DNA of 64,000 bases from Antedon mediterranea (lineage: Eukaryota; Animalia; Echinodermata), in the NCBI RefSeq assembly GCF_964355755.1, contig NC_092678.1, positions 14,658,371 through 14,722,370 of the forward strand, read 5' to 3'. The position numbers and the translations under genes are program-made. The notes under the pieces are model-generated. The model worked only from the letters and a program-made list of their open reading frames with translations. It was not told the origin of the DNA and made no database searches. Positions 1-64,000 of this stretch are shown here, piece after piece (within the stretch, counting starts at the first letter, position 1; each line of letters begins with the position of its first letter).

Positions 1-1138
1 TGTCTTCAACATTATGATGGTGTACTCTAGCTGTTCAACCGGTTTTCAGCTATTAAAAACAATTATCGTAGGAGGAGATAGGAAAATGCGAAGCCTCCTC
101 GCTATGTAACATTAGGGTTGAGGGATGGGAAAGCGGATAGGTACAAAGAGGAACAATTTTTAAATATATTCTTTATCCACTGAGTAACGAAATATTTTGT
201 TCATGTTTTATAGGCCTATAAATAATATACCTCTAAATACAATAGGCCTAAAACATTTGCGATTTAATACTTTGTTAAAACTGTCACTGTCATAATCGAT
301 TGAAATATTAAAGTACATGTCACGATACACCACTACGACGTTTATATTTTTGGTAATTATTAATTAATACAAACGTTGAGAAGGAACTGTCAGTATAAAG
401 TTTATTTGTATATCTAACAGTAGAGCCTATCCACAGTCTCAGTAATAAAGTTTATTTGTATATATTTTTATATTACATCTAACAGTACGAACATTCACAG
501 TAAGAAATGTTCGATTCAAATAAAAAATAGTTAATAGGTATTTACAGTATTGTCAAAGTATTGCAAGTTTATTCTCAAAGGGCCCATATATTTACCTACC
601 GTATGTGTTAAACCAAGGGCTCATAAATTTACCTACAGTACTTGTGTTAAACCAAATTCTGGCAGACTGAGAGATTGGGATGTTCCATTCATCGCAAATC
701 AATACATTTGTATAATCGTATATTAAATCTATCAAAATAGTATTTTTTAAAGAAAATCGGCCTGTCTTCAACATTATGATGGTGTACTCTAGCTGTTCAA
801 CCGGTTTTCAGCTATTAAAAACAATTATCGTAGGAGGAGATAGAAAAATGCGAAGCCTCCTCGCATTTTTTTGGCGGGTATTTTTCAAGATGGACATCCA
901 TTAGACAGTGTATACCACGATCGGAAAACACCCCTATTTGGGGCAAATCTTTGAACCTAAATTCGTTTTAATCGTCAATAACTAATTATCTAACTCAATT
1001 TAATTAGTAAACAGGGTTACATCAGGCGGTTAAAATCAGTACCGAAAGTACGAACCAACTTTACATACCATCGAGTGAAAATTCTAGAAGTAAGGCGCGA
1101 TTTACCGAATTTTGCCCTTACGTAAATTTATATATAGA
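1..1138 (-). mobile_element. Non-autonomous Helitron, family A (lacks the 3' end; 1-102 repeats 761-862)
   Basis: Reverse complement of most of 45620-46650. It ends in ...AAATTTATATATAGA(1138), i.e. the 5'-TC terminus on the minus strand. Confidence 0.8.
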
Positions 1139-1591
1139 TTACACCTTTAACGTACGTGTGATCTGCGCCGCAAACATATCTTATCCTCCTTATTTTATAT
1201 CATATTACAATAATTGATTGAGTTATTTATAATTACTTGCTGAAATAAATATTTAGTAGTAATTAAACAAGATCCTACACAGTTATTGTGAGATTGGTAT
1301 ATTGTGCAATGAAATTGTTAATTTAACTATGTTTTATGTGGATAAATTGGTTGAATTTAGAATGATGACAGAAAGCAATGTTTTTATTAACCTGTATGTA
1401 TAAACTACATTTAATATTATGATTTATGTTATCGGTAAAATTTTAAAATAAGGAAATGCACAGACAACTGATATAATTCGGTCTACGTTCACAACAGCAT
1501 AGCCTTTAATTTCAATCATTTGTGTATTAACTATAATTATTTTCTGCAATAACCTGTATGTATAAACTCCATGATTATAATTTCTTTATAG

Positions 1592-1618
1592 GACGGAAAT
1601 ACCCCACTGCATGAATAA
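1592..1618 (+). pseudogene. Truncated ankyrin-repeat exon remnant
   Basis: Acceptor tttctttatAG (AG at 1590-1591) is followed in phase 0 by GAC GGA AAT ACC CCA CTG CAT GAA TAA = DGNTPLHE*. This matches the ankyrin start consensus GxTPLH. Confidence 0.55.
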
Positions 1619-2046
1619 TTAGTCATTTGAATGATAGTGTTTAGCGATTTGTTTCCTCAAAAATTTAAAATTAAAATTCTAGCAAATTGACTACGTCGCC
1701 CATGCACCATGTAAAACTGCACCGTACAAGTTTCTTGCAAATGCGGAATTTAATTGTTCTCCGACTTGATCCGATTTACTATAACAAATAAATAATGATT
1801 ACAAAATAATATATACGGTATCTATCATACAGTACAACATAAATAATTCTATACAATAATAATATACCTTACATAAGTATCTAAATAAGTCATAGATAAA
1901 AAAATACAATATAAATAATTCTTGGTTTAAAATAATTACAACTATAATAATAATAAGATAAGTCTCAATTGCTTACCAAAGATATGCCTGGATAACATGT
2001 GCAGCTATAGCTATACACTATATCAATTACTACTGTACTACAGCTT

Positions 2047-2143
2047 TAGGCTTCTAAGTAAGGCTTGGTACATCTACCACTTATATAGGCTTCTAAGTAA
2101 GCCTTGGTACATCTACTACTTCTATAGGCTTCTAAATAAGCCT
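2047..2143. repeat. 39-bp minisatellite, ~2.5 copies
   Basis: Unit taggcttctaagtaaggcttggtacatctaccacttata starts at 2047, 2086 and 2125. Confidence 0.85.
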
Positions 2144-2596
2144 TTTGTGCTTGCTAGGTCCTTACCCAACAAGCCTAACTATCCAACTGCCAGCCACAGC
2201 CCAAGCAAGCTATGCCCTCGTTAGCATAACCCATATGGTTGGTCACCTGTTCACTTGACACCCTTCAGTGAACACAAGCACAGTATACCTAGCTTGGATT
2301 TACACCATGCATGTACACTATACTAGTACAAAAATGCCTTTCATTAAATGTTACTTCAAACAAAAGTTAAAACACAAAATCATGTTGTTAATATTAATTA
2401 TAAGTACTGTAACTTTATTCCGTGAATTAGTTACCTTCGAAGAGACGTAGCTTAACATTGCCTGAGTTATTACCAGATTGAGGGCGCAGTTATTTTGTAT
2501 GGAAGGCTGCACTCAATTTTAAGTTTTTAATCTGGAGATATTTAGCTTTTAAAACGTATTCATGGATGTTTTACTATGTTTAAATTTAATTTAAAC

Positions 2597-5240
2597 GCCT
2601 ACCATCTAGCTCGTGCCCATAGATGGTTCTCGAATACCTAGTCATTTCAGCGTTAAAAAACTGGCGATTTCCAGGACAATAATACATGTCGTTTACAGGA
2701 AAGAATAAATAGACACTGTGATTTATGTGCTCAACTAAAATATGCACCATGGGAACTATAATGGAAAATGTTCATCTGGTTTGTAGTAATAAGTTATTTG
2801 AAATGTTCTTTTTTCCAAACCAACAATAACCTTGACAGTTTCGCTGTCCTGATCGGACAGCTACTTTAGAAGTAATGATGATCTATCATCAAATAGATTG
2901 ACCTCTAGTGGGCCTATTCTGTTTAATGACAGGTCATACACGTGACTGAGTTGGTGGGCGCCTTCGTCTTTGTTGATGATTTGGTTTCTTCGTCGGCGGA
3001 TCCAGATGGCTTCCGTGTTGCATCGGTTGTTTACATATGTTTCCCTGTCGATGATGCTAGGTTGTGTCCAGTATGATGTGGTTTAACTGAAAGGCATGAT
3101 CTGCTCTAGCTGATTTGCTCATTTCCTTTTCTGATTCTCGATGTGATTGAGGAGTGAAGTTCCTTCTCTGTTGGGTTACCTTTTCTGTTTCTTTTCTTTG
3201 TTCTTTTAATCTTGTGCCAAAACAAGGACTCGTTTCTCCAACGTAAGTGTGATCACTTAATTTCGTAGCCACTGTTAATTTGTCGATTTGGTCATTAGTG
3301 TTGATCCATCCGATCAGGAAAGCAAAACTGTCAAGGTTAGTTTACTAATTGTTGATTAGGAAAAAAGAAAATTTCAAAATAAAAAAAAAATAATCCTGGA
3401 AAATACTTAATTTGTGTTTTGAATGTAACATTAGGGTTGATGGATGGGGAAAAGGATAGGTATAAAGAGGAACAATTTTTAAAGATATTATGTATCCTTA
3501 TTAACAAAAAAAAACAATGTTTTCATGTTTTAAAAATAATATACCACTAAACACAGTAAAACATTGCGATGTAAAACTTTGTTGAAACTGTTAATTAGTA
3601 GGCCTAATGGTTTTTTAATTGTTTCTTAGAGCCAATTCATACTTAAGTTTGTTCCTACCCACCAAAGTTTTTCTGCTTTTAGGGCATGTGATCCTTCGTA
3701 CCACCGTAGGCCTATCCTCTACTGGCTTTACAGGAAGGTGATGGTTGGATGGTTTAACTACAATAATAGATATCTGTACATAATATACGGCGACTGAAAA
3801 CGCTAGCTCATTATCCGTTTAAAAAAAACTATATCCAACCACTGCAGCACAGATTGAAAAACAAAATTGATCGAATTTCTGTTATGACTGTACATGCCTA
3901 AACGACGCCTGAGGGAATAGACACTTGTAGAAAAGAGATTGGAATGTTCCATTCATAGCAAATCAATACATTTTGTATAAACGTATATAAATCTATGAAA
4001 ATAATTATTATTTTTTTTAAGAAAGTCTTCAACATTATGATTCTGTATTCAGGCTGTTCAACCAGTTTTCAGTTATTAAAGACAATCATCGTAGTACGAG
4101 ATAGGATTTTTTTTTTACAGAAACGAAATAGACACACTGATTTATGCAGTCAACCAAAATTAGCATCCTGTGAATTCTTCCGAAATAGAAACTTGTCAAA
4201 AAATGAGTTCAAAATTGTGATTGATAAACAAATCCAATGTGTGTTTTGTATGTAACATTAGGGTAGAGGGATGGGGAAGAGGATAGGTACAAAGAGGAAC
4301 AAGTTTTTAATATATTCTATCCACTCAGAAACAAAATATTTTGTTCAAGCTTTATAGGCCTATAAATAATATACCACTAAATACAGTAAAACACGTGCGA
4401 TGGGATGTAATACTTTGTTAAAACTGTCATTGTCATAGTCGATTGAAATAGTAAAGTACATGTAACGATACACCACTACAACATTTATATGTTTTGTAAT
4501 TATTGATTAATACAAACGTTGAGAAGGAACTGTCAGTATAAAGTCTATTTGTATATTATGTGCGGCTTTGTATATATTTCAAATAATTGTTTGTATTATA
4601 TCTAACAGTACCAACACTCACAATAAGAAATTTGCGATCCAAATGGCAATCAAACGCCTATTAAACATACTTACAGTATTGTATAGCATTGCAATACTAT
4701 CTGTGTTTATTCTCCAAGGGCCCGTAAATTGACTTACTTGTGTTAAACCATTGAGGTATACCTCCATGGTTAAACCAATTAATTTGGAATGTTCCACTCA
4801 TCACAAATCAATATATTTGTATAAACGTATATTAAATGTATCAAAATAGTATTAAAAACAAAAATTGGCCTGTTTTCAACATTATGATGCTGTATTCGAG
4901 CAGCTGTTCAATCGGTTTTCAGCCATTACAAACATTTATCGTAGGAGGAGATAAGAAATGCGAGGCATCCTCTTATTATTGCGTGCGGGTATTTTTCAAG
5001 ATGGACATCCATTAGACATAGTATCGAAAAACACCCCTATTTGAGGCAAATCGTTGAACCTAAATTCGTTTTAGTTGTCAGAAACTAATTATCTAACTCA
5101 ATTTAATTAGTAAACAGGGTTACATCAGATGGTTAAAATCAGTACCGAAAGCACGAACCAACTTTATATACCATCGAGTAAAAATTCTAGAAATAACCTG
5201 CGATTTACCGAATTTTGCCCATACGTAAATGTATATATAA
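2597..5240 (-). mobile_element. Decayed, tandem Helitron family A copies, interrupted by a Penelope-like fragment
   Basis: 2597-2760 matches the family 3' end (ctaccatctagctcgtgcccatagatggttctcgaatac, cf. 40200-40340). 3410-4100 and 4120-5240 match internal and 5' parts of 40176-41635. Confidence 0.7.
2798..3378 (-). mobile_element. Penelope-like retroelement 3' fragment (GIY-YIG) with inverted terminal segments
   Basis: ORF 3057-3272 has YVGET..FGTRLKEQ and KSARADHA..LNHII. Inverted repeats at 2798-2857 and 3309-3378. A degenerate hammerhead-like motif lies at ~2830-2872 on the minus strand. Confidence 0.75.
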
Positions 5241-5670
5241 ATTACCCCTTTTACGTACGTATGATCTGCACCGCAAACATATGTTATCCACTTTATTTTA
5301 TATCATATTACAATTGATTGAGTTATTTAAAATTACTTGGTGCAATAATTATTTAGTAGTAATTAAACAAGATTCTACAGTTATTTTGCAATGAAAGTAT
5401 TAATTTAACTATGTTGTATGTATACATGTCATTATAGAAAGGTTGAATTTATAATCATGACAGAAAACAATGTTCACATTAATCTGTATGTATAAACTAC
5501 ACGGTTTTGATTTATTTTATACGTCAAGTTTTTAAATAATGGAATACACAGACAATTAATATAATTCGATCTACGTTCACAACATATGCACCAGTAAAAC
5601 CTTTTATTTCAATTTTGTTTTTTTTTTATTTATAATCTAACTATAATTATTCGCTGCAATAACCTGTATG
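4247..5670 (+). repeat. Diverged direct duplication of ~104-1560 (Helitron A plus its flank)
   Basis: Similarity continues past the Helitron end: acgtacgt.tgatctgc.ccgcaaacatat at ~1150 and ~5253, running to aacctgtatg at 1551 and 5661. Confidence 0.8.
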
Positions 5671-5873
5671 GATGAATGCGGTTCCGCCGCTATCCAATCG
5701 AGTTTAAACAATACCATGAAAGCCGCAGTTGTCTATTTTTTGTTTTGTTTATGCTGGTTTATTAAAACAAAGCCATGGCAGTACAAAAGTAAATTGCGTC
5801 CAGTAACTTTAATATAACATAAATACCAAAATAAGCAAAATTTACACAAACATTCAATATAAAAATATATATA

Positions 5874-6040
5874 TCTATATATAAATTATGGTTTATTCTG
5901 ACATAGGCGAGCACAATGGAAAAACATCGGAACTAATCTCCGCCTTGGATACATACCTTATCAATCTCAGATGTACCGCGAAACGTATATTTGATAACAT
6001 TAGGTTTCAGTACTACGCCATTGTTCCCTATTTATATCTT
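5874..6040 (+). mobile_element. 5' portion of a second Helitron-like family (B)
   Basis: Starts TCTATATATAAA like family A. About 160 bp is shared with 20567-20730. Confidence 0.55.
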
Positions 6041-6263
6041 AAGAAGATATAAAAGATTTTATAAGAAATGTTCTGATTTAAATCTGTAAATTTTAACTCT
6101 ACGCGCGGTAGAAGTAATTTCCTGGTTCACGGTAAAGTGTGTCAATAACATTGCAAGTTCCCTGCATAGTTGGTTTCAACCAGGGAGTTGTAAAACAAAT
6201 TTCTAATGGTCTAATGAAAGATGAGGGCGTATCAATTTGATCTCTGGTGCGCGTGCGCCGAGA

Positions 6264-6500
6264 ATGTTAAAGAGTCGCTATCCAATCGAGTTTGAACAAT
6301 ACGATGAAAGCCCCAGTGGTCTAATGGTTAGGGTATCTGCATATCAAGCAGGCGGTCCGAGTTCGAGTCTCGGTTGGGGCGACTTTTTCTCATTCTCACA
6401 GATTTCCTCATCTTTATCGTTTCAAATTAATTAACTAAATTACAGTATATCACCGGGCGGTTTAGAATTAACGTTCATTGCCTAATGTGTTTATATATAT
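6264..6500 (+). mobile_element. tRNA-containing dispersed repeat (SINE-like)
   Basis: Contains the cloverleaf at 6310-6381. Related copies at 30215-30370, 5685-5735 (5' part) and 14978-15060 (3' tail). Bracketed by a 43-bp direct repeat (6215-6257 / 6543-6585). Confidence 0.75.
6310..6381 (+). tRNA. tRNA-like cloverleaf with ATC (Asp-type) anticodon; probably a repeat-borne pseudo-tRNA
   Basis: Acceptor stem GCCCCAG/TTGGGGC, A-box TGGTCTAATGG, anticodon arm TCTGC-ATATCAA-GCAGG, T arm CCGAG-TTCGAGT-CTCGG, then a TTTTT terminator. Confidence 0.5.
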
Positions 6501-6644
6501 AAAAGTATCTTTTCGGAGATCCCGCCTCGTGAATAAAAATACTGAAAGATGAGGGCGTATCAATTTGATCTCTGGTGCGTGTGCGTACAACTGAGGAAAT
6601 CGTATACAATAGCCTATTGTTTCAGATAAACTATTTGGATCTGC

Positions 6645-7690
6645 AATTTAGTAAGAATTTTTTCCTATGTCTACAAGTAGAGACTAACTCGTTCTTACGG
6701 TTTAGTGAGCATAGCTCTGGTTGACGTATAATAATATACTTTTCATATATACATAAATTACATCTTTTGTTATTATTTGAGTAAGGTTTGCATTTATTTA
6801 TAATTTTCCATTTAATTGAGTAATTTGTTTTAGAGTCTTTAATTGTCCATTATATTTACTGAGTTCAGTTGCGTTTATTAGTTTTTCGTTCCGGAATGAA
6901 GACGTATTGTTTCTGTATCTGGTTTTAAACTGGTTTTCAGTTAGTCCGACATATGTTTCTTCTTTTGATGAATCTTCTCTCTTTACTGTAGCTTGGTAAA
7001 CTACACCTTTTGTTAGGCAGTTACCTGGGAGCGGGCATTCACTGGGATTGCGGCAGTTACATCCATTTGTTTTCGCGTTGATTTCAGTAGACTTTTCTTT
7101 GGCTATCACATATTTGTTGTGTGCGTTAATTACTTTTTCTACGCTGGGCATGCAACTGTAGCTTAGTTTCAAGGTATTTCTGATATAATGTGATAATATT
7201 TTTCTGAGCTTGTTGCCGGCAGGAAAACAATCTTCTACTATAGCTAAAAACGTGTGGCCGATGTTGGTTGCTACGTTTTTGCTGAATGGTGGGTTAAACC
7301 AAATTATGTTTCTGGGACGTGATTTTTTGGGCGTCTGCTGTTCAGCATTGAACTCAAGTTGATGATTGTATCCGCTTTTTTTGAGGGCTTCCTGGTATAG
7401 GGGTGCAGATGCATGAAATGTATCTTTGTCTGATGAGATGTCAGAAAGGCGTCTATTTATAGCAAGTGGGATGTTGCAGATAATAGATGGAGGATGGTTG
7501 CTGTCATGGTGCACGTAGGCTGGTTTGTTATTAGGCTTAGTGAAAGGTCGGGAGATCATCCCTGTCCTTAGGTCGAACGTTACATCCAAATAATTGACTA
7601 TTTTCTTGTTAGCATCAATCGTTAGCTTGAGGTTGTTCTCCTGGAAAACCTTACAAATATCTTTCTTGATTAGCTCAATCGTTTTGGCTG
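6645..7690 (-). mobile_element. Penelope-like element, 5'-truncated (RT C-terminus plus GIY-YIG, frameshifted)
   Basis: ORF 6798-7721 has NYLDVTFDL, YVHHDSNHPPSII, WFNPPFS, CNCRNPSECPLPGNCL and GVVYQ..YVGLT..FKTRY. The shifted frame ends RCNLCIYEK...ELVSTCRHRKKFLL. Confidence 0.9.
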
Positions 7691-7719
7691 ATTCGGTCAG
7701 GTGGTCCGAGTTCGAGATC

Positions 7720-9800
7720 AAAATTTGAACATCACACCTCTGTCACTCATCCCGATGATATGCAAATGAGCCAAAAAAAACAAATTAGGTGAAATTACAG
7801 GGTTACCATGTCTCAAAAACTACAAGTCCGAGAGAGTTGATTTCTTTAGTGATTTATTCAAAATGTATATATTTATATTTGCTCTAATGAAACATTTTAC
7901 AAAAAAAATGACCGGAAGTACAACATTTGACCCTCGACCCCATTTCTCAATGTTTGCATAAATAATGTGACTAAAATGTCTGTAGAGACTTTATTTTGCC
8001 GTCAAATGACCCCGATATAGGTTCCCACTAGCCAGTAGAGGACCACTTTATAATTCCCAAAATCACACCTTTGTCACACACCTCGAAATTATGCAAATTA
8101 GTACAAGTTAAAATCACATTTTTGTTACACACCTCGAAAGTATGCAAATTAGTAGTACAAATTACATAAAATATGCAAATAAGGGGGTAAAATTATAATC
8201 TTTCTAAACAACTATTATTGCTAGAGAGTTGATTTTTTCAAGGTTTATTCACAATGTACATATTTATATTCGCTCTAATGAAACATTTTACCCAAACATT
8301 ATCAGAAGTATGAAATTTGACCCTCAACCTTATTTCTCAATATTTGCATATAATGCAACTAAAATGTCTGTACACACTTTGTTTTGGCCTCAAATTACTA
8401 GGATACAGGTTTTCTATAATTTATATAAGATATGGCAATTCACTGAAATTTGCATATTTCATATAACTTTTACTACTAATTTGCATATTTTCGAGGTGCT
8501 TGAATGTTGTAATTACTATACGGTCCTATACTGGCTATATAAAACATGTATCCAAGTCATTTGAGGCCAAAACAAGGTCTGTACATACATTTTAGTTGCA
8601 TTATGCAAAGAAATAGGGTCGAGGGTCAAATGTCATACTCATACTCATAATTTTGGGGGTAAAATGTTTCATTAGAGTGAATAAAAATATGTACATTCTG
8701 AATAAGGCCTTGGAAAAATCAACTCTCTAGCATTATTGGTTTTCGAGATATGGGAAGACTGTAATGTCAGTCCCTTATTTGCATATTTCATGTAATTTGT
8801 ACTACTAATTAAGATAATTTCGAGATGCGTGACAAAGGCGTGATTTTAGGAATTTTAAAAGCGGTCCTATACTGACGATAGGAAAACTTTATCCGAGTCA
8901 TTTGAGTCCAAAACAAAGTCTCTACAGACATTTTAGTAGCATTATGTATGCAAACATTGATAAATGGGGTCGAGGGTCAATTTTTGTATTTCCGGTAATT
9001 TTTTTGTAAAATGTTTTATTAGAGCAAATATAAATAATTATGTACATTCTGAACAAGTTTTTAGGAAAAATCAACTCTCTAGCCTTAGTGGTTTTCGATA
9101 TATAGGAACCTGCAATTTCACCTCCTAATTTGCATATTTCAAGTAATTTGTACTAATAATTTGTATACTTTGGAGGTTAATGATACAGGTGTGAGATTGA
9201 GATTTACTTAACAATTCTATGTTGACTATTGGAAACTTGTATCCGAGTCATTTGAGGGCAGAACAAAGTCTCTACAGACATTTTAGTTTGATTATATATG
9301 CAATATTAAGAAATTGAATCAATGTTCAAATTTCATACTTCCGGTCATTTTTATGTAAAATTTTTCATTGGAGCAAATAGAAATAAGAAAAAATCAACTC
9401 TCTAGCATAGTGGTTTTCGAGATGTAGGACAACTGTAATTTTCCCCCTTATTTGCATATTTTATTTAACTTTTACTACTAATTTGCATATTTTTGAAGTG
9501 TGTGAAAAAGGTGTGATTTTGGAAAATACAAATTGGTCCTATGCTGACTATTAGGAACCTATATCGGTGTCATTTGATGTCAAAATAAAGTCTCTACAGA
9601 CATTTTAGTGACATTGTGTATGCAAACATTGAGAAATGGGATCGAGGGTCAAATGTTGTACTTCCAGTTATGTTTTCGTAAAATGTATTATTTTTAGAGC
9701 AAATATAAATATATACATTTTGAATAAATCTGTGAAAAAATAAACTCTCTTGGACTAGTAGTTTTAGAGATATGATAACCCTGTAATTTCACCCTAATTC
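7720..9800. mobile_element. Foldback-type inverted-repeat element, copy 1 (termini eroded)
   Basis: 7720-8420 and 8430-9800 are inverted arms built from ~300-350-bp subrepeats rich in ATGCAAAT. Same family as 25290-27581. Confidence 0.8.
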
Positions 9801-9844
9801 ACCTAAGCAGAGGTTTGTTTCTAATTATAAAAACAATTATACAT

Positions 9845-9972
9845 TAACAGGGCCATATACATCGCTGCAGTCCCTTGCTAATGTTAGTTTTTACCGACCA
9901 ACCGACAGACCGACCAACCGGACAACCGATCGATATTGTGAGGTGTAGAGTCGCGTTGCACGCGAGTAAAAA
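9845..9972 (-). mobile_element. Short DINE-1/Helentron-like non-autonomous element with a tetranucleotide microsatellite
   Basis: Reverse complement of 22232-22360 (gtgcaacgcgactctaca...(GGTC/GGTT)n...atgtatatggc), with T-rich ends. Confidence 0.6.
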
Positions 9973-10042
9973 CTATTTTCTGGATCAATAACGACTAATT
10001 ATTATATATTTATTAATAATTGATTTTATACTTTGTTTATAG

Positions 10043-10127
10043 CAAAACAATACAGCAGTATATGTTTTAGAAAATAATACGCTGATGGACCAAACAGAAA
10101 AAATCAGAATATTAGAGTATTTTGACA
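10043..10127 (+). CDS. Putative upstream exon of the Roco gene (possible last, degenerate ankyrin repeat)
   Basis: ctttgtttatAG|CAA...GAC A|GTAAGT encodes QNNTAVYVLENNTLMDQTEKIRILEYFD. Its phase-1 end fits the phase-1 start of exon 20043. An in-frame ATG is at 10085. Confidence 0.55.
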
Positions 10128-10154
10128 GTAAGTTAATACAAAGTTTATTTGATT

Positions 10155-10197
<43 letters not shown>

Positions 10198-13100
10198 TTA
10201 ATAATTTATTAATTTTCTGTCATAAACAATACAAAGAAGACAGAGCAATTATAAAAGGGGGCAAGGAAAGACCAAACATATGCTAAACACTTATGCTAGT
10301 TGGTCAACCCAGAACATACAGAGCACAGAAATAAATAAATAATATAAGGTTCTGCAATTAAAGCACCTACAAGAAAGCAACCAACTACACACATTTTCAA
10401 TATCAAAATTATTTAAAAAGTAAATATTAAGATAATTTAATAATTTGACCGTTCGTTGGTGGCGTTTAAATGTCCAAGTGCTTTTAAAAAACCTACGATT
10501 AATAATCAGTTTTTTAAAATACTTTGAATTTAAGTTCGATATTAGAAACATAATGGAGTAAGCCGTTGTGTCTTCTGAGTATACTTCTGCCTAAATCGTT
10601 TTAATTAGATACCTTTGATAGTACTTTGAGTTGTAAATCTACGTAGCCCATATTCAACAACAGTTTGATCAAACAGCCAAAAAAACGGTGAAGGGAAGTC
10701 ATCGATTGGTGAAACAATTGTTTACACGAGCAACCTATAGCAACAAAAGATTAGAGCCTAGCTTTACTTGTGTACGGACGCTTCACGCTCTAGTAAATTT
10801 TCTATGTCTTTGAAACCGCTTGTTGCGATAGAGACAGCAAAACAACCTAGGTATTTGTCAAAGACGATGACATTCGGAGCAAAAGAATGTAAAAAAGAAG
10901 ACATATATTTTGCATTGAGAGACGTAATCAATTTTGATAACCTAATTGGTACTCAAAAAGTGAAAAACCTTTGAAGGATCTATATAAATGATCACGGAGA
11001 AAGAGTCAAAGTAATAACTTCTGGGCTCAACATAAAGAAAAGCAAGTACGTTTTATGATTTAAACCCATACATCAACGCAGATGAGAACTTGATAAGAGT
11101 TCTAGTGAAAGACTTTACTTTATCAGTCAGAAATGAGGAGATAACTAACGCCTTAAAAAAAATTAGGATGTAAGATCATTGGAGAGACACAACTAATTAA
11201 ATTCAGAATACAAGGAAAACTATCCCGTTTCCTGAACAGGGATCGTGCTATATTCGTAGAGCGCTTCCAAGGAAGCTTTGCAAGATTCATTAAAGTGAAT
11301 AATTTCAGTGCTAGGCTCTTTCACAAAGACCAGACATTCGAAATTACATGTTTCAAATGCGGTCTAACTGGGCATAAAATCAATGAATGCCCGAAAAAGA
11401 TGGACAGTATAATCTGTCACAAATGCAATATGTCAGGCAACTTTGCAAAAAATTGTAAAAGTGATGTATATGTAAGCCTACCACACAAAGTCGTTATGAA
11501 CTCTACAAATACATTACCAAAGCTTACAACGAATATAACTGAGTGGATTAATAATGAGGAAGAATACCCGCACGAAGCAATGAAAATAGAAGTAGGAATG
11601 GAAGAGGAAGAGCAAGTCGAAGTGGACATAGAAGAGGAAGATGAAGAAGAGGAAGAAAAGTTATTAGACATCATTGAAGAAGAGAATAAACAAGATAAGC
11701 AACAAGCAACGTCATAGTAGTTCTAGAAAAACTACTTAACAAACCAGTTATGCCAACAAATAAGCCCGAATTGATAAAATTAGATGTAAAGGTTCAGCAA
11801 ATTATGAAGGAAGCCATAGACAGAGTGAAAACGATAAATCAGAAAGATAATGAAAAAAGGCAACCACAAGACCAAAAGAATGAAAAGAAGAAGCAAAGAA
11901 AACGAGATAAAAAAAAAGCAAGCAATGTTGAGCAGACAAATAAAGCTGTTGAGAGAGCAAGTAGTATAAGCAAGGGTATGAGACCAATTACATAATATGT
12001 ATTTCGCAACTACTAGCAAAACAGATGCCTCTAATACCAAAGCGATAGTTGCTAGAGAGCAGTTTGCATCCAGCAAATGGAAAAGCTTACTGGAAGTGGT
12101 GAAAACAATTTTGAAAAGAGAGATAGAACATCTGATTCAGTAAGTTAAATTAATTGTTCTTGCTTCAACTGTCAACTCAGTAAATTTAATATAATTATTA
12201 CTACATACTACAGATGTTCACGAGATAGTAGAGGAACAAAATAAATACTATGAACATCTGTATTCAAAAAAAGTTCTAACAGAAAATGAAATAAATAACT
12301 ATTTACAAAATACTACAGTTAAAAAACTCTCTGAGAAAGTTAAAATAGAATGTGAAGGAATATTAACAGAAGTAGAACTAAAAAAAGCAATATCTAACAT
12401 GAAGTTGAATAAAAGTCCGGGTTCTGATGGACTAAGTTTCGAATTCTATTGTCATTTTTGGGAATATCTAAAAGATATTTTGTGTAATTCTTTAAATTAC
12501 AGTTATAACAATAATAGTTTAAGTAACTCACAGAGGTTAGGTGAAATGAATATTTTATTTAAGAGTGGATAGAGAGAGTGTCTCGAAAACAGGAGACCAA
12601 TTACATTGTTAAATGCAGATTACAAAATAATGGCACATGCTCTTTCAAACAGACTAAAAAAAGTATTAGGGTCTATTATTAGTAATGATCAAAAAGGATA
12701 TATTAATGGGAGATTTGGAGGAGAAAATATTAGACTGGTCGAAGATGTGTTGTCTTATACGAAAAAAAAGCAAATACCAGGAGCCATGATTTTTCTTGAC
12801 TTTGCTAAGGTTTTCGACACAATAGATAGAAAACTAATGTTAAATGCACGTTCTAAAAAAAGTGGTTTTGGTTTATCTTTTGTACATTGGATAAATGTAA
12901 TATACACAGTCACTAGATGTATGGTTAAACATAACGGATGGGTTTCAAACAGTTTTAATATGGAATGTGGAGTACGTCAAGGTTGTCCATTGTCTGCACT
13001 ATAATTTACTGTTGCAGTAGAGGTAATGGCAATAAATATAAGGAATAATCCATTTTGTAAGGAAATTGATTTACCTGAGAATAAAGATATTGATAATATT

Positions 13101-14878
13101 GTGAAAATAGCTCGCTGATGACACTGTGATTTTCACTACAGGTGAAAATAGCTTACAATATTTGTTCACTTAAATCAATGCATTTTGTAATATTTCCGAG
13201 TTAAGGCTAAATAAAGAAAAATGTAAAGGAATCTGGATTGGATCAATTCAGAATAACCTAGCAACCCCTCTTGGTATGACTTGGACGAAAGAGCCAGTGA
13301 AATTTCTCTGAATTTATGTAGGCTATAAAAAAGGTATTTGTGAACAAACAAACTGGCATGATAAAATTAGGGATTTAGAGCATACTTTAAGGTTTTGGGA
13401 AAAACGACACCTTACCCTCTTTGGAATATATGAGATATTACTAAGCCCAGACACTGGCAAGTGCAAATTTATTTCAAAATATTACATGTAACCTATAGAA
13501 AGTACATTAGAGATAAGTATGCTTAATATTGAAGATCATAGACAATTACAAACTATGCCTAAATTTTCTTTAAATATGATTAATGCAATTGTGAAAATAA
13601 ATAATATTGAACTGTTAGATCATCAAAATGTACACAATTAAATCTCAAACCTTGTGGGAAAATAAACGCATAACGTCAGACGGAAAGTCGTTAATTGGTT
13701 AAAGTCTGGCTATAAAACAATTGGTGACATTTTGGTCAATAACACAATTGTAAGTCTTAGAGATTTAATTCCCACGTTATTAGTAAAACATAATGGGATA
13801 ATAGAATACTTCAAGCTCATGAATGCTATTCCTATTGAGTGGAAGGAAGTATTGGCACAACCTAGAATAGAGAAAGAACAAGTTAATGTTTACATTAATT
13901 AAAAATGAATTATTCCAATCAAATGTTAAACATGTTTTTATGATAAGTTCATAATTGAATTAAAGACAGTGCTAGTCTCCCAATTAAAATGGGAAACATA
14001 GTTTTTAAATAAGACTATGGTATGGGACAAAGTATGGAATAATAAAGTCAAAGATATGAAACATATGGTAAAAGTTGCGCAATTTAAATTTAAACTTTTA
14101 CATCGCGTACTTGTTTGTAATAAAAGACTACATATTTGGAAATTGTCTAAAACTAATATTTGCGATAGATGTAAGAATGTGATAGAAAACGAAGAACACA
14201 TGTTACTTAAGTGTAAAGTATTGAATTGAGTTTACGCATAACACATAATTGTAACAAAGCTGCTATGATAGTATTGCTATATATGAAATAATGTTAAACA
14301 TAATATCATACCTATAATGAGGCATTATAAAACATTAAAAAAAAACCATTATGCTAAAACCAAATATGACAGAAATAAATGTATTAGTCTAAAACATAGA
14401 CTGAAACACACGGTCAAACATATAGGTAAACATAACAAACAACATAGTAAGAACATAACTTTAAGGTTTAGAAATAGTGTAATGAAATATGTAATAAAAG
14501 GCCACCAAAACATAAATTGTAGCATAATATGTTATGTTATAATAACTATGTTGAACGTATTTGTGAATGTAAATAGGTTATGTGTATGGGTGTATATATT
14601 TGTAATAGATGTAATATAATGTCAAAACAAACAAGAAACATACAAATTGTGTGTACTGAGTTAAAATTTAATAAAAGAAACAGCTACTTTTGAATACATT
14701 TTTTTCAATATAGAGTAAATGGTAAATAGGCGTACCTTCACAATAACTTGCAATAACCATAACATGTACGTTTTTAAATCATACTTTTACTACATCGATT
14801 TTATGTACATGTATAGATATAGTGCATTTTTAACAACTCTATTGAATTTATTGATTTTATATTAAAAAAAAAAATATG

Positions 14879-14972
<94 letters not shown>

Positions 14973-15205
14973 TTTTGTCTTTATCGTTTCAAATTAATTA
15001 ATTAAATTTCAGTATATAACCGGGTGGTTTAGAATTAATGTTCTTTGCCTGATTTGTTATATATATATATATATACAGCCTGTATATATATATACAAGCC
15101 TGTAGAGACCAAACTGTAGTTTTTACTTCTTTTCCAGACTTAACGTATATTTTAGCTCTACTTTACCGTATTGAGCACTTTCTAGACGGTTACATTGAAC
15201 CGAAC

Positions 15206-15283
<78 letters not shown>

Positions 15284-16218
15284 CCAAAGGCAATTTACTG
15301 AAAAAAATGACAATGCTGTGGGTATCAGTGGCTGGATCTCAATGGAGATACAAAAATAAAAATCGAAAAGCTAAATCAAAACGATAAAGTAAACAGCCAG
15401 AAAAGTTAGCAGAGCTTTCGGGCAACACTAGCCCTTCATCAGTGCAAGTGAAGGAATTTGGATAACGTCAGAGTATAAAGCTGGCAAGTGCTGCCTGGGT
15501 GGACAGGAATAAGAGAAATATAACAAAGGGAGCCAGGGTGGAGTCTGAATAAGAGTGGAAAACAAAGAAGGTAGCTTGGTAGAGATATAAACAATTTTGG
15601 AATGAGACTAAAAAACAGCTTAAATGGTGGTTAATATTGAAACTTAAATTTTGGTAGTCAATGGAATAATTTTACCGATCTGGGAGTATGTTCCTAATGT
15701 TAAGTCCAAAAGGTTTTGTGGTTTTAAGTAGTAATTCCCAGTGGTTTTCTTTGTCTTTGCGAGTTTTGTCGCTCCATTTGACATCGTGGTCTATTGCAAT
15801 AACTCTGAAATTTGCAATCGAGTGACCAGCTGAATTAAAATGTTCGGCTACAGGTTGATCAAGCTTTAATGTTTTGATAGCTGATCTATGTTGTGTCATT
15901 CTCATACGGAGAGTTTTTTTTGTTTCTCCGACGTACTGTTTGCCACAAATATTACAGTATATGAGATAAATGACGTTTTTGGTTAGACAATTAATTGATT
16001 GTCTTATCCGAAAAATGCGGCCAGTTTGGTTACTCTCAAATTTGTCAGTAGAATCAACCAATGAACAAGTTTTGCAAGATTTGCCGCAAAGGTGACTGCC
16101 CAAATTTTGGCTGTCATGAGAGTTAATTTCACTCTTAAATTTGGATCTGACTAATATATCACGAAGGTTGGGAGGTCTACGAAATGCAATAATGGGTGGT
16201 TCCGGAAAAACAGTCCTG

Positions 16219-16249
<31 letters not shown>

Positions 16250-19200
16250 ATCAAAGAGCTGCATAGGCAGGATATAGAAAAAAAATCAAATCAAATAAGT
16301 TAAAACTGCCTCAATATAGATTTATTTTAACGACATGTTTCGGGCATAGCCCATCATCAGGTGAAAAAAAATGTAACAAAGGATAACATATATAAGTCAC
16401 AAAGTTACAAAATAAAACAAATCAGCCAACCAAAGATGTTAACAAACAAAAGGCATAGTTATAAAGGCACGCCTCCAAAAGCTATGGGGTACAAAGCAGG
16501 AATGGCTGCTTATAAAGCAGGCAATTTAAAACAAAGACAAAAGCTTCAAGAGTAAATAATTGTTAATATGTGAATGTCTCTGGCAAAATTAATGTTTAAA
16601 GGATCTAAAATGTACATTTATGCCGGTAGGTAGTGCCAAGCTTTACAATTATTCTTTCTTCTATAATTCTACGAGATGTCTCAGAACCATTACATACTTT
16701 AACACCAGAAATTGTAATATATCCGAAAGTAATCCGGGAGTCTTTAGTTTAATAGACCTTAAATGTTCTACAAACCTATCACCTAACCTGCGTTTAGTTT
16801 CACCAATATAAAGCATATTACATTTAGTACACGAAATACAATAAACTAGATTTCTAGTGGTGCACGTAATACGATCTGTGATAACATAATTACCAGAAGG
16901 TCCTACTATTTGGTTTGAACATGAAACGTAATTACATGTCGAACATCTATTTATATTACATTTGAATGTTCCAGTTGATTCATTACATTTGTTTTGTAAT
17001 TTAGATTTAACTAAAGTGTCTTTAATGCTTTGATCACGTCTGCAAGCTATCATGGGTGGTTCTAGAAAAATATCTTTTGTAGTCGATTTATCTTCAGTTA
17101 ATATTTAAAAGTTATCGCGGACAATGTTAATAACCTTCTTATTCATAGGATGATACGTGAGGACTAGAGGTATGCGGTCACAAGCATTTGTATTATGTGT
17201 AGGTTGCAATGTGTCCTCGTGCGTTAACTGGCAAACTTTTCTTAGAGATTTCACAGTAATGTCAGATGGATATTCGCGTGTATTGAAAAAATCGATCATC
17301 TCAGATGCTTTGATGTTAAAGTCATCATCATCGCTACATAAACGTCGAAGTCTAACAAGTTGCGAATACGGTATAGCATTCTTACAAGCTGGAGGATGCG
17401 AAGAGTTGTAATTTAGATAAGTGTGCGCGTCAGTATCTTTGTAGTGAACGGAAAGACCAGGTTTATCAATAGATAAACTAATATCAAGGAAAGGCACACA
17501 CTTGTCAGAAATTTCATGAGTAAACTTTATAGCAGGATGAAAATTGTTCACGAAGTTAATGAACTCATTAAGTTCATCTAAAGTTCCCGACATAACACCA
17601 ACACAATCATCAATATACCGTTTGAATAAATCTGGTTTCTTTCCCTTAAAATCTCGTAACACATTCTGCTCAAAATACCCCATAAAAAGGCAAGCAAAGT
17701 TAGGTCCCATTTTTGTACCCATGCTTATCCCAGAAACTTGCCGAAAAAAACTTTCTATTGAAGTTGAAGGCTGTAGTATTAAGTACAAGTTCAGCGAGAC
17801 GTAGTATTGTCGATGCGGGATATTTAATATAAGTATCTACTAAAATGTCTCATTGCGTTAAGTCCATCTTGAATAGGAATTGATGTATATAAGGCCGTAA
17901 CATCCATTGTAAAAAGATAAGCACTCTCTGATGAAAATATATAATTTTTAAACAAAACTACAGCTTCTTTGCTATCTTTGATGTAGGTTGGCAGATTTTG
18001 TACAATTGGCTTCAAGATTCCATCCAAGAACTCGCTAATAACAACTGTAGGCGCGTTACAAGCGGAAACAATAGGTCTATCAGGACTGTTAGTCTTGTGT
18101 ATTTTAGGTAACATGTAAAAGCTAGGACAAGTGGCGTCAGAATTAATCAATATATGGGCTGTAGAATGAAGCTCTTTCTTCTTAATCATACTATTTACAG
18201 TCTTCTTAACAATACCAATATCAGAATCAGTAGGGTCTTCCTCCCTCTGTAATATATAGGTCCCTTCTCCAAACCACAGTAGCACCACCTTTATCTGCTC
18301 GTTTAATAACGTAGCCATGATTACCTTTAAGCGATCTAATGGCAGCTTGCTCTCCTTTTGACAAATTACAAATATTCTTTGGTTGTTTTAACTTAAGCTT
18401 GTTAATCTCTCGTTTGCAAGTATTGACATACAGATCAAGTTCAGCGAACATACCTTGTGGTGGTGTCCAGCTAGATGGCTTCTTATTCAGCAACTGGAAT
18501 TCATCTTTTGTTGTTACATTTGTCTGATTCTTGCCGTGAAAGTTTGCTTTGAGTCGTAAACGTCTGTAATATTGATCCATGTCTTGTTTAAGCTGGAAAT
18601 CATCAATCTCTTTCCTAATAGGAATGAAAGTCAGACCCTTAGAAAGAACAGAGCGTTCTTCATCTTTAAGAGGCAAATCATCAGGTATAGTCACAACTAG
18701 TTTAGACGTATCAGGGTGTGCTCTCATTTGTCCTAGCTCATCAATAGAATACTCTCTACAAACGCGATTAGCTTTAAGTAATTTAGCTTCTGTCAATGAC
18801 TTGTAATACCATTTGTTTAATCCATGGACGATACTTCGTATTTTGTCAAATTCGTAGTTGGTACAAGCTGCTCGTAGGTTGGTCTTATGATGTCCCATTT
18901 GTTCATCACGATACGCAACTTTCTTTAAGTTCATCTGAATGCTCATACGCATAAACTATATATATATTTGTATAACAGAATGAATAAATGTGGGTGACCC
19001 CCACGAAAGAGAAAAAAAAATAATTTAATAATTTGGTTTTTAAAAGAACAGAAATATCTAAGTTGCGTAAGGGAAAGAAAAATATTGCCAATGTTAGTAA
19101 CAATATTTGAATTTTTAAAACAATTATATTTTTTGTCTAGTATATTGTTGAAATCACCCACCAAACAGTCATAGGTGTTAATAAATAAGTTTTGAAAAAT

Positions 19201-22200
19201 AATTTCTTAAATTATCATTACAAAAACTAACATTTTTTGCATAAAGATAATTATAAGGAGGAAGATAAAAACTTTCGATAAAATAATTTAACGTATACAA
19301 TATACATTATATATAAAATTGTACTGTAAACATATTTAAAAAGAAATTATCTACAATGCAGCCTTTAGATGTTTCCATTTCTTGTCTGCTTTTATATAAT
19401 TTAACACATTATTCGTTTGAAATTAAGGCTTTTAATTCAAACGTGAATAAATTCCATGTCACATTTTTGTTTCTCTCTTATTTTCTATTTTCTAATATGC
19501 ATGATTTGTAATACAGAAAGGTGAATAGTAAAATCAGTTCATTTACAATTATGTTTTTGTGTACCTGTTATAATGTTTGACCAATTAATACCTTCTGTAG
19601 AAGAAACATTGTGAGATTGTGAGATCATTAAATTTAAAATATATTTTGAATGTATGTACATACATGTGACAGTTCAACATTGTTCTTCTAAAGTGAGTAG
19701 ACGAATATCAAAAGGATATAAAATCGAGTGGTATACACTTCAATTTATCAGAGTCTAACCTAAAAGTATTTTAACTCAACTTAATGTTAACGTTTTTACA
19801 ATTGACCTAAAGTTAATCACTATGACCATCTTCACATATTTGCTTTATGAGTGTTGTTTTTTTTTTCTTTTCCCATATAATAGTATATCTATTTTTTTTT
19901 CTACTCTTAGATAAACGCTGTGTGGAACATTTATTATACTTGCGTTATACAGTATTTGAAACATGTTTCTTTCAATGTTTAACATAAGACCATGACTTGA
20001 AATTTAAAGAAAAAATGCATTTTTTTATCATTTTACAAACAGAGCTATTAGTTCCTCCAGAAATATTTGCCATGGGTAAAACGGCTATCAAAATATATAA
20101 AGATGAACTTAAAGATGGTAACATTTCAGTTGTGAATTCAAGATGTATGTTTCTTGGGAAGGAAGGTGCTGGTAAGACTAGCTGTGTAAAGGTCATGCTT
20201 GGTGAAAGGTAACTAATAGTACAACATGTTTTTTAACCTAACTAAACTATAACAAAATTAGCAATGCAACTAAGTATTTACACTAGTTGACAGATTTTAT
20301 TTGACATTTTTAGAAGATGATACTGAGGATTCTTGTAATGGCAACATTTGAAACATTTCTGTTTGAAATAATTCAAGTTCATTAAAATATTTCATAAAAT
20401 TTATGCATATATCAAAACTGAGTAGTACGAATACAAATTGTCTATGAATTAATTAATACCAATAATCTAAGCCTTAAACGAGACTTACAACTTGAAGTGT
20501 GATTGTCATCATCATCACTTTCCTAATTGAAAGTGATCACATGAGAGATACAGCGCATGTGTAGCTTCTATATATAAATGATGGTTAATTCTGACATAAG
20601 CGAGCACAATGCAAAAACTTCGGTATAAATCTCCGCCTTGGATATCTACTTTATCTAGCTTAGATGTACCGCAAAACGTAGATTTGATAACAGTAGTTTT
20701 CAGTACTACGCTATTGTTCCAATTTTGTCTTTAACAACGACAAAATTTAGCGTTACCTAGCAAAATTTGTGGATATCAAAGGGTTATTTTCACACACTCG
20801 CGCTGTTGTTCAACTGGCTTCCGGGTACGTCAGAATTAATAAGATTGCTAACTCAATGATAATGACACGTCCATCACCAAACAACAAGCACAACTAAAAC
20901 GGAGTCAGATGGTGGGCACGTAATGCCTTTGTGTAAAGCTAGCACAAATCCCAATCGAACTCCAATTTCCCAAAAACTCAAAACTCAACAAACTTTAAAT
21001 TACTATCAAAGTAGATAGGCCAATACTCGAATACTCAATTAAAGCTTCAGCGTAAATAACAACACTTTATCTTTGACCCATAAAAATAGATAAACAGCAA
21101 GTGAAAATATGTGAGATATTCTTTATTGATATACTTATAAAACCTAAATTATTTCAATTTTTCTATTTTTTCCTAAGATAGCTTGCAAAATGCAAAAACT
21201 TTTTTTTAAAGAATACCTATCTCACTGATGATAGGCCTATATTTATTTGAAATCCGATAAAACCCCGTTAGCCAAATGGTAGCCGAGTTGTTGAGTTAAA
21301 CAGGTCTGTAACACCGCACTATGTCTGTACCGATAATACCCGGAATGATTCGGCCCATGTTGCAAGCCGTTTAAAACGCCTTTCTGAACGGGCCCTCTGT
21401 CGCGGATGTCAATGTGTCAATGGTTAGAAAAGTAAACAACATATGAGCGACACATTGACTAATGAAATTTGAAATGCATTTTTAAACAAACCGTCCGGTT
21501 TCCATAGTATATTGCTATGTCCATGGGCCAGTTGACATTCACCGAAATGAGAACAATAGGCAGTTTCCAAAACCCGAATGCACACAATAGCCCGAAGGCA
21601 CCAATATCCTGAAGGCAAATAAGTTCGAAGGCAAACATTAGGCTCGAAGGCAAACATAAGGTCCGAAGGCAAACATAAGGCCAGGAGGAAGATCCGAAGG
21701 CAAAAATAAAGCCCGAAGGCAAACAAAAGGCCCGAAGGTACACATAAGCACTGAAGGCAAACATTAGGCCCGAATACATAGACCGTCATTGCCTGTAGGT
21801 TCTTAACATACTTACTTGTACCTTGTAATTTTCTCTGCGTGTAGAATAGGCTGTCGGACGCTACGTGCGTACCGATACATTCGTGAAGACCGGCCATTTG
21901 AAGAATGCCTATTGATCTGTACACCATCGGAGTGAATATGTGACCAGTCATTCCACAGACCTCTGTGACGCCAATATGTTGGGAAAATTGAATGTATGTT
22001 ACGCTCTTCCCACTCTCGCGTTTCATTCTCTAATACTTGGTTTCTACTAGAGACGCAACACAAGGATTTGACCAATCACAAGCGATTTATTATTCTGTGT
22101 CACGTCATTTGTCAACAGCATGATGTCGTATTATATTAATTAAACTTATTCTAATTGTCGATGTAAGCAAACATAATAGAGGGCGTTATTTACGATATTT

Positions 22201-25200
22201 AATGTGAATGGGGTCTCTCCGATGTCTTTTTTTTTATCAAGTGCAACGCGACTCTACAGCTCACTATGTTGGTCGGTTGGTCGGTTGGTCGGTCGGTCGG
22301 TTGGTTAGTCGGTAAATACTAACTTAAGCACGCGTCTGCAGCCATGTATATGGCATTGTTTTTGTAATATATGGGGTTCTGTTTGTATATTTGGTTGGAA
22401 TAAACATTTGTGCAAAATTTGATGTATGCATATAGATTCAGTTAATTCTTCCTATTTGGTTCCTATATTAATGTTACCAAACATAATAAATCTATGCTAT
22501 TGTCAGTTTATTGTACTATAGTCATTATGATGTTTGCAGATTTGTAGTACAAAAACGTAAACAGTAAAACGAAGAAAAACATTATGATCCGATTCGCCAA
22601 GTTAGGCAATCTACCTGGAATATAAGTGTGTTACATTATGATAACACTGATATACAGGATATATGTAACATTCCTCTTACTACACGTCACGTGATTATTA
22701 TAATTTCTACTAATGAATATGCAGTGATTAAAGTGTCCGTTGATTATAATAAAAGTATCTGGTAAAGGAATTTCAATTTCGTTTAGGGCATTTCCTAACA
22801 TAAAAAAGACAATAAATACAGACTTGGGGCAAGTCTACTGCCTTATTTGCGCGGTTTTAGTGCGGAACATACACAGTAAACACAATGACATGAAAAAACC
22901 ATATGTGTAAATAGTATAGTATGGTTGAATGGTTTTTTAATAATAATTTCGGAAAAACCAGTAGAGGTGATCGATTTGATTGACACTGTTCGGGTGGCAA
23001 TATCAATCATTTACATATACCTAGTCCACCTTCTCCGTTTATCCCTGATTGATCATTTATATCACCCCTACAAAATTGTAAACATTCAAAGGTCCCGTTC
23101 TCGCCACCACGCCTATACTGTGAACCATGTTTCAGTGTCTGTGACAGTAGGCATGTATTCAATAAGCCTGTTCTGATCCAAAATAATAACAAACTATACA
23201 CAAGTTGCCATACATCCAGGTAATGTATAACAAGTCCATTTGATTAGGATTTTTACCTTTATTTAATTTGTTAAACAGTAAAAAAATACTAATATGGCTG
23301 CTAAATTTACAATGAAATGTTTATTTATTAGATTTAATTCAAAAGAAGAATCTACAGATGGTATCGTTACGACTACAGTGTTTCATGTTAAAAATGATTT
23401 CAGCAAGTGGAAAAAGAAAACAAAAGTAGATGGTGAGAAATATCAGAAACACTCGAAATTAATAATCAAAACATCGTTTATTTTTTGCACCAATGTAAAA
23501 GTAATCATAAATGGATACCAAGGGATAAACCTCACATGTAGTGAAATGCAATACCACTACATTTATCTGTATAATGCAATGATATCCTTCTCTCCTTCGA
23601 TCTACTCGTCAATATTAAATATACTCTGTACACTTGCTCATTATTCATATCTATAACTTTATTAAGGTCCTGAGACTTATAACATTCATGTTCTCTTTCC
23701 TACCACCTTTATGACCATATTTTTCTGCCTATTATGCCTTTTTTCAGATGTTGAGCTTGCCAAGAAAATACGTGATCAGGCATTAGTAGAAAAAGTTAAT
23801 AAAAGTTTAAATAAAGGTAGGGATAGAGAACCCACTTCTAGATAAATAGCTTATTTAAAAAAAATATCACAAAATATAATTTTCCCTCTCCCCACCTTCC
23901 TCCAAAAATATATTTTTATTTCTTTTTGTGTTTAAATTAATTTTTGTTTTAAGAAGCTTTTTTTGTATTAATTAATATGACACTATAATAACAATAATAG
24001 TAATATTCACATATTTTGCAAACAAAATTCAGTATTTAGCAATATTATAAATAAACAGTAATTAGGCCTATATTATTGTTTTTACCATTGCACGAATATA
24101 AAACATTCATAATAATAATAATATTTTATAACATACCTACTATGAATTATTTCAACCAAACATCATCCAAGGCCTAGCTAGCCTAGGCTAGTGTAGAAAG
24201 GCCGATTAGTGATATGAAAAATTAATGAAATAATCAAGACTAATTCTGGTGCGGTATTTTTTTAAACGATTGCAAGTCTTGTATAATTGCTCCCATGAAT
24301 AAATCAAAATGTTATCGATCTAAAGATAATTTAAGTTCATTTTTGTCTAAAGTAGTACATATTGCTTTCCAAAAATGTTATTTCCGAGTGTTAGTGTTAG
24401 TTGTTGAATGTTATTGCTCATATGCCAAAAAAACAAGAACAAATAATAGGAAAAAGAAAACAAAAGTAGACGGTGAGAAATATCAGAAACACTCTAAAGA
24501 ATAAACTTCACATGTAGTAAAATGCAATTCCACTAGCTTTATCTGTAGAATGCAATGGTCAAATAATAGTAGAAATAATAGGCGATACTATTGAATTTGC
24601 GCCGTATTCGAAGATACAATTAATTGGCCTTTTTTTTTTTTGCTTTTTTTTTCATACTCAAAAGAAAACTCATGCACATTGATTAAACTGTCTGTACCCA
24701 CGATCATCAAATCAAAAGACAACAATTTTTATCTGAACAGAAACTATAGTGACCTGTGTCAAATTATTGTCAAATCAAATTATTTATTAGTTGATACTGA
24801 AATTTAGTTTGTACACAATTACACCAATATTAACTCTTAACGATATAATTAAGTAAAATAGAATAACACTGATGTCATTCTAGCGTTATGTACATATAAT
24901 TGAATTGTTAATACAGTAATACAATAGAGCTATAAAGGGCTATACAAATTCAGAAATTATCCAAATATTCCTTATTTAGCTCATTCACTATATTTTTCAA
25001 CCACAGGACCCATGAAAAATGTCAGAAAAGTTGTATCTTGGTTAAAAAGAAATGATGAAAGCGTTCAAAATGACATAACTAGCATATGGGATTACGCTGG
25101 TCAACTGGACTATTACATAACGCACAGGGTAAGTTTTCTTTCTTTCATATCAGGACTCATAGAAAAATATACAGAAGTTACTTTAGAATTTTTAACGAGA

Positions 25201-28200
25201 ATCGGAGCAACAACACTGATTCAGTTGTTGAAATTAATGGTCAACTTTCCGAAGGAGATAACAAAAATATATTTCCCGAGAAAAACCAATAGGCTAGGCA
25301 ATCTATTTAAAAAAAACAGCCCAGAGTGAAACAAATTGCAAACATGGAATTTTCTTTTTTAAATGGATCAACATTCGAGCATCACACCTCTGTCACTCAT
25401 CCCGATGATATGCAAATTAGCTTAACTATGCAAATTAGGGTGAACATACGATGTTATCATATCTCAAAAACTATTAGTCCCAGAGAGTTGATTTTTATAC
25501 GGATTTATTCAAAATATATATATTTATATTTACTCTAATGAAACATTTTACGAAAAAATGACCGTAAGTACAACATTTGACCTTCGACCACAATTCTCAA
25601 TGTTTGCATACACAATGTGACTAAAATGTCTATAGAGACTTTATTTTGTCCTTAAATGACCCAGACATAGGTTCCTAATAGCCAGCATAGGACCACTTTG
25701 TAATTCTCAAAATCACACCTTTGTCATACACCTCGAAAGTATGCAAATTAGTAGTACAATTTAAATAAAATATGCAAATAAGGGGGAAAATTACAGTTGT
25801 CCTATATTTCGAAAACCACTATGCTAGAGAGTTGATTTTTTCACAGCCGTATTAAGAATGTACATAATATGTATAATATAATATGAAATATTTATTTCTA
25901 TTTGCTCAAATGAAACATTTTACACAAACATTGACCAGAAGTATGACATTTGACTCTCGACCCCATTTCTCAATATTGCATATATAATGAAACTAAAATG
26001 TCTGTAGAGACGTTGTTTTGCCTTCAAATGACTTGGATGTTTTTAATAGCCAACAGACTGTTTAGTGAATTTTAAAATCACACCTGTATCACTCACCTTC
26101 AAAGTATGCAAATTATTAGTACAAGTTACATGAAATATGCAAATTAGGGAGTAACATTACAGTCTTCCCATATCTAGCAAACGATTAATGCTAGAGAGTT
26201 GATTTTTCAAAGCCTTATTCAGAATGTACATATTTATATTTTTCGCTCTAATAAAACATTTTACGAAAAAATGATCGAAAGTATGACATTTGACCCTCGA
26301 CTCAATTTCTCTATATTTGCATATAATGCAACTAAAATGTATGTACAGACATTGTTTTGGTCGCAAATGACTTGGATACAAGTTTTATATAGCCAGTATA
26401 GGACCGTTTAGTAATTCCAAAAGTCAAACACCTCAAAAGTATGAACATTAGTTGTACAAGTTATATGAAATGTGCAAATTACAGTGAATTGCCTTATGCA
26501 TGTCGAAATGACCGATAAAGATATGGCAACTTTCACCCCTTGTTCTACTAATTTGCATACTTTCGAAGAGGAGTAACAAAGGTGTGATTTTGAGAATTAC
26601 TAAGCAGTTCTATGCTGGCTATAGAACACCTGTATCTGAGTCATTTGAGGTCAACACAAAGTCTGTGAAGACATTTTAGTTGCATTATATATTGATAAAT
26701 AGGGTCGAGGGTCAAATGTCATAATTCCGACAATTTTTTTTAAAAATGAACTCTCTAGCATTAATTGTTTTCGAAATATGGGAAGACTTTCACCCCCTAA
26801 TTTGCATATTTTATGTAACTTGCACTAATAATTAGCATACTCGAGGTGTGTGACAAAGATATGATTTTGGGAATTACAAAGCGGTCATACAGTATGCTGA
26901 CTATAGGAAACTATACCCGAGTTATTTGAGTCCAAAACAAAGTCTCTACAGACATTTTAGTCGCATTATGTATGCAAACAATGATAAATGGGGTCGAGGG
27001 TCAATTGTTGTATTTCCTGTCATATTTTCGTAAAATATTTCATTAGAGCAAATATAAATTTGCACATTCTGAACAAGTTTTGGAAAAATCAACTCTCTAG
27101 CCTTAGCGGTTTCAATAGTAATTTGTAATTTCACGCCCCTAATTTGCATATTTCATGTAACTTGTACTAATAATTTGCATACTTTGATATGATTTTGAGA
27201 TTTACTAAACAGTCCTATGTTGGCTATTAGAAAACTGTGTCCGAGTCATTTGAGGGCAAAACAAAGTCTCTACAAACATTTTAATTTCATTATATATTCA
27301 TAGTTGAGAAATGGGGTCGGGGGTCAAATGTCATACTTCTGGTCAATTCTTTTTTTTAATGTTTCATTAGAGCAAATAGAAATATGTAGTAATTTTTGAA
27401 TGATATGGTAACCTTGTAATTTCACCCTAATTTGCATATTTAAGCTAATTTGCATATCATCGGGACGAGTGACAGAGGTGTGATGCTCAAATTTTAATCT
27501 CCTCATTATATGTCACCATTTTCAAAAACAAAATCTCTGTTTGCAATTTGTTTCACTCAAAATGATAGATTACCTAGCCTACAAGGCAGGTTGGCGCACA
27601 ACAATCTTTGGATAAAATAATTTCTCCAGAAAACTACGATTACGTAAAAAAAAAGGCAAGGCTAAAAAAAAATTAAACCTAAATGTTTCTGCACTCCATC
27701 TAAAAACCATTGCTCAGCTTTAGAAAAGATGTTCAGGTTAATGAGGAGGATGTACAAAACTACGTGTCTGGTCGATATCATCGTGACAATCTCGCAAAAT
27801 CAGAGAAAAATTAAACTCGTTGATGATGATACATGTTCTGCAACTGTCGCTATGGACATCACATTCTATTCATTATAAAAAAAAAAGCGGGATAATTTTT
27901 TGTTTGCCCTCTAATACATCGTCTCACTTCACTTATAAAAACAAAAGCCTATGTAGGCAAAATCGTTTTATTTTATATTTATTATATTCTGATAATTCAT
28001 TAATAAATAATTATCATTACTTGCAATTTATCAATGTAGTTCTAAGTAAGATTATACTCAATTATATATATATTTGTTTTTTCCAGTTTTTTCTTACAAA
28101 TAGGGTATCGTACTGTGTTGCCTTTAATGTGATGGATAAATTGAATGACCCAGCTACTCCACGAAATTCTCCAATAGTGAGTTCAACACAATTATACTTT

Positions 28201-31200
28201 GTCAAAATGCAAATGTTTGACTTCTTAGGCCTATATTTTAACTGATTTTTACTATTTATTTTTATATTTTAGGGTTCGCTAGGAATGACTAATATGGACA
28301 TGAATTTGTTCTGGATAAGGTCCATTTATGAACATACTGTATACCGAAATGGTTCAGGAAACTCAATATTAATTGATGGAAAAGTTATAGTGTTACCTCC
28401 CATCAGTTTGGTTGCTACCCATATGGACGAATTGACAGGGAATAAATCAGAAAAGGAAGATGAGGTAATAGCTTCAGAATACATCTGTAAACATTACATT
28501 TAGTTTTAAGAAATTGCTAAAAAAGGTTTATATCTGGATAGAGATGAAAACATTTTAAAAACAATGTAGAGATAAAATGACAAAGTATAAAATTCAAAAT
28601 AAAGAGAGGGAAGTCATGATCTGACGTTTGCTTGTTATAAAAATACCATTTTACTAATTTTAGGCAAAGAAGATGTTCATAGAAATGTTTGATGAAATAA
28701 AGAAAATGCCATACGCCGAGCATGTAGATCGTGAAATGTACATGGTTGATAACACAGTAAAATCAAATGAAGGTATTACAAAGTTAAAAAGAAACGTTGG
28801 TAGATACATGAAAACAATGGTTGATGAAGTTCCATTAAAGTGGGTTACCATGCAGGAAAAGTTGCATGAAAAAGGAAAAACAAGTTTGTGTATTTCATTT
28901 ACTGAGGTAAAGGTTTTCAATTAACAGAAATAAAAACGTATTTTGTTTTTGTCTTGTACATGCATATAAATTTATATTTGTGAAAGATAATGTAATGTGA
29001 CTCACATGTCATTGATTTGCTTCTGGTCTGTTTCTCTGTGTCTGGTATTTTTTCAGAGTTAGCACTGTGAATTATAATTCAATTACCAATGGTGCGTTAG
29101 TTTTACTCGATTTTTTATATGCTCTTATAAAGTATAGATACTTTGTCAGTAAATTTAGCATAAAACCAATTTATTTTATTTTATATTATTAGGCTTATAA
29201 GATTGGCACTGAATGTGGAATTTCTGAAGAGACGATCGCCACTGTCATTACATATCTGAACGACATTGGAAAGATTATGTATTCCAGTACTGATGAGAAA
29301 TTAAGAAACACTGTCATAACTAATCTTCACGTAATGATTAAGATGCTGAAGAAAGTGATCACAGTATTTACACCACTTATTAATGATGTAGGTAGACAAT
29401 GGTACTATTACACTCTTTTATTGATACAAAACACGAATTTAATGTGGATGAACTACGGTATAATACTGTACATATTGTTTTTTAAACTTACATCCATAGT
29501 TGATATTAATTCAACATATTTGTATGGCATTGTTTTATCGTTGAACAAAACGTACATTATTTAACGTTTTAATTGTACACAGAAGCCAATGAGGACACAA
29601 TGGTATACGTTTACGAACGACGGCATTATTGGGGAGAAGTTATTGTGCTTTTTATGGCAAAATCAAGACGCAAGTGACTTTGACGGTCCTAACCTGGCAG
29701 ATGTATTCATAAAAGAATATCACTTTGAAATTCTTATAGATGTCATGAAGATGTTTCGGCTGCTCTTTGAGATGAAATCTGTAAGCTCATAGCACATATG
29801 TGCCTTAATATATATTGATTATAAACATTTTTCCAGCATAAAGTGTAATTGTCTATAAAATCAACTATGTTTATAATAACAGAGAGATGAAGGCGGTAAT
29901 CGGCAATTCTTGGTTCCCTGTAAGATGAAAAATGAAAATGAGAGTTTAAAAGTCACAAAAGATGACAAGCAGATGGTATCAGTCTACCTTACTCCGACAG
30001 ACTTTCTTCCTGATGCTGTGTACCACACACTGGTGGTTGCATTTCTTGAATTGATGACCGAAACAGATAGTGAAGTATTCAGGAACCGTAGTGATTTTAA
30101 CTTTGAAGGACACAGAGTCAGTTTAGGTATCGTACAAATTAAGCGTGACGATGAAAAACCACGCGCAATAAAGGTATGATATTAATTGTGTTTGTAAATG
30201 TTTAGATAGATTAGTGTTAAAGAGTCGCTATATAATCGAGTTTGAACAATACCACAAATACCTCCAGTGGTACAATCGTTAGGACATCTGCATATCAAGC
30301 GGAAGGTTCCGGGTTCGAATCTCGATTGGGGTGATGTTTTCTCATTCTAACATATTTCGTCATCTTATCAGATTTTTTATTATTTTATATAATTTATTCG
30401 AAGTATAATAGTATCTTTTCTGTATATAAATTTGGTATTTATAATCTGAAATTGCATAAAGCATATGCATAGGCTTAAATAATATGATTTTTTATAACCT
30501 ACTTACAACTTTATTTTGTTGATTATCATATGAGTTGAATTACCTAATTAGTTTTAATGTTTCTTATAAGCTTGAAATATATCGTCGGACAATACGGGGT
30601 GACAACACAGAAGAGGTGTTACCACTACAAAAAAGTGTCTGCATGAAGGTAACCAATGCATCTGTAATCAATTGACTTTTTTACAATTTTAAACAAGATG
30701 TTTACGTAGGCATAGAATACTAAAATATACGCTACGTTTTTGCTGTAGGTATTAGATTACTTGAGGGACCAATTAAAAAGTGTTTGCAACATATACCATG
30801 GCATTGGCTATAATCTACGTGTGTCATGCGGTGCGTGTGATCCAAAGAACCATCACTTAGTTGACCTTGAAAAGTGTTTGAAGAAAGATACAGTTCCATG
30901 TGGAACCGATACGTCTATGAATACAGCTCATATCAAGCGATATTTTTCTACAGGTAAGTTTTTTTATCCATTCGTCCTTCGTCAATTTAATTACTTCATC
31001 TTAATTAAATCTTCATCTTTGTAATCATCATTATTCGTCATTAACAATGATAAATACATATACTACAACATTATTTTATCTCAACTATTCTCGGACCTTC
31101 TGACGACGTCTGACAGAAGAGTTCAAATCATGTTTCAGTTATGAATGTATTCAACATCAAATATTCTTGAAACTATCGGTTTTAATTTTAATTATTACAG

Positions 31201-34200
31201 ATCTGATATATTTCATTGATAGTTTAAAAATAAAACAGCTACCATTTTCTGAATTTATTATTCGAAAACTAAAGATACTTGTTCTTTCAGCAAATTAGTG
31301 TACAGTATTAGCTTTATTGCTATAGTGATTACAGCTAGACTTCTTCACTCACATATGTTGTCCATGAGGGCTAATCTACATTTCATTTATAAGCCGTTAG
31401 ATAACTGAAATAATAGTATTGTAATTATTGAAATTCAATATTCAATACAAATATTACAAATAATTACTATACAAAAGTTATACAAACATTATAAAATATT
31501 ATTGGTAAATGTCCTCAGTTATACTATGTAAAAAGTTTTTTACATAGTTTTACATTTTTCGGTGATTGCTACAAAACAAATGTTGCGTGGACTGTTATAT
31601 TTTTTAGGGCATAGGCCTACTATAAATGAAATCAGTCTTTTTTATTTTTAAGCAAATAAAAGACACATTGCTTCTAATTTTCCTATTTTTTGGTAAAATT
31701 AAAACACAGTGAAAATCACTAATTAACATAAATGAGGGATGAACGAATCCTCTGTGATCCAATATGGCTCTTGAAAATAGTGTAGCTGCTCCTGTTGAAT
31801 ACTATATCGTCCAGTAGGCCTATTATGTCTAGAGACAATAAACAGCACCTGTATTTTACTTGTCTGCTACTACCTTTCCATTGCATAGGTACTTGTGCCC
31901 TGGGTCGTCGCAAATGTAAAACCCATTCATGTCTCTGAACATGACATGATACGGGGTAATATCATTTTCCTACAATAAAGCTTGTTAATTTGATTCCCCC
32001 GTTTTTAATTTTTTGAAACATACAGTAATTCCTATTATTATTTTTTCTCGATCTGTTACAAATAATACTATACATTTTATCTTTGTGGGCATATCTAATA
32101 TACTACAGTAGTGTAAACTAGCTTCGAAAGTTAAAATTTCCACTACTTTACCAAAATACTAACATTTCTTTTTTCCCCATTTTTTTCGATCTTTTCAACC
32201 CAATTATTTTTTTGGCATTTCTTGTTATCATAACCATAAAAAAATACAAAAGAATGTACAGGGTCATCAACAAACTGTATTCCAAATTGTTTACAAACAT
32301 AACGTTTTGAAGATAAACATTCTTTTGATTTTCATTTTTGGTTGAAAATGTATTATATATTATATATAACCTGCAAACTTAATTTAAATAAGTTTCAATC
32401 GGCCTACTTGTTTTTATCTACAGCCAAAAGTATGAGCAATGTTAACCTACTGTTGCTTCTTAGTACATTTATAGCCATTTCCTTGTATAATACCAATATT
32501 CTTACAAAATCCTTTCTAATGATCCATCATTCGTTGTAATCGATAGTCTCAACCCATTGTATTGGTTCCTAACTAAACCAAATGTCAATTTATTTATTAA
32601 AACTATCTATGTATTCTAGTAAAAGTAAAAGTCTTGTTTTCGCCAGCGAAGCTTCCTTTAATATAACATTTCTGATCAGTATCTTTTACGTCACCAACTA
32701 TTAATTCTAATTTATTAGCAATAGCATTATCGGTCTCCTGCTTTTTAAAACTGGTTTTACCATGTTTGCACATCAAGAGATTATTCCTCTGTTGTTCCTT
32801 TGTTCCTTTGAAAACTGATAATTTACATATATTAAAATAACAATTAAATGCATTACATAGGGTATCAATGGAATTCCAAAACGTTTGATAAACCATCACT
32901 GCCTGAAGCCTTATTGGATTTCATTTCAAACGTGTTTTACATTCATCAATGTTTAGAATCCCTTCACATATTGCCTTGTTCTTCTGATAAGGCGCTGACT
33001 TTAGTATTATTTAGTAGGTAACTTAAAATACCTAAAATTGTGGTTCAGATCATTATAATTTATAATCATTATAATGTAACCAGATGAATCTGGAGTTTCT
33101 ATTTTGTATGGAAAAATGTATTGTATTGTTGTTTATGTTACAGGTGTTGTTGTGGCATCCAGTTCAACTACAGGTATGTTGTATTTATTATGGTATTGGT
33201 TTAGATTAAGTTAATATTAATTAAACTGTACAACTTTCTTCATTAAGCAACTAAAAGACACATTTAATTTTCTTATTATTTGAGGTAAAATCACTGATTA
33301 ACATAAATCGAGAGATGAAAAAATCCTCTGCGATCCAATCTGGCTCTTGAAAATAATAATAATAAATAATATATTTATATAGGATAAAACAATCAAATAA
33401 CAGTGTATCTGTTTTACATTGTGGTCCTGTTTTAAGCAAAATATACAAAAGAGAAACTTAATTAAATATAATACAGTGTTTATGAAAAAAAATGAGATTT
33501 ATATCTAGCCTTAAAGGAAGTAATTGTTGGTGCCGATTTAATATTAATTGGTAAACTGTTCCATATTTTTTACTAAGGGTGTATTTAGGTATTGTTACAT
33601 TCAAATGTTCTACTCCACGTGTTGAGTGGGTGTGAATATCGCGAATCAATTCAATTTCATTTACTAATCTAATTGGTGCAAGGATGTAAACACATTTATA
33701 CATTAGACATGCTAGGGAGAAATCTCGTTTCTCTTCAAGAGTTTGCCACGATAGGTTCTGGATGATGTTGTCACCCCTTACATTAATATAATCGAAGTTG
33801 TTAGTTACAATTCGAGCAGCTCTTTTTTTATGTCGCTTTAAAATATTTTTGTTTAACTCTGTCGTATTTCCCCAGACTGTTATAGCATAATCACTACAAG
33901 GCTGAATTGTACTTATATAAGAGTTTCTAGTAACGGTTTACTTAAACTACTAGCCATTTGGATCAGCATATGTTGAATTTCAATGATATATTATATAATT
34001 ATCAAAATCCATTGTTATTAACATAGTAATTATATGAAAGTGGTCAAACATAGCTACTGAAACAGAACCAAGTTTTGAATGTTGGACACAGTGGTTGATT
34101 TTGGACCCTGTTACTTGTTTTATTAACCGTCCTAATTATTGAGGAGATCCCAGATTAGGCTGTAATTAATAATAATAATACTCTTTATTTCATATTCAAA

Positions 34201-36124
34201 TGTACATATACAGCATTAAAGATACAAAGCTCTTTAACTAATATACATAATTACATAATAAAACAATACACTAATAATACAAAAGCCCATGGACCACAAA
34301 CCACCACAAATCATTATAATTACTGCCTTATTGAGATCTGTTAAAGATATTGGTCAGAGGTCGGATTCGATTGACTTGGGGATTGACTTTAGGAATAGTT
34401 ACTATGTTTCAGCTTTCCATTCGCTATTATTTATATTACTATAGTTGCTACTGATGCTGATGTTACTCCAGCTACACCAAATGAACCAACCTCAATGCCA
34501 GGTTAGTTGATTGTTTATTTTGTCCAACTCATCCAATGTTTCTAGTTTCAGTTTGAATTGTAGGCTATACAATTTTTCCTTTTTGTCTTAACATCAATAA
34601 AACAAATATCATTTAAAATGAACAGGGGTAGATCTATGATTTTTTTAAAGGAGAGCTACATATAATATTATAGTAGTTCATAATTTCATTTTTAGCTGTA
34701 AAAAGGAGGGAGCTTGCCCTAAGTACAACGCACTAGATCCACCCCTGTTAATAATTGACAATAGGGACCTACATATTTTTGTAAATTACATTAAGGCAAG
34801 GTTTACAATTGGAAGGCAATGGGTTTTGAAAAACATTCATTTTTAACTAATAACAAATATAATGTCAATACAGCCTTGTAGAATAACATCAAATAATGGT
34901 AAAACAAGCTATCGTGTTTAAAGAAAGTTATAGTAATAATAATAATATTCATACTATTAGATCAACAAACGAAATTCTCTACCAAATCACATAAAATCTG
35001 AACTTCATAATTAGTCCTTTACTACTTTCAAATCTTCACTTTGGCAAATATATATTATATATACCTAACTTTTTCTTACCTTTATCCGCATTTTTCTTTT
35101 TAATTTTTATATGTGTTACTATGTTGTATTCACTGAACCACCACTTTGTAAATCAGTAAATTTGAATTGAAAGTATATTTCAGTTTAAAGAAAGAACAAA
35201 TAAATAAATGTCAAATATCAATCATCAGGACATAAGGATATACTATATACAAAAAAGAATATTAGAATATAAAATAAATAAATCCACATAATAATGGTAC
35301 AGTTTCGACTCTTTAACACATAATGATATTATTATTAATAAAGCGTATTATTACTATTATTAGAATTGAATGATGACGATTACAATGAACTGCTCACCGA
35401 TGTATCTACTTGGTGGAAGAAACGTGGAAACATTCACATGCTGAGAGTGTTACTTAGTGAGTTCACGAATCGTGATACAACCATTACTTTGAAAAAAATA
35501 GAGAGTGAAAGTACACCATATCATCTGCTTGGTCTACTTGAGGGTCCTGGACTTCTCAAACCGGCAGACATTGGTATCCTCATTGAAGCTACTAATATAT
35601 GCGGACTTCAGGGAGTTCAAGACGTGATTGCAAAAATTGTAAAATTACAGAACTTCAAATGCATTCCATTCAAACATTTTTCTGAGCATCGAAGAAAATT
35701 GATAGCGTTTGGTCAGCAATTGAATACAGAGAACATGGTAACTATTGGCCGCCTTAAAGGCATTAAGGAGGTCAACAAATACACAGATCCGTTTTGGTTA
35801 ATCTTGAAACTGGAAATGAAAGGCACACTTGCAGAAGGAGAAAAGATGGAGAAATTCATTACACTGCTTACAGATAGAAAGATGACGAAAGAAGTGGATG
35901 CATTGACAACACTAAAAGGTGAAACAAAGCAGTATAAGCCCATTCACAAATTCAGCAGAAATGTGTTTGTAGTAGAATGGTTTGAGGGAATTGAAAACAA
36001 TTATGATAAAAGGTTATTATGATGTTATATTTATCAGCATGGATATTGTAACTACTGTACTAAAATACTTTCTTTATAGATGAACAATCAAGAAGTGAAG
36101 CTGGACCATCAAGTAATACAGAAA
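10043..36124 (+). CDS. Multi-exon Roco-family gene: (ankyrin?)-Roc-COR-linker micro-exons-tandem DED
   Basis: Exons 10043-10127, 20043-20208, 23332-23432, 23748-23816, 25007-25128, 28087-28176, 28273-28464, 28664-28906, 29193-29387, 29583-29780, 29883-30173, 30571-30648, 30749-30953, 33144-33173, 34445-34501 and 35364-35918 (or reading through to the stop at 36022), with an optional 36080-36124. All junctions are GT-AG and phase-compatible with no stops (2781 nt if ending at 36022). Confidence 0.85.
10153..10200. repeat. (TTTA)n microsatellite
   Basis: Visible tandem TTTA run. Confidence 0.9.
10660..14680 (+). mobile_element. Decayed L1/Tx1-clade LINE (ORF1 plus ORF2, endonuclease deleted), inside the Roco intron
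   Basis: ORF1 has zinc knuckles CFKCGLTGHKINEC and CHKCNMSGNFAKNC. ORF2 pieces include KSPGSDG, RPITLLNADYKI, FLDFAKVFD, GVRQGCPLS, ADD and the C-terminal CDRC..EEHMLLKC. Many stops and frameshifts; AATAAA at ~14670. Confidence 0.9.
14883..15280. repeat. (TA)n microsatellite runs with inserted repeat tails
   Basis: (TA)n at 14883-14970, ~15058-15093 and 15209-15280. 14978-15060 is the 3' tail of the 6264-6500 repeat. Confidence 0.9.
15281..16222 (-). mobile_element. Penelope-like (Neptune-type) element, 3' fragment with GIY-YIG and 3' UTR
   Basis: ORF 15672-16103 has CGKSCKTC, NVIYLIYCNICGKQYVGET..LRMRMTQH and PFGLN. Flanked on both sides by (TA)n. Confidence 0.9.
15409..15445 (-). ncRNA. 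Minimal hammerhead ribozyme motif
   Basis: Minus strand GCA-CTGATGA-A-GGGC-TAGTGTT-GCCC-GAAA-GCTC-TGC: intact core, stem I, stem II, and a palindromic AGCT before UC. Confidence 0.8.
16249..18950 (-). mobile_element. Near full-length Penelope-like (Neptune-type) retroelement, frameshifted
   Basis: ORFs 18227-18952 (SVLSKGLTFIP, ADKGGATVVW), 17824-18318 (FYMLPKIHK, RPIVS, MDVTALYTSIP), 17105-17788 (GISMGTKMGP, RYIDD) and 16661-17053 (GIY-YIG NLVYCISC..YIGET..DRFVEH). Confidence 0.93.
16325..16367 (-). ncRNA. Minimal hammerhead ribozyme motif
   Basis: Minus strand TTTTCAC-CTGATGA-T-GGGC-TAT-GCCC-GAAA-CATG-TC-GTTAAAA, ~250 nt downstream of the GIY-YIG coding region. Confidence 0.8.
19000..19450 (-). 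mobile_element. Highly decayed LINE APE-endonuclease fragment
   Basis: LVGDFNNILD motif in ORF 18943-19164; the rest is poorly conserved. Confidence 0.35.
20043..20208 (+). CDS. Roco gene exon: Roc P-loop
   Basis: acAG|AG CTA...GAA AG|GTAACT encodes VPPEIFAMG...RCMFLGKEGAGKTSCVKVMLGE. Confidence 0.9.
20567..20730 (+). mobile_element. 5' portion of Helitron-like family B (copy 2)
   Basis: Starts TCTATATATAAA and aligns with 5874-6040. Confidence 0.5.
21573..21785. repeat. Minisatellite, ~11-12 units of 17-20 bp (consensus CCCGAAGGCAAACATAAGG)
   Basis: Visible tandem units. These explain the repetitive ORFs 21424-22026 and 21459-21779. Confidence 0.85.
22232..22360 (+). mobile_element. DINE-1/Helentron-like short element (copy 2)
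   Basis: Follows a T-run, has a (GGTC/GGTT)n array, and is the inverse match of 9845-9972. Confidence 0.6.
23332..23432 (+). CDS. Roco gene exon: switch I
   Basis: attAG|A TTT...GAT G|GTGAGA encodes RFNSKEESTDGIVTTTVF...W. The phase 2 start matches the previous exon. Confidence 0.88.
23748..23816 (+). CDS. Roco gene exon: Roc insertion helix
   Basis: ttttcAG|AT GTT...AAA G|GTAGGG encodes DVELAKKIRDQALVEKVNKSLNK; phase 1-1. Confidence 0.75.
24449..24557 (+). repeat. Orphan duplicate of the 3' end of exon 23332-23432 plus its donor site and intron start
   Basis: ggaaaaagaaaacaaaagtagacGGTGAGaaatatcagaaacactc matches 23409-23454, followed by a match to 23523-23581. Confidence 0.8.
25007..25128 (+). 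CDS. Roco gene exon: switch II
   Basis: cacAG|GA CCC...CAC AGG|GTAAGT encodes SIWDYAGQLDYYITHR, matching the Roc WDFAGQxxYYxTH motif. Confidence 0.92.
25290..27581. mobile_element. Foldback-type inverted-repeat element, copy 2 (complete termini)
   Basis: Termini TAGGCTAGGCAATCTAT...GAGTGAAACAAATTGCAAACA and TGTTTGCAATTTGTTTCACTC...ATAGATTACCTAGCCTA. Arms of ~1.1-1.2 kb built from subrepeats; CAA on both flanks; no coding sequence. Confidence 0.85.
28087..28176 (+). CDS. Roco gene exon (Roc)
   Basis: ttccAG|TTT...ATA|GTGAGT encodes FFLTNRVSYCVAFNV, continuing THR-FFLT. Confidence 0.9.
28273..28464 (+). CDS. Roco gene exon: G4 motif
   Basis: ttttAG|GGT...GAG|GTAATA encodes MNLFWIRSIYEH...PPISLVATHMD. 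Confidence 0.9.
28664..28906 (+). CDS. Roco gene exon: end of Roc / start of COR
   Basis: ttttAG|GCA...GAG|GTAAAG encodes YMVDNT..EGITKLK..EVPLKWVTMQEKL. Confidence 0.9.
29193..29387 (+). CDS. Roco gene exon: COR
   Basis: attAG|GCT...GAT|GTAGGT encodes ECGISE..TYLNDIGKIMY..LRNTVITN, like the COR LHxLG motif. Confidence 0.88.
29583..29780 (+). CDS. Roco gene exon: COR
   Basis: cacAG|AAG...TCT|GTAAGC encodes W..F.NDGII..KLL.FLW and LIDVMKMFRLL. Confidence 0.88.
29883..30173 (+). CDS. Roco gene exon: COR-B
   Basis: aacAG|AGA...AAG|GTATGA encodes FLVPCKM...FLPDAVYHTLVV..VFRN. Confidence 0.88.
30215..30370 (+). mobile_element. tRNA-containing repeat, second (more decayed) copy, intronic
   Basis: Same upstream flank gttaaagagtcgcta..aatcgagtttgaacaatac. 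tRNA-like body 30260-30333 with the same ATATCAA loop. Confidence 0.7.
30571..30648 (+). CDS. Roco gene exon
   Basis: ataAG|CTT...AAG|GTAACC encodes LEIYRRTI...VCMK. Its start is conserved at 47633 in the paralogue. Confidence 0.8.
30749..30953 (+). CDS. Roco gene exon: Cys/His-rich COR C-terminus
   Basis: tgtAG|GTA...ACA G|GTAAGT encodes VLDYLRDQL...CGACDPKNHH...VPCG. Confidence 0.85.
33144..33173 (+). CDS. 30-nt phase 1-1 linker micro-exon
   Basis: ttacAG|GT GTT GTT GTG GCA TCC AGT TCA ACT ACA G|GTATGT (GVVVASSSTT). Homologues with conserved splice sites at 48243 and 49413. Confidence 0.8.
33460..33955 (-). mobile_element. CR1/L2-group LINE ORF2 3' fragment
   Basis: Minus-strand translation pieces IQP..DYAITVWG, KRAARIVT, LSWQTLEEKR..LMYKC..LAP and HTHSTR. 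Confidence 0.75.
34445..34501 (+). CDS. 57-nt phase 1-1 Thr/Pro-rich linker exon
   Basis: ctatAG|TT GCT...CCA G|GTTAGT encodes VATDADVTPATPNEPTSMP. Confidence 0.7.
34623..34747. mobile_element. 125-bp hAT-type MITE
   Basis: TIRs CAGGGGTAGATCTA / TAGATCCACCCCTG. No clean 8-bp TSD. Confidence 0.6.
35364..36022 (+). CDS. Tandem death-effector-domain-like exon (ends at donor 35918|GT or at stop 36022)
   Basis: attAG|AA TTG (phase 1). Two helical repeats, YNELLTDVS...LLGLLEGPGLL...ILIE and FSEHRRKLIAFGQQLNTENM...WLILKLEMKG, resembling the caspase-8/FADD DED pattern. Confidence 0.75.
36080..36124 (+). CDS. 45-nt phase 1-1 linker exon
   Basis: tttatAG|AT GAA CAA TCA AGA AGT GAA GCT GGA CCA TCA AGT AAT ACA GAA A|GTATGT. 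Confidence 0.6.
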
Positions 36125-36724
36125 GTATGTTTTTTATTTTTTTTTTCACTCTAACAAAAAGTGAAAATTGTGTTACAAATTCACTTTGAGTATTGTACTT
36201 ATTTAATAGCATTTGTATACGTTTTATCGATCTAATAGGGTCACAAACTGAATTGTATGTAAACATAAATACTATATTGGCCTATAATGTTTTCGTCTTT
36301 AAACGGTATAGATAAGAAAAATAAGTTGTTTCTAATAATTTAAGTGGCCTGCCATGCATACCAGCATGTATCGCATGCAAATTTATATTTTTGAACCTAA
36401 TCTATAATTGTAAAGCATTTACTGTATAGCAGTCAAATAATTATGTTTGGAACTGAAGTTTAATGAGGTGCAGTTAAGATGTATGTTCTGATGTGGTACT
36501 TTAGTGAATGATTTCAATGCCATTTTGCCAATTGTATTACAGTTTGGTTCTATAAAGTTACCAAAAAGTTACAAAAAAATTGAAAAATATATAAAATAAC
36601 AAGTTAAATCTTAATATTTTATGTTGTTGATTAGTTCTCTTTAGAAGTTTAAATAAAATGTTATAGTAATAGTATTCATCATCATGGATATTGTAATTAC
36701 TTTTCTAAAATACTTTTGTTATAG

Positions 36725-36769
36725 GTAAATGATCAAGAAGTGAAGCTGGACCATCAAGCAATGCAGAAA
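36725..36769 (+). pseudogene. Duplicate of the 45-nt linker exon with an in-frame TGA
   Basis: ttatAG|GT AAA TGA TCA AGA AGT GAA GCT GGA CCA...A|GTATGT. The upstream intron is also duplicated. Confidence 0.65.
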
Positions 36770-37337
36770 GTATGTTTTATTTCAATAGAGTTAGAGTCCT
36801 AATATTCTACTTATTTAGACTTTTATTGCAGAATTGTGTAATTTCTTGTTTACATTAATATTTTTTAATTGTGAGTTGCAGTTCTTATTTGATAGTATTG
36901 AGGCATTTTCTAGACTATTTACAGTATGGTATATATATAATTCATGGGTGAAAATACCAGGAGTGGATTGCAGTAAGGTCTTAAGCCTGGTCTTAGACTT
37001 AAGCCACAGATGAAACCCTTAGCAACGATGGTCTTAGATTAAAAATAATTGCAATATGAAGTCTAAGCCTAAGACTATCAACGATATGATCTTAGATTCT
37101 GTGCCTCCATGCGTGCCTAGCGGCGCGATGCGAGCATGCAGCCGCACGATGCGAGCGCACAGGTTAAAGTACCTAGGCCAGCAATAAACATCATGGCGAA
37201 TTTTTTAAATTGAATTATTGTTATAGTAATTTAATAAAAAAACAATTTTTCTATTTCTTTTATTTTTCAAATTTATCATAGATTTATATATATATATAAA
37301 ACCAAAAACATAGAAATTTGTATTTACTTTGTTGTAG

Positions 37338-37531
37338 AATTATCAGCCAGCAACAACAACAGTATCTGAATGGTGTGATGAACATTCCCAAAGAAATCTA
37401 AACAAAATGAAAATGGCAATCGGCGAGCTCAAGTTCAAGAGCAGGAAGACAAGATGAAAGAATTCATTAAGAAACTTGATGAAAAGAAAATAATTAATGA
37501 AGTTAATGAATTGACGAGTTTAGATAATTGA
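37338..37531 (+). pseudogene. Internally deleted, frameshifted tandem-DED exon
   Basis: Acceptor gttgtAG. VSEWCDEH..NLNKMKMAIGEL aligns to the DED1 start; DKMKEFIKKLDEKKIINEVNELTSL* aligns to EKMEKFITLLTDRKMTKEVDALTTL at the DED2 end of the 35364 exon. Confidence 0.65.
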
Positions 37532-38089
37532 TATTTCCATTCCAATTTTTTACTACTCCACTCCCAAAGACTTTTAATAAGACTTTGTGTATGTAAAGCA
37601 TCATGTGTACATGATTGTCTTATGAAACTTTGAGGGTCCCTAATGATCAGCAATTGCTAGACGGATCATCATCATTAAATATGGTTAAAAAAGTGGCATA
37701 ACGGCTATGAGCGCTCACTGGCTAAACCCAGGGGCCCCAGAGCTTATGGGGCTCCTTAACAGTGCCTAGAGGGAAAACGGGCATTCAAATATGTCGAAAA
37801 AGGCTAAAAATGTCCAGGGCCTACAGCGTTGGAGGGCCACTTATGTTTCCTAAACCAGGGGCCTTCTGCGTTATGCTTTGCTACTGCTTGCCAGGCTTTG
37901 CTATTGCTTACCTGGAGAGCCCCTCTCTCCGAAGAGAAGTTTAACATACATAACCATATCAACGCCCCCACCCCCACCCGATAATGGTATAGTCCATTCA
38001 ACATCGCACACTAATGAGACATACCTACATCAGATTGTCTTCATTTGTTTTAACACTGTTTTGTGTGTACGTCAACAAGAAACGAACTG

Positions 38090-38848
38090 AAAAAGTGGAA
38101 AACACAAAGATAACGAAGCGAAGTGTCATACTCTGTTATCACACTAGTGAAATATGTGAATTTGTACAGGCTTTGCTGTCAGTGATTCGTTGAAAGTCGA
38201 TATTTTAGGGTGTTCCCTAAAATAGAAAATAAGAGATACGTTTTAAACCGCTATTCTAGGCTAGGAGAAGACTAACTAGAATAGAAACCGATACATTCTA
38301 ATAATTCCTAAGTTAAACTACTAAGAAAACAAAGATAATAAAGCTAAGTGTCGTACTCTGTTATCACGCTAGTGAAATACGTGAATTAGTACAGACTTTG
38401 CTATCAGTGATTCGTTAAAAATCGATATTTTAGGTTGTTCCCTAAAATAGAAAGAAAGAGATACGTCTCAATCCGTTATTCTAGGCTAGAAAAAGATTAG
38501 AATAGAAACCGATACGTTTCTAAAACTCCTGAGTGGAACTACTAAGAAAACAAAGACAACAAAGCGTCAAACTCTGTTATCACGCTAGTGAAATACGGGA
38601 ATTAGTATAGGCTTTGCTATCAGTGATTCGTTGAAAATCGATATTCTAGGATGTTCCCTGAAATATAAAATAAAATATACGTTTCAAGCCGTTATTCTAG
38701 GCTAGAAGACGACTAACTAGAATAGAAACCGATACGTTCTTAGAATTTCTAAGTGGAAATACTAAGAAAACAAAGATAACAAAGCTAAGTGTCGTACTCT
38801 GTTATCACGCTAGTGAAATACGTGAATTAGTACAGGCTTTGCGATCAA
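38090..38848. repeat. ~225-bp tandem satellite, ~3.4 copies
   Basis: Anchor ctctgttatcac at 38131, 38356, 38572 and 38797. Confidence 0.9.
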
Positions 38849-39585
38849 GGATTTGTGGTTTCGTGAATATGCTGGATCAACTTCAGTATTGAATTATCTT
38901 ATGGCGGGATCTGTCCACTTATTTGTATAAAGTTATTTATAAGGAAAGTTGGCTCTGTTTTTTTTTATAAAGAGAGCCAGTTGAAATATAATGCCCTATC
39001 ATTGGGGGGAGGGGTGGTGGTGTGGTATTTTTAGAATTGGTTCAACCATTGGTATTTGATTATTTTGTGAGAAAACATCGCTGAATCATTTATATTAAGT
39101 TATAATAAGGCAAATTGCGTATTATGGATTACATTATGAATCAAACATTTACACTCTACTGATTGGTTGAAAGTTTCACATGATTAAATATATTTTAGAT
39201 TATTGTTTAACAAATAGTAAATAATATTATATAAATTACGTCACATGACTACTAATGCACATTCAGCTTTTTTTGTAATTGAAAACCAACCAGTAGAGTG
39301 CGCCATTTGTTTTGCTTAGCTGCAAAAATCCGAGCACCACATTCTTTAACTAGAGCCTTATTTTGACATTCGATTCAAGGTGGAAGTGACGAATAAATTG
39401 AATACAAATTTACTTTAGAACTGTAGGTGTGTTTAAATGTTTGATTCATAATATAAAAACAAATATACATTGGTTGCCTACTTATTTATATTGTAGATGT
39501 ATGTATCAAGATTTACTTGTCAGTATGTTTATCTTGGGTCATAGTTTGTGGAACCAAAGTACACTCAACTGCTCTACATGTTACA

Positions 39586-39621
<36 letters not shown>

Positions 39622-39938
39622 ATTTTACATATTTGATTTTGTTTATTATGTAACACAGGTTACTTTCCTTCTATTATCTCAAGTCTTATTTTTGTATTTA
39701 CCTTTTTGTTAATTTAATTTTTTTTTGTATATTTGTAAATTTGATTGGCTATAAATAAATAAGGATAACAAAGTTTTATTTTTGTAAATAAAAGTGAAAA
39801 AATGAATACATTTTGATTATGTTTTATTACGTTTTTGTATGACATATCATTATATAACTAAAACACAAAAAATTGTGAAAGAAATTAATTGATAGTTTTA
39901 CAGTTATAAAAAATTAATTATTAAATATTAATTAAATA

Positions 39939-40165
39939 CAGTTGAACCTCTTGTAAACGGCCACGGCCAATTATTTTTACTAAAAATTTGATTTTTTTGT
40001 ATGGTAAATTACCTCCACTAAGCGGACACCCAAAAAAATTGTTTTGAATTTTGACAACCAAAATACACTTTTGATACGTATTTTGCTTTATTTTGAAGCC
40101 GTTTTAAAAACATTTCCGTGAAGAACATTCCTGTGGTTTTTAGATGAGATGAGAAAACTACACTG
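39939..40165 (+). mobile_element. pogo/Tigger-like MITE, left part
   Basis: TA|CAGTTGAACCTC terminus. The body matches 61220-61395, and the reverse-complement terminus is at 61653-61664. Confidence 0.65.
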
Positions 40166-40175
40166 ATTATATATA

Positions 40176-41635
40176 CTAGATGGTACGCTCGCTTCGCTCG
40201 CGTACCATCTAGGTCGTGCCCACAGATGGTTCTCGAATACATAATAATTTCAGCGTTAAAAAAACTGGCGATTTCAAATGTACGTACCGCAGGACAATAA
40301 TACATGTCGTTTACAGGAACGAATAAATAGTCACTGTGATTTATGTACTGTAAAATTAGTACCCTGGGAATTACTTCCGAAAGAGAAACTTGTCACAAAA
40401 TGAGACCAATTGTTTAAGTCAAATTTAAACAAACTTATATTGTGTTTTGTATGTAACATTATAGGGTTGAGGGGTGGGAAAGAGGATGGGTGCAAAGAGG
40501 AACAATTTTTAAATATATTCTTTACCCATTTATTAACGAAATATTAATTGTTTTCATGTTTTACAAATAATATACCACTAAACTCAGTAGTTAAACATTG
40601 CGATTTAATACTTTGTTGAAACTATCACCGTCATAGTCAATTGAAATAGTACAGTACATGTAACGATACATCACTACGACGTACACATGTTTATATAATG
40701 TAAAACAATTTGTGAAAACCACCTCTATTCGGGGAAAATCATAAATTCGATTTAATCGTCAATAAATATTAAATTATCTAACTCAACTCAATTAGTAGGC
40801 CTAATGGTTTTACATTGTTTCTTAGAGCAAATTCTAAGTTGGTTCCTGCCCTACCCACCCCCTACCCACCAAAGTTGTTCTGCGTTTAGGGCATGTGATG
40901 TACCGTAGGCCTATCCTCTACTGGTTTTACAACGCTACTCATGCCAGTGAGGGAAGGATGATGATATGGGTGGTTTAACTTCAATAATAAATATGTGTAT
41001 ATAATATACGGCGAGTGAAAACGCTAGCTCATTATCCGTAAAAAAAAAATTTATGTCCAACCTCTGCAGCACAGATTGAAAAAAAAAATGGATCGAATTT
41101 CTCTTATGAGTATACAGTACCTGTACTTGCCTTTACGACGCCTGAGGAATAGACACTTGTGGAACAGAGATTGGAATGTCCCATTCATCGCAAATCAATA
41201 CATTTGTATAACCGTATATTAAATCTATCAAAATAGTATTTTTTAAAGAAAATTGGCCTGTCTTCAACATTATGATGCTATACTCGAGCTGTTCAACCGG
41301 TTTTCAGCCATTAAACAAAATTATCGTAGGAGGAGATAGGAAAATGCGAAGCATCCTCGTATTATTATCTGCGGGTATTTTTCAAGACGTACATCCATTA
41401 GACAGTGTATACCACGATCGAAAAACACCCCTATTTGGGTCAAATCGTTGAACCTAAATTCGTTTTAATCGTCAATAACTAATTATCGAACTCAATTTAA
41501 TTAGTAAACAGGGTTACATCAGGTGGTTAAAATCAGTACCGAAAGTACGAACCAACTTTATATACCATCGAGTAAACATTCTAGAAATAACGCGCGATTT
41601 ACCGAATTTTGCCCTTACGTAAATTTATATATAGA
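40176..41635 (-). mobile_element. Complete non-autonomous Helitron, family A (1460 bp)
   Basis: Minus strand reads A|TCTATATATAAATTTACG...hairpin...CTAG|T: 5'-TC, 3'-CTAG, A|T target, no TSD. Confidence 0.88.
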
Positions 41636-42148
41636 TATATATTACATCGATTGTATAAACTCATTTACAATATATATTATGCAAATATTGAGGCCACTTG
41701 TTATCATTATGAAAACTCACAAATAATCACATCTGATAACTTATGACAATATTGACAATGATTGGTTGAAATAATGTATATTTACAGTGTTTTTGTTTAA
41801 TTGTCATTAATTCTTCTTTTATATAATATATTTCATAATTTAATAGATATGCTTGAATTCTCTGCTTATCAACTTTTACATCTATTTATGCGAGTTGACA
41901 TTTATTTATTAAGCATAGAAGGATGCAAAGTACAAAACAGATAAACAAAAATTGAAAGGGGACACAACTAGAAGATACATCATCTTATTGAAGCTACTAT
42001 TAATATATTTCAAATCATTGGTGGCGCTGTTGAAAATAACTTTATAAAGTTATAATTATTTGCAAGTACTTTGCAATTAATCTAATAATCATTGATGCAT
42101 TCACTCTCCTGACACTAAGACAAACTTTTACATGTACACTCTTAAACC

Positions 42149-44253
42149 TACGAAAGCCTATTAGGGCCAACAAAAAAATAATATTGCTTTCACAAATTCG
42201 AAATAACGAATTATTAATTCGTTTTCTCGAATTATTAATTCATTATTTCGAATTTATTTAAGTAATTTGAAATTTCGAATTATTAATTCGAATTTTCAAA
42301 TTATTAATTCGTTATTTCGAATTAAATAATTTGACCTCTGCCCTTTCTAATGACATCCAGACCATCCCGGATTACATTAGCTCATAGGGTGCTAATGCAA
42401 TCTGGTCTTCAGACCCATTTTTTTGTGAAAGTGAATAACTATTATGTGACATTAAAATAACATATTCAACAAAACAATTAAAAAAATATTGTTTTCAGGG
42501 GGACAATATATCTTTAAATTCTTATCAAGTTTTAGTAGCCAACAGTTTTGTAATTGTTCCAGAAATAAAATACTGTTATTAAAGTTTCAATAAACAAAAT
42601 GTTGTTGTTAAATTACATCTGTTTTACTGTATTGTACAGCTACATAACACAATTCTGTCTGATCATCACCAACTTAACATAATACTATAAATATAATTGT
42701 TTATATTGTATTCATTACATGTGTTCGTTGCAATTGTTCTAACTTTGTATTGAAAATAATATCACAGCGACAATTAATTAATAACAAAAACGATTTATAA
42801 AATGATAATGTGATATCAAGTGCTTGCTGTGGCATTTGATTAGATGACGTCAAGAAACATATTTATAAGACTGCTGTATAACTGCAAACCTTCATCACAT
42901 GTTTTCGGCATTGATAGCTGCCATTCTTCCAAAAATATGGAACATAAGTCGAACACGTCCTTATCGCATGGAATCTGGCTTTTGAAGATGGATTCACTTT
43001 CACAAACTTCAACTTTAGCCACATCAACGGGAATAATACACTCTTGTCCCCCGAATAAGTATGGTACATTGTACATCAATGTCGGGCGTCCAAACGGACC
43101 ATGGCTATTTCTCGATTTTGAGATGCGATGGGCATTACACTCATTTGCAACCGTGTCCAGTTCATCCTTTAAAAAAGGCAAATATAATACAGTACAGTAA
43201 AAACAAATAGTTTAATGACAGTTTAGACCGTGAAAAAAAAACAATATCGTAAATAAAAGAGGAGTGATTTAATTATAGGCTAATATTGTTTGCTTTTCAA
43301 ATTGTTGCGAAAGCCCAAATTATTATTATAATTGTCGTACTTGTGGACTATAATGCATAGCACACAATGTAATTGCTGTATTGCTTACCTGGATAATTTC
43401 CATAAAACAACATTGTAATAAAGACTTGTCTATAAGACCTCCATCATATCTACCGTCATTCGTTAGTTATTTAAAGGCGTCTATCCAAAACTGAGTGTTT
43501 TCTGAGAATGCCCCACCAACTCTCAATTCGTTGATTATGCTGACTTGTTCCTTGTATAAAACTGCTGTTCTCATTACAAAAAAATGGTTGCATTGGATCA
43601 ACAATAGAATTTTCAGTTCCAAAATCTGTTCTAATAGACTTTGGACAACCCATTTTTTGGCGAACAGAATTTACGTGATAGCCGGCTATAACTTTTGGAT
43701 TGCTGCTAGTTAAGTAAGCTTCTAGCCATATTATGTGTCTAGAGAATCCGTATATACAGCCATTTATACAAATGCCGTATATACTGGCTTAAGTTTGTCG
43801 TACGAGATATAGTTTGGGCCAGGTACATGATAAATTCTTCTGTGTAGTCATCGTCTCCTTCTTGCTTCGACACCCTCTGGGTCAAGGAGGTTTAAAATTA
43901 TTCTGACCGTCTTTTTATCTATGTTTAACCCATTTTGTGTGCAACGAATGTGCATCCACCTGTACCCATGTAGCATCCCTGACGTCTGTAATTGGCTTTC
44001 AATGAACGCAGCGACTTCCAGTTTGTCAGAATGCCGTTTTCTTCGACTAAGGCATATTTTTTCAGCCTTCGCTTTAATGTCCGTTTACTTATCAAAATAT
44101 CATGATCTTCTGCTAACATTTCAATAATCTCTTGATAATTTAAGCTACGTTTGAAATATAATCTAATCCAATGGTTTTCAGGACGCATGGTGACCAGATT
44201 GCATTAGCACCCTATGAGCTAATGCACTCCGGGATGGTTGGGATGTCATTAGA
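42149..44253 (-). mobile_element. IS3EU-like (IS481/integrase-core) DNA transposon with a decayed, intron-containing transposase
   Basis: 62-bp inverted repeats at 42346-42407 and 44192-44253. Translation pieces ISKRTLKRRL, GYRWMH, LDPEGVEARR, PGPN, YDKLKP, GCPKSIRTDFGTEN, SQHNQRIESWW and DELD..NAHRI. Subterminal ttcgaattattaa repeats at 42195-42325; possible TAC terminus at 42149. Confidence 0.8.
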
Positions 44254-44261
44254 TCTTGATC

Positions 44262-44411
44262 TAACCGGGTTCCCATTTATACACGTGGAGAGAGGCAAAC
44301 GTAAATAAAGTATCTTGCCTAAGGATACAAGCAATGCGGCGAGATTTGGATTCGAAACTCGGTTTCACGATCAGTAGTCCAACGTCCAACACCCTGCGCC
44401 CCACGCCCTCA
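44262..44411 (-). mobile_element. tRNA-derived CORE-type SINE fragment
   Basis: Minus strand has a tRNA-like head with TTCGAATCC, then tgtatccttaggcaagatacttta...ctctctcc...tgtataaatggg (CORE-like). Confidence 0.65.
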
Positions 44412-45619
44412 CAGGAAGCAATATAATAGAATGATAATAGAAGAAAATAACTTTTAAAAAATATAATGACATATAATATTTTTTGAATTGTAATAAAAAA
44501 CATATTTTCATCCAGGTACCGGTATTACAATTAATATTAATGTCAAACAATCAGAAAACGGTATTGTAATGACACATCAATGTACAGTGGTTTTATTTCA
44601 TTGAGCTCGGTGAATCTTTAAATCCCGTTTACAGTACGTACATCATAGATGTGCATAATCATAAAAATGACCTCATATGGTATCAGTCAAAGTGAACGCG
44701 GAAATCTAATGTAATGAAGATACAAATAAAATAGGCAAACAATAAATCAAAACGACAAAGTAAAACAACCAGAAAGAAATTGCGAAGTACAAGTGAGAGT
44801 AATTGGAGAGAAGTATATACTGTAAGTAAATGGATTGGAATAAAGTAAGAGTAGAAAACAATTACGATAGCTTGGTATTTATAAACAGTAATATTATTTA
44901 ATGGTTGCAATCGTTGGGATATAATAGTAAACTATTAATTTTATTACCAACGGTTTAACTTGAGCTTTCTTATTTTCCTGTACAATATTTACATTTATAA
45001 CTATCATTGTTTAGGTTATTGTTATGAATATGTTATATTATTCATATTTACTAATTTCAATTCTGTATTATAGGCTTCTAGAATTGGCAATGAGTGTGGA
45101 ATTTCCGAAGAAGCAATCATCGTTGCCATAACGTATATGAATGACATTGGAAAGATTATGTATTCCAATAAAGACGAGAAATTAAGGAACACAGTAATAA
45201 TGAGTAACGCAACACCTTTTCCTCAAGAATACCTTCATCTTCAAGTCTTTTCCATCGCCTTTTCATTTCCATCTGTACTCAAATAAAAGTAATACTGATC
45301 ACATTTACATTAACTTATTAACGAATTACCGGGATTGTACAAAATACCAATCTAGGGTATCCTAGATAGTTTCACTTTTCTACTTTCACGCCATACAAAT
45401 GATAGAACAGACTCGCACGCTAAATGTTCATTTGTAAAATTTACCATAACAAATTAATTGACAAAATTGCCCTCCAGTGGATCAAAACAGCCTATTGTTC
45501 GGCACAGATTGCAACCACTCCCCCTCTATCTTTAAGTAGACTGGAGCAGCCGCTTAACATATTTATTTGAGGATATGTGTAGGCCTGTGTTCATAATTAA
45601 TCTGGTCGCATTTTTAGTA

Positions 45620-46929
45620 TCTATATATAAATTTACGTAAGGGCAAAATTCGATAAATCTCGGTTAATTTATAGAATTTTTACTCGATGGTATATAAAGT
45701 TGGTTCATACTTTCGGTACTGATTTTAACCATCTGACATAACCCTGTTTACTAATTAAATTGAGTTAGGTAATTAGTTATTGACGATTAAAACGAATTTA
45801 GGTTCAACGATTTGCCCCAAATAGGGGTGTTTTCCGATCGTGGTATACACTGTCTAATGGATGTCCATCTTGAAAAATACCCGCCACAAAAATGCGAGGA
45901 GGCTTCGCATTTTCCTATCTCCTCCTACGATAATTGTTTTTAATAGTTGAAAACTGATTGAACAGCTAGAGTACAGCATCATAATGTTGAAGACAGGCCG
46001 ATTTTCTAAAAAAAAATACTATTTTGATAGATTTAATATACGATTATACAAATGTATTGATTTGCGATGAATGGAACATCCCAGAGTTTGGTTTAACACA
46101 AGTAGGTAAATTTATGAGCCCTTGGTTTAACACATACGGAGGTAAATATATGGGCCCTTTGAGAATAAACTTGCAATACTTTGACAATACAGTAAATATC
46201 TATTAACTATTTTTGGTCGTCATTTGAATCGAACATTTCTTACTGTGAATGTTCATACTGTTAGATGTAATAGAAAAATATATACAAATAAACTTTATTA
46301 CTGAGATTGTGGTTAGGCTCTACTGATATATAAACACATTATTATATACAAATAAACTTTATACTGACAGTTCCTTCTCAACGTTTGTATTAATTAATAA
46401 TTACCAATAATATAAACGTCGTAGTGGTGTATCGTGACATGTACTTTGATATTTCAATCGATTATGACAGTGACAGTTTTAACAAAGTATTAAATCGCAA
46501 ATGTTTTACTTTATTTAGAGGTATATTATTTATAGGCCTATAAAACATGAACAAAATATTTCGTTACTGAGTGGATAAAGAATATATTTAAAAATTGTTC
46601 CTCTTTGTACCTATCCGCTTTCCCATCCCTCAACCCTAATGTTACATACAAAACACAAATTGGGTTTCTTTAAATGAGTCCAAATCAAAAATTTGGACTC
46701 ATTTTGTGATAAGTTTCTCCTTCGGAAGTAATTCCCAGGGTGCTAATTTTAGTTGACTACATAAATCATCGTGTCTATTTATTCGTTTCTGTAAACGACA
46801 ATGTATTATAGTCCTGCGGTACGTACATTTGAAATCGCCAGTTTTGTTACGCTGAAATTACTGTGTATTCGAGAACCATCTGTGGGCACGACCTAGATGG
46901 TACGCGAGCGAAGCGAGCGTACCATCTAG
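45620..46929 (+). mobile_element. Complete non-autonomous Helitron, family A (1310 bp), inside the pseudogene
   Basis: A|TCTATATATAAATTTACG ... CTAGATGGTACGCGAGCGAAGCGAGCGTACCATCTAG|T. Confidence 0.9.
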
Positions 46930-48606
46930 TTAATATATAATTGTCTAACATACATCTTTAATATCTGGTGGAAATAATGTGATCACAGTTGTCAACATCT
47001 GTATCATCGTGTGAAGATTAGTATTATATTGGTTAATTGATAATCGTTTAAATACAATCTCTAGCTTAAACAAAAAACTAAAATAATGTATCCTCTGTTC
47101 TATATTGTTTATAAACACTGTTTTTAATAACAGGAAGGAGACGGTTACCGTGAATTCTTGGTGCCATGTCGGATGAAAGTGTATTCAAATACTAGTCTAG
47201 AAGTGACAAAAGATGACATGCAGATGGTATCAATTTATCTGACTCCGACAGACTTTCTTCCTGAAGCTGTGTACCACACTTTAGTTGTTACATTTCTTGA
47301 ATTAATGATGGGAACAGATAGTGATGATTCACAGGTGTTCCGGAATCGTAGTGATTTTGAATTTAAAGATCACAAAATCAGTTTAGGTGCCGTTGACATC
47401 AAGCATGATAATGAAAAACCACACGCAATTAAGGTAGATCAATAATAGCATATACATAAATACTAGATTAATTATAATCTATATTATATGTATTACTTAT
47501 CATTATCGTTTCATAATGCATCTTGTACTACGCACCTATACCTACCAACTTAACATACCAAATTATCAAATGATGTTTACACATCTTTAATAAAGAAAGT
47601 AACACAAATTTACTTTTTTTATTACTTAATAGCTTCAAATATATCGTAGGACTATATATACTATACCATTCAATCTGGCTCTTAAATATAGTGTAGCTGC
47701 TCCTGTTGAAGACTATATCGTCCAGTAGGCCTATTATGTCTAGAGACAATAAACAGCACCTGCATTTTAATTGTCTGCTACTACCTTTCCATTACATTGG
47801 TTACTTTTGTAAGTGCCCTGGGTCGTCGCCATATAAATCCCATTCACGATACGGGATAATATCATTTTACTACAATAATTTATGTTAATTTTCTTCCCCC
47901 GTTTTAAATTTCTTGAAACATACAGTAATACATTATTATGAATTTTTCTCGTTTTTATTACAAATAATACTATACATTGTATCTATTTTGTTGGCACATC
48001 TAATATACTAGTTAGGAAAGTTTGTTTTCCATCACAAAATATATTGTTTTTTCCAACAATCAATGTTTTTTTTTTTTGATAAGGCGTTCACATTAGTATT
48101 ATTTAGTAATAAACTTAGGATACCTAAAATTGTGGTTTCCAATCATTATATAATCATTATAATGTAACACAAAGAATCTGGAATTATTTATTATTATTCT
48201 ATTTTATATGTAAATAGATATCGTATTGTTTATTTGTTACAGGTGTTGTTGGGGTATCTAGTTCAACTACAGGTATGTCATATTTATTATAGTATTGGTT
48301 TAGATTAAGTAAATAGTACTTAAAATGTACAACTTTCTTCAATAAGAACTCACTGTCACAAGTCAACAGAACAGGGAACTGTAATACAAGAATTTGTTGA
48401 TACGTATCAATAATTTAACAACATTGTCTGCAAATATAAAACACGTTTAGTTAATATTTACAATAATTTTGAAACTAACAGCGCCCTTTGATTACGGCAC
48501 TTATAGGAGATTGTGACGAAAACCAACGCGCACTACTGATTCGCCAAAATCATTCAAGTGAAGGTAAATTACCAGTAGATAAAGATAATAATGAAATTGT
48601 TATTGT

Positions 48607-48648
48607 CATGATGATGACGATGATGATGATGACGATGATGACGATGAC
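48607..48648. repeat. (GAT/GAC)n trinucleotide microsatellite
   Basis: atgatgatgacgatgatgatgatgacg... Confidence 0.85.
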
Positions 48649-50000
48649 AATTCAAATTTCGCAACCAAACCGTGATTTTTAATTATTTACTTAATGACCT
48701 GTTTATCAACTTCATGTAAATCAATTCTGGGAATCGTGGATGGTGGTGTCAACAACTATGCCTTCTCCAGGACATCAATGTAACTATAATAGTAACATGT
48801 ATGACCAACTATCAATATATTATAATAATATTTATGTATCACTAGCAGAAGTTTAAATTTTCTTTTGATAACACACCTTTATAGTTTGTAATCTAATATG
48901 TTATTTATTTCAATCTCTTTCTTTTTTGTTCCAGTTTGCATTTTGTTAACAATAGCAACTATCATTTTCTATAATGCAATAAATAAGATACGATAGTAAT
49001 TAAAACTGTCTTAGTAAAAGTTTACGAGAGATAATCTGAAACAAACATTTTGTGTTTAATACTAAAAAAAATATTTAATCTAATCTAATAATATTTCATT
49101 AAACAAAATGAATGAACAAAATATGAGGCCTACGCTAAGGCAAAACTGAATCTAAAACATTAGCTGTGCACGCGTTAATAATACTCACTCTCACCTTATA
49201 CACATAAATATTGTTCTACTAATAGGGCTCTACATGTTTTAAATCTTATCTTGTAAGAAAAATATGTTACGAATTGAGTTATTATTAAGGTTTAATGATG
49301 TTTTTTTTTTTTTCCTATTTTTACTTTTGCATTGATTTTACGATTTATAAATAGGCATATGTATTTTTTTTGTTATATTGATTTTTGACAATATGAATTG
49401 TATTTGTTGCAGGTGTTGTTGGATCATCAAGTTTATATCCAGGTATGTTACATTTGCGGTAATGTCTTAGATTAAGTGGATATTAATTAAAATGCACAAC
49501 GTAACTCACTGTCGCCTATGGACAGAACAAATAACTGTAAATAATGAGTGTTTTGTTTACATATAACAATTGATAACATTCTGTGCCATGTTTCATAAAT
49601 TCATATAAATTAACATATCATTTTATTACTTTTTAGGCAATAGTGAAGGAATTGAAGGCGCATCATCGAGTCACCGATTTCATCCAGGTGAATGTAACTT
49701 ACTAGTAGACCTAGATAAAGACTACAATGCAATAACTATGGTCATGATAATTAATAACACGATAATGACAAATAATTGTTAATAATCATGATATAGTTAC
49801 TCATAAAGTTGGAGTCCTATAAATTTATGCAAAATAATATAAAGTGTACATTATGAGTGTACATTATGACATGTGTTTCATTACTTAATAATATAATCAT
49901 AATCTTAAAGCAAGTGACAACAATGATTATATTCATGTTAACAATTCTACTGTATTGATTACATAATATTGTAAAATTGGTTTTTTTTTTTACCATTTAG

Positions 50001-50502
50001 ATCTTTCGGACAATGATTTTAAACAGTTAATTACAGAGTTTGCACAATGGTATGATGAACGTGGACTCCTTAACAGACTAAAAGTTCTGTTCAACAACAT
50101 GTTAAACGAATTTGAAGCGGTGAATAGAGTTACCAGTACGTTCGACCTGTTAGCACTGCTAACTAATTCTGGGCTGTTGAGTCGACAAAATCTGGCTAAA
50201 CTGTATGACACAATACAGATAACTAAACAAAATGGCTTTGAGGACATGGTTAAAAATAAGCTTTCTTTTTCCAAGGTTTTAAGACCAAAACTAAATTGTC
50301 ATTTTCACCACATACCATAAATCTGTTTAATCTGGGAAAAAGTCTCAGTGACTCAGATATGGAAACTCTTGATGGACGTTACAACTTCCCTGTTCTTAAG
50401 AAGTATGACGACAGGTGGAGTTTGATTTTGGATTTGGAATCACGAGGGTTGCTGAGTGAAGATAAAGTTGAATCGGTTGAGAAGTACTTGTTGAGAAGAT
50501 GA
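50001..50502 (+). pseudogene. Tandem DED-like terminal exon of the paralogue, with one frameshift
   Basis: catttAG|AT CTT (phase 1): DLSDNDFKQLITEFAQWYDERG...LLALLTNSGLLSRQNLAKLYD, then in the shifted frame FSPHTINLFNLGKSLSDSDM...WSLILDLESRGLL. Confidence 0.75.
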
Positions 50503-50719
50503 AAGTAAATTCAGCTGACGCTGCGGTGGTCTATATTTCCCCAATTGTGAAATCAATGTAACTATGCATAATATATACAAATAAGACTAACTTACAGTAT
50601 ATATCTGTCCTATAGCACCGTTCCTATTTATATATTTGTTGTTGTTTCTGTGATGCGATGCGGGTGTGCTGTATGTAATACCGTAATACAGGTACATTAT
50701 AATACGTAGTAGTATAGTA

Positions 50720-51270
50720 TAATAAGATTTTTAATTTGATATAATACATTCCTTTTGTATTTATGAACTTTAATACAGTTAGTACATTATTGTCTTGAAT
50801 GTGGCGATGAAACATAGACGTAATACTCCGGCACATACGATTGGTAACTCCACAGTTTCACCCGCGACATCCGCCTCTGACTTGGTGTTATGCTTTACAG
50901 GTTTAATAAGATTTTTAATTTGATATAATACATTCCTTTTGTATTTATGAACTTTAATACAGTTAGTACATTATTGTCTTGAATGTGGCGATGAAACATA
51001 GACGTAATACTCCGGCACATACGATTGGTAACTCCACAGTTTCACCCGCGACATCCGTCTCTGACTTGGTGTTATGCTTTACAGGTATAATAAGATTTTT
51101 AATTTGATATAATATATTCCTTTTGTATTTATGAACTTTAATACAGTTAGTACATTATTGTCTTGAATATGGTGATGAAACATAGACGTAATACTCCGGC
51201 ACATACGATTGGTAACTCCACAGTTTCACCCGCGACATCCGTCTCTGACTTGGTGTTATGCTTTACAGGT
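50720..51270 (+). repeat. 184-bp near-perfect tandem triplication containing L2/CR1-like RT sequence
   Basis: aataagattttt at 50721, 50905 and 51089. The unit encodes IGNSTVSPATSVSDLGV-like sequence and is followed by KSAFHALHQ.GQIR. Confidence 0.88.
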
Positions 51271-51989
51271 ATACTTGTATCTGGTAACCATTTAATAAAA
51301 ATAACAACTCTTCACAAATCAGCATTCCATGCATTGCACCAAACTGGACAGATCCGGATGTTATTAGTCCCTAAAAAACTAGTTCACTAGTCCAAATTAG
51401 ACATATAGGAACAGCTACCTATTTATTTAAAATCCAACTTATCCATAATATAACCAGTCTCAAATCCACTTAATGTATTAACATTCCCAAATGAACAATT
51501 ACATCTGCAATTGTTTAATAAAACAGTTGACGATTTGTTATTATAAAGTTTGAACTTGGAGCGTATTATCATCATAACCACTATGTTTTTAGGGAAGTGT
51601 GAGTGGGGGGTTATTTTATTTAACTGAAATTAAACAACCGTAAACGGTTAGAGTTTAAAAAGTTAACTGGCTATCGTTTATTTTATGAATTCGGATGTTT
51701 TTATCTAAAATATAATCATGATGTTCTTAACTTTTATTATTTAAATTATGTTTGTATGTTTTTACTGTACACTACATTTTTTACTAACTAATGTAGGCCT
51801 ACAATATTATATTGTATCTAACAAATTATGTAAATATGGAAGAAAATAAACTACTGGCTATGTTTTGTCATTTTACTGATACAGGTATGCAGGTGAAAAT
51901 TTATCATTTTTTTTCAGTTGTTTGATTTAATGTGCGAGTTGCCTATTCGTGATTTAGCAGCAACTAAGAAACCCTCGGCACTTTGATTG

Positions 51990-52330
51990 CAGAAAAATAC
52001 AGTTTGGTATCTTCTTTGAAAGAAAAAAAGTACAAATTAGAAACTGTATACTATAGATAGAGTTATCTTTCAGATTTAAGAATATTTCCTACTTTTTTTC
52101 TTTAATCTGTTTACATTTGAAGAACATGTGTTCTTCACCTTCAGTGATGCCACAATATTACAATGTTTGTTATCTTTTATTTTCCTGATATATAGCTTTT
52201 GCTTTGTAGTGCAAAATATTGTAATTTAGTTTCTCTAAATCTGTATTTTTCATTTAACATACCTTTGATATTATTTTTTTTTTGTTTCTTACATTATACG
52301 ATTATCTAATTATGTGATTTTGGGCAGCTC
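51990..52330 (-). mobile_element. L1/Tx1 ORF2 C-terminal fragment
   Basis: Minus strand C..CGITEGEEHMFFKCKQIK, similar to CDRC..EEHMLLKC at ~14200. Confidence 0.6.
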
Positions 52331-52717
52331 AATTTAGCTTGTAATACAAATACTGTGTCTTGATTTGTAATGTAAATATTATGACGTGGCTGCCCAATTT
52401 GTTTTGTTCATAATTGTTTCCGTAATTCAATATATGACATATTCCACACAGTTTGGAGTTGTGTGCTTTTTGTTGTCTCGACTTTTTGCGCTGCCTTCCA
52501 GTGACATAAATAACAGTTATTTTTAAGCCAATTTCAGGACGACAAAATTATGTCTATTGAGGACGACGCATACATTTAAAGTTTGAAGTGTATGCCGCAC
52601 TGAACAAAAAATTAAGTTAAAAAACAATAGGCCTACTGCGTTGAACTGCATTATACGATACGATATTATTCATTGTCATATTTAAAAACAATGTACAAAT
52701 GAAATGTGGTTGGTTGA

Positions 52718-53998
52718 TTACATGTAATTAGACAAACGAATACAAAACAATGCGTCGTAACCAGTGATTCTAAAGAGATATTACAAATTTGCTATTAAAG
52801 ACATGGTTGAATAAACGAATGCTAGTCGACAGCCTGGTTTGATTCAAAGTGATCAGTCAACCAGTTTGGCTAAGGTTAACGAATTTATTGAGAGGATGAT
52901 CGGGATCATTAATTACATTTTTTAGGATATCATTTATTATGATGGCATACATCAACTAATACTGTTGCATTTGCCTGGATTGTTTGTATTAATTAACTCT
53001 GATTTTATCTTCTTCAACACGAAGATCATCTATATAAATGTCCATTATTTATTTTCTTCTTAAAGTAATAGCCTATAGAGAAAGTTTTACTTAAAGCTGG
53101 GTTACTTTCATATTGACCCTAATTTGTCAGATGCCTACTTTGTTTGCAATCCCTTTCTTAGTACATTCATTAATTAATTTCAGTCCATTCCGAATTAAAA
53201 TAACGCTATTCGAGCAGGTTAAAATTGACAACATGCGCAAAATAATTGCAAAAACATATTTAAAATGAAAGTAATTCTTCAGAATAAACGATGACCCCCA
53301 CTTGTTTAATTTATTCTGGAAGCCATTGAGTTGTAGATATGAATTCATGTACACATTTGACATACAAAATGTTGCGACATCATCAAAATGACGACGAGTC
53401 AATTTAATTTGTTTTTCTCTTTCGTCATATATTATCACATTCAACAGAACGCATCTTGTTTATTTGTGCAGGATTTTCCATCAAATGTTGATATATGCTT
53501 TCGTTTAAATAATTATCTTTCTCACGATTTTAACCATTTTCATTACGCCTAAACACCTTAATAACCTAGGTCGTGTAATTTCACCTTCGCCGTATATTTG
53601 AATATCTTACAGCTCTTCAGAATTGAAGGTTACCTTGAAGATTCTAATCTATTATAAAAGAATTTTTTTTTTATTTCAAAGAGCGCACAGCGCTTTTACG
53701 TGCCAAATTTACTTCCAAATCTTAAATTTATTTGCTCAATTAATTATCTTCTTCAAGTTTTTTGATAACGTCATCATACCAAAAAATTAGAACATGATGT
53801 GGGTCCTGTAATTTCACATATGTTACACTGTATATAGATATACCGTATGACACAAAATGGGCACAAATCAGCATTATAATCATATAAATATTATATATAC
53901 AAATAAACATTTAGTGATAATATTTTAACATAAGTGCATGTTTTTTAAAATTTACTTTCAGTAAAATTATAAAAATGATCACCTATAATTCGTCAAAG
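52718..53998 (+). repeat. ~1.2-kb diverged direct repeat, copy 1
   Basis: Collinear with 59572-60690 from taattagacaaacgaatacaaaac to cacctataattcgtcaaag, with indels. Confidence 0.85.
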
Positions 53999-54756
53999 TG
54001 AAGACGTAAAGTCTAGTTTTATGAATGTGTTTATTAGAATTATGGTAAAGGAATTGATAGGTAGGTCTAATAAATACTACAAGTGATTGCCAGCTTGAGA
54101 AAATACATAATTTAGTTTGACTGGTATTGACTCCCTCATGCATGCATTTGAATACGTAAACATGCTGATTATATTTTGTGTATAGTTTCGGAAAATGGGA
54201 ACCCTTAATTAACAAACCAGGCAGAGAATGGAAAAACGGTGGAATGAAGAAGTGAACCGCATTTTTTTAGAGCTTTATAGGTATAAGTCGTAAAAATGAT
54301 GATTTCAACTCTAGTTTTTTAAATATGTATGATGCAACACAGTATTCAATGCAATGCTATATATATTTACTAAAAATCTATTTTATTCAACTAAATATTC
54401 TTTTCCGTCTGTTTGGTAGTCATGCGAAACCTCATAATTTTCATTGATAACGACAGAGTTCTCAAACACAATGCTGTTTAGCTTTCACTGTTTCTAATGG
54501 TTAGTGTTACCCAACATGTATGCTAGTATAAATTACATTCTATTCTAAATTAGTAGAAGAAAAGGTACTTCAGCCCAAAGTTAACCTTGAGGTATTTCCT
54601 GATTACGTAATATCCGCCAGGTGTTTCTAATGTGAGGATACTGTTGTTGTTCCAGGCAGTGATATAGATGATCGTTACACGGATAGTCAGTCGTGGTTAT
54701 AACAAATGGTTAACAATGGGGATAGTATAAGACAATAGAGTATATCATTTCCCTAG

Positions 54757-55722
54757 AATTGTTATATAGATTTGTTATATATTAATATACATTATAATAT
54801 AAAATTAATAAATATTAAATAAAAATGATATGGTAATTTAGTTGCTTGTGATGAGAACAAAATGGTTTACAATGGTTGAAGTCAATAGATGTTATGTTTC
54901 GGATTATAATACAATGGTTAACATAGGGTAAGGAAGTGAGACAATATAGTTTTTGTAAGATTTGAATTAGTCAGAGTCAATAAAGATGCACCTGGTTAAT
55001 TAAAACTAGTTAATTGAGGTTTTTGCTTGATGTATGCCGACATAATCCAAAGACATAAGTTTTTCGATCCGGATATTATAACAATGACTAAAACAAAAAG
55101 ATAAGAATGAATGAAGTTAAATAATAAGTATGTCTTGATTGAACTATACCGACAGGTAATTAACCATCTTCCGGATTTGTTAACAAAGGGGATAAATCGA
55201 AAGCAGTGACACGGGGTGTTTGACATACTAAAGTTTAATGTGTGACGTCATGATGTTAGTTTCACTATTTTTGATGATTTTTGTTTTCCAATGTTTAGTT
55301 TTATTTTCATTTAAATTGGTTACGTTTACGAAAAGATTTCTTTGTTTCCTTTTAAAATAAAACAAAAAGTGGGTAAAGAGGGAATTGTTATATATAATTG
55401 TTATATATTAATATACATTATAATATAAAATTATTAAATAATAAATAAAAAATATTTGGTGATGATTTAGTCGTTTGTGATGAGAACAAATGGTATACAA
55501 TGGTTGAAGTCAAATAGGGGTTATGTTTCGGATATAATATTACAATGGTTAACATTGGGTAAGGAAGTAAAAGATTGTTGTAAGATTTGAATTAGTCATG
55601 TACTTGGCGGTATTTTTAAAAAGGGGTACAATAAAAGATGCTCCTGGTTTAATTAAAACAACGTAACAACATAAGTTAATTTGATCAGGATATTATAACA
55701 ATGACTAAAACAAAAAGTTAAG
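54757..55722 (+). repeat. ~350-bp direct duplication (54757-55103 / 55383-55722)
   Basis: Shared ttgttatatattaatatacattataatataaaatta...tgtgatgagaacaaa...ttataacaatgactaaaacaaaa. Confidence 0.8.
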
Positions 55723-56009
55723 AGAATTTAGTACAGTTTTCATCAGTATGAACTTCTACAAACCAACAGCTGATTACGCCGATTCTAAAATAGCTGATAA
55801 GGCTAAGGCTAGTATGCAGCGAGTTATGAGAAAACGGTTTGATCTTTGATGATTTTGGATCGGACATTTTTTAAATTGAATGACATTGGGGAAGCTACTT
55901 AATGAAACAAAAGATACACGACGCTTCGGCACAATGTTCCGACAGGAAATACAACAATGACAATTGGCTGAAACAAATTTAGTAAATGCCGAATGTAATT
56001 CTTTGACTG

Positions 56010-56048
56010 TATATAACTCTCGATTATTTTGTAATCTTTACCTCATTC
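56010..56048 (+). promoter_or_regulatory. TATA box plus initiator upstream of ORF 56101
   Basis: TATATAA at 56010-56016 and TCATTC at 56043-56048, about 30 nt apart. Confidence 0.5.
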
Positions 56049-56100
56049 TACAACGCTACAGAGCTCGACAAGACAGACCAAAAACCAACAACTAGTTACT

Positions 56101-56829
56101 ATGGGTTCCGTGATTGAAATCATTGATCTTACTATGGACTCTGATGTCGAAGAAGATGTTATATATATAAGCAGTGATTCAGAATTTGAAGACGAAGACA
56201 TACTAGCTATGACTGGTGCCTATTTTACAGCAGAGGAGGAGGAAGAGATGAGGGAAGAGATGGGGGATATGACGTGTTTAATAGCGATTCAACCCCCACC
56301 TCCAATGAACGTTGATTTCAATAATGTATCTAATACTGAAGAAGACGAACATTATAGATCGAGAATAATTTCTGAAGAGGAGAGGATTGTATACGACGAC
56401 ACGTCATCGGTAGTTGACTACCACCTATTTCTGGCAAGAAAAGCCGATGTAGAAGATGATGTAGAAGATGAGGTGTTTGCGGAAGAGTACCTGAACCCTG
56501 TGCTGGAGGCGGAGATTAAGAAAGAAACTACCGAACTTGAGTACAAAGAAATAATGAGAACAATTGAGAAGGTTTTCATAGAAGAATTTATATTCATTCT
56601 GAAGGACATGGTTGAACGTTATAACTTTCACGGCTCAAGATATGAACAACTCCTAACATTTTTTCGACCAATTCTAACATTGAAACTTGTGGACAATAGC
56701 GCTACCCATTTTGAATGGGCGCTAAACTACTTTCATTTACGTTGTATAAATGTTGATGCGTTCGCTAAAGCCATAAAGTTGATTACAAATGATTCAGAAC
56801 TTTTTAATAAGATTCTTTACCAATTGTAA
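56101..56829 (+). CDS. Intronless 242-aa acidic protein with SUMO-interacting-like motifs; probable Polinton/Maverick accessory gene
   Basis: Intact ORF in otherwise decayed DNA. IEIIDLT and VIYISSDSE are each followed by acidic tracts. AATAAA at 56963. It lies just upstream of the integrase remnant. Confidence 0.65.
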   Translation: MGSVIEIIDLTMDSDVEEDVIYISSDSEFEDEDILAMTGAYFTAEEEEEMREEMGDMTCLIAIQPPPPMNVDFNNVSNTEEDEHYRSRIISEEERIVYDDTSSVVDYHLFLARKADVEDDVEDEVFAEEYLNPVLEAEIKKETTELEYKEIMRTIEKVFIEEFIFILKDMVERYNFHGSRYEQLLTFFRPILTLKLVDNSATHFEWALNYFHLRCINVDAFAKAIKLITNDSELFNKILYQL

Positions 56830-57084
56830 TTTGTACAAATTAAAAAAAATATCTTAACACTTTTTTCTAATTAATGTTACATATTTTTATAATTCTTATT
56901 TCTTTTCGGTAAATTTATTATTATTATGGTTGTAAATTATATTGAAATAGAATATGTGTTAAAATAAAGGTTGTGGTTTTTCTTTTAATAGCAACAACAA
57001 CGAAAATGAATTTGATCTTTGCGTGTTATTTAAGTATTTTATTTATTTTTTAAATTTTCATTTGGGTGAATGAGGGTAATGAGT

Positions 57085-57317
57085 ATGGATGAGTACTTAA
57101 GAAAAGTATATTACGATCCTAAGCATCCTGATAGTTTTGGTGGTGTGGACCGACTTTATCAAAAATGTAAAATACGATTTAAATATTACCAAGAGACAAG
57201 TTCAAGACTGACTGAGCAAGCTAGATACATATACATTACACAAATCCATTCAACGTAAATTCAAACGAAACTGGGTACTTGTAAGTGTTATTGATGAACA
57301 ATGGGGAATGGATTTGG
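57085..57317 (+). pseudogene. Polinton/Maverick integrase N-terminal fragment
   Basis: MDEYLRKVYYDPKHPDSFGGVDRLY, then in another frame YTLHKSIQRKFKRNWVLVSVIDEQWGMDL; truncated after that. Confidence 0.85.
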
Positions 57318-59571
57318 AAAAATAACGTGTATAAAATTTGATTCAGACAAACTGTTTGACTTTAAATTTCCAAAAATCAAAGGAAGTCAATTTTGAAATA
57401 GTTGGTAGCACGGTACAAGGAATCGGACTGGAAAAAATAACAACAACTAATCCTAACAAAATAACCCGTAAACCAAAATCTCACTCTCTACCATTCAAAA
57501 ATGATGTAGCGATTTTTTCAAGCGGTATTTTCATGAACGTATTGAAAAGAAAATAGTTTTATTGTCAATGATTTGTCAAGTGTTTTATTTTAATTTCAAT
57601 TACTGTTGTATTGTATTTAGTTTTACCCGTTCATGTTGGCATGATCAATATTTGCTCAAACTCCATTTTATCGTTATGTTTGTAGTATTTTAGAGATTCC
57701 CGATCATCGTAATAATGATATAACTAGAATTCGTAACCGTGTGTTAGATTCCACGCGTATTATATACATATTGTCTTACTTTAATTCCTTCTCTCGTTAT
57801 TCACCCGATGTAGTTTGATCAAACAATTGTACCTGAGCCTGAAAGGTTAGTTGTTATGGTACAAGGAATCGGCCCGGAAAATAATTTGTTTTCTTTTCTG
57901 TTAAATTATTATTATGTTTGTGAATTGTGTATTGCAATAGATTTGTTTAATGAAATTAAATTAATTAGGCCTATGTTTTGACTTAATTTACCGTCAGTGT
58001 AAATTTGTAAAAGTAGTTTTCCTACTTTAGTTCACGGTAAATTTATTTATCGACTTAATTTAATTTGTTTTCTTTTCTGTTGTTGTTAAATGTAATTGCA
58101 AACACACATAATAAATGATTGTGATTATAAATATTCTGTTTACTTCTTTTAATTTTAAACAGTACAGACGGTTGGTAGGTTCGGGCCGCGTAATTTTTTT
58201 TTCCAGGACGAACGTGGGCAGAAATCATGAATAATTCGGGCCATTCATTCAGTGACTACCCCCCTTACGGTCGATACTACAGTAGCCATTATACTGCTGG
58301 AGTGTCTCGAAATTAAATGCAAGTTGTTTTAGGTTTTACTAATCAGTTCTTCGTTTTCAGTAGGCCTATCCTAGCCCAAATAGCATTTAGGACTAGGCTG
58401 AATACTTAGACCTAACCTAATATCCCCACGCCTACATTTCGGAATATCATAATATAAATACTTTGGCTAGGCTAGGCGCCGCGATGCAACACAAATAAAT
58501 GTAGTCAGCAGAATGTTTCCATCAATTATGTGACGTCATGTGCTATATCGATAGTTTGGTCAGTTTATACGTTTTAGCATTGCGATATAAATGGTTGAAC
58601 TGGATTCAACCCTTGCGATTGTCAACTATCGTGTCTTGTAGTGTTGATTACCGTGATTATTACACCTTTTCTTGCAAATGGCCGATGTTTTTTTATCGTC
58701 GTCGTTGGCTAAAAATGTACGTTTTCCTGTAAATCGGTAACATCTCAATGTTTACGTAGAAGATCGCCTATTTTTGTTAACTATAGCGTCGAATAACGTC
58801 GACAGGAAAACAGTCTTTACAGCTCATTACTCTATGTTCAGAATTGAATACGGGACCTTTACCTTTTTAGTAATAAATGACATAAACTGATTTTGTTTAT
58901 ACATGTTTTTTTTATTTGATCGCCTCTTGTTGGTATGTATATTCTCTGTTTGGCCATTAGTGTATTTTTATTATTGTGACAATGCCGTTTCAATTTCATT
59001 AATAAGGTTAATATTTCCAATCAATGGCAGTTTTACAATTATCGGGACCAATGTTGTATTCATTTAGGGATTCATTTATTACAGTAATTTTATTTTTTGT
59101 GTTGACCTTTAATACAGAGTATTATATTAAGTTTCTTTGTTTGTTTGTTGTAGACAATCTAAAAATCAAACTAATGTGTCACTTTCACAAATTATAGGTA
59201 CTTTTTGTGACAAATAACATTTTTCTGACACTTTTAAATGGCTTTGCGTGCCCATATTCAGCAGCATTTTCGTTTTCAATCATGCTACAAAAAGAAACTA
59301 TAGAGGGCATTTTCAAGTCAATTTGAACATACATGATGAGATCAAGTTATGCTTGTGCTTTTCGCGTCACGGCTTTATCCAGCTACATCCCCAGAAGAAG
59401 ACTACTCATTCAGTAGCTATATCAAACGGAAAGCTTATTATCTACAGCTGACATTTTTGGTATTTTGTAAACTCGACTAATTGATAGGTCCAAGCTTCTA
59501 CAATATAATACATTGGAATAAAGTCGACAGAAAAACAGGCTTTACAGCTCATTACCCTATGCTAAGAATTG

Positions 59572-60690
59572 ATTACACGTAATTAGACAAACGAATACAA
59601 AACTATGCGTCGTAACGAGTGATTCTAAAGAAATCTTACACATTTGCTATTAAAGACATGGTTGAATAAACGAATGCTTGTCGGCAACCTTTAGTGGTTT
59701 GATTCAAAGTGATCAGTCTACCAGTTCGGCTAAGTTTAAAGATTTTATTGAGAGGATGATTGGGATAATTGATTACACTTTTTAGGATATACATCAACTA
59801 ATGCTGTTGCATTTGCGTGTATTATTATCTCTGCTTTTATCTTCTTCAATACGAAGATCATCTATAATGTCCATTATTTATGTTCTTCTTATTTTAATGT
59901 AATAGCCTATTGAGAAAGTTGTATTTCATGCTGGATCATTTGTTTGCAATCCCTTTCTTAGTACATTCATTACATTTGAGTTCATTCCGAATTAAAATAA
60001 CGTTATACGAGCAGGTTAAAATGAAAACAATGCCCACAATAATTGCAAAAAAGTGCTGAAAATTGTAAAAAAAATAATGCTATTTTAAATGAAAATAATT
60101 CTTCAGAATAAACGATGATTCCCACTTTTTAATTTATTCTTGAAGACATTAAGTTGTAGATATGAATCCATGTACACATTTGACGTACAGAAGGTTGTGA
60201 CGTCATCAAATGGCCACGAGTCAATTAATTGTTTTTTTTTCCTCTTTCATCATATATATCACATTCAACAGAACGCATTGGATGTTGTGACGTTAACATT
60301 ATGATCAGTTGAAGTTAAAAAGTAGTTTTTCATATTTACACATACACAGCGCTTTTACGTGCCAAATGTACTTCCAAATCTTAAATTTACTTGCTCAATT
60401 CATTATCTTCCGAAATTGTCATCTTCAATTTTTTTTTATAACGTCATCATACCAACAAATTAGAAAATGATGTGGGTACCGTAATTTCACCTGTTACACT
60501 GTATATAGATAGGCCTATGCCGTATATATTCTATATGACACATAATAGGCCCAAATCAGCAATGTAGGCCTAGCCATATAAATATTATATACAAATCAAC
60601 ATTTTGCGATCATATTTTAACATAAGTGCATGTTATTTAAAATTTAGTTTTAGAAAAATTATAAAAATGTTCACCTATAATTCGTCAAAG
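59572..60690 (+). repeat. ~1.1-kb diverged direct repeat, copy 2
   Basis: Collinear with 52718-53998. Confidence 0.85.
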
Positions 60691-61171
60691 ACTTCAGAAC
60701 TATTGTCTGTAAGATTCAAAGAAAATATCAACAATAGTGGCAGAATAAAAATGGATTTCTTTCACATTTTGCACATGGTTATATATATGTGTTGAGAGAA
60801 ATAAAAAATGAAGTAATTTTTATCACAAATATATTTCCATGGCAACGGGCAAATTCGTGTTTTTGACAAATGTTGTCCTCTTTTAAGGTTTTTTAAAATG
60901 GATATTGATAGTACTTTGATGAAAAATATTTTTGTTTTGTTCATTTAATTATAAAAAATAATTAGTGTATGCATAATAACAATGCATTGTGTACCTGTTT
61001 CATATTTTTTTATTTTTTTTTATTTCATACTTCTGGAGATACCATTTATTTTTCACAAGGTCATATTTGTAAGGAGATTATTTCTATTCATGAAAACCCC
61101 ATATTTGTATTTACAGCGGGCACCACTTTTCAAAGCCTGTTTGTTCTTCCTATCTAATTAGTGCATTTGGT

Positions 61172-61664
61172 ACATCCCGTAAGTGGCCACCTCCCGTAAG
61201 CAGCTGCAGCAACTTTTTTTTTTTATTAAAAATAAGATTTTGTGTATGGTAAATTACCTCCCATAAGCGGCCACCCGAAAATGTGGTACTTATTGGATGG
61301 ACCTAAAAATAAGAGATCCATGTTTATTTTATTTTTGTATATATTAGCTTTATTTCGAAGCGGTTTTAAAAACATTTCTGTGTAGAAAACTACACATATT
61401 TTGACCGAACATTTTTCATATGATAACCGCTTTTAAAATTTGTCAGAAAACGATAAATAATACTAAACCACCTGATTATAAACAATAATACAATTATCTG
61501 GAAAATTGAGAGGCTCGTTGCGTTAAGAACACTGAAAAATATCGTGCATAGCCATAATACGTAATTTGGCCCTTTATCGGCAGAACCTCCCGTAAAGGGG
61601 TCACCTCCCGTAAGAGACCACTTTTCCAGGTCTCGAGGGTGGCTGCTAACGAGAGGTTCAACTG
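61172..61664 (+). mobile_element. pogo/Tigger-like MITE lacking its left terminus
   Basis: Ends GAGGTTCAACTG, has repeated cctcccgtaag motifs, and matches 39939-40165. Confidence 0.65.
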
Positions 61665-62523
61665 TGTTGAAAAAAAATGACAATTGGGACTTTACTTGTG
61701 ATTTATGTCATTGGCCTGTCAGCACAGTCGTTTCTTTCTAGAATTAAACGCACAAACTTGTATTGGGAATAATTTATGTTTATGTGGTTATTACTATCGA
61801 ATTTAGGTATTGATAATAATAATAATATGGCTTTTGAATATATAATTACTGTCTGTAGAATAACATTTATACATTTTCGGTTCGCGATGAAAAGTTATAT
61901 GAATGGATTTGTAATAGGTATTTATAATAATAGTATATGGGTTGTATTATTGCTAAGCTATCACCAAATCACGTTATACCATTATTTCTCAGGGTTTTTT
62001 GCACCATTGATCAATACCAAACGCTTATCGGTATTATAGTTTTTAATGAATCAATACATTAATAAAAATACCCAATTAAATCAATCGCGTCAGTCCAATT
62101 CCGACTTATGTTTCGATCACATAGTTCTGTGTCTACACTGTCCCCCTGTGATGCATTTGTTTTTATTGTACCTTTTTAATAAAATTATTATATGTTTAGG
62201 CCTAATCACCCCAATTTAATGAAACGGTCAGATTCCGATTTCAATTGAACGAAAGTAGTACTGTATTTATTATTCATTGATAAGCCAAGGGTCCCATGGC
62301 GTTAGCCGATTTCTTGAGCATTTGACTCATGTGTCAACCTGTAACACAAATCATTCTTCAACATTTAAAGAAAGAACCTCACACGTCTTTTTTTTGTGAG
62401 TGATACTCTATGGATATGCCCACGGAAATAATATGTGGACATTGCAAACAATCATAGGCCTACAGTAACAAACATAATATGGCTAATAAGCATAACATTC
62501 AGACTTGTTTGTTTTCTAGTGGA

Positions 62524-63107
62524 TTTTTATTTACTTTATCATGTAGAATAAAACTAGTAACAGTGGCTATATTAATAATTATTATACTGATTATCCTTGA
62601 TGTTATCGCGTCTAATAATAAAATATTTTGTTGTTGATAAGCCCAATTTTTCAGCCTTGATTTTACATTTTCAACGAAAGTATTTATTTTTTGATAAGCC
62701 CAATTTTGAAGTCTTAATAATGACCCTTCAACAGTGCATTTTACATGATATTGACCGAGGGTTTTTACGCCTCTATAGCCACTGATCAATACCACAATTA
62801 ATGTACTTTTTTAAATGAATATTGAAATGTTTCAACATACCCAATTAAAAAAAAACGGTCCGTTTTCGAGTTCAATCTTTTGATTAGAGAGGTTGGAGTT
62901 TCATTTTGAACGAAAGTATTTATTTGATTGATAAGCCAAATTTCTAGTCCTAGTGATTTGAGATTCAACGGGTTTTGCTTTCAATTGTATAATAATATAA
63001 TTATATATATATAAACAGATATAGATAACATCAAGGATAATCAGTATAATAATTATTAATATAGCCACTGTTACTTGTTTTATTCTACATGATAAAGTAA
63101 ATAAAAA
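62524..63107. repeat. 84-bp near-perfect inverted repeat pair (62524-62607 / 63024-63107)
   Basis: tttatttactttatcatgtagaataaaac.agtaacagtggctat...gatgttatc and its reverse complement. Confidence 0.85.

Positions 63108-63116
<9 letters not shown>

Positions 63117-63152
<36 letters not shown>
63117..63152. repeat. (TA)n microsatellite
   Basis: Visible TA run after a poly-A tract. Confidence 0.9.
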
Positions 63153-63159
<7 letters not shown>

Positions 63160-63483
63160 GTATAATTATGAATTCACCAACACTTTCAGGCCCAATAACA
63201 ATGATCCCGGGCCCGAGTTTTTGTAGACCAGACTTCCATGCAGAGCCACATGTTAAGGAATAATTATGAATCTCTTTATGATTTTAATATGGTTCGAAAT
63301 ATAAATGATATTACACAACAACGATTAGACAGCAACTGTGAAAGAGTCCAACTAATAAAATCGGAATGATCAATTAATTGAACATTTACAGCATAAGGCC
63401 CATACACTAGGACGATAACGATCGACGATAAATAGACAAATGTGCATTTTTAATACATAAACCAAAAGAAATATAAACAATTC

Positions 63484-63636
63484 CTTTGATGAAAATTATA
63501 TTTTCACACGTCCAATGAAATGACGTCATGATTAGTAAGACCAATAATAATATCGTGACAATACAGTGATTTTATTGTTTTTATTTATCATGACGTCATT
63601 TGATTGGAAATTGAAAAACATTATTTTTATCAAAGA
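63484..63636. repeat. Imperfect ~150-bp palindrome (MITE-like)
   Basis: ctttgatgaaaa...tccaatgaaatgacgtcatga is mirrored by tcatgacgtcatttgattgga...tttttatcaaag. Confidence 0.7.
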
Positions 63637-64000
63637 CAACATAAATGATTATCCTATAGGTCTAGAACGAAAACCTTTCTAATTTCTTTTGGTTATTAAT
63701 GTACTTAATTAACAGTATTGTATGGTTGGATGATCTGTTAAACACTACCAATATGGGTAAATGAAAAAAGTCAAATATAACATTTATTAAATGTTCACAA
63801 TCTCATTATGAGTAATAGTCGCACATGTTATAAGTATATTATTATTGGTAATTATATTATCTTCACAGAAACAAATCAAATGAAGACCCAATATTGTCAA
63901 TAAGATGTCGAGGTGAGTTGTAAAGTTGAAGAACAACATTATACGAATATTAAATACATTTTCTAACAAGGCTATAAACAAAGGTATCATTATTTGGTTA

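Follow-up and report, generated by a model that had tools for sequence, protein, structure and literature searches.

A Roc-COR GTPase gene ending in a predicted tandem death-effector domain in Antedon mediterranea: a candidate NLR-like switch with a probable effector-module swap

Roco proteins combine a Roc G-domain with a COR domain. The Roco cycle alternates between a GTP-bound monomer and a GDP-bound or nucleotide-free dimer held through COR-B (PMC6337361). Among the Roco genes of Trichoplax, which number at least 17, CARD, death, TPR, and LRR domains occur, and TIR/Death Roco proteins are described from Aplysia and a sea anemone (PMC4104024, PMC9334734, and PMC5094078). The effectors of bacterial LRR-AP-GTPase-COR proteins are variable and number at least 24 (PMC8195603), and the death-fold effectors of NLRs are shuffled across the phylogeny (PMC3879445). 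A search of the literature on kinase-less Roco proteins with death folds, with known cases in Trichoplax and Aplysia, found no version with a tandem death-effector domain (tDED). What Roc-COR contributes when no kinase is attached is still unsettled, a point of relevance to LRRK2 and DAPK1.

The window is the whole 64,000-nucleotide stretch of A. mediterranea DNA analyzed here. Positions 10043-36124 hold 17 exons, all preceded by AG and followed by GT, with matching phases. The initial annotation had recognized this phase-compatible chain; its count of 16 exons was one short, and its end at 36124 was premature. The protein ends beyond that point in exon 18 at 36725, which adds the stop and gives 909 codons without an internal stop, close to the estimate of about 900 open codons. 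The domain order is Roc, COR, linker, and a single 185-codon tDED exon. The chain runs colinear with P0045 of A. mediterranea, at 59% over 734 columns and 840 bits, far beyond chance. The gene is real, as originally observed. The in-window chain is 5'-incomplete because it lacks a start codon and opens with an exon that, in paralogs, caps the ankyrin block. Intron 1 is full of retroelement debris. The exons are as follows.

10043..10127, + strand: exon 1, phase 0 to 1, AG/GT ends; matches the end of the paralogs' ankyrin block
20043..20208, + strand: exon 2, start of Roc, holding the P-loop (G1); 82% to P0045
23332..23432, + strand: exon 3, switch I (G2) STDG
23748..23816, + strand: exon 4, Roc insert helix; 59-64% to clade-B paralogs
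25007..25128, + strand: exon 5, switch II (G3) WDYAGQ; Pfam Roc E 0.092
28087..28176, + strand: exon 6, Roc
28273..28464, + strand: exon 7, Roc with G4 THMD
28664..28906, + strand: exon 8, Roc end and COR start; 73% to P0034
29193..29387, + strand: exon 9, COR-A; Pfam COR-A E 2.8e-6
29583..29780, + strand: exon 10, COR-A; most diverged core exon, 37-41% to paralogs
29883..30173, + strand: exon 11, COR-B; 14 A. mediterranea matches at 68-76%
30571..30648, + strand: exon 12, COR-B loop
30749..30953, + strand: exon 13, COR-B end, phase 0 to 1; Pfam COR-B E 0.01; 72-81% to paralogs
33144..33173, + strand: exon 14, linker micro-exon of 30 nt, phase 1-1; final exon derived from clade B
34445..34501, + strand: exon 15, Pro/Thr linker of 57 nt, phase 1-1; flanked by splice joints in run X1
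35364..35918, + strand: exon 16, symmetric (phase 1-1), predicted to hold the entire tandem DED
36080..36124, + strand: exon 17, 45-nt tail, phase 1-1; joint in X1; 15/15 residues identical to the P0001 tail
36725..36769, + strand: exon 18, copy of exon 17; in-frame stop at 36730-36732

Four G motifs are read from the sequence: G1 GKEGAGKT (20156-20179), G2 STDG (23351-23362), G3 WDYAGQ (25087-25104), and G4 THMD (28417-28428). All are identical to those of the paralogs, and the P-loop, switch I, switch II, and G4 named at the outset were thus all located; G5 was looked for in vain. Paralog P0045 matches Pfam Roc at E 2e-8 and COR-A at E 6.4e-17. A COR domain after Roc had also been proposed and is borne out by the COR-A (exon 9) and COR-B (exon 13) matches, colinear with P0045. 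On sequence grounds, the predicted protein qualifies as a Roco protein, with a G1-G4 Roc domain and COR directly behind it. The absence of kinase and LRR noted earlier holds: neither the model nor any of 14 clade-B relatives shows LRR, and none of the 14 has a kinase.

The four of these 14 relatives that have full N-termini begin with ankyrins. In alignments, exon 1 falls at the end of the ankyrin block of crinoid ANK-Roc-COR-tDED paralogs, at 43-50% to P0045 187-214 and P0034 109-134; the relatives are predicted models, and P0007 and P0034 are among those that look fused. From this match, ankyrins upstream of the window are likely the sensor, and a kinase is not expected. Among the 60 of 314 rows listed when P0045 was compared with solved structures, only ankyrin entries appear. 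An ankyrin profile built from 15 repeats found nothing above the reversed-sequence control in the six frames of the window, so this copy may have lost its sensor exons.

Exon 16 is predicted to fold as a tDED. Its AlphaFold2 model has a pLDDT of 95.1 and a pTM of 0.90, and superposes on the caspase-8 tDED with Z 16.6 and rmsd 3.1 over 168 aligned residues. In a search of 48,161 chains, the first nine rows are caspase-8, cFLIP, or vFLIP tDEDs (Z 16.6-12.3), and the next non-tDED row has Z 8.5. Death-domain structures score about 6 and cover half of the model. The rows listed by Foldseek belong to the same caspase-8/cFLIP/vFLIP class, none at E 0.001. The top three ESM Atlas clusters, taken as a lead only, are DED clusters, of which rank 2 is v-FLIP-like. 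The earlier description of two DED-like repeats is matched by two packed death-effector folds in this model, and a death-fold in the exon at 35364, which had been posed as a test, was thereby obtained as a prediction. Folding without an alignment gave a pLDDT of 47.5, and that model was discarded. Pfam on exon 16 alone gave no DED match. Sequence searches of solved structures found no DED with the single exon and none at E 0.01 with a profile; FADD appeared in a profile search, but only at E 0.34-2.2. With identity to caspase-8 of only 13-14%, these results suggest that the tDED binding surfaces may differ.

The most distinctive feature of the gene, missed by the initial annotation and new in this analysis, is a probable swap of the effector module. 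In trees, the Roc-COR part is sister to P0036 in clade B (support 96/98; 100/100), and the tDED is sister to P0001 (100/98), a protein of a distant clade. Across tDED and tail, identity to the corresponding parts of P0001 is 91-100%, with exon 16 at 91% to its C-terminal tDED. AU tests reject congruence of Roc-COR and tDED (p 0.00028, 2e-28, 1.7e-69, and 3e-62); one of three swaps tested, P0073/P0083, is not significant (p 0.057). The gene is likely a mosaic, with a tDED brought in from another Roco lineage. DNA at 32976-33252 is 80% like 48068-48350 of a neighboring clade-B paralog, and this places the putative breakpoint as follows.

33253..34444, no strand assigned: inferred swap breakpoint interval; clade-B DNA likeness stops near 33252, and exon 15 onward belongs to the other lineage

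Exon 15 shares an 8-residue identity with the P0003 linker that precedes a tDED, a match that is weak alone. The interval contains a high-copy repeat at about 33356-33960, with high summed depth in DNA runs and no Pfam match.

Splice joints 14>15, 15>16, and 16>17 occur in contigs of run X1, presumed to be RNA, and are absent from three DNA runs. The X1 letters between joint sides also fit an exon 17 to 18 join that includes the stop. This transcript support comes from X1 as a single run whose RNA kind is a guess and whose contigs possibly derive from a near-identical paralog. The join of exons 13 and 14 (COR to linker) is absent among the X1 joints displayed, so the proposed splicing of COR to the exon at 35364 is upheld for the post-COR linker, 14>15>16, and not for 13>14. 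Over 19900-37700 in three runs, no splice joint of the model is among the 15 of 108 joints listed. Displayed RNA joints include none for any Roc exon, and exon 1 lies outside both stretches examined for joints. An assembly chimera at the exon 14/15 boundary and a pair of separate genes were both rejected because the spliced form is present in a run from another study. Read-through of exon 16 to a genomic stop at 36020 was also rejected, since the 35918 donor is used by both P0001 and X1. Summed depth over exon 16 in DNA runs is well above that of single-copy contigs; no copy number was taken from it.

Roc/COR with a tDED is found in 21 other retrieved proteins. The gene belongs to an expanded family that is already in RefSeq as uncharacterized models. 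Among 99 newly found tDED relatives, 18 have NACHT, 9 have Roc or COR, 5 have TIR, and one each has a caspase, RIG-I, Rel, or kinase partner. At least 46 of the 99 match Pfam DED at E 1e-4 or better, and all 30 that were looked up are crinoid. In the tDED tree, the caspase-8-like tDEDs sit in other subclades than that of this gene; the tDEDs of a TIR-tDED adaptor and a kinase-tDED protein share its subclade. Crinoid proteins of these types are represented by XP_033126911 (caspase-8-like), XP_033113606 (TIR-tDED), and XP_033124929 (kinase-tDED). Two further related segments lie downstream in the window.

37338..37531, + strand: remnant of a second tDED exon, internally deleted, downstream of the stop; 70% to P0005 917-943
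45074..50502, + strand: broken tandem paralog with clade-B COR exons and its own unrelated tDED

The start of the remnant resembles the P0005 tDED start in another frame. The broken paralog has an inversion at about 45201-47022 and a frameshift in its tDED exon between 50279 and 50306; its exons 12-13 were not found.

The gene can be read, with modest confidence, as working like an NLR, as a trigger switch for immunity or cell death. Ankyrin repeats, placed upstream on the evidence of paralogs, would sense a cue. The monomer-dimer cycle of Roc-COR, as known from Roco biochemistry, would bring two tDEDs together, and the pair would seed a DED assembly. The clustered tDEDs could recruit another tDED protein, which the family's company suggests may be the TIR-tDED adaptor, the kinase-tDED protein, or a caspase-8-like protein, with cell death or NF-kB-type signaling as the output. 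The initial annotation had proposed such a sensor-switch-effector protein. Its architecture stands for Roc-COR and tDED; the sensor is missing from the window and would be ankyrins, as in paralogs, and the role is an interpretation. The analogy is strengthened by the same tDED family on NACHT, TIR, RIG-I, and caspase-8-like proteins. A tentative and less probable extension is a crinoid plug-in immune network, where a symmetric phase-1 tDED cassette has moved among Roc-COR GTPases, NACHT-LRR receptors, RIG-I, TIR adaptors, a kinase, Rel, and caspase-8. ANK-Roc-COR-tDED proteins would then form a second, GTP-driven NLR-like receptor class, and this gene would be a recent rewiring between two related species.

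The tDED might instead inhibit, capping DED filaments as cFLIP and vFLIP do, or it might be bait for the effectors of pathogens; Roc-COR would then govern how it is exposed. The tDEDs of cFLIP and vFLIP are close structural matches too (Z 12.3-14.0), the second Atlas cluster is v-FLIP-like, and fast swapping of effector-like modules also fits the turnover of bait. This is nevertheless unlikely; the same module sits at the effector position in 18 NACHT proteins and a RIG-I-like protein, and in known systems a death fold at that position activates. Were the protein a Roco scaffold outside immunity, serving membrane traffic, autophagy, or the cytoskeleton, the tDED would be only a docking module. 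LRRK2, DAPK1, and MFHAS1 in part act so, and members of the tDED family are found joined to ENTH, UCH, ubiquitin, and ZU5 domains as well. Against this, most annotated tDED partners are immune domains, and immune families typically show lineage-specific expansion, decay, and module swapping. Roles of the scaffold kind are known in characterized animal Roco proteins (PMC6337361, PMC4104024), and for this gene such a role is the least probable of the readings.

Less likely than an inhibitor, and likelier than a scaffold, is a recent chimera without a selected role, which arose when members of a birth-and-death cluster recombined ectopically and which is now decaying. The adjoining paralog is broken by inversion and frameshift, of the last tDED exon a remnant is left, and a stop in exon 18 stands where P0001 reads on. 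No ankyrin exon is seen within 10 kb upstream, intron 1 holds the retroelement debris, and no relative among 43 candidates exceeds 76% for exon 11. However, 17 of 17 exons keep frame and splice sites over 26 kb with G1-G4 intact, and the spliced form is present in a second sample, from another study.

If the NLR-like reading is true, the proposal that Roco proteins can be immune receptors, until now drawn from bacteria and brown algae, extends to a deuterostome, and effector-exon swapping becomes a way of rewiring innate signaling. Swapping a symmetric phase-1 tDED exon block would connect a sensor to a new downstream partner. A natural Roc-COR-tDED fusion also gives the switch a direct read-out: should clustering of the tDED depend on nucleotide state, a simple death-fold reporter would be enough to test the dimer-switch model. 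If the gene is non-immune, it nonetheless offers a clear example of recent exon shuffling within an uncharacterized family.

The kinase-less invertebrate Roco proteins share with this gene a Roc-COR tandem without kinase; repeats and either death-fold or TIR domains flank the tandem, and the proteins occur in expanded sets. CARD, death, and TIR are named for them in the available parts of the sources and DED is not, whereas here a predicted tandem DED occupies one symmetric exon. For the crinoid gene, clade-to-clade module exchange was tested by trees.

DAPK1, a group 3 Roco protein, is similar in having ankyrins (as the crinoid paralogs do), Roc-COR, and a C-terminal death-fold domain. Its N-terminal CaMK-type kinase is absent from the window and the 14 clade-B relatives. 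DAPK1 has a single C-terminal Death domain, whereas the crinoid gene has a tandem DED and belongs to a multicopy, shuffled family. The crinoid gene was rejected as a DAPK1 ortholog.

NLRs resemble the gene in their sensor-switch-effector logic, as proposed here, and in effector shuffling (PMC3879445); the tDED family of this gene is also found on crinoid NACHT proteins. NLRs use a STAND ATPase ring and LRR, whereas the crinoid gene would use a GTPase dimer switch without LRR and in reversed order, with the effector C-terminal. NLR membership was rejected because the NTPase is a Roc GTPase rather than NACHT and LRR is in neither the model nor the 14 relatives. The tDEDs of caspase-8, cFLIP, and vFLIP share the predicted fold at 12-17% identity; the crinoid tDED has no caspase domain and is attached to a GTPase.

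Bacterial LRR-AP-GTPase-COR proteins also have a repeat-GTPase-COR core, a variable C-terminal effector, and several paralogs per genome (PMC8195603). They possess LRR and enzyme effectors, whereas the crinoid gene is animal and intron-rich, with probable ankyrins and a predicted death-fold adaptor. The brown-algal ROCO candidate immune receptors are likewise expanded kinase-less Roc-COR genes with exon shuffling (PMC11378527). There, the LRR sensor exons shuffle; in the crinoid gene, it is the effector exon that does.

The window is animal DNA, AT-rich and rich in introns, and its closest protein relatives belong to two feather stars, Antedon mediterranea and Anneissia japonica. In the sequence-based model, 17 plus-strand exons span 10043-36124, each preceded by AG and followed by GT with matching phases. 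Exon 18, at 36725, supplies the stop, which lies 37 bases 5' of that exon's donor site. The directly established chain has 909 codons with no internal stop and no start codon; the initial annotation was right about ~900 open codons but counted 16 exons. The motifs GKEGAGKT (G1), STDG (G2), WDYAGQ (G3), and THMD (G4) are all intact and identical in paralogues, as had been read earlier for the P-loop, switch I, switch II, and G4. Pfam searches of single exons recovered COR-A (E 2.8e-6) and COR-B (E 0.01), establishing the COR directly, and Roc at E 0.092; exon 16 returned no DED match. The Roc-COR aligns along its full length to P0045, an A. mediterranea ankyrin-Roc-COR paralogue (59% over 734 columns), and also to the predicted relatives P0034 and P0043. 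The gene encodes a true Roco protein.

Exon 1 aligns to the end of the ankyrin block in P0045 and P0034. A search with exon 11 identified 14 relatives among 43 candidates, of which four begin with ankyrins and the remaining ones are N-terminally partial. None of the 14 carries a kinase or LRR, and the description "kinase-less" holds for the family. No ankyrin exons were found in the window with a profile built from the relatives' repeats. From these alignments, ankyrins are likely the part missing from the model; the sensor exons either precede the window or have been lost. P0034, an A. mediterranea model, joins two Roc-COR units from different clades in one chain, either genuinely or as an artefact of fused prediction.

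Exon 16 (35364-35918) gave an uninformative model when folded without an alignment. With an alignment of 54 relatives, the model is composed only of helices (pLDDT 95.1, pTM 0.90). Compared with 48,161 solved chains, its top nine rows are the tandem DEDs of caspase-8, cFLIP, and vFLIP (Z 16.6 to 12.3), followed by the FADD DED (Z 8.5); the best match has an rmsd of 3.1 over 168 residues at 14% identity. Foldseek listed the same class (best E 0.016), and the top three ESM Atlas clusters are DED clusters, a lead only. The model matches solved tandem DEDs, so the initially raised possibility that this exon does not fold as a death-fold was not borne out. Exon 16 is predicted to be a tandem DED (tDED).

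The two halves of the gene have different closest relatives. Exons 1-14 match best to clade B, a Roc-COR lineage, whereas exons 16 and 17 match best to P0001 (91% and 100%), whose own Roc-COR belongs to a distant clade; the window tDED is ~25% identical to clade-B tDEDs. These relatives are predicted models, some possibly fused. In a tree of 23 tDEDs, the window joins P0001-P0004 (99/99), and the AU test rejects placing it with six clade-B tDEDs (p 0.00028). The Roc-COR tree kept 28 of 45 rows (at least 390 residues; crinoid and three mollusc) and places the window inside clade B (100), rejecting a grouping with P0001, P0005, and P0006 (p 2e-28). Among 17 two-module proteins, the window's sister is P0036 for Roc-COR (96/98) and P0001 for the tDED (100/98, path 0.085). 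AU tests on these 17 used pairs chosen after seeing the trees: window with P0036 is rejected for the tDED (p 1.7e-69), window with P0001 for Roc-COR (p 3e-62), and P0101 with P0082 at p 3e-5, while P0073 with P0083 is not rejected (p 0.057). DNA likeness to a neighbouring clade-B paralogue extends over exon 14 and the intron that follows exon 13 and stops near 33252, which puts the breakpoint 5' of 34445. Phase 1-1 is common to exons 14-17, so such blocks can move in frame. By sequence comparison, the gene is a mosaic of a clade-B Roc-COR and a tDED and tail of the P0001 lineage, an ancestry established directly from these trees and tests.

Five sequencing runs cover the locus stretch, none recorded as RNA. 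X1, whose kind is a guess, comes from a different study than X2-X5 and also contains intron contigs. Between 32900 and 36300, a single X1 contig (depth 36.6) holds the GT-AG joints 33173>34445 and 34501>35364, and the gene's own 14>15>16 joints therein cross the breakpoint. A further X1 joint is compatible with 35918>36080; none of the three occurs in X2, X4, or X5 over this stretch. At another X1 joint, the intervening letters agree with the exon 17>18 join, stop included. X1's exon-16 piece differs from the window at 3 of 415 bases, and this one-run support could come from a near-identical paralogue. By record coordinates the contig extends ~27 letters 5' of exon 14, and a 13>14 join would lie outside the displayed letters. 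The proposed splicing of COR to the 35364 exon is supported from exon 14 onward, the join from COR exon 13 not being among the joints displayed.

Our own profiles find both a Roc/COR stretch and a tDED in 22 of 147 proteins, one of them the model, with the tDED C-terminal in 21. Exon 16 matched 107 of 1.84 billion representatives, 99 of them newly domain-scanned and the others scanned before. The 99 include NACHT (18), Roc or COR (9), and TIR (5) proteins, and one each with a caspase, RIG-I helicase, Rel homology domain, kinase, and UCH; at least 46 have a Pfam DED. All 30 relatives looked up are from crinoids, including caspase-8-like and DDX58-like proteins. In a quick FastTree of 158 tDED stretches, to be read with care, Roc/COR-attached tDEDs are scattered. 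The window tDED belongs to a subclade of 29 rows (97), together with tDEDs that are C-terminal in TIR proteins and a kinase, and caspase-8-like tDEDs group among NACHT proteins, away from it.

The crinoid protein P0109, which is caspase-8-like, contains two tDED modules with four DEDs in all, and both modules group with NACHT-protein tDEDs in the quick tree. P0122 joins a tDED to a Rel homology domain. P0106 is a crinoid DDX58/RIG-I-like protein whose N-terminus bears this tDED, in the place that CARDs usually occupy in RIG-I-like proteins.

The surroundings contain the following features.
6801-7742 (-), decayed retroelement, in or before intron 1
10700-14230 (+), decayed retroelement, in or before intron 1
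15675-18955 (-), decayed retroelement, in or before intron 1
37338-37531, second tDED exon remnant, P0005 type, internally deleted, 3' of the stop
42843-44203 (-), fragmented element, integrase-core match (rva_4, E 4e-15)
45074-50502, tandem paralogue, broken: inversion (~45201-47022) that splits exon 9, frameshifted tDED exon, micro-exons 48243-48272 and 49413-49442
50780-51270, tandem repeat, three copies of a ~184-base unit, just 3' of the broken paralogue
56035-56826 (+), acidic open frame, 264 codons, no Pfam match

Intron 1 holds retroelement debris; one element of this region is LINE-like (zinc knuckle, RT, zf-RVT) and another contains pieces of RT and GIY-YIG. The frame at 6.8-7.7 kb looks similar and has no useful Pfam match. 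The paralogue lacks exons 12-13 and has an unrelated tDED of its own, and its pieces resemble A. mediterranea P0035, P0038, and P0096 at 84-98%. The locus is a birth-and-death setting. A copy of exon 3's 3' end and donor site lies inside intron 4 (24450-24520).

FADD-caspase-8 recruitment is the established model for DED clustering. By analogy, drawn also on portions of PMC8195603, the tDEDs would cluster and then recruit a tDED partner. Upstream of this, ankyrin repeats would sense a cue and Roc-COR would run a monomer-dimer cycle, as parts of PMC6337361 and PMC4104024 propose for Roco proteins. An activating, NLR-like switch is, on this analogy, the somewhat favored reading. A FLIP-like inhibitor or decoy is unlikely; cFLIP and vFLIP stand with caspase-8 among the structural matches. 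A decaying chimera, set beside the broken neighbor and the gene's own open frame, is slightly less probable again, and a non-immune scaffold is the least expected.

The gene is neither an NLR nor a DAPK1. Sections of earlier papers describe kinase-less Roco proteins bearing a CARD, death, or TIR domain in Trichoplax (PMC4104024), Aplysia (PMC9334734), and sea anemones (PMC5094078). Excerpts also report an annelid caspase with a ROC pro-domain (PMC11463336), varying effectors in bacterial LRR-AP-GTPase-COR proteins (PMC8195603), shuffled LRR exons in brown-algal ROCOs and up to forty domain combinations in animal ones (PMC11378527), and effector shuffling in NLRs (PMC3879445). Lancelet dispensable genes are enriched for death and DED domains in the relevant portion of PMC12373286, which mentions neither Roc nor COR. 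Full-text literature searches, covering few subscription papers and no supplements or figures, found no paper on Roc-COR with a tandem DED or on a crinoid tDED expansion; Figure 2 of PMC11378527 and the PMC8195603 source data may include architectures of this kind. The surprise is lowered because the architecture is already in RefSeq as uncharacterised models, and raised by the swapping of the effector and the sharing of the tDED module.

Follow-up and report, generated by a model that had tools for sequence, protein, structure and literature searches.

The 64,000-nucleotide stretch of contig NC_092678.1 from Antedon mediterranea analyzed here (hereafter the window) contains closely similar COR exons followed by strongly dissimilar effector exons, raising the question whether effector exons are swapped, added, or lost independently of the GTPase core. 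An initial annotation had answered in the affirmative, describing two paralogues with three divergent DED exons behind symmetric micro-exons as interchangeable cassettes of a receptor family, a label that domain content makes plausible. In our analysis the central claim held, since COR and effector trees turned out incongruent (AU p 1e-56 to 4e-4). The inventory had to be revised: only one effector exon (type A) is intact, the other two being broken within the window. The coordinates of all features are compiled below. Labels for effector types (A, B, R) and ROCO clades are our own. The closest proteins to the window genes are uncharacterized Antedon mediterranea gene models, and 28 further named matches all belong to Antedon mediterranea or Anneissia japonica.

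Table 1. Features of genes A and B in the window (position 1 is its first letter; tDED, tandem DED).
Feature	Position	Strand	Remark
Ankyrin-cap exon, likely of gene A	10043..10127	+	phase 0 to 1, AG/GT bounded, open frame
Gene A Roc GTPase exons (six)	20043-20208, 23332-23432, 23748-23816, 25007-25128, 28087-28176, 28273-28464	+	
Gene A COR exons (six)	28664-28906, 29193-29387, 29583-29780, 29883-30173, 30571-30648, 30749-30953	+	
m30, 30-nt phase 1-1 linker exon	33144..33173	+	native to the COR subfamily of gene A
Intron part with likely graft breakpoint	33253..34444	.	high-copy repeat fragments inside
m57, 57-nt phase 1-1 linker exon, first exon of the probably grafted tail	34445..34501	+	
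tDED exon, type A, intact, 555 nt, phase 1-1	35364..35918	+	encodes a tandem DED pair
m45a, 45-nt phase 1-1 linker	36080..36124	+	spliced in run X1
m45b, 45-nt linker, tandem duplicate of m45a	36725..36769	+	in-frame TGA ends the gene A frame
tDED remnant, type R, 3' terminal exon	37338..37530	+	deleted and frameshifted
Gene B COR exon 2, head	45074-45200	+	tblastn and profile matches
Gene B inverted COR pieces	45204-45275, 46951-47034	-	tblastn and profile matches
Gene B COR exon 4; exon 5 stub (COR remains 45074..47670)	47134-47433; from 47633	+	
Gene B linkers m30a, m30b, m51	48243-48272, 49413-49442, 49637-49687	+	AG/GT bounded
Gene B terminal tDED exon, type B	50001..50502	+	frameshifted near 50270-50300

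Gene A is a ROCO GTPase gene of the (ankyrin)-Roc-COR type, continued by frame-neutral phase 1-1 exons. Roc is directly followed by COR, and the motifs GKEGAGKT, WDYAG, and THMD (P-loop, WDxAG, and THxD) lie in an open frame with COR, from which GTP binding, hydrolysis, and dimerization are predicted. The Roc part matches the ankyrin-ROCOs P0005, P0014, and P0016 at 63-66%, the COR exons match clade-1 ROCOs at 54-63%. Searched as single exons against Pfam, the latter gave COR-A at E 2.9e-6 and COR-B at E 0.011 (both below cut-off), and close full-length relatives (57-66% identical) carry Pfam Roc and COR-A. An uninterrupted frame of 880 codons extends from Roc through the tDED exon and closes at the TGA in m45b, which had been taken for a plain linker. 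Upstream, the ankyrin-cap exon shares 12-13 identities in 24-28 aa with the same three ankyrin-ROCOs; it likely belongs to gene A and would be joined to the first Roc exon by a putative splice. Just beyond a large repeat, an ankyrin-like exon start (1592-1630) runs into a stop after eight codons; it may represent a dead exon upstream in gene A, for which no true 5' end was located.

Behind the core, the exon structure corresponded closely to the initial annotation, as the linker exons (30, 57, 45, 45, 30, 30, and 51 nt) and the 555-nt exon are all preceded by AG, followed by GT, and divisible by three in length. AG likewise precedes the other exons named there. Phase 1 applies to the start of the first Roc exon and to the end of the last COR exon (205 nt), with the COR introns being of phase 0; every gene A exon from m30 to m45b is of phase 1-1, and the chain continues so up to 37338. 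Symmetric exons of this kind go by the term "class 1-1 module". The generalization that every exon after COR starts in phase 1 therefore stands for gene A, whereas in gene B the linker phase is inferred from homology because its last COR exon is gone. The 30-nt micro-exon is indeed common to both genes (27/30 nt), and 8/9 aa of m30 recur in the peptide after COR in P0008/P0010. The following exons lead elsewhere: m57 matches, in 8/8 aa, the stretch of P0003 that directly precedes a tDED of type A, and m45a is identical in 14/14 aa to the stretch after the tDED of P0001, which also has an m45b-like repeat. m45a was also found in the clade-3 protein P0095. Between m45a and m45b, 39/45 nt agree, with the flanks being duplicated too.

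Splicing of this tail was observed in one sequencing run. None of the runs is recorded as RNA; X1 was treated as such since GT..AG joints occur in X1 alone, the three other runs being DNA-like and derived from one sample. X1 contigs joined m30 to m57, m57 to the tDED exon, this to m45a, and m45a to m45b across four predicted introns at a depth of 36-46; the remnant was entered at 37338 by a contig that ran gapless to 37633 (depth 36). This RNA-like run thus splices m30-m57-tDED-m45-m45-terminal exon; the shown splicing starts at m30, and the COR-to-m30 splice is predicted. Some 25 unplaced letters lie further upstream on the contig carrying m30, and the 30-nt match could stem from a paralogue. 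X1 also contained one more m45-to-m45 joint and a second remnant with a different deletion. No tail splice joints were detected in the three DNA-like runs of the one sample.

The exons described as DED exons each represent a complete tandem-DED module, and the reading as single DEDs had to be abandoned. The structural model of the 555-nt exon (pLDDT 94.9) shows 12 helices, predicted to form two six-helix death folds packed together. Structural alignment with VIA-align, on which the fold assignment rests, placed it on the caspase-8 tDED with Z 16.4 and rmsd 3.0 over 168/184 residues, all top nine rows being tDEDs (Z 12.2-16.4); all Foldseek rows for the same model are likewise tDEDs, with E above 0.001 throughout. 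A profile built from eight modules matches cFLIP at E 0.006. The Pfam DED model finds no match in the gene A exon and one at E 0.012 in the gene B exon, and many homologues pass the curated cut-off. The modules of caspase-8, cFLIP, and vFLIP have the same two-DED fold and arrangement as the gene A module, which, however, is only 13-16% identical to them, is fused to Roc-COR, and has predicted binding and filament properties.

Gene B, initially counted as a paralogue, is a wrecked pseudogene fragment. Within the window it lacks a Roc exon as well as the last COR exon (exon 6), and an inversion with interruption affects the COR exon 2/3 region, where the exon 2 tail and the exon 3 start lie on the minus strand. 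The COR remains match P0006 and P0008-P0011 at 87-98%, and m30b matches P0051 in 7/9 aa. Its tDED exon carries an apparent frameshift in the assembly sequence and matches the intact tDED after COR in P0051 at 84-86% and that of P0093 at 62%. Since type B thus stands intact after COR in P0051 and P0093, both of the gene A COR clade, gene B likely displays the native tDED state. A repeat lying inside the gene B inversion (45204-47034) has further copies at approximately 103-1566, 4114-5676, and 40166-41637.

Comparison of the two genes confirmed a discrepancy between core and effector. The COR identity had been estimated at roughly 70% and was determined as 73% on the protein and 79% on the DNA level over 138 codons (dS 0.67, dN 0.17, pS 0.44), and the flanking introns are alignable as stated, at 76-83%. 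The tDED exons share 28-30% of their amino acids with a dN of 0.76, a pS of 0.86, and saturated dS, and their DNA similarity is not above that of shuffles, in agreement with the scattered residues reported before. Saturation of the synonymous sites implies that fast protein evolution alone is insufficient. Consequently, the idea that the tDED exons are orthologous slots evolving merely faster than COR, which could draw on the high dN, is refuted by this saturation (pS 0.86 vs 0.44 for COR), the 84-91% conservation of each type within Antedon mediterranea, and the rejection of an A+B clade.

The proposed comparison of separate COR and DED trees gave a clear incongruence. By its COR, gene A groups with gene B and P0006-P0011 (100/98), far from P0001; by its tDED, it groups with P0001 (91% identity to the C-terminal pair), P0002, P0003, and P0004 (99/99), even though the CORs of gene A and P0001 are only 22% identical. 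AU tests rejected a clade of the A, B, and P0007 tDEDs (p 1e-56), of the A and B tDEDs (p 3e-5), and of all clade-1-linked tDEDs (p 4e-4), as well as a union of the A and P0001 CORs (p 9e-8). The incongruence was repeated in a larger protein set. Trees were calculated under LG+G4 without a mixture model, contain long branches, and are unrooted, so reliance was placed on starred shallow clades and AU tests. The nearest relatives of both gene A tDED exons reside on clade-2 ROCOs (P0001 and P0002 for the intact exon, P0064 for the remnant), while its COR neighbours P0051 and P0093 carry type B. Relatives were compared at the level of protein gene models, whose exon phases and domain fusions are putative.

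In total, 459 pairs were scored. COR and tDED occur together in 33 of 165 proteins, of which 29 with a tDED after COR were retained (after removal of two duplicates from clusters and of two proteins whose tDEDs are all N-terminal) and supplemented with genes A and B. COR identity reached at least 70% in 29 pairs; within these, the tDEDs were at most 40% identical in 17 and at least 60% identical in 11. The latter indicate that tDEDs mostly travel with their own COR over short times. The rank correlation between COR and tDED identity was 0.10; the pairs are not independent. In eight of the 17 discordant pairs, a tDED type of the second slot is involved, so that loss of a first slot could account for them; P0017 carries both. 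The same module thus appears on distant cores and at other positions with discordant trees, as is characteristic of exon shuffling.

The exon at 37338 is a real third tDED type, as had been suspected, but a dead one: approximately 190 of some 560 nt are retained, deleted and frameshifted, and no DED product is encoded. It is 60% identical to the intact tDED of the clade-2 ROCO P0064, forms a starred clade with it, and ends in the same C-terminal residues. P0064 and P0001 are themselves 82% identical in COR and 41% in their tDEDs. The possibility left by the initial annotation that the gene B exon is merely the counterpart of this exon was rejected (remnant+B clade, p-AU 1.6e-6). Descent from a decayed copy of the gene A tDED was likewise dismissed, with a DNA score of 29 against a shuffle maximum of 33 and a protein identity of 33% compared with the 60% to P0064. 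In the clade-3 protein P0095, three m45 linkers, another tDED type, and another m45 precede a short out-of-frame end that matches a remnant variant from run X1. On this account, the linker together with the dead terminal exon is an old and itself mobile 3' end. Given that the COR neighbours of gene A carry type B, both tDED exons of its tail look imported.

These data are best explained by a graft. We consider it probable that gene A received its 3' tail from a different ROCO subfamily, through recombination in the germline or a segmental duplication within the intron after m30. Homology between genes A and B ends at 33252/48350, 79 nt past m30, and repeat fragments follow. The breakpoint would accordingly lie inside 33253-34444, and the moved tail would comprise m57, the tDED exon, the two 45-nt linkers, and the dead terminal exon, with non-allelic germline recombination or segmental duplication as the simplest reading. 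Retroposition of the tail was excluded, as the introns are retained. Because phase-1 introns separate the last COR exon, the linkers, and the tDED exon from one another, any tail attached at such an intron would be expected to keep the frame. In general terms, tDED types would move between Roc-COR cores, be added, or remain as dead exons. The direction of transfer follows from parsimony only, because the trees are unrooted.

In functional terms, by analogy to known ROCO and DED proteins, the encoded protein may act as an ankyrin-sensing, GTP-switched dimer. Its tDED would nucleate DED-DED assemblies, with caspase-8-like proteins or other tDED proteins as partners, and exchanging the tail would then alter the partner downstream. 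This is plausible since the same module occurs on crinoid NACHT, TIR, caspase-8-like, RIG-I-like, and Rel proteins. A competing interpretation accepts the graft mechanism and disputes the function only, regarding the chimera as a neutral by-product of shuffling in a birth-and-death cluster, with gene A being transcribed yet decaying and without a rewired role. It is a possibility to be taken seriously, although we lean against it. Gene A may be decaying, considering the stop in m45b, the dead terminal exon, and the stop in the upstream ankyrin-like exon, and the inversion, insertions, deletion, and frameshift of gene B fit such a cluster. Nevertheless, the 880 open codons with preserved GTPase motifs, the COR dN/dS between A and B (0.17/0.67), and the spliced tail speak against it, and the dead terminal exon, being old and present in P0095 too, is no sign of recent decay.

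The discordance might instead descend from a fixed multi-tDED ancestor through differential loss, with gene conversion keeping type A alike across subfamilies. Several models do contain two to five tDED pairs (P0017, P0021, P0025), and gene A itself has two serial tDED exons. This history is nonetheless unlikely: loss alone cannot yield 91% tDED identity across 22% identical CORs, and type A precedes Roc in P0001 and P0002, while gene A and P0001 have it C-terminally. Moreover, P0003 shows the order R-linker-A, the reverse of the order in the window, and no B-type trace was found in gene A and no A-type trace in gene B.

Transport of the tail as cargo of a DNA transposon (Helitron or Pack-type) also appears improbable. 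It would be compatible with the retained introns, with the high-copy repeats on both flanks (summed contig depth is high at 33289-33959), and with the summed contig depth over the tail, introns included, which amounts to several to approximately 20 times that of single-copy pieces and suggests that the tDED exon and its introns are multi-copy, this being a hint and not a copy number. However, the tail is not enclosed by any convincing pair of long repeats, inverted or direct, and the depth along it is uneven, with 647-777 on the tDED exon as against 91 on the remnant in X2, in disagreement with one fixed-end unit.

The proposed graft is also to be distinguished from cassette switching. There is no indication of a programmed or somatic process: no signal-like repeat pair of VLR- or V(D)J-like switching was detected, and no exon-swapping joints in the three DNA-like runs, which represent one sample and whose contigs drop rare variants. 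As no switching mechanism was seen, the cassettes can be called interchangeable only over evolutionary time, and the pattern looks like germline exon shuffling instead.

Shuffling of death-fold effectors is as a general phenomenon already known from invertebrate NLRs and RLRs. According to the available portion of a sponge and metazoan survey, the effector domain type of invertebrate NLRs is discordant with the phylogeny of the NTPase core, for which domain shuffling, gain, and loss are proposed and repeated loss is the stated alternative (PMC3879445). Compared with what is described there, the core is a Roc-COR GTPase, and the module, a tandem DED in one phase 1-1 exon, is found on both sides of Roc-COR across the ROCOs compared. 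Lophotrochozoan RIG-I-like receptors, as described in the accessible part of the report, gain or lose a DED or death exon between sibling paralogues with the frame unchanged; there the core is a helicase, the grafts are N-terminal, over half of the instances are ascribed to exonization or pseudoexonization, and that part of the text describes no multi-exon tail common to distant clades (PMC8998645). Phase-compatible shuffling is reported in the consulted section on clam IAPs (PMC7831173). For brown-algal LRR-ROCOs, the portion seen describes an expanded family with symmetric exon shuffling and a proposed immune role, based on 72-nt phase-2 LRR sensor exons and alternative splicing (PMC11378527), whereas in the crinoid ROCOs it is effector and linker exons of phase 1 that move, with ankyrins in place of LRRs. 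Trichoplax ROCOs combine Roc-COR with CARD and death domains in a lineage-specific expansion with kinase-free listed architectures; the excerpt available mentions neither a tandem DED nor signs of swapping from exons or trees (PMC4104024).

A literature search of mainly openly accessible main texts returned no paper on crinoid ROCO-tDED genes; our data point to a large family of them. The present case of effector shuffling is unusually clean and datable: the tail is roughly as close to its Antedon mediterranea counterpart (91%) as the gene B COR exons are to theirs (87-98%), yet it is attached to a core of only 22% identity. Should the tDED type determine which partner is bound, this family would allow a direct test of whether shuffling rewires immune signalling. 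A scan with the tDED profile yielded 141 new matches, 23 of them with NACHT; in crinoids the module was also seen on six TIR proteins and on one caspase-8-like, one RIG-I-like, and one Rel protein. Speculatively, and with considerable doubt on our side, the crinoid tDED could be a standard single-exon phase 1-1 plug for ROCO, NLR, RIG-I, TIR, Rel, and caspase-8-like proteins, the types acting as a pairing code and ongoing swaps, possibly still polymorphic among individuals, rewiring the links from sensor to death or signalling pathway. If true, kinase-free ROCOs would join the large classes of intracellular immune receptors in animals as a third.

Two further models extend the range of architectures. 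In P0133 (XP_071945975.1) of Antedon mediterranea, a TAZ zinc finger and a KIX domain precede Roc-COR-tDED, which suggests that CBP/p300-like exons were captured at the N-terminal slot or that the model is a fusion. The Anneissia caspase-8-like protein P0043 (XP_033126911.1) carries two tDED pairs, the second of which is approximately 39-42% identical to type B and close types.

The remaining window hosts several other elements. An acidic open frame of 264 codons at 56035-56829 gave no significant Pfam match. Near-perfect tandem repeats lie downstream of gene A (38101-38856, approximately 222 nt) and downstream of gene B (50717-51273, three copies of approximately 184 nt). Between both genes, an element at 42346-44253 with 62-nt terminal inverted repeats (94%) contains an integrase-core fragment (Pfam rva_4, E 4e-15). 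Finally, two tRNA-Asp(ATC)-like calls at 6310-6381 and 30259-30334 fall into an 83% identical repeat of very high depth, which is likely a tRNA-derived SINE.
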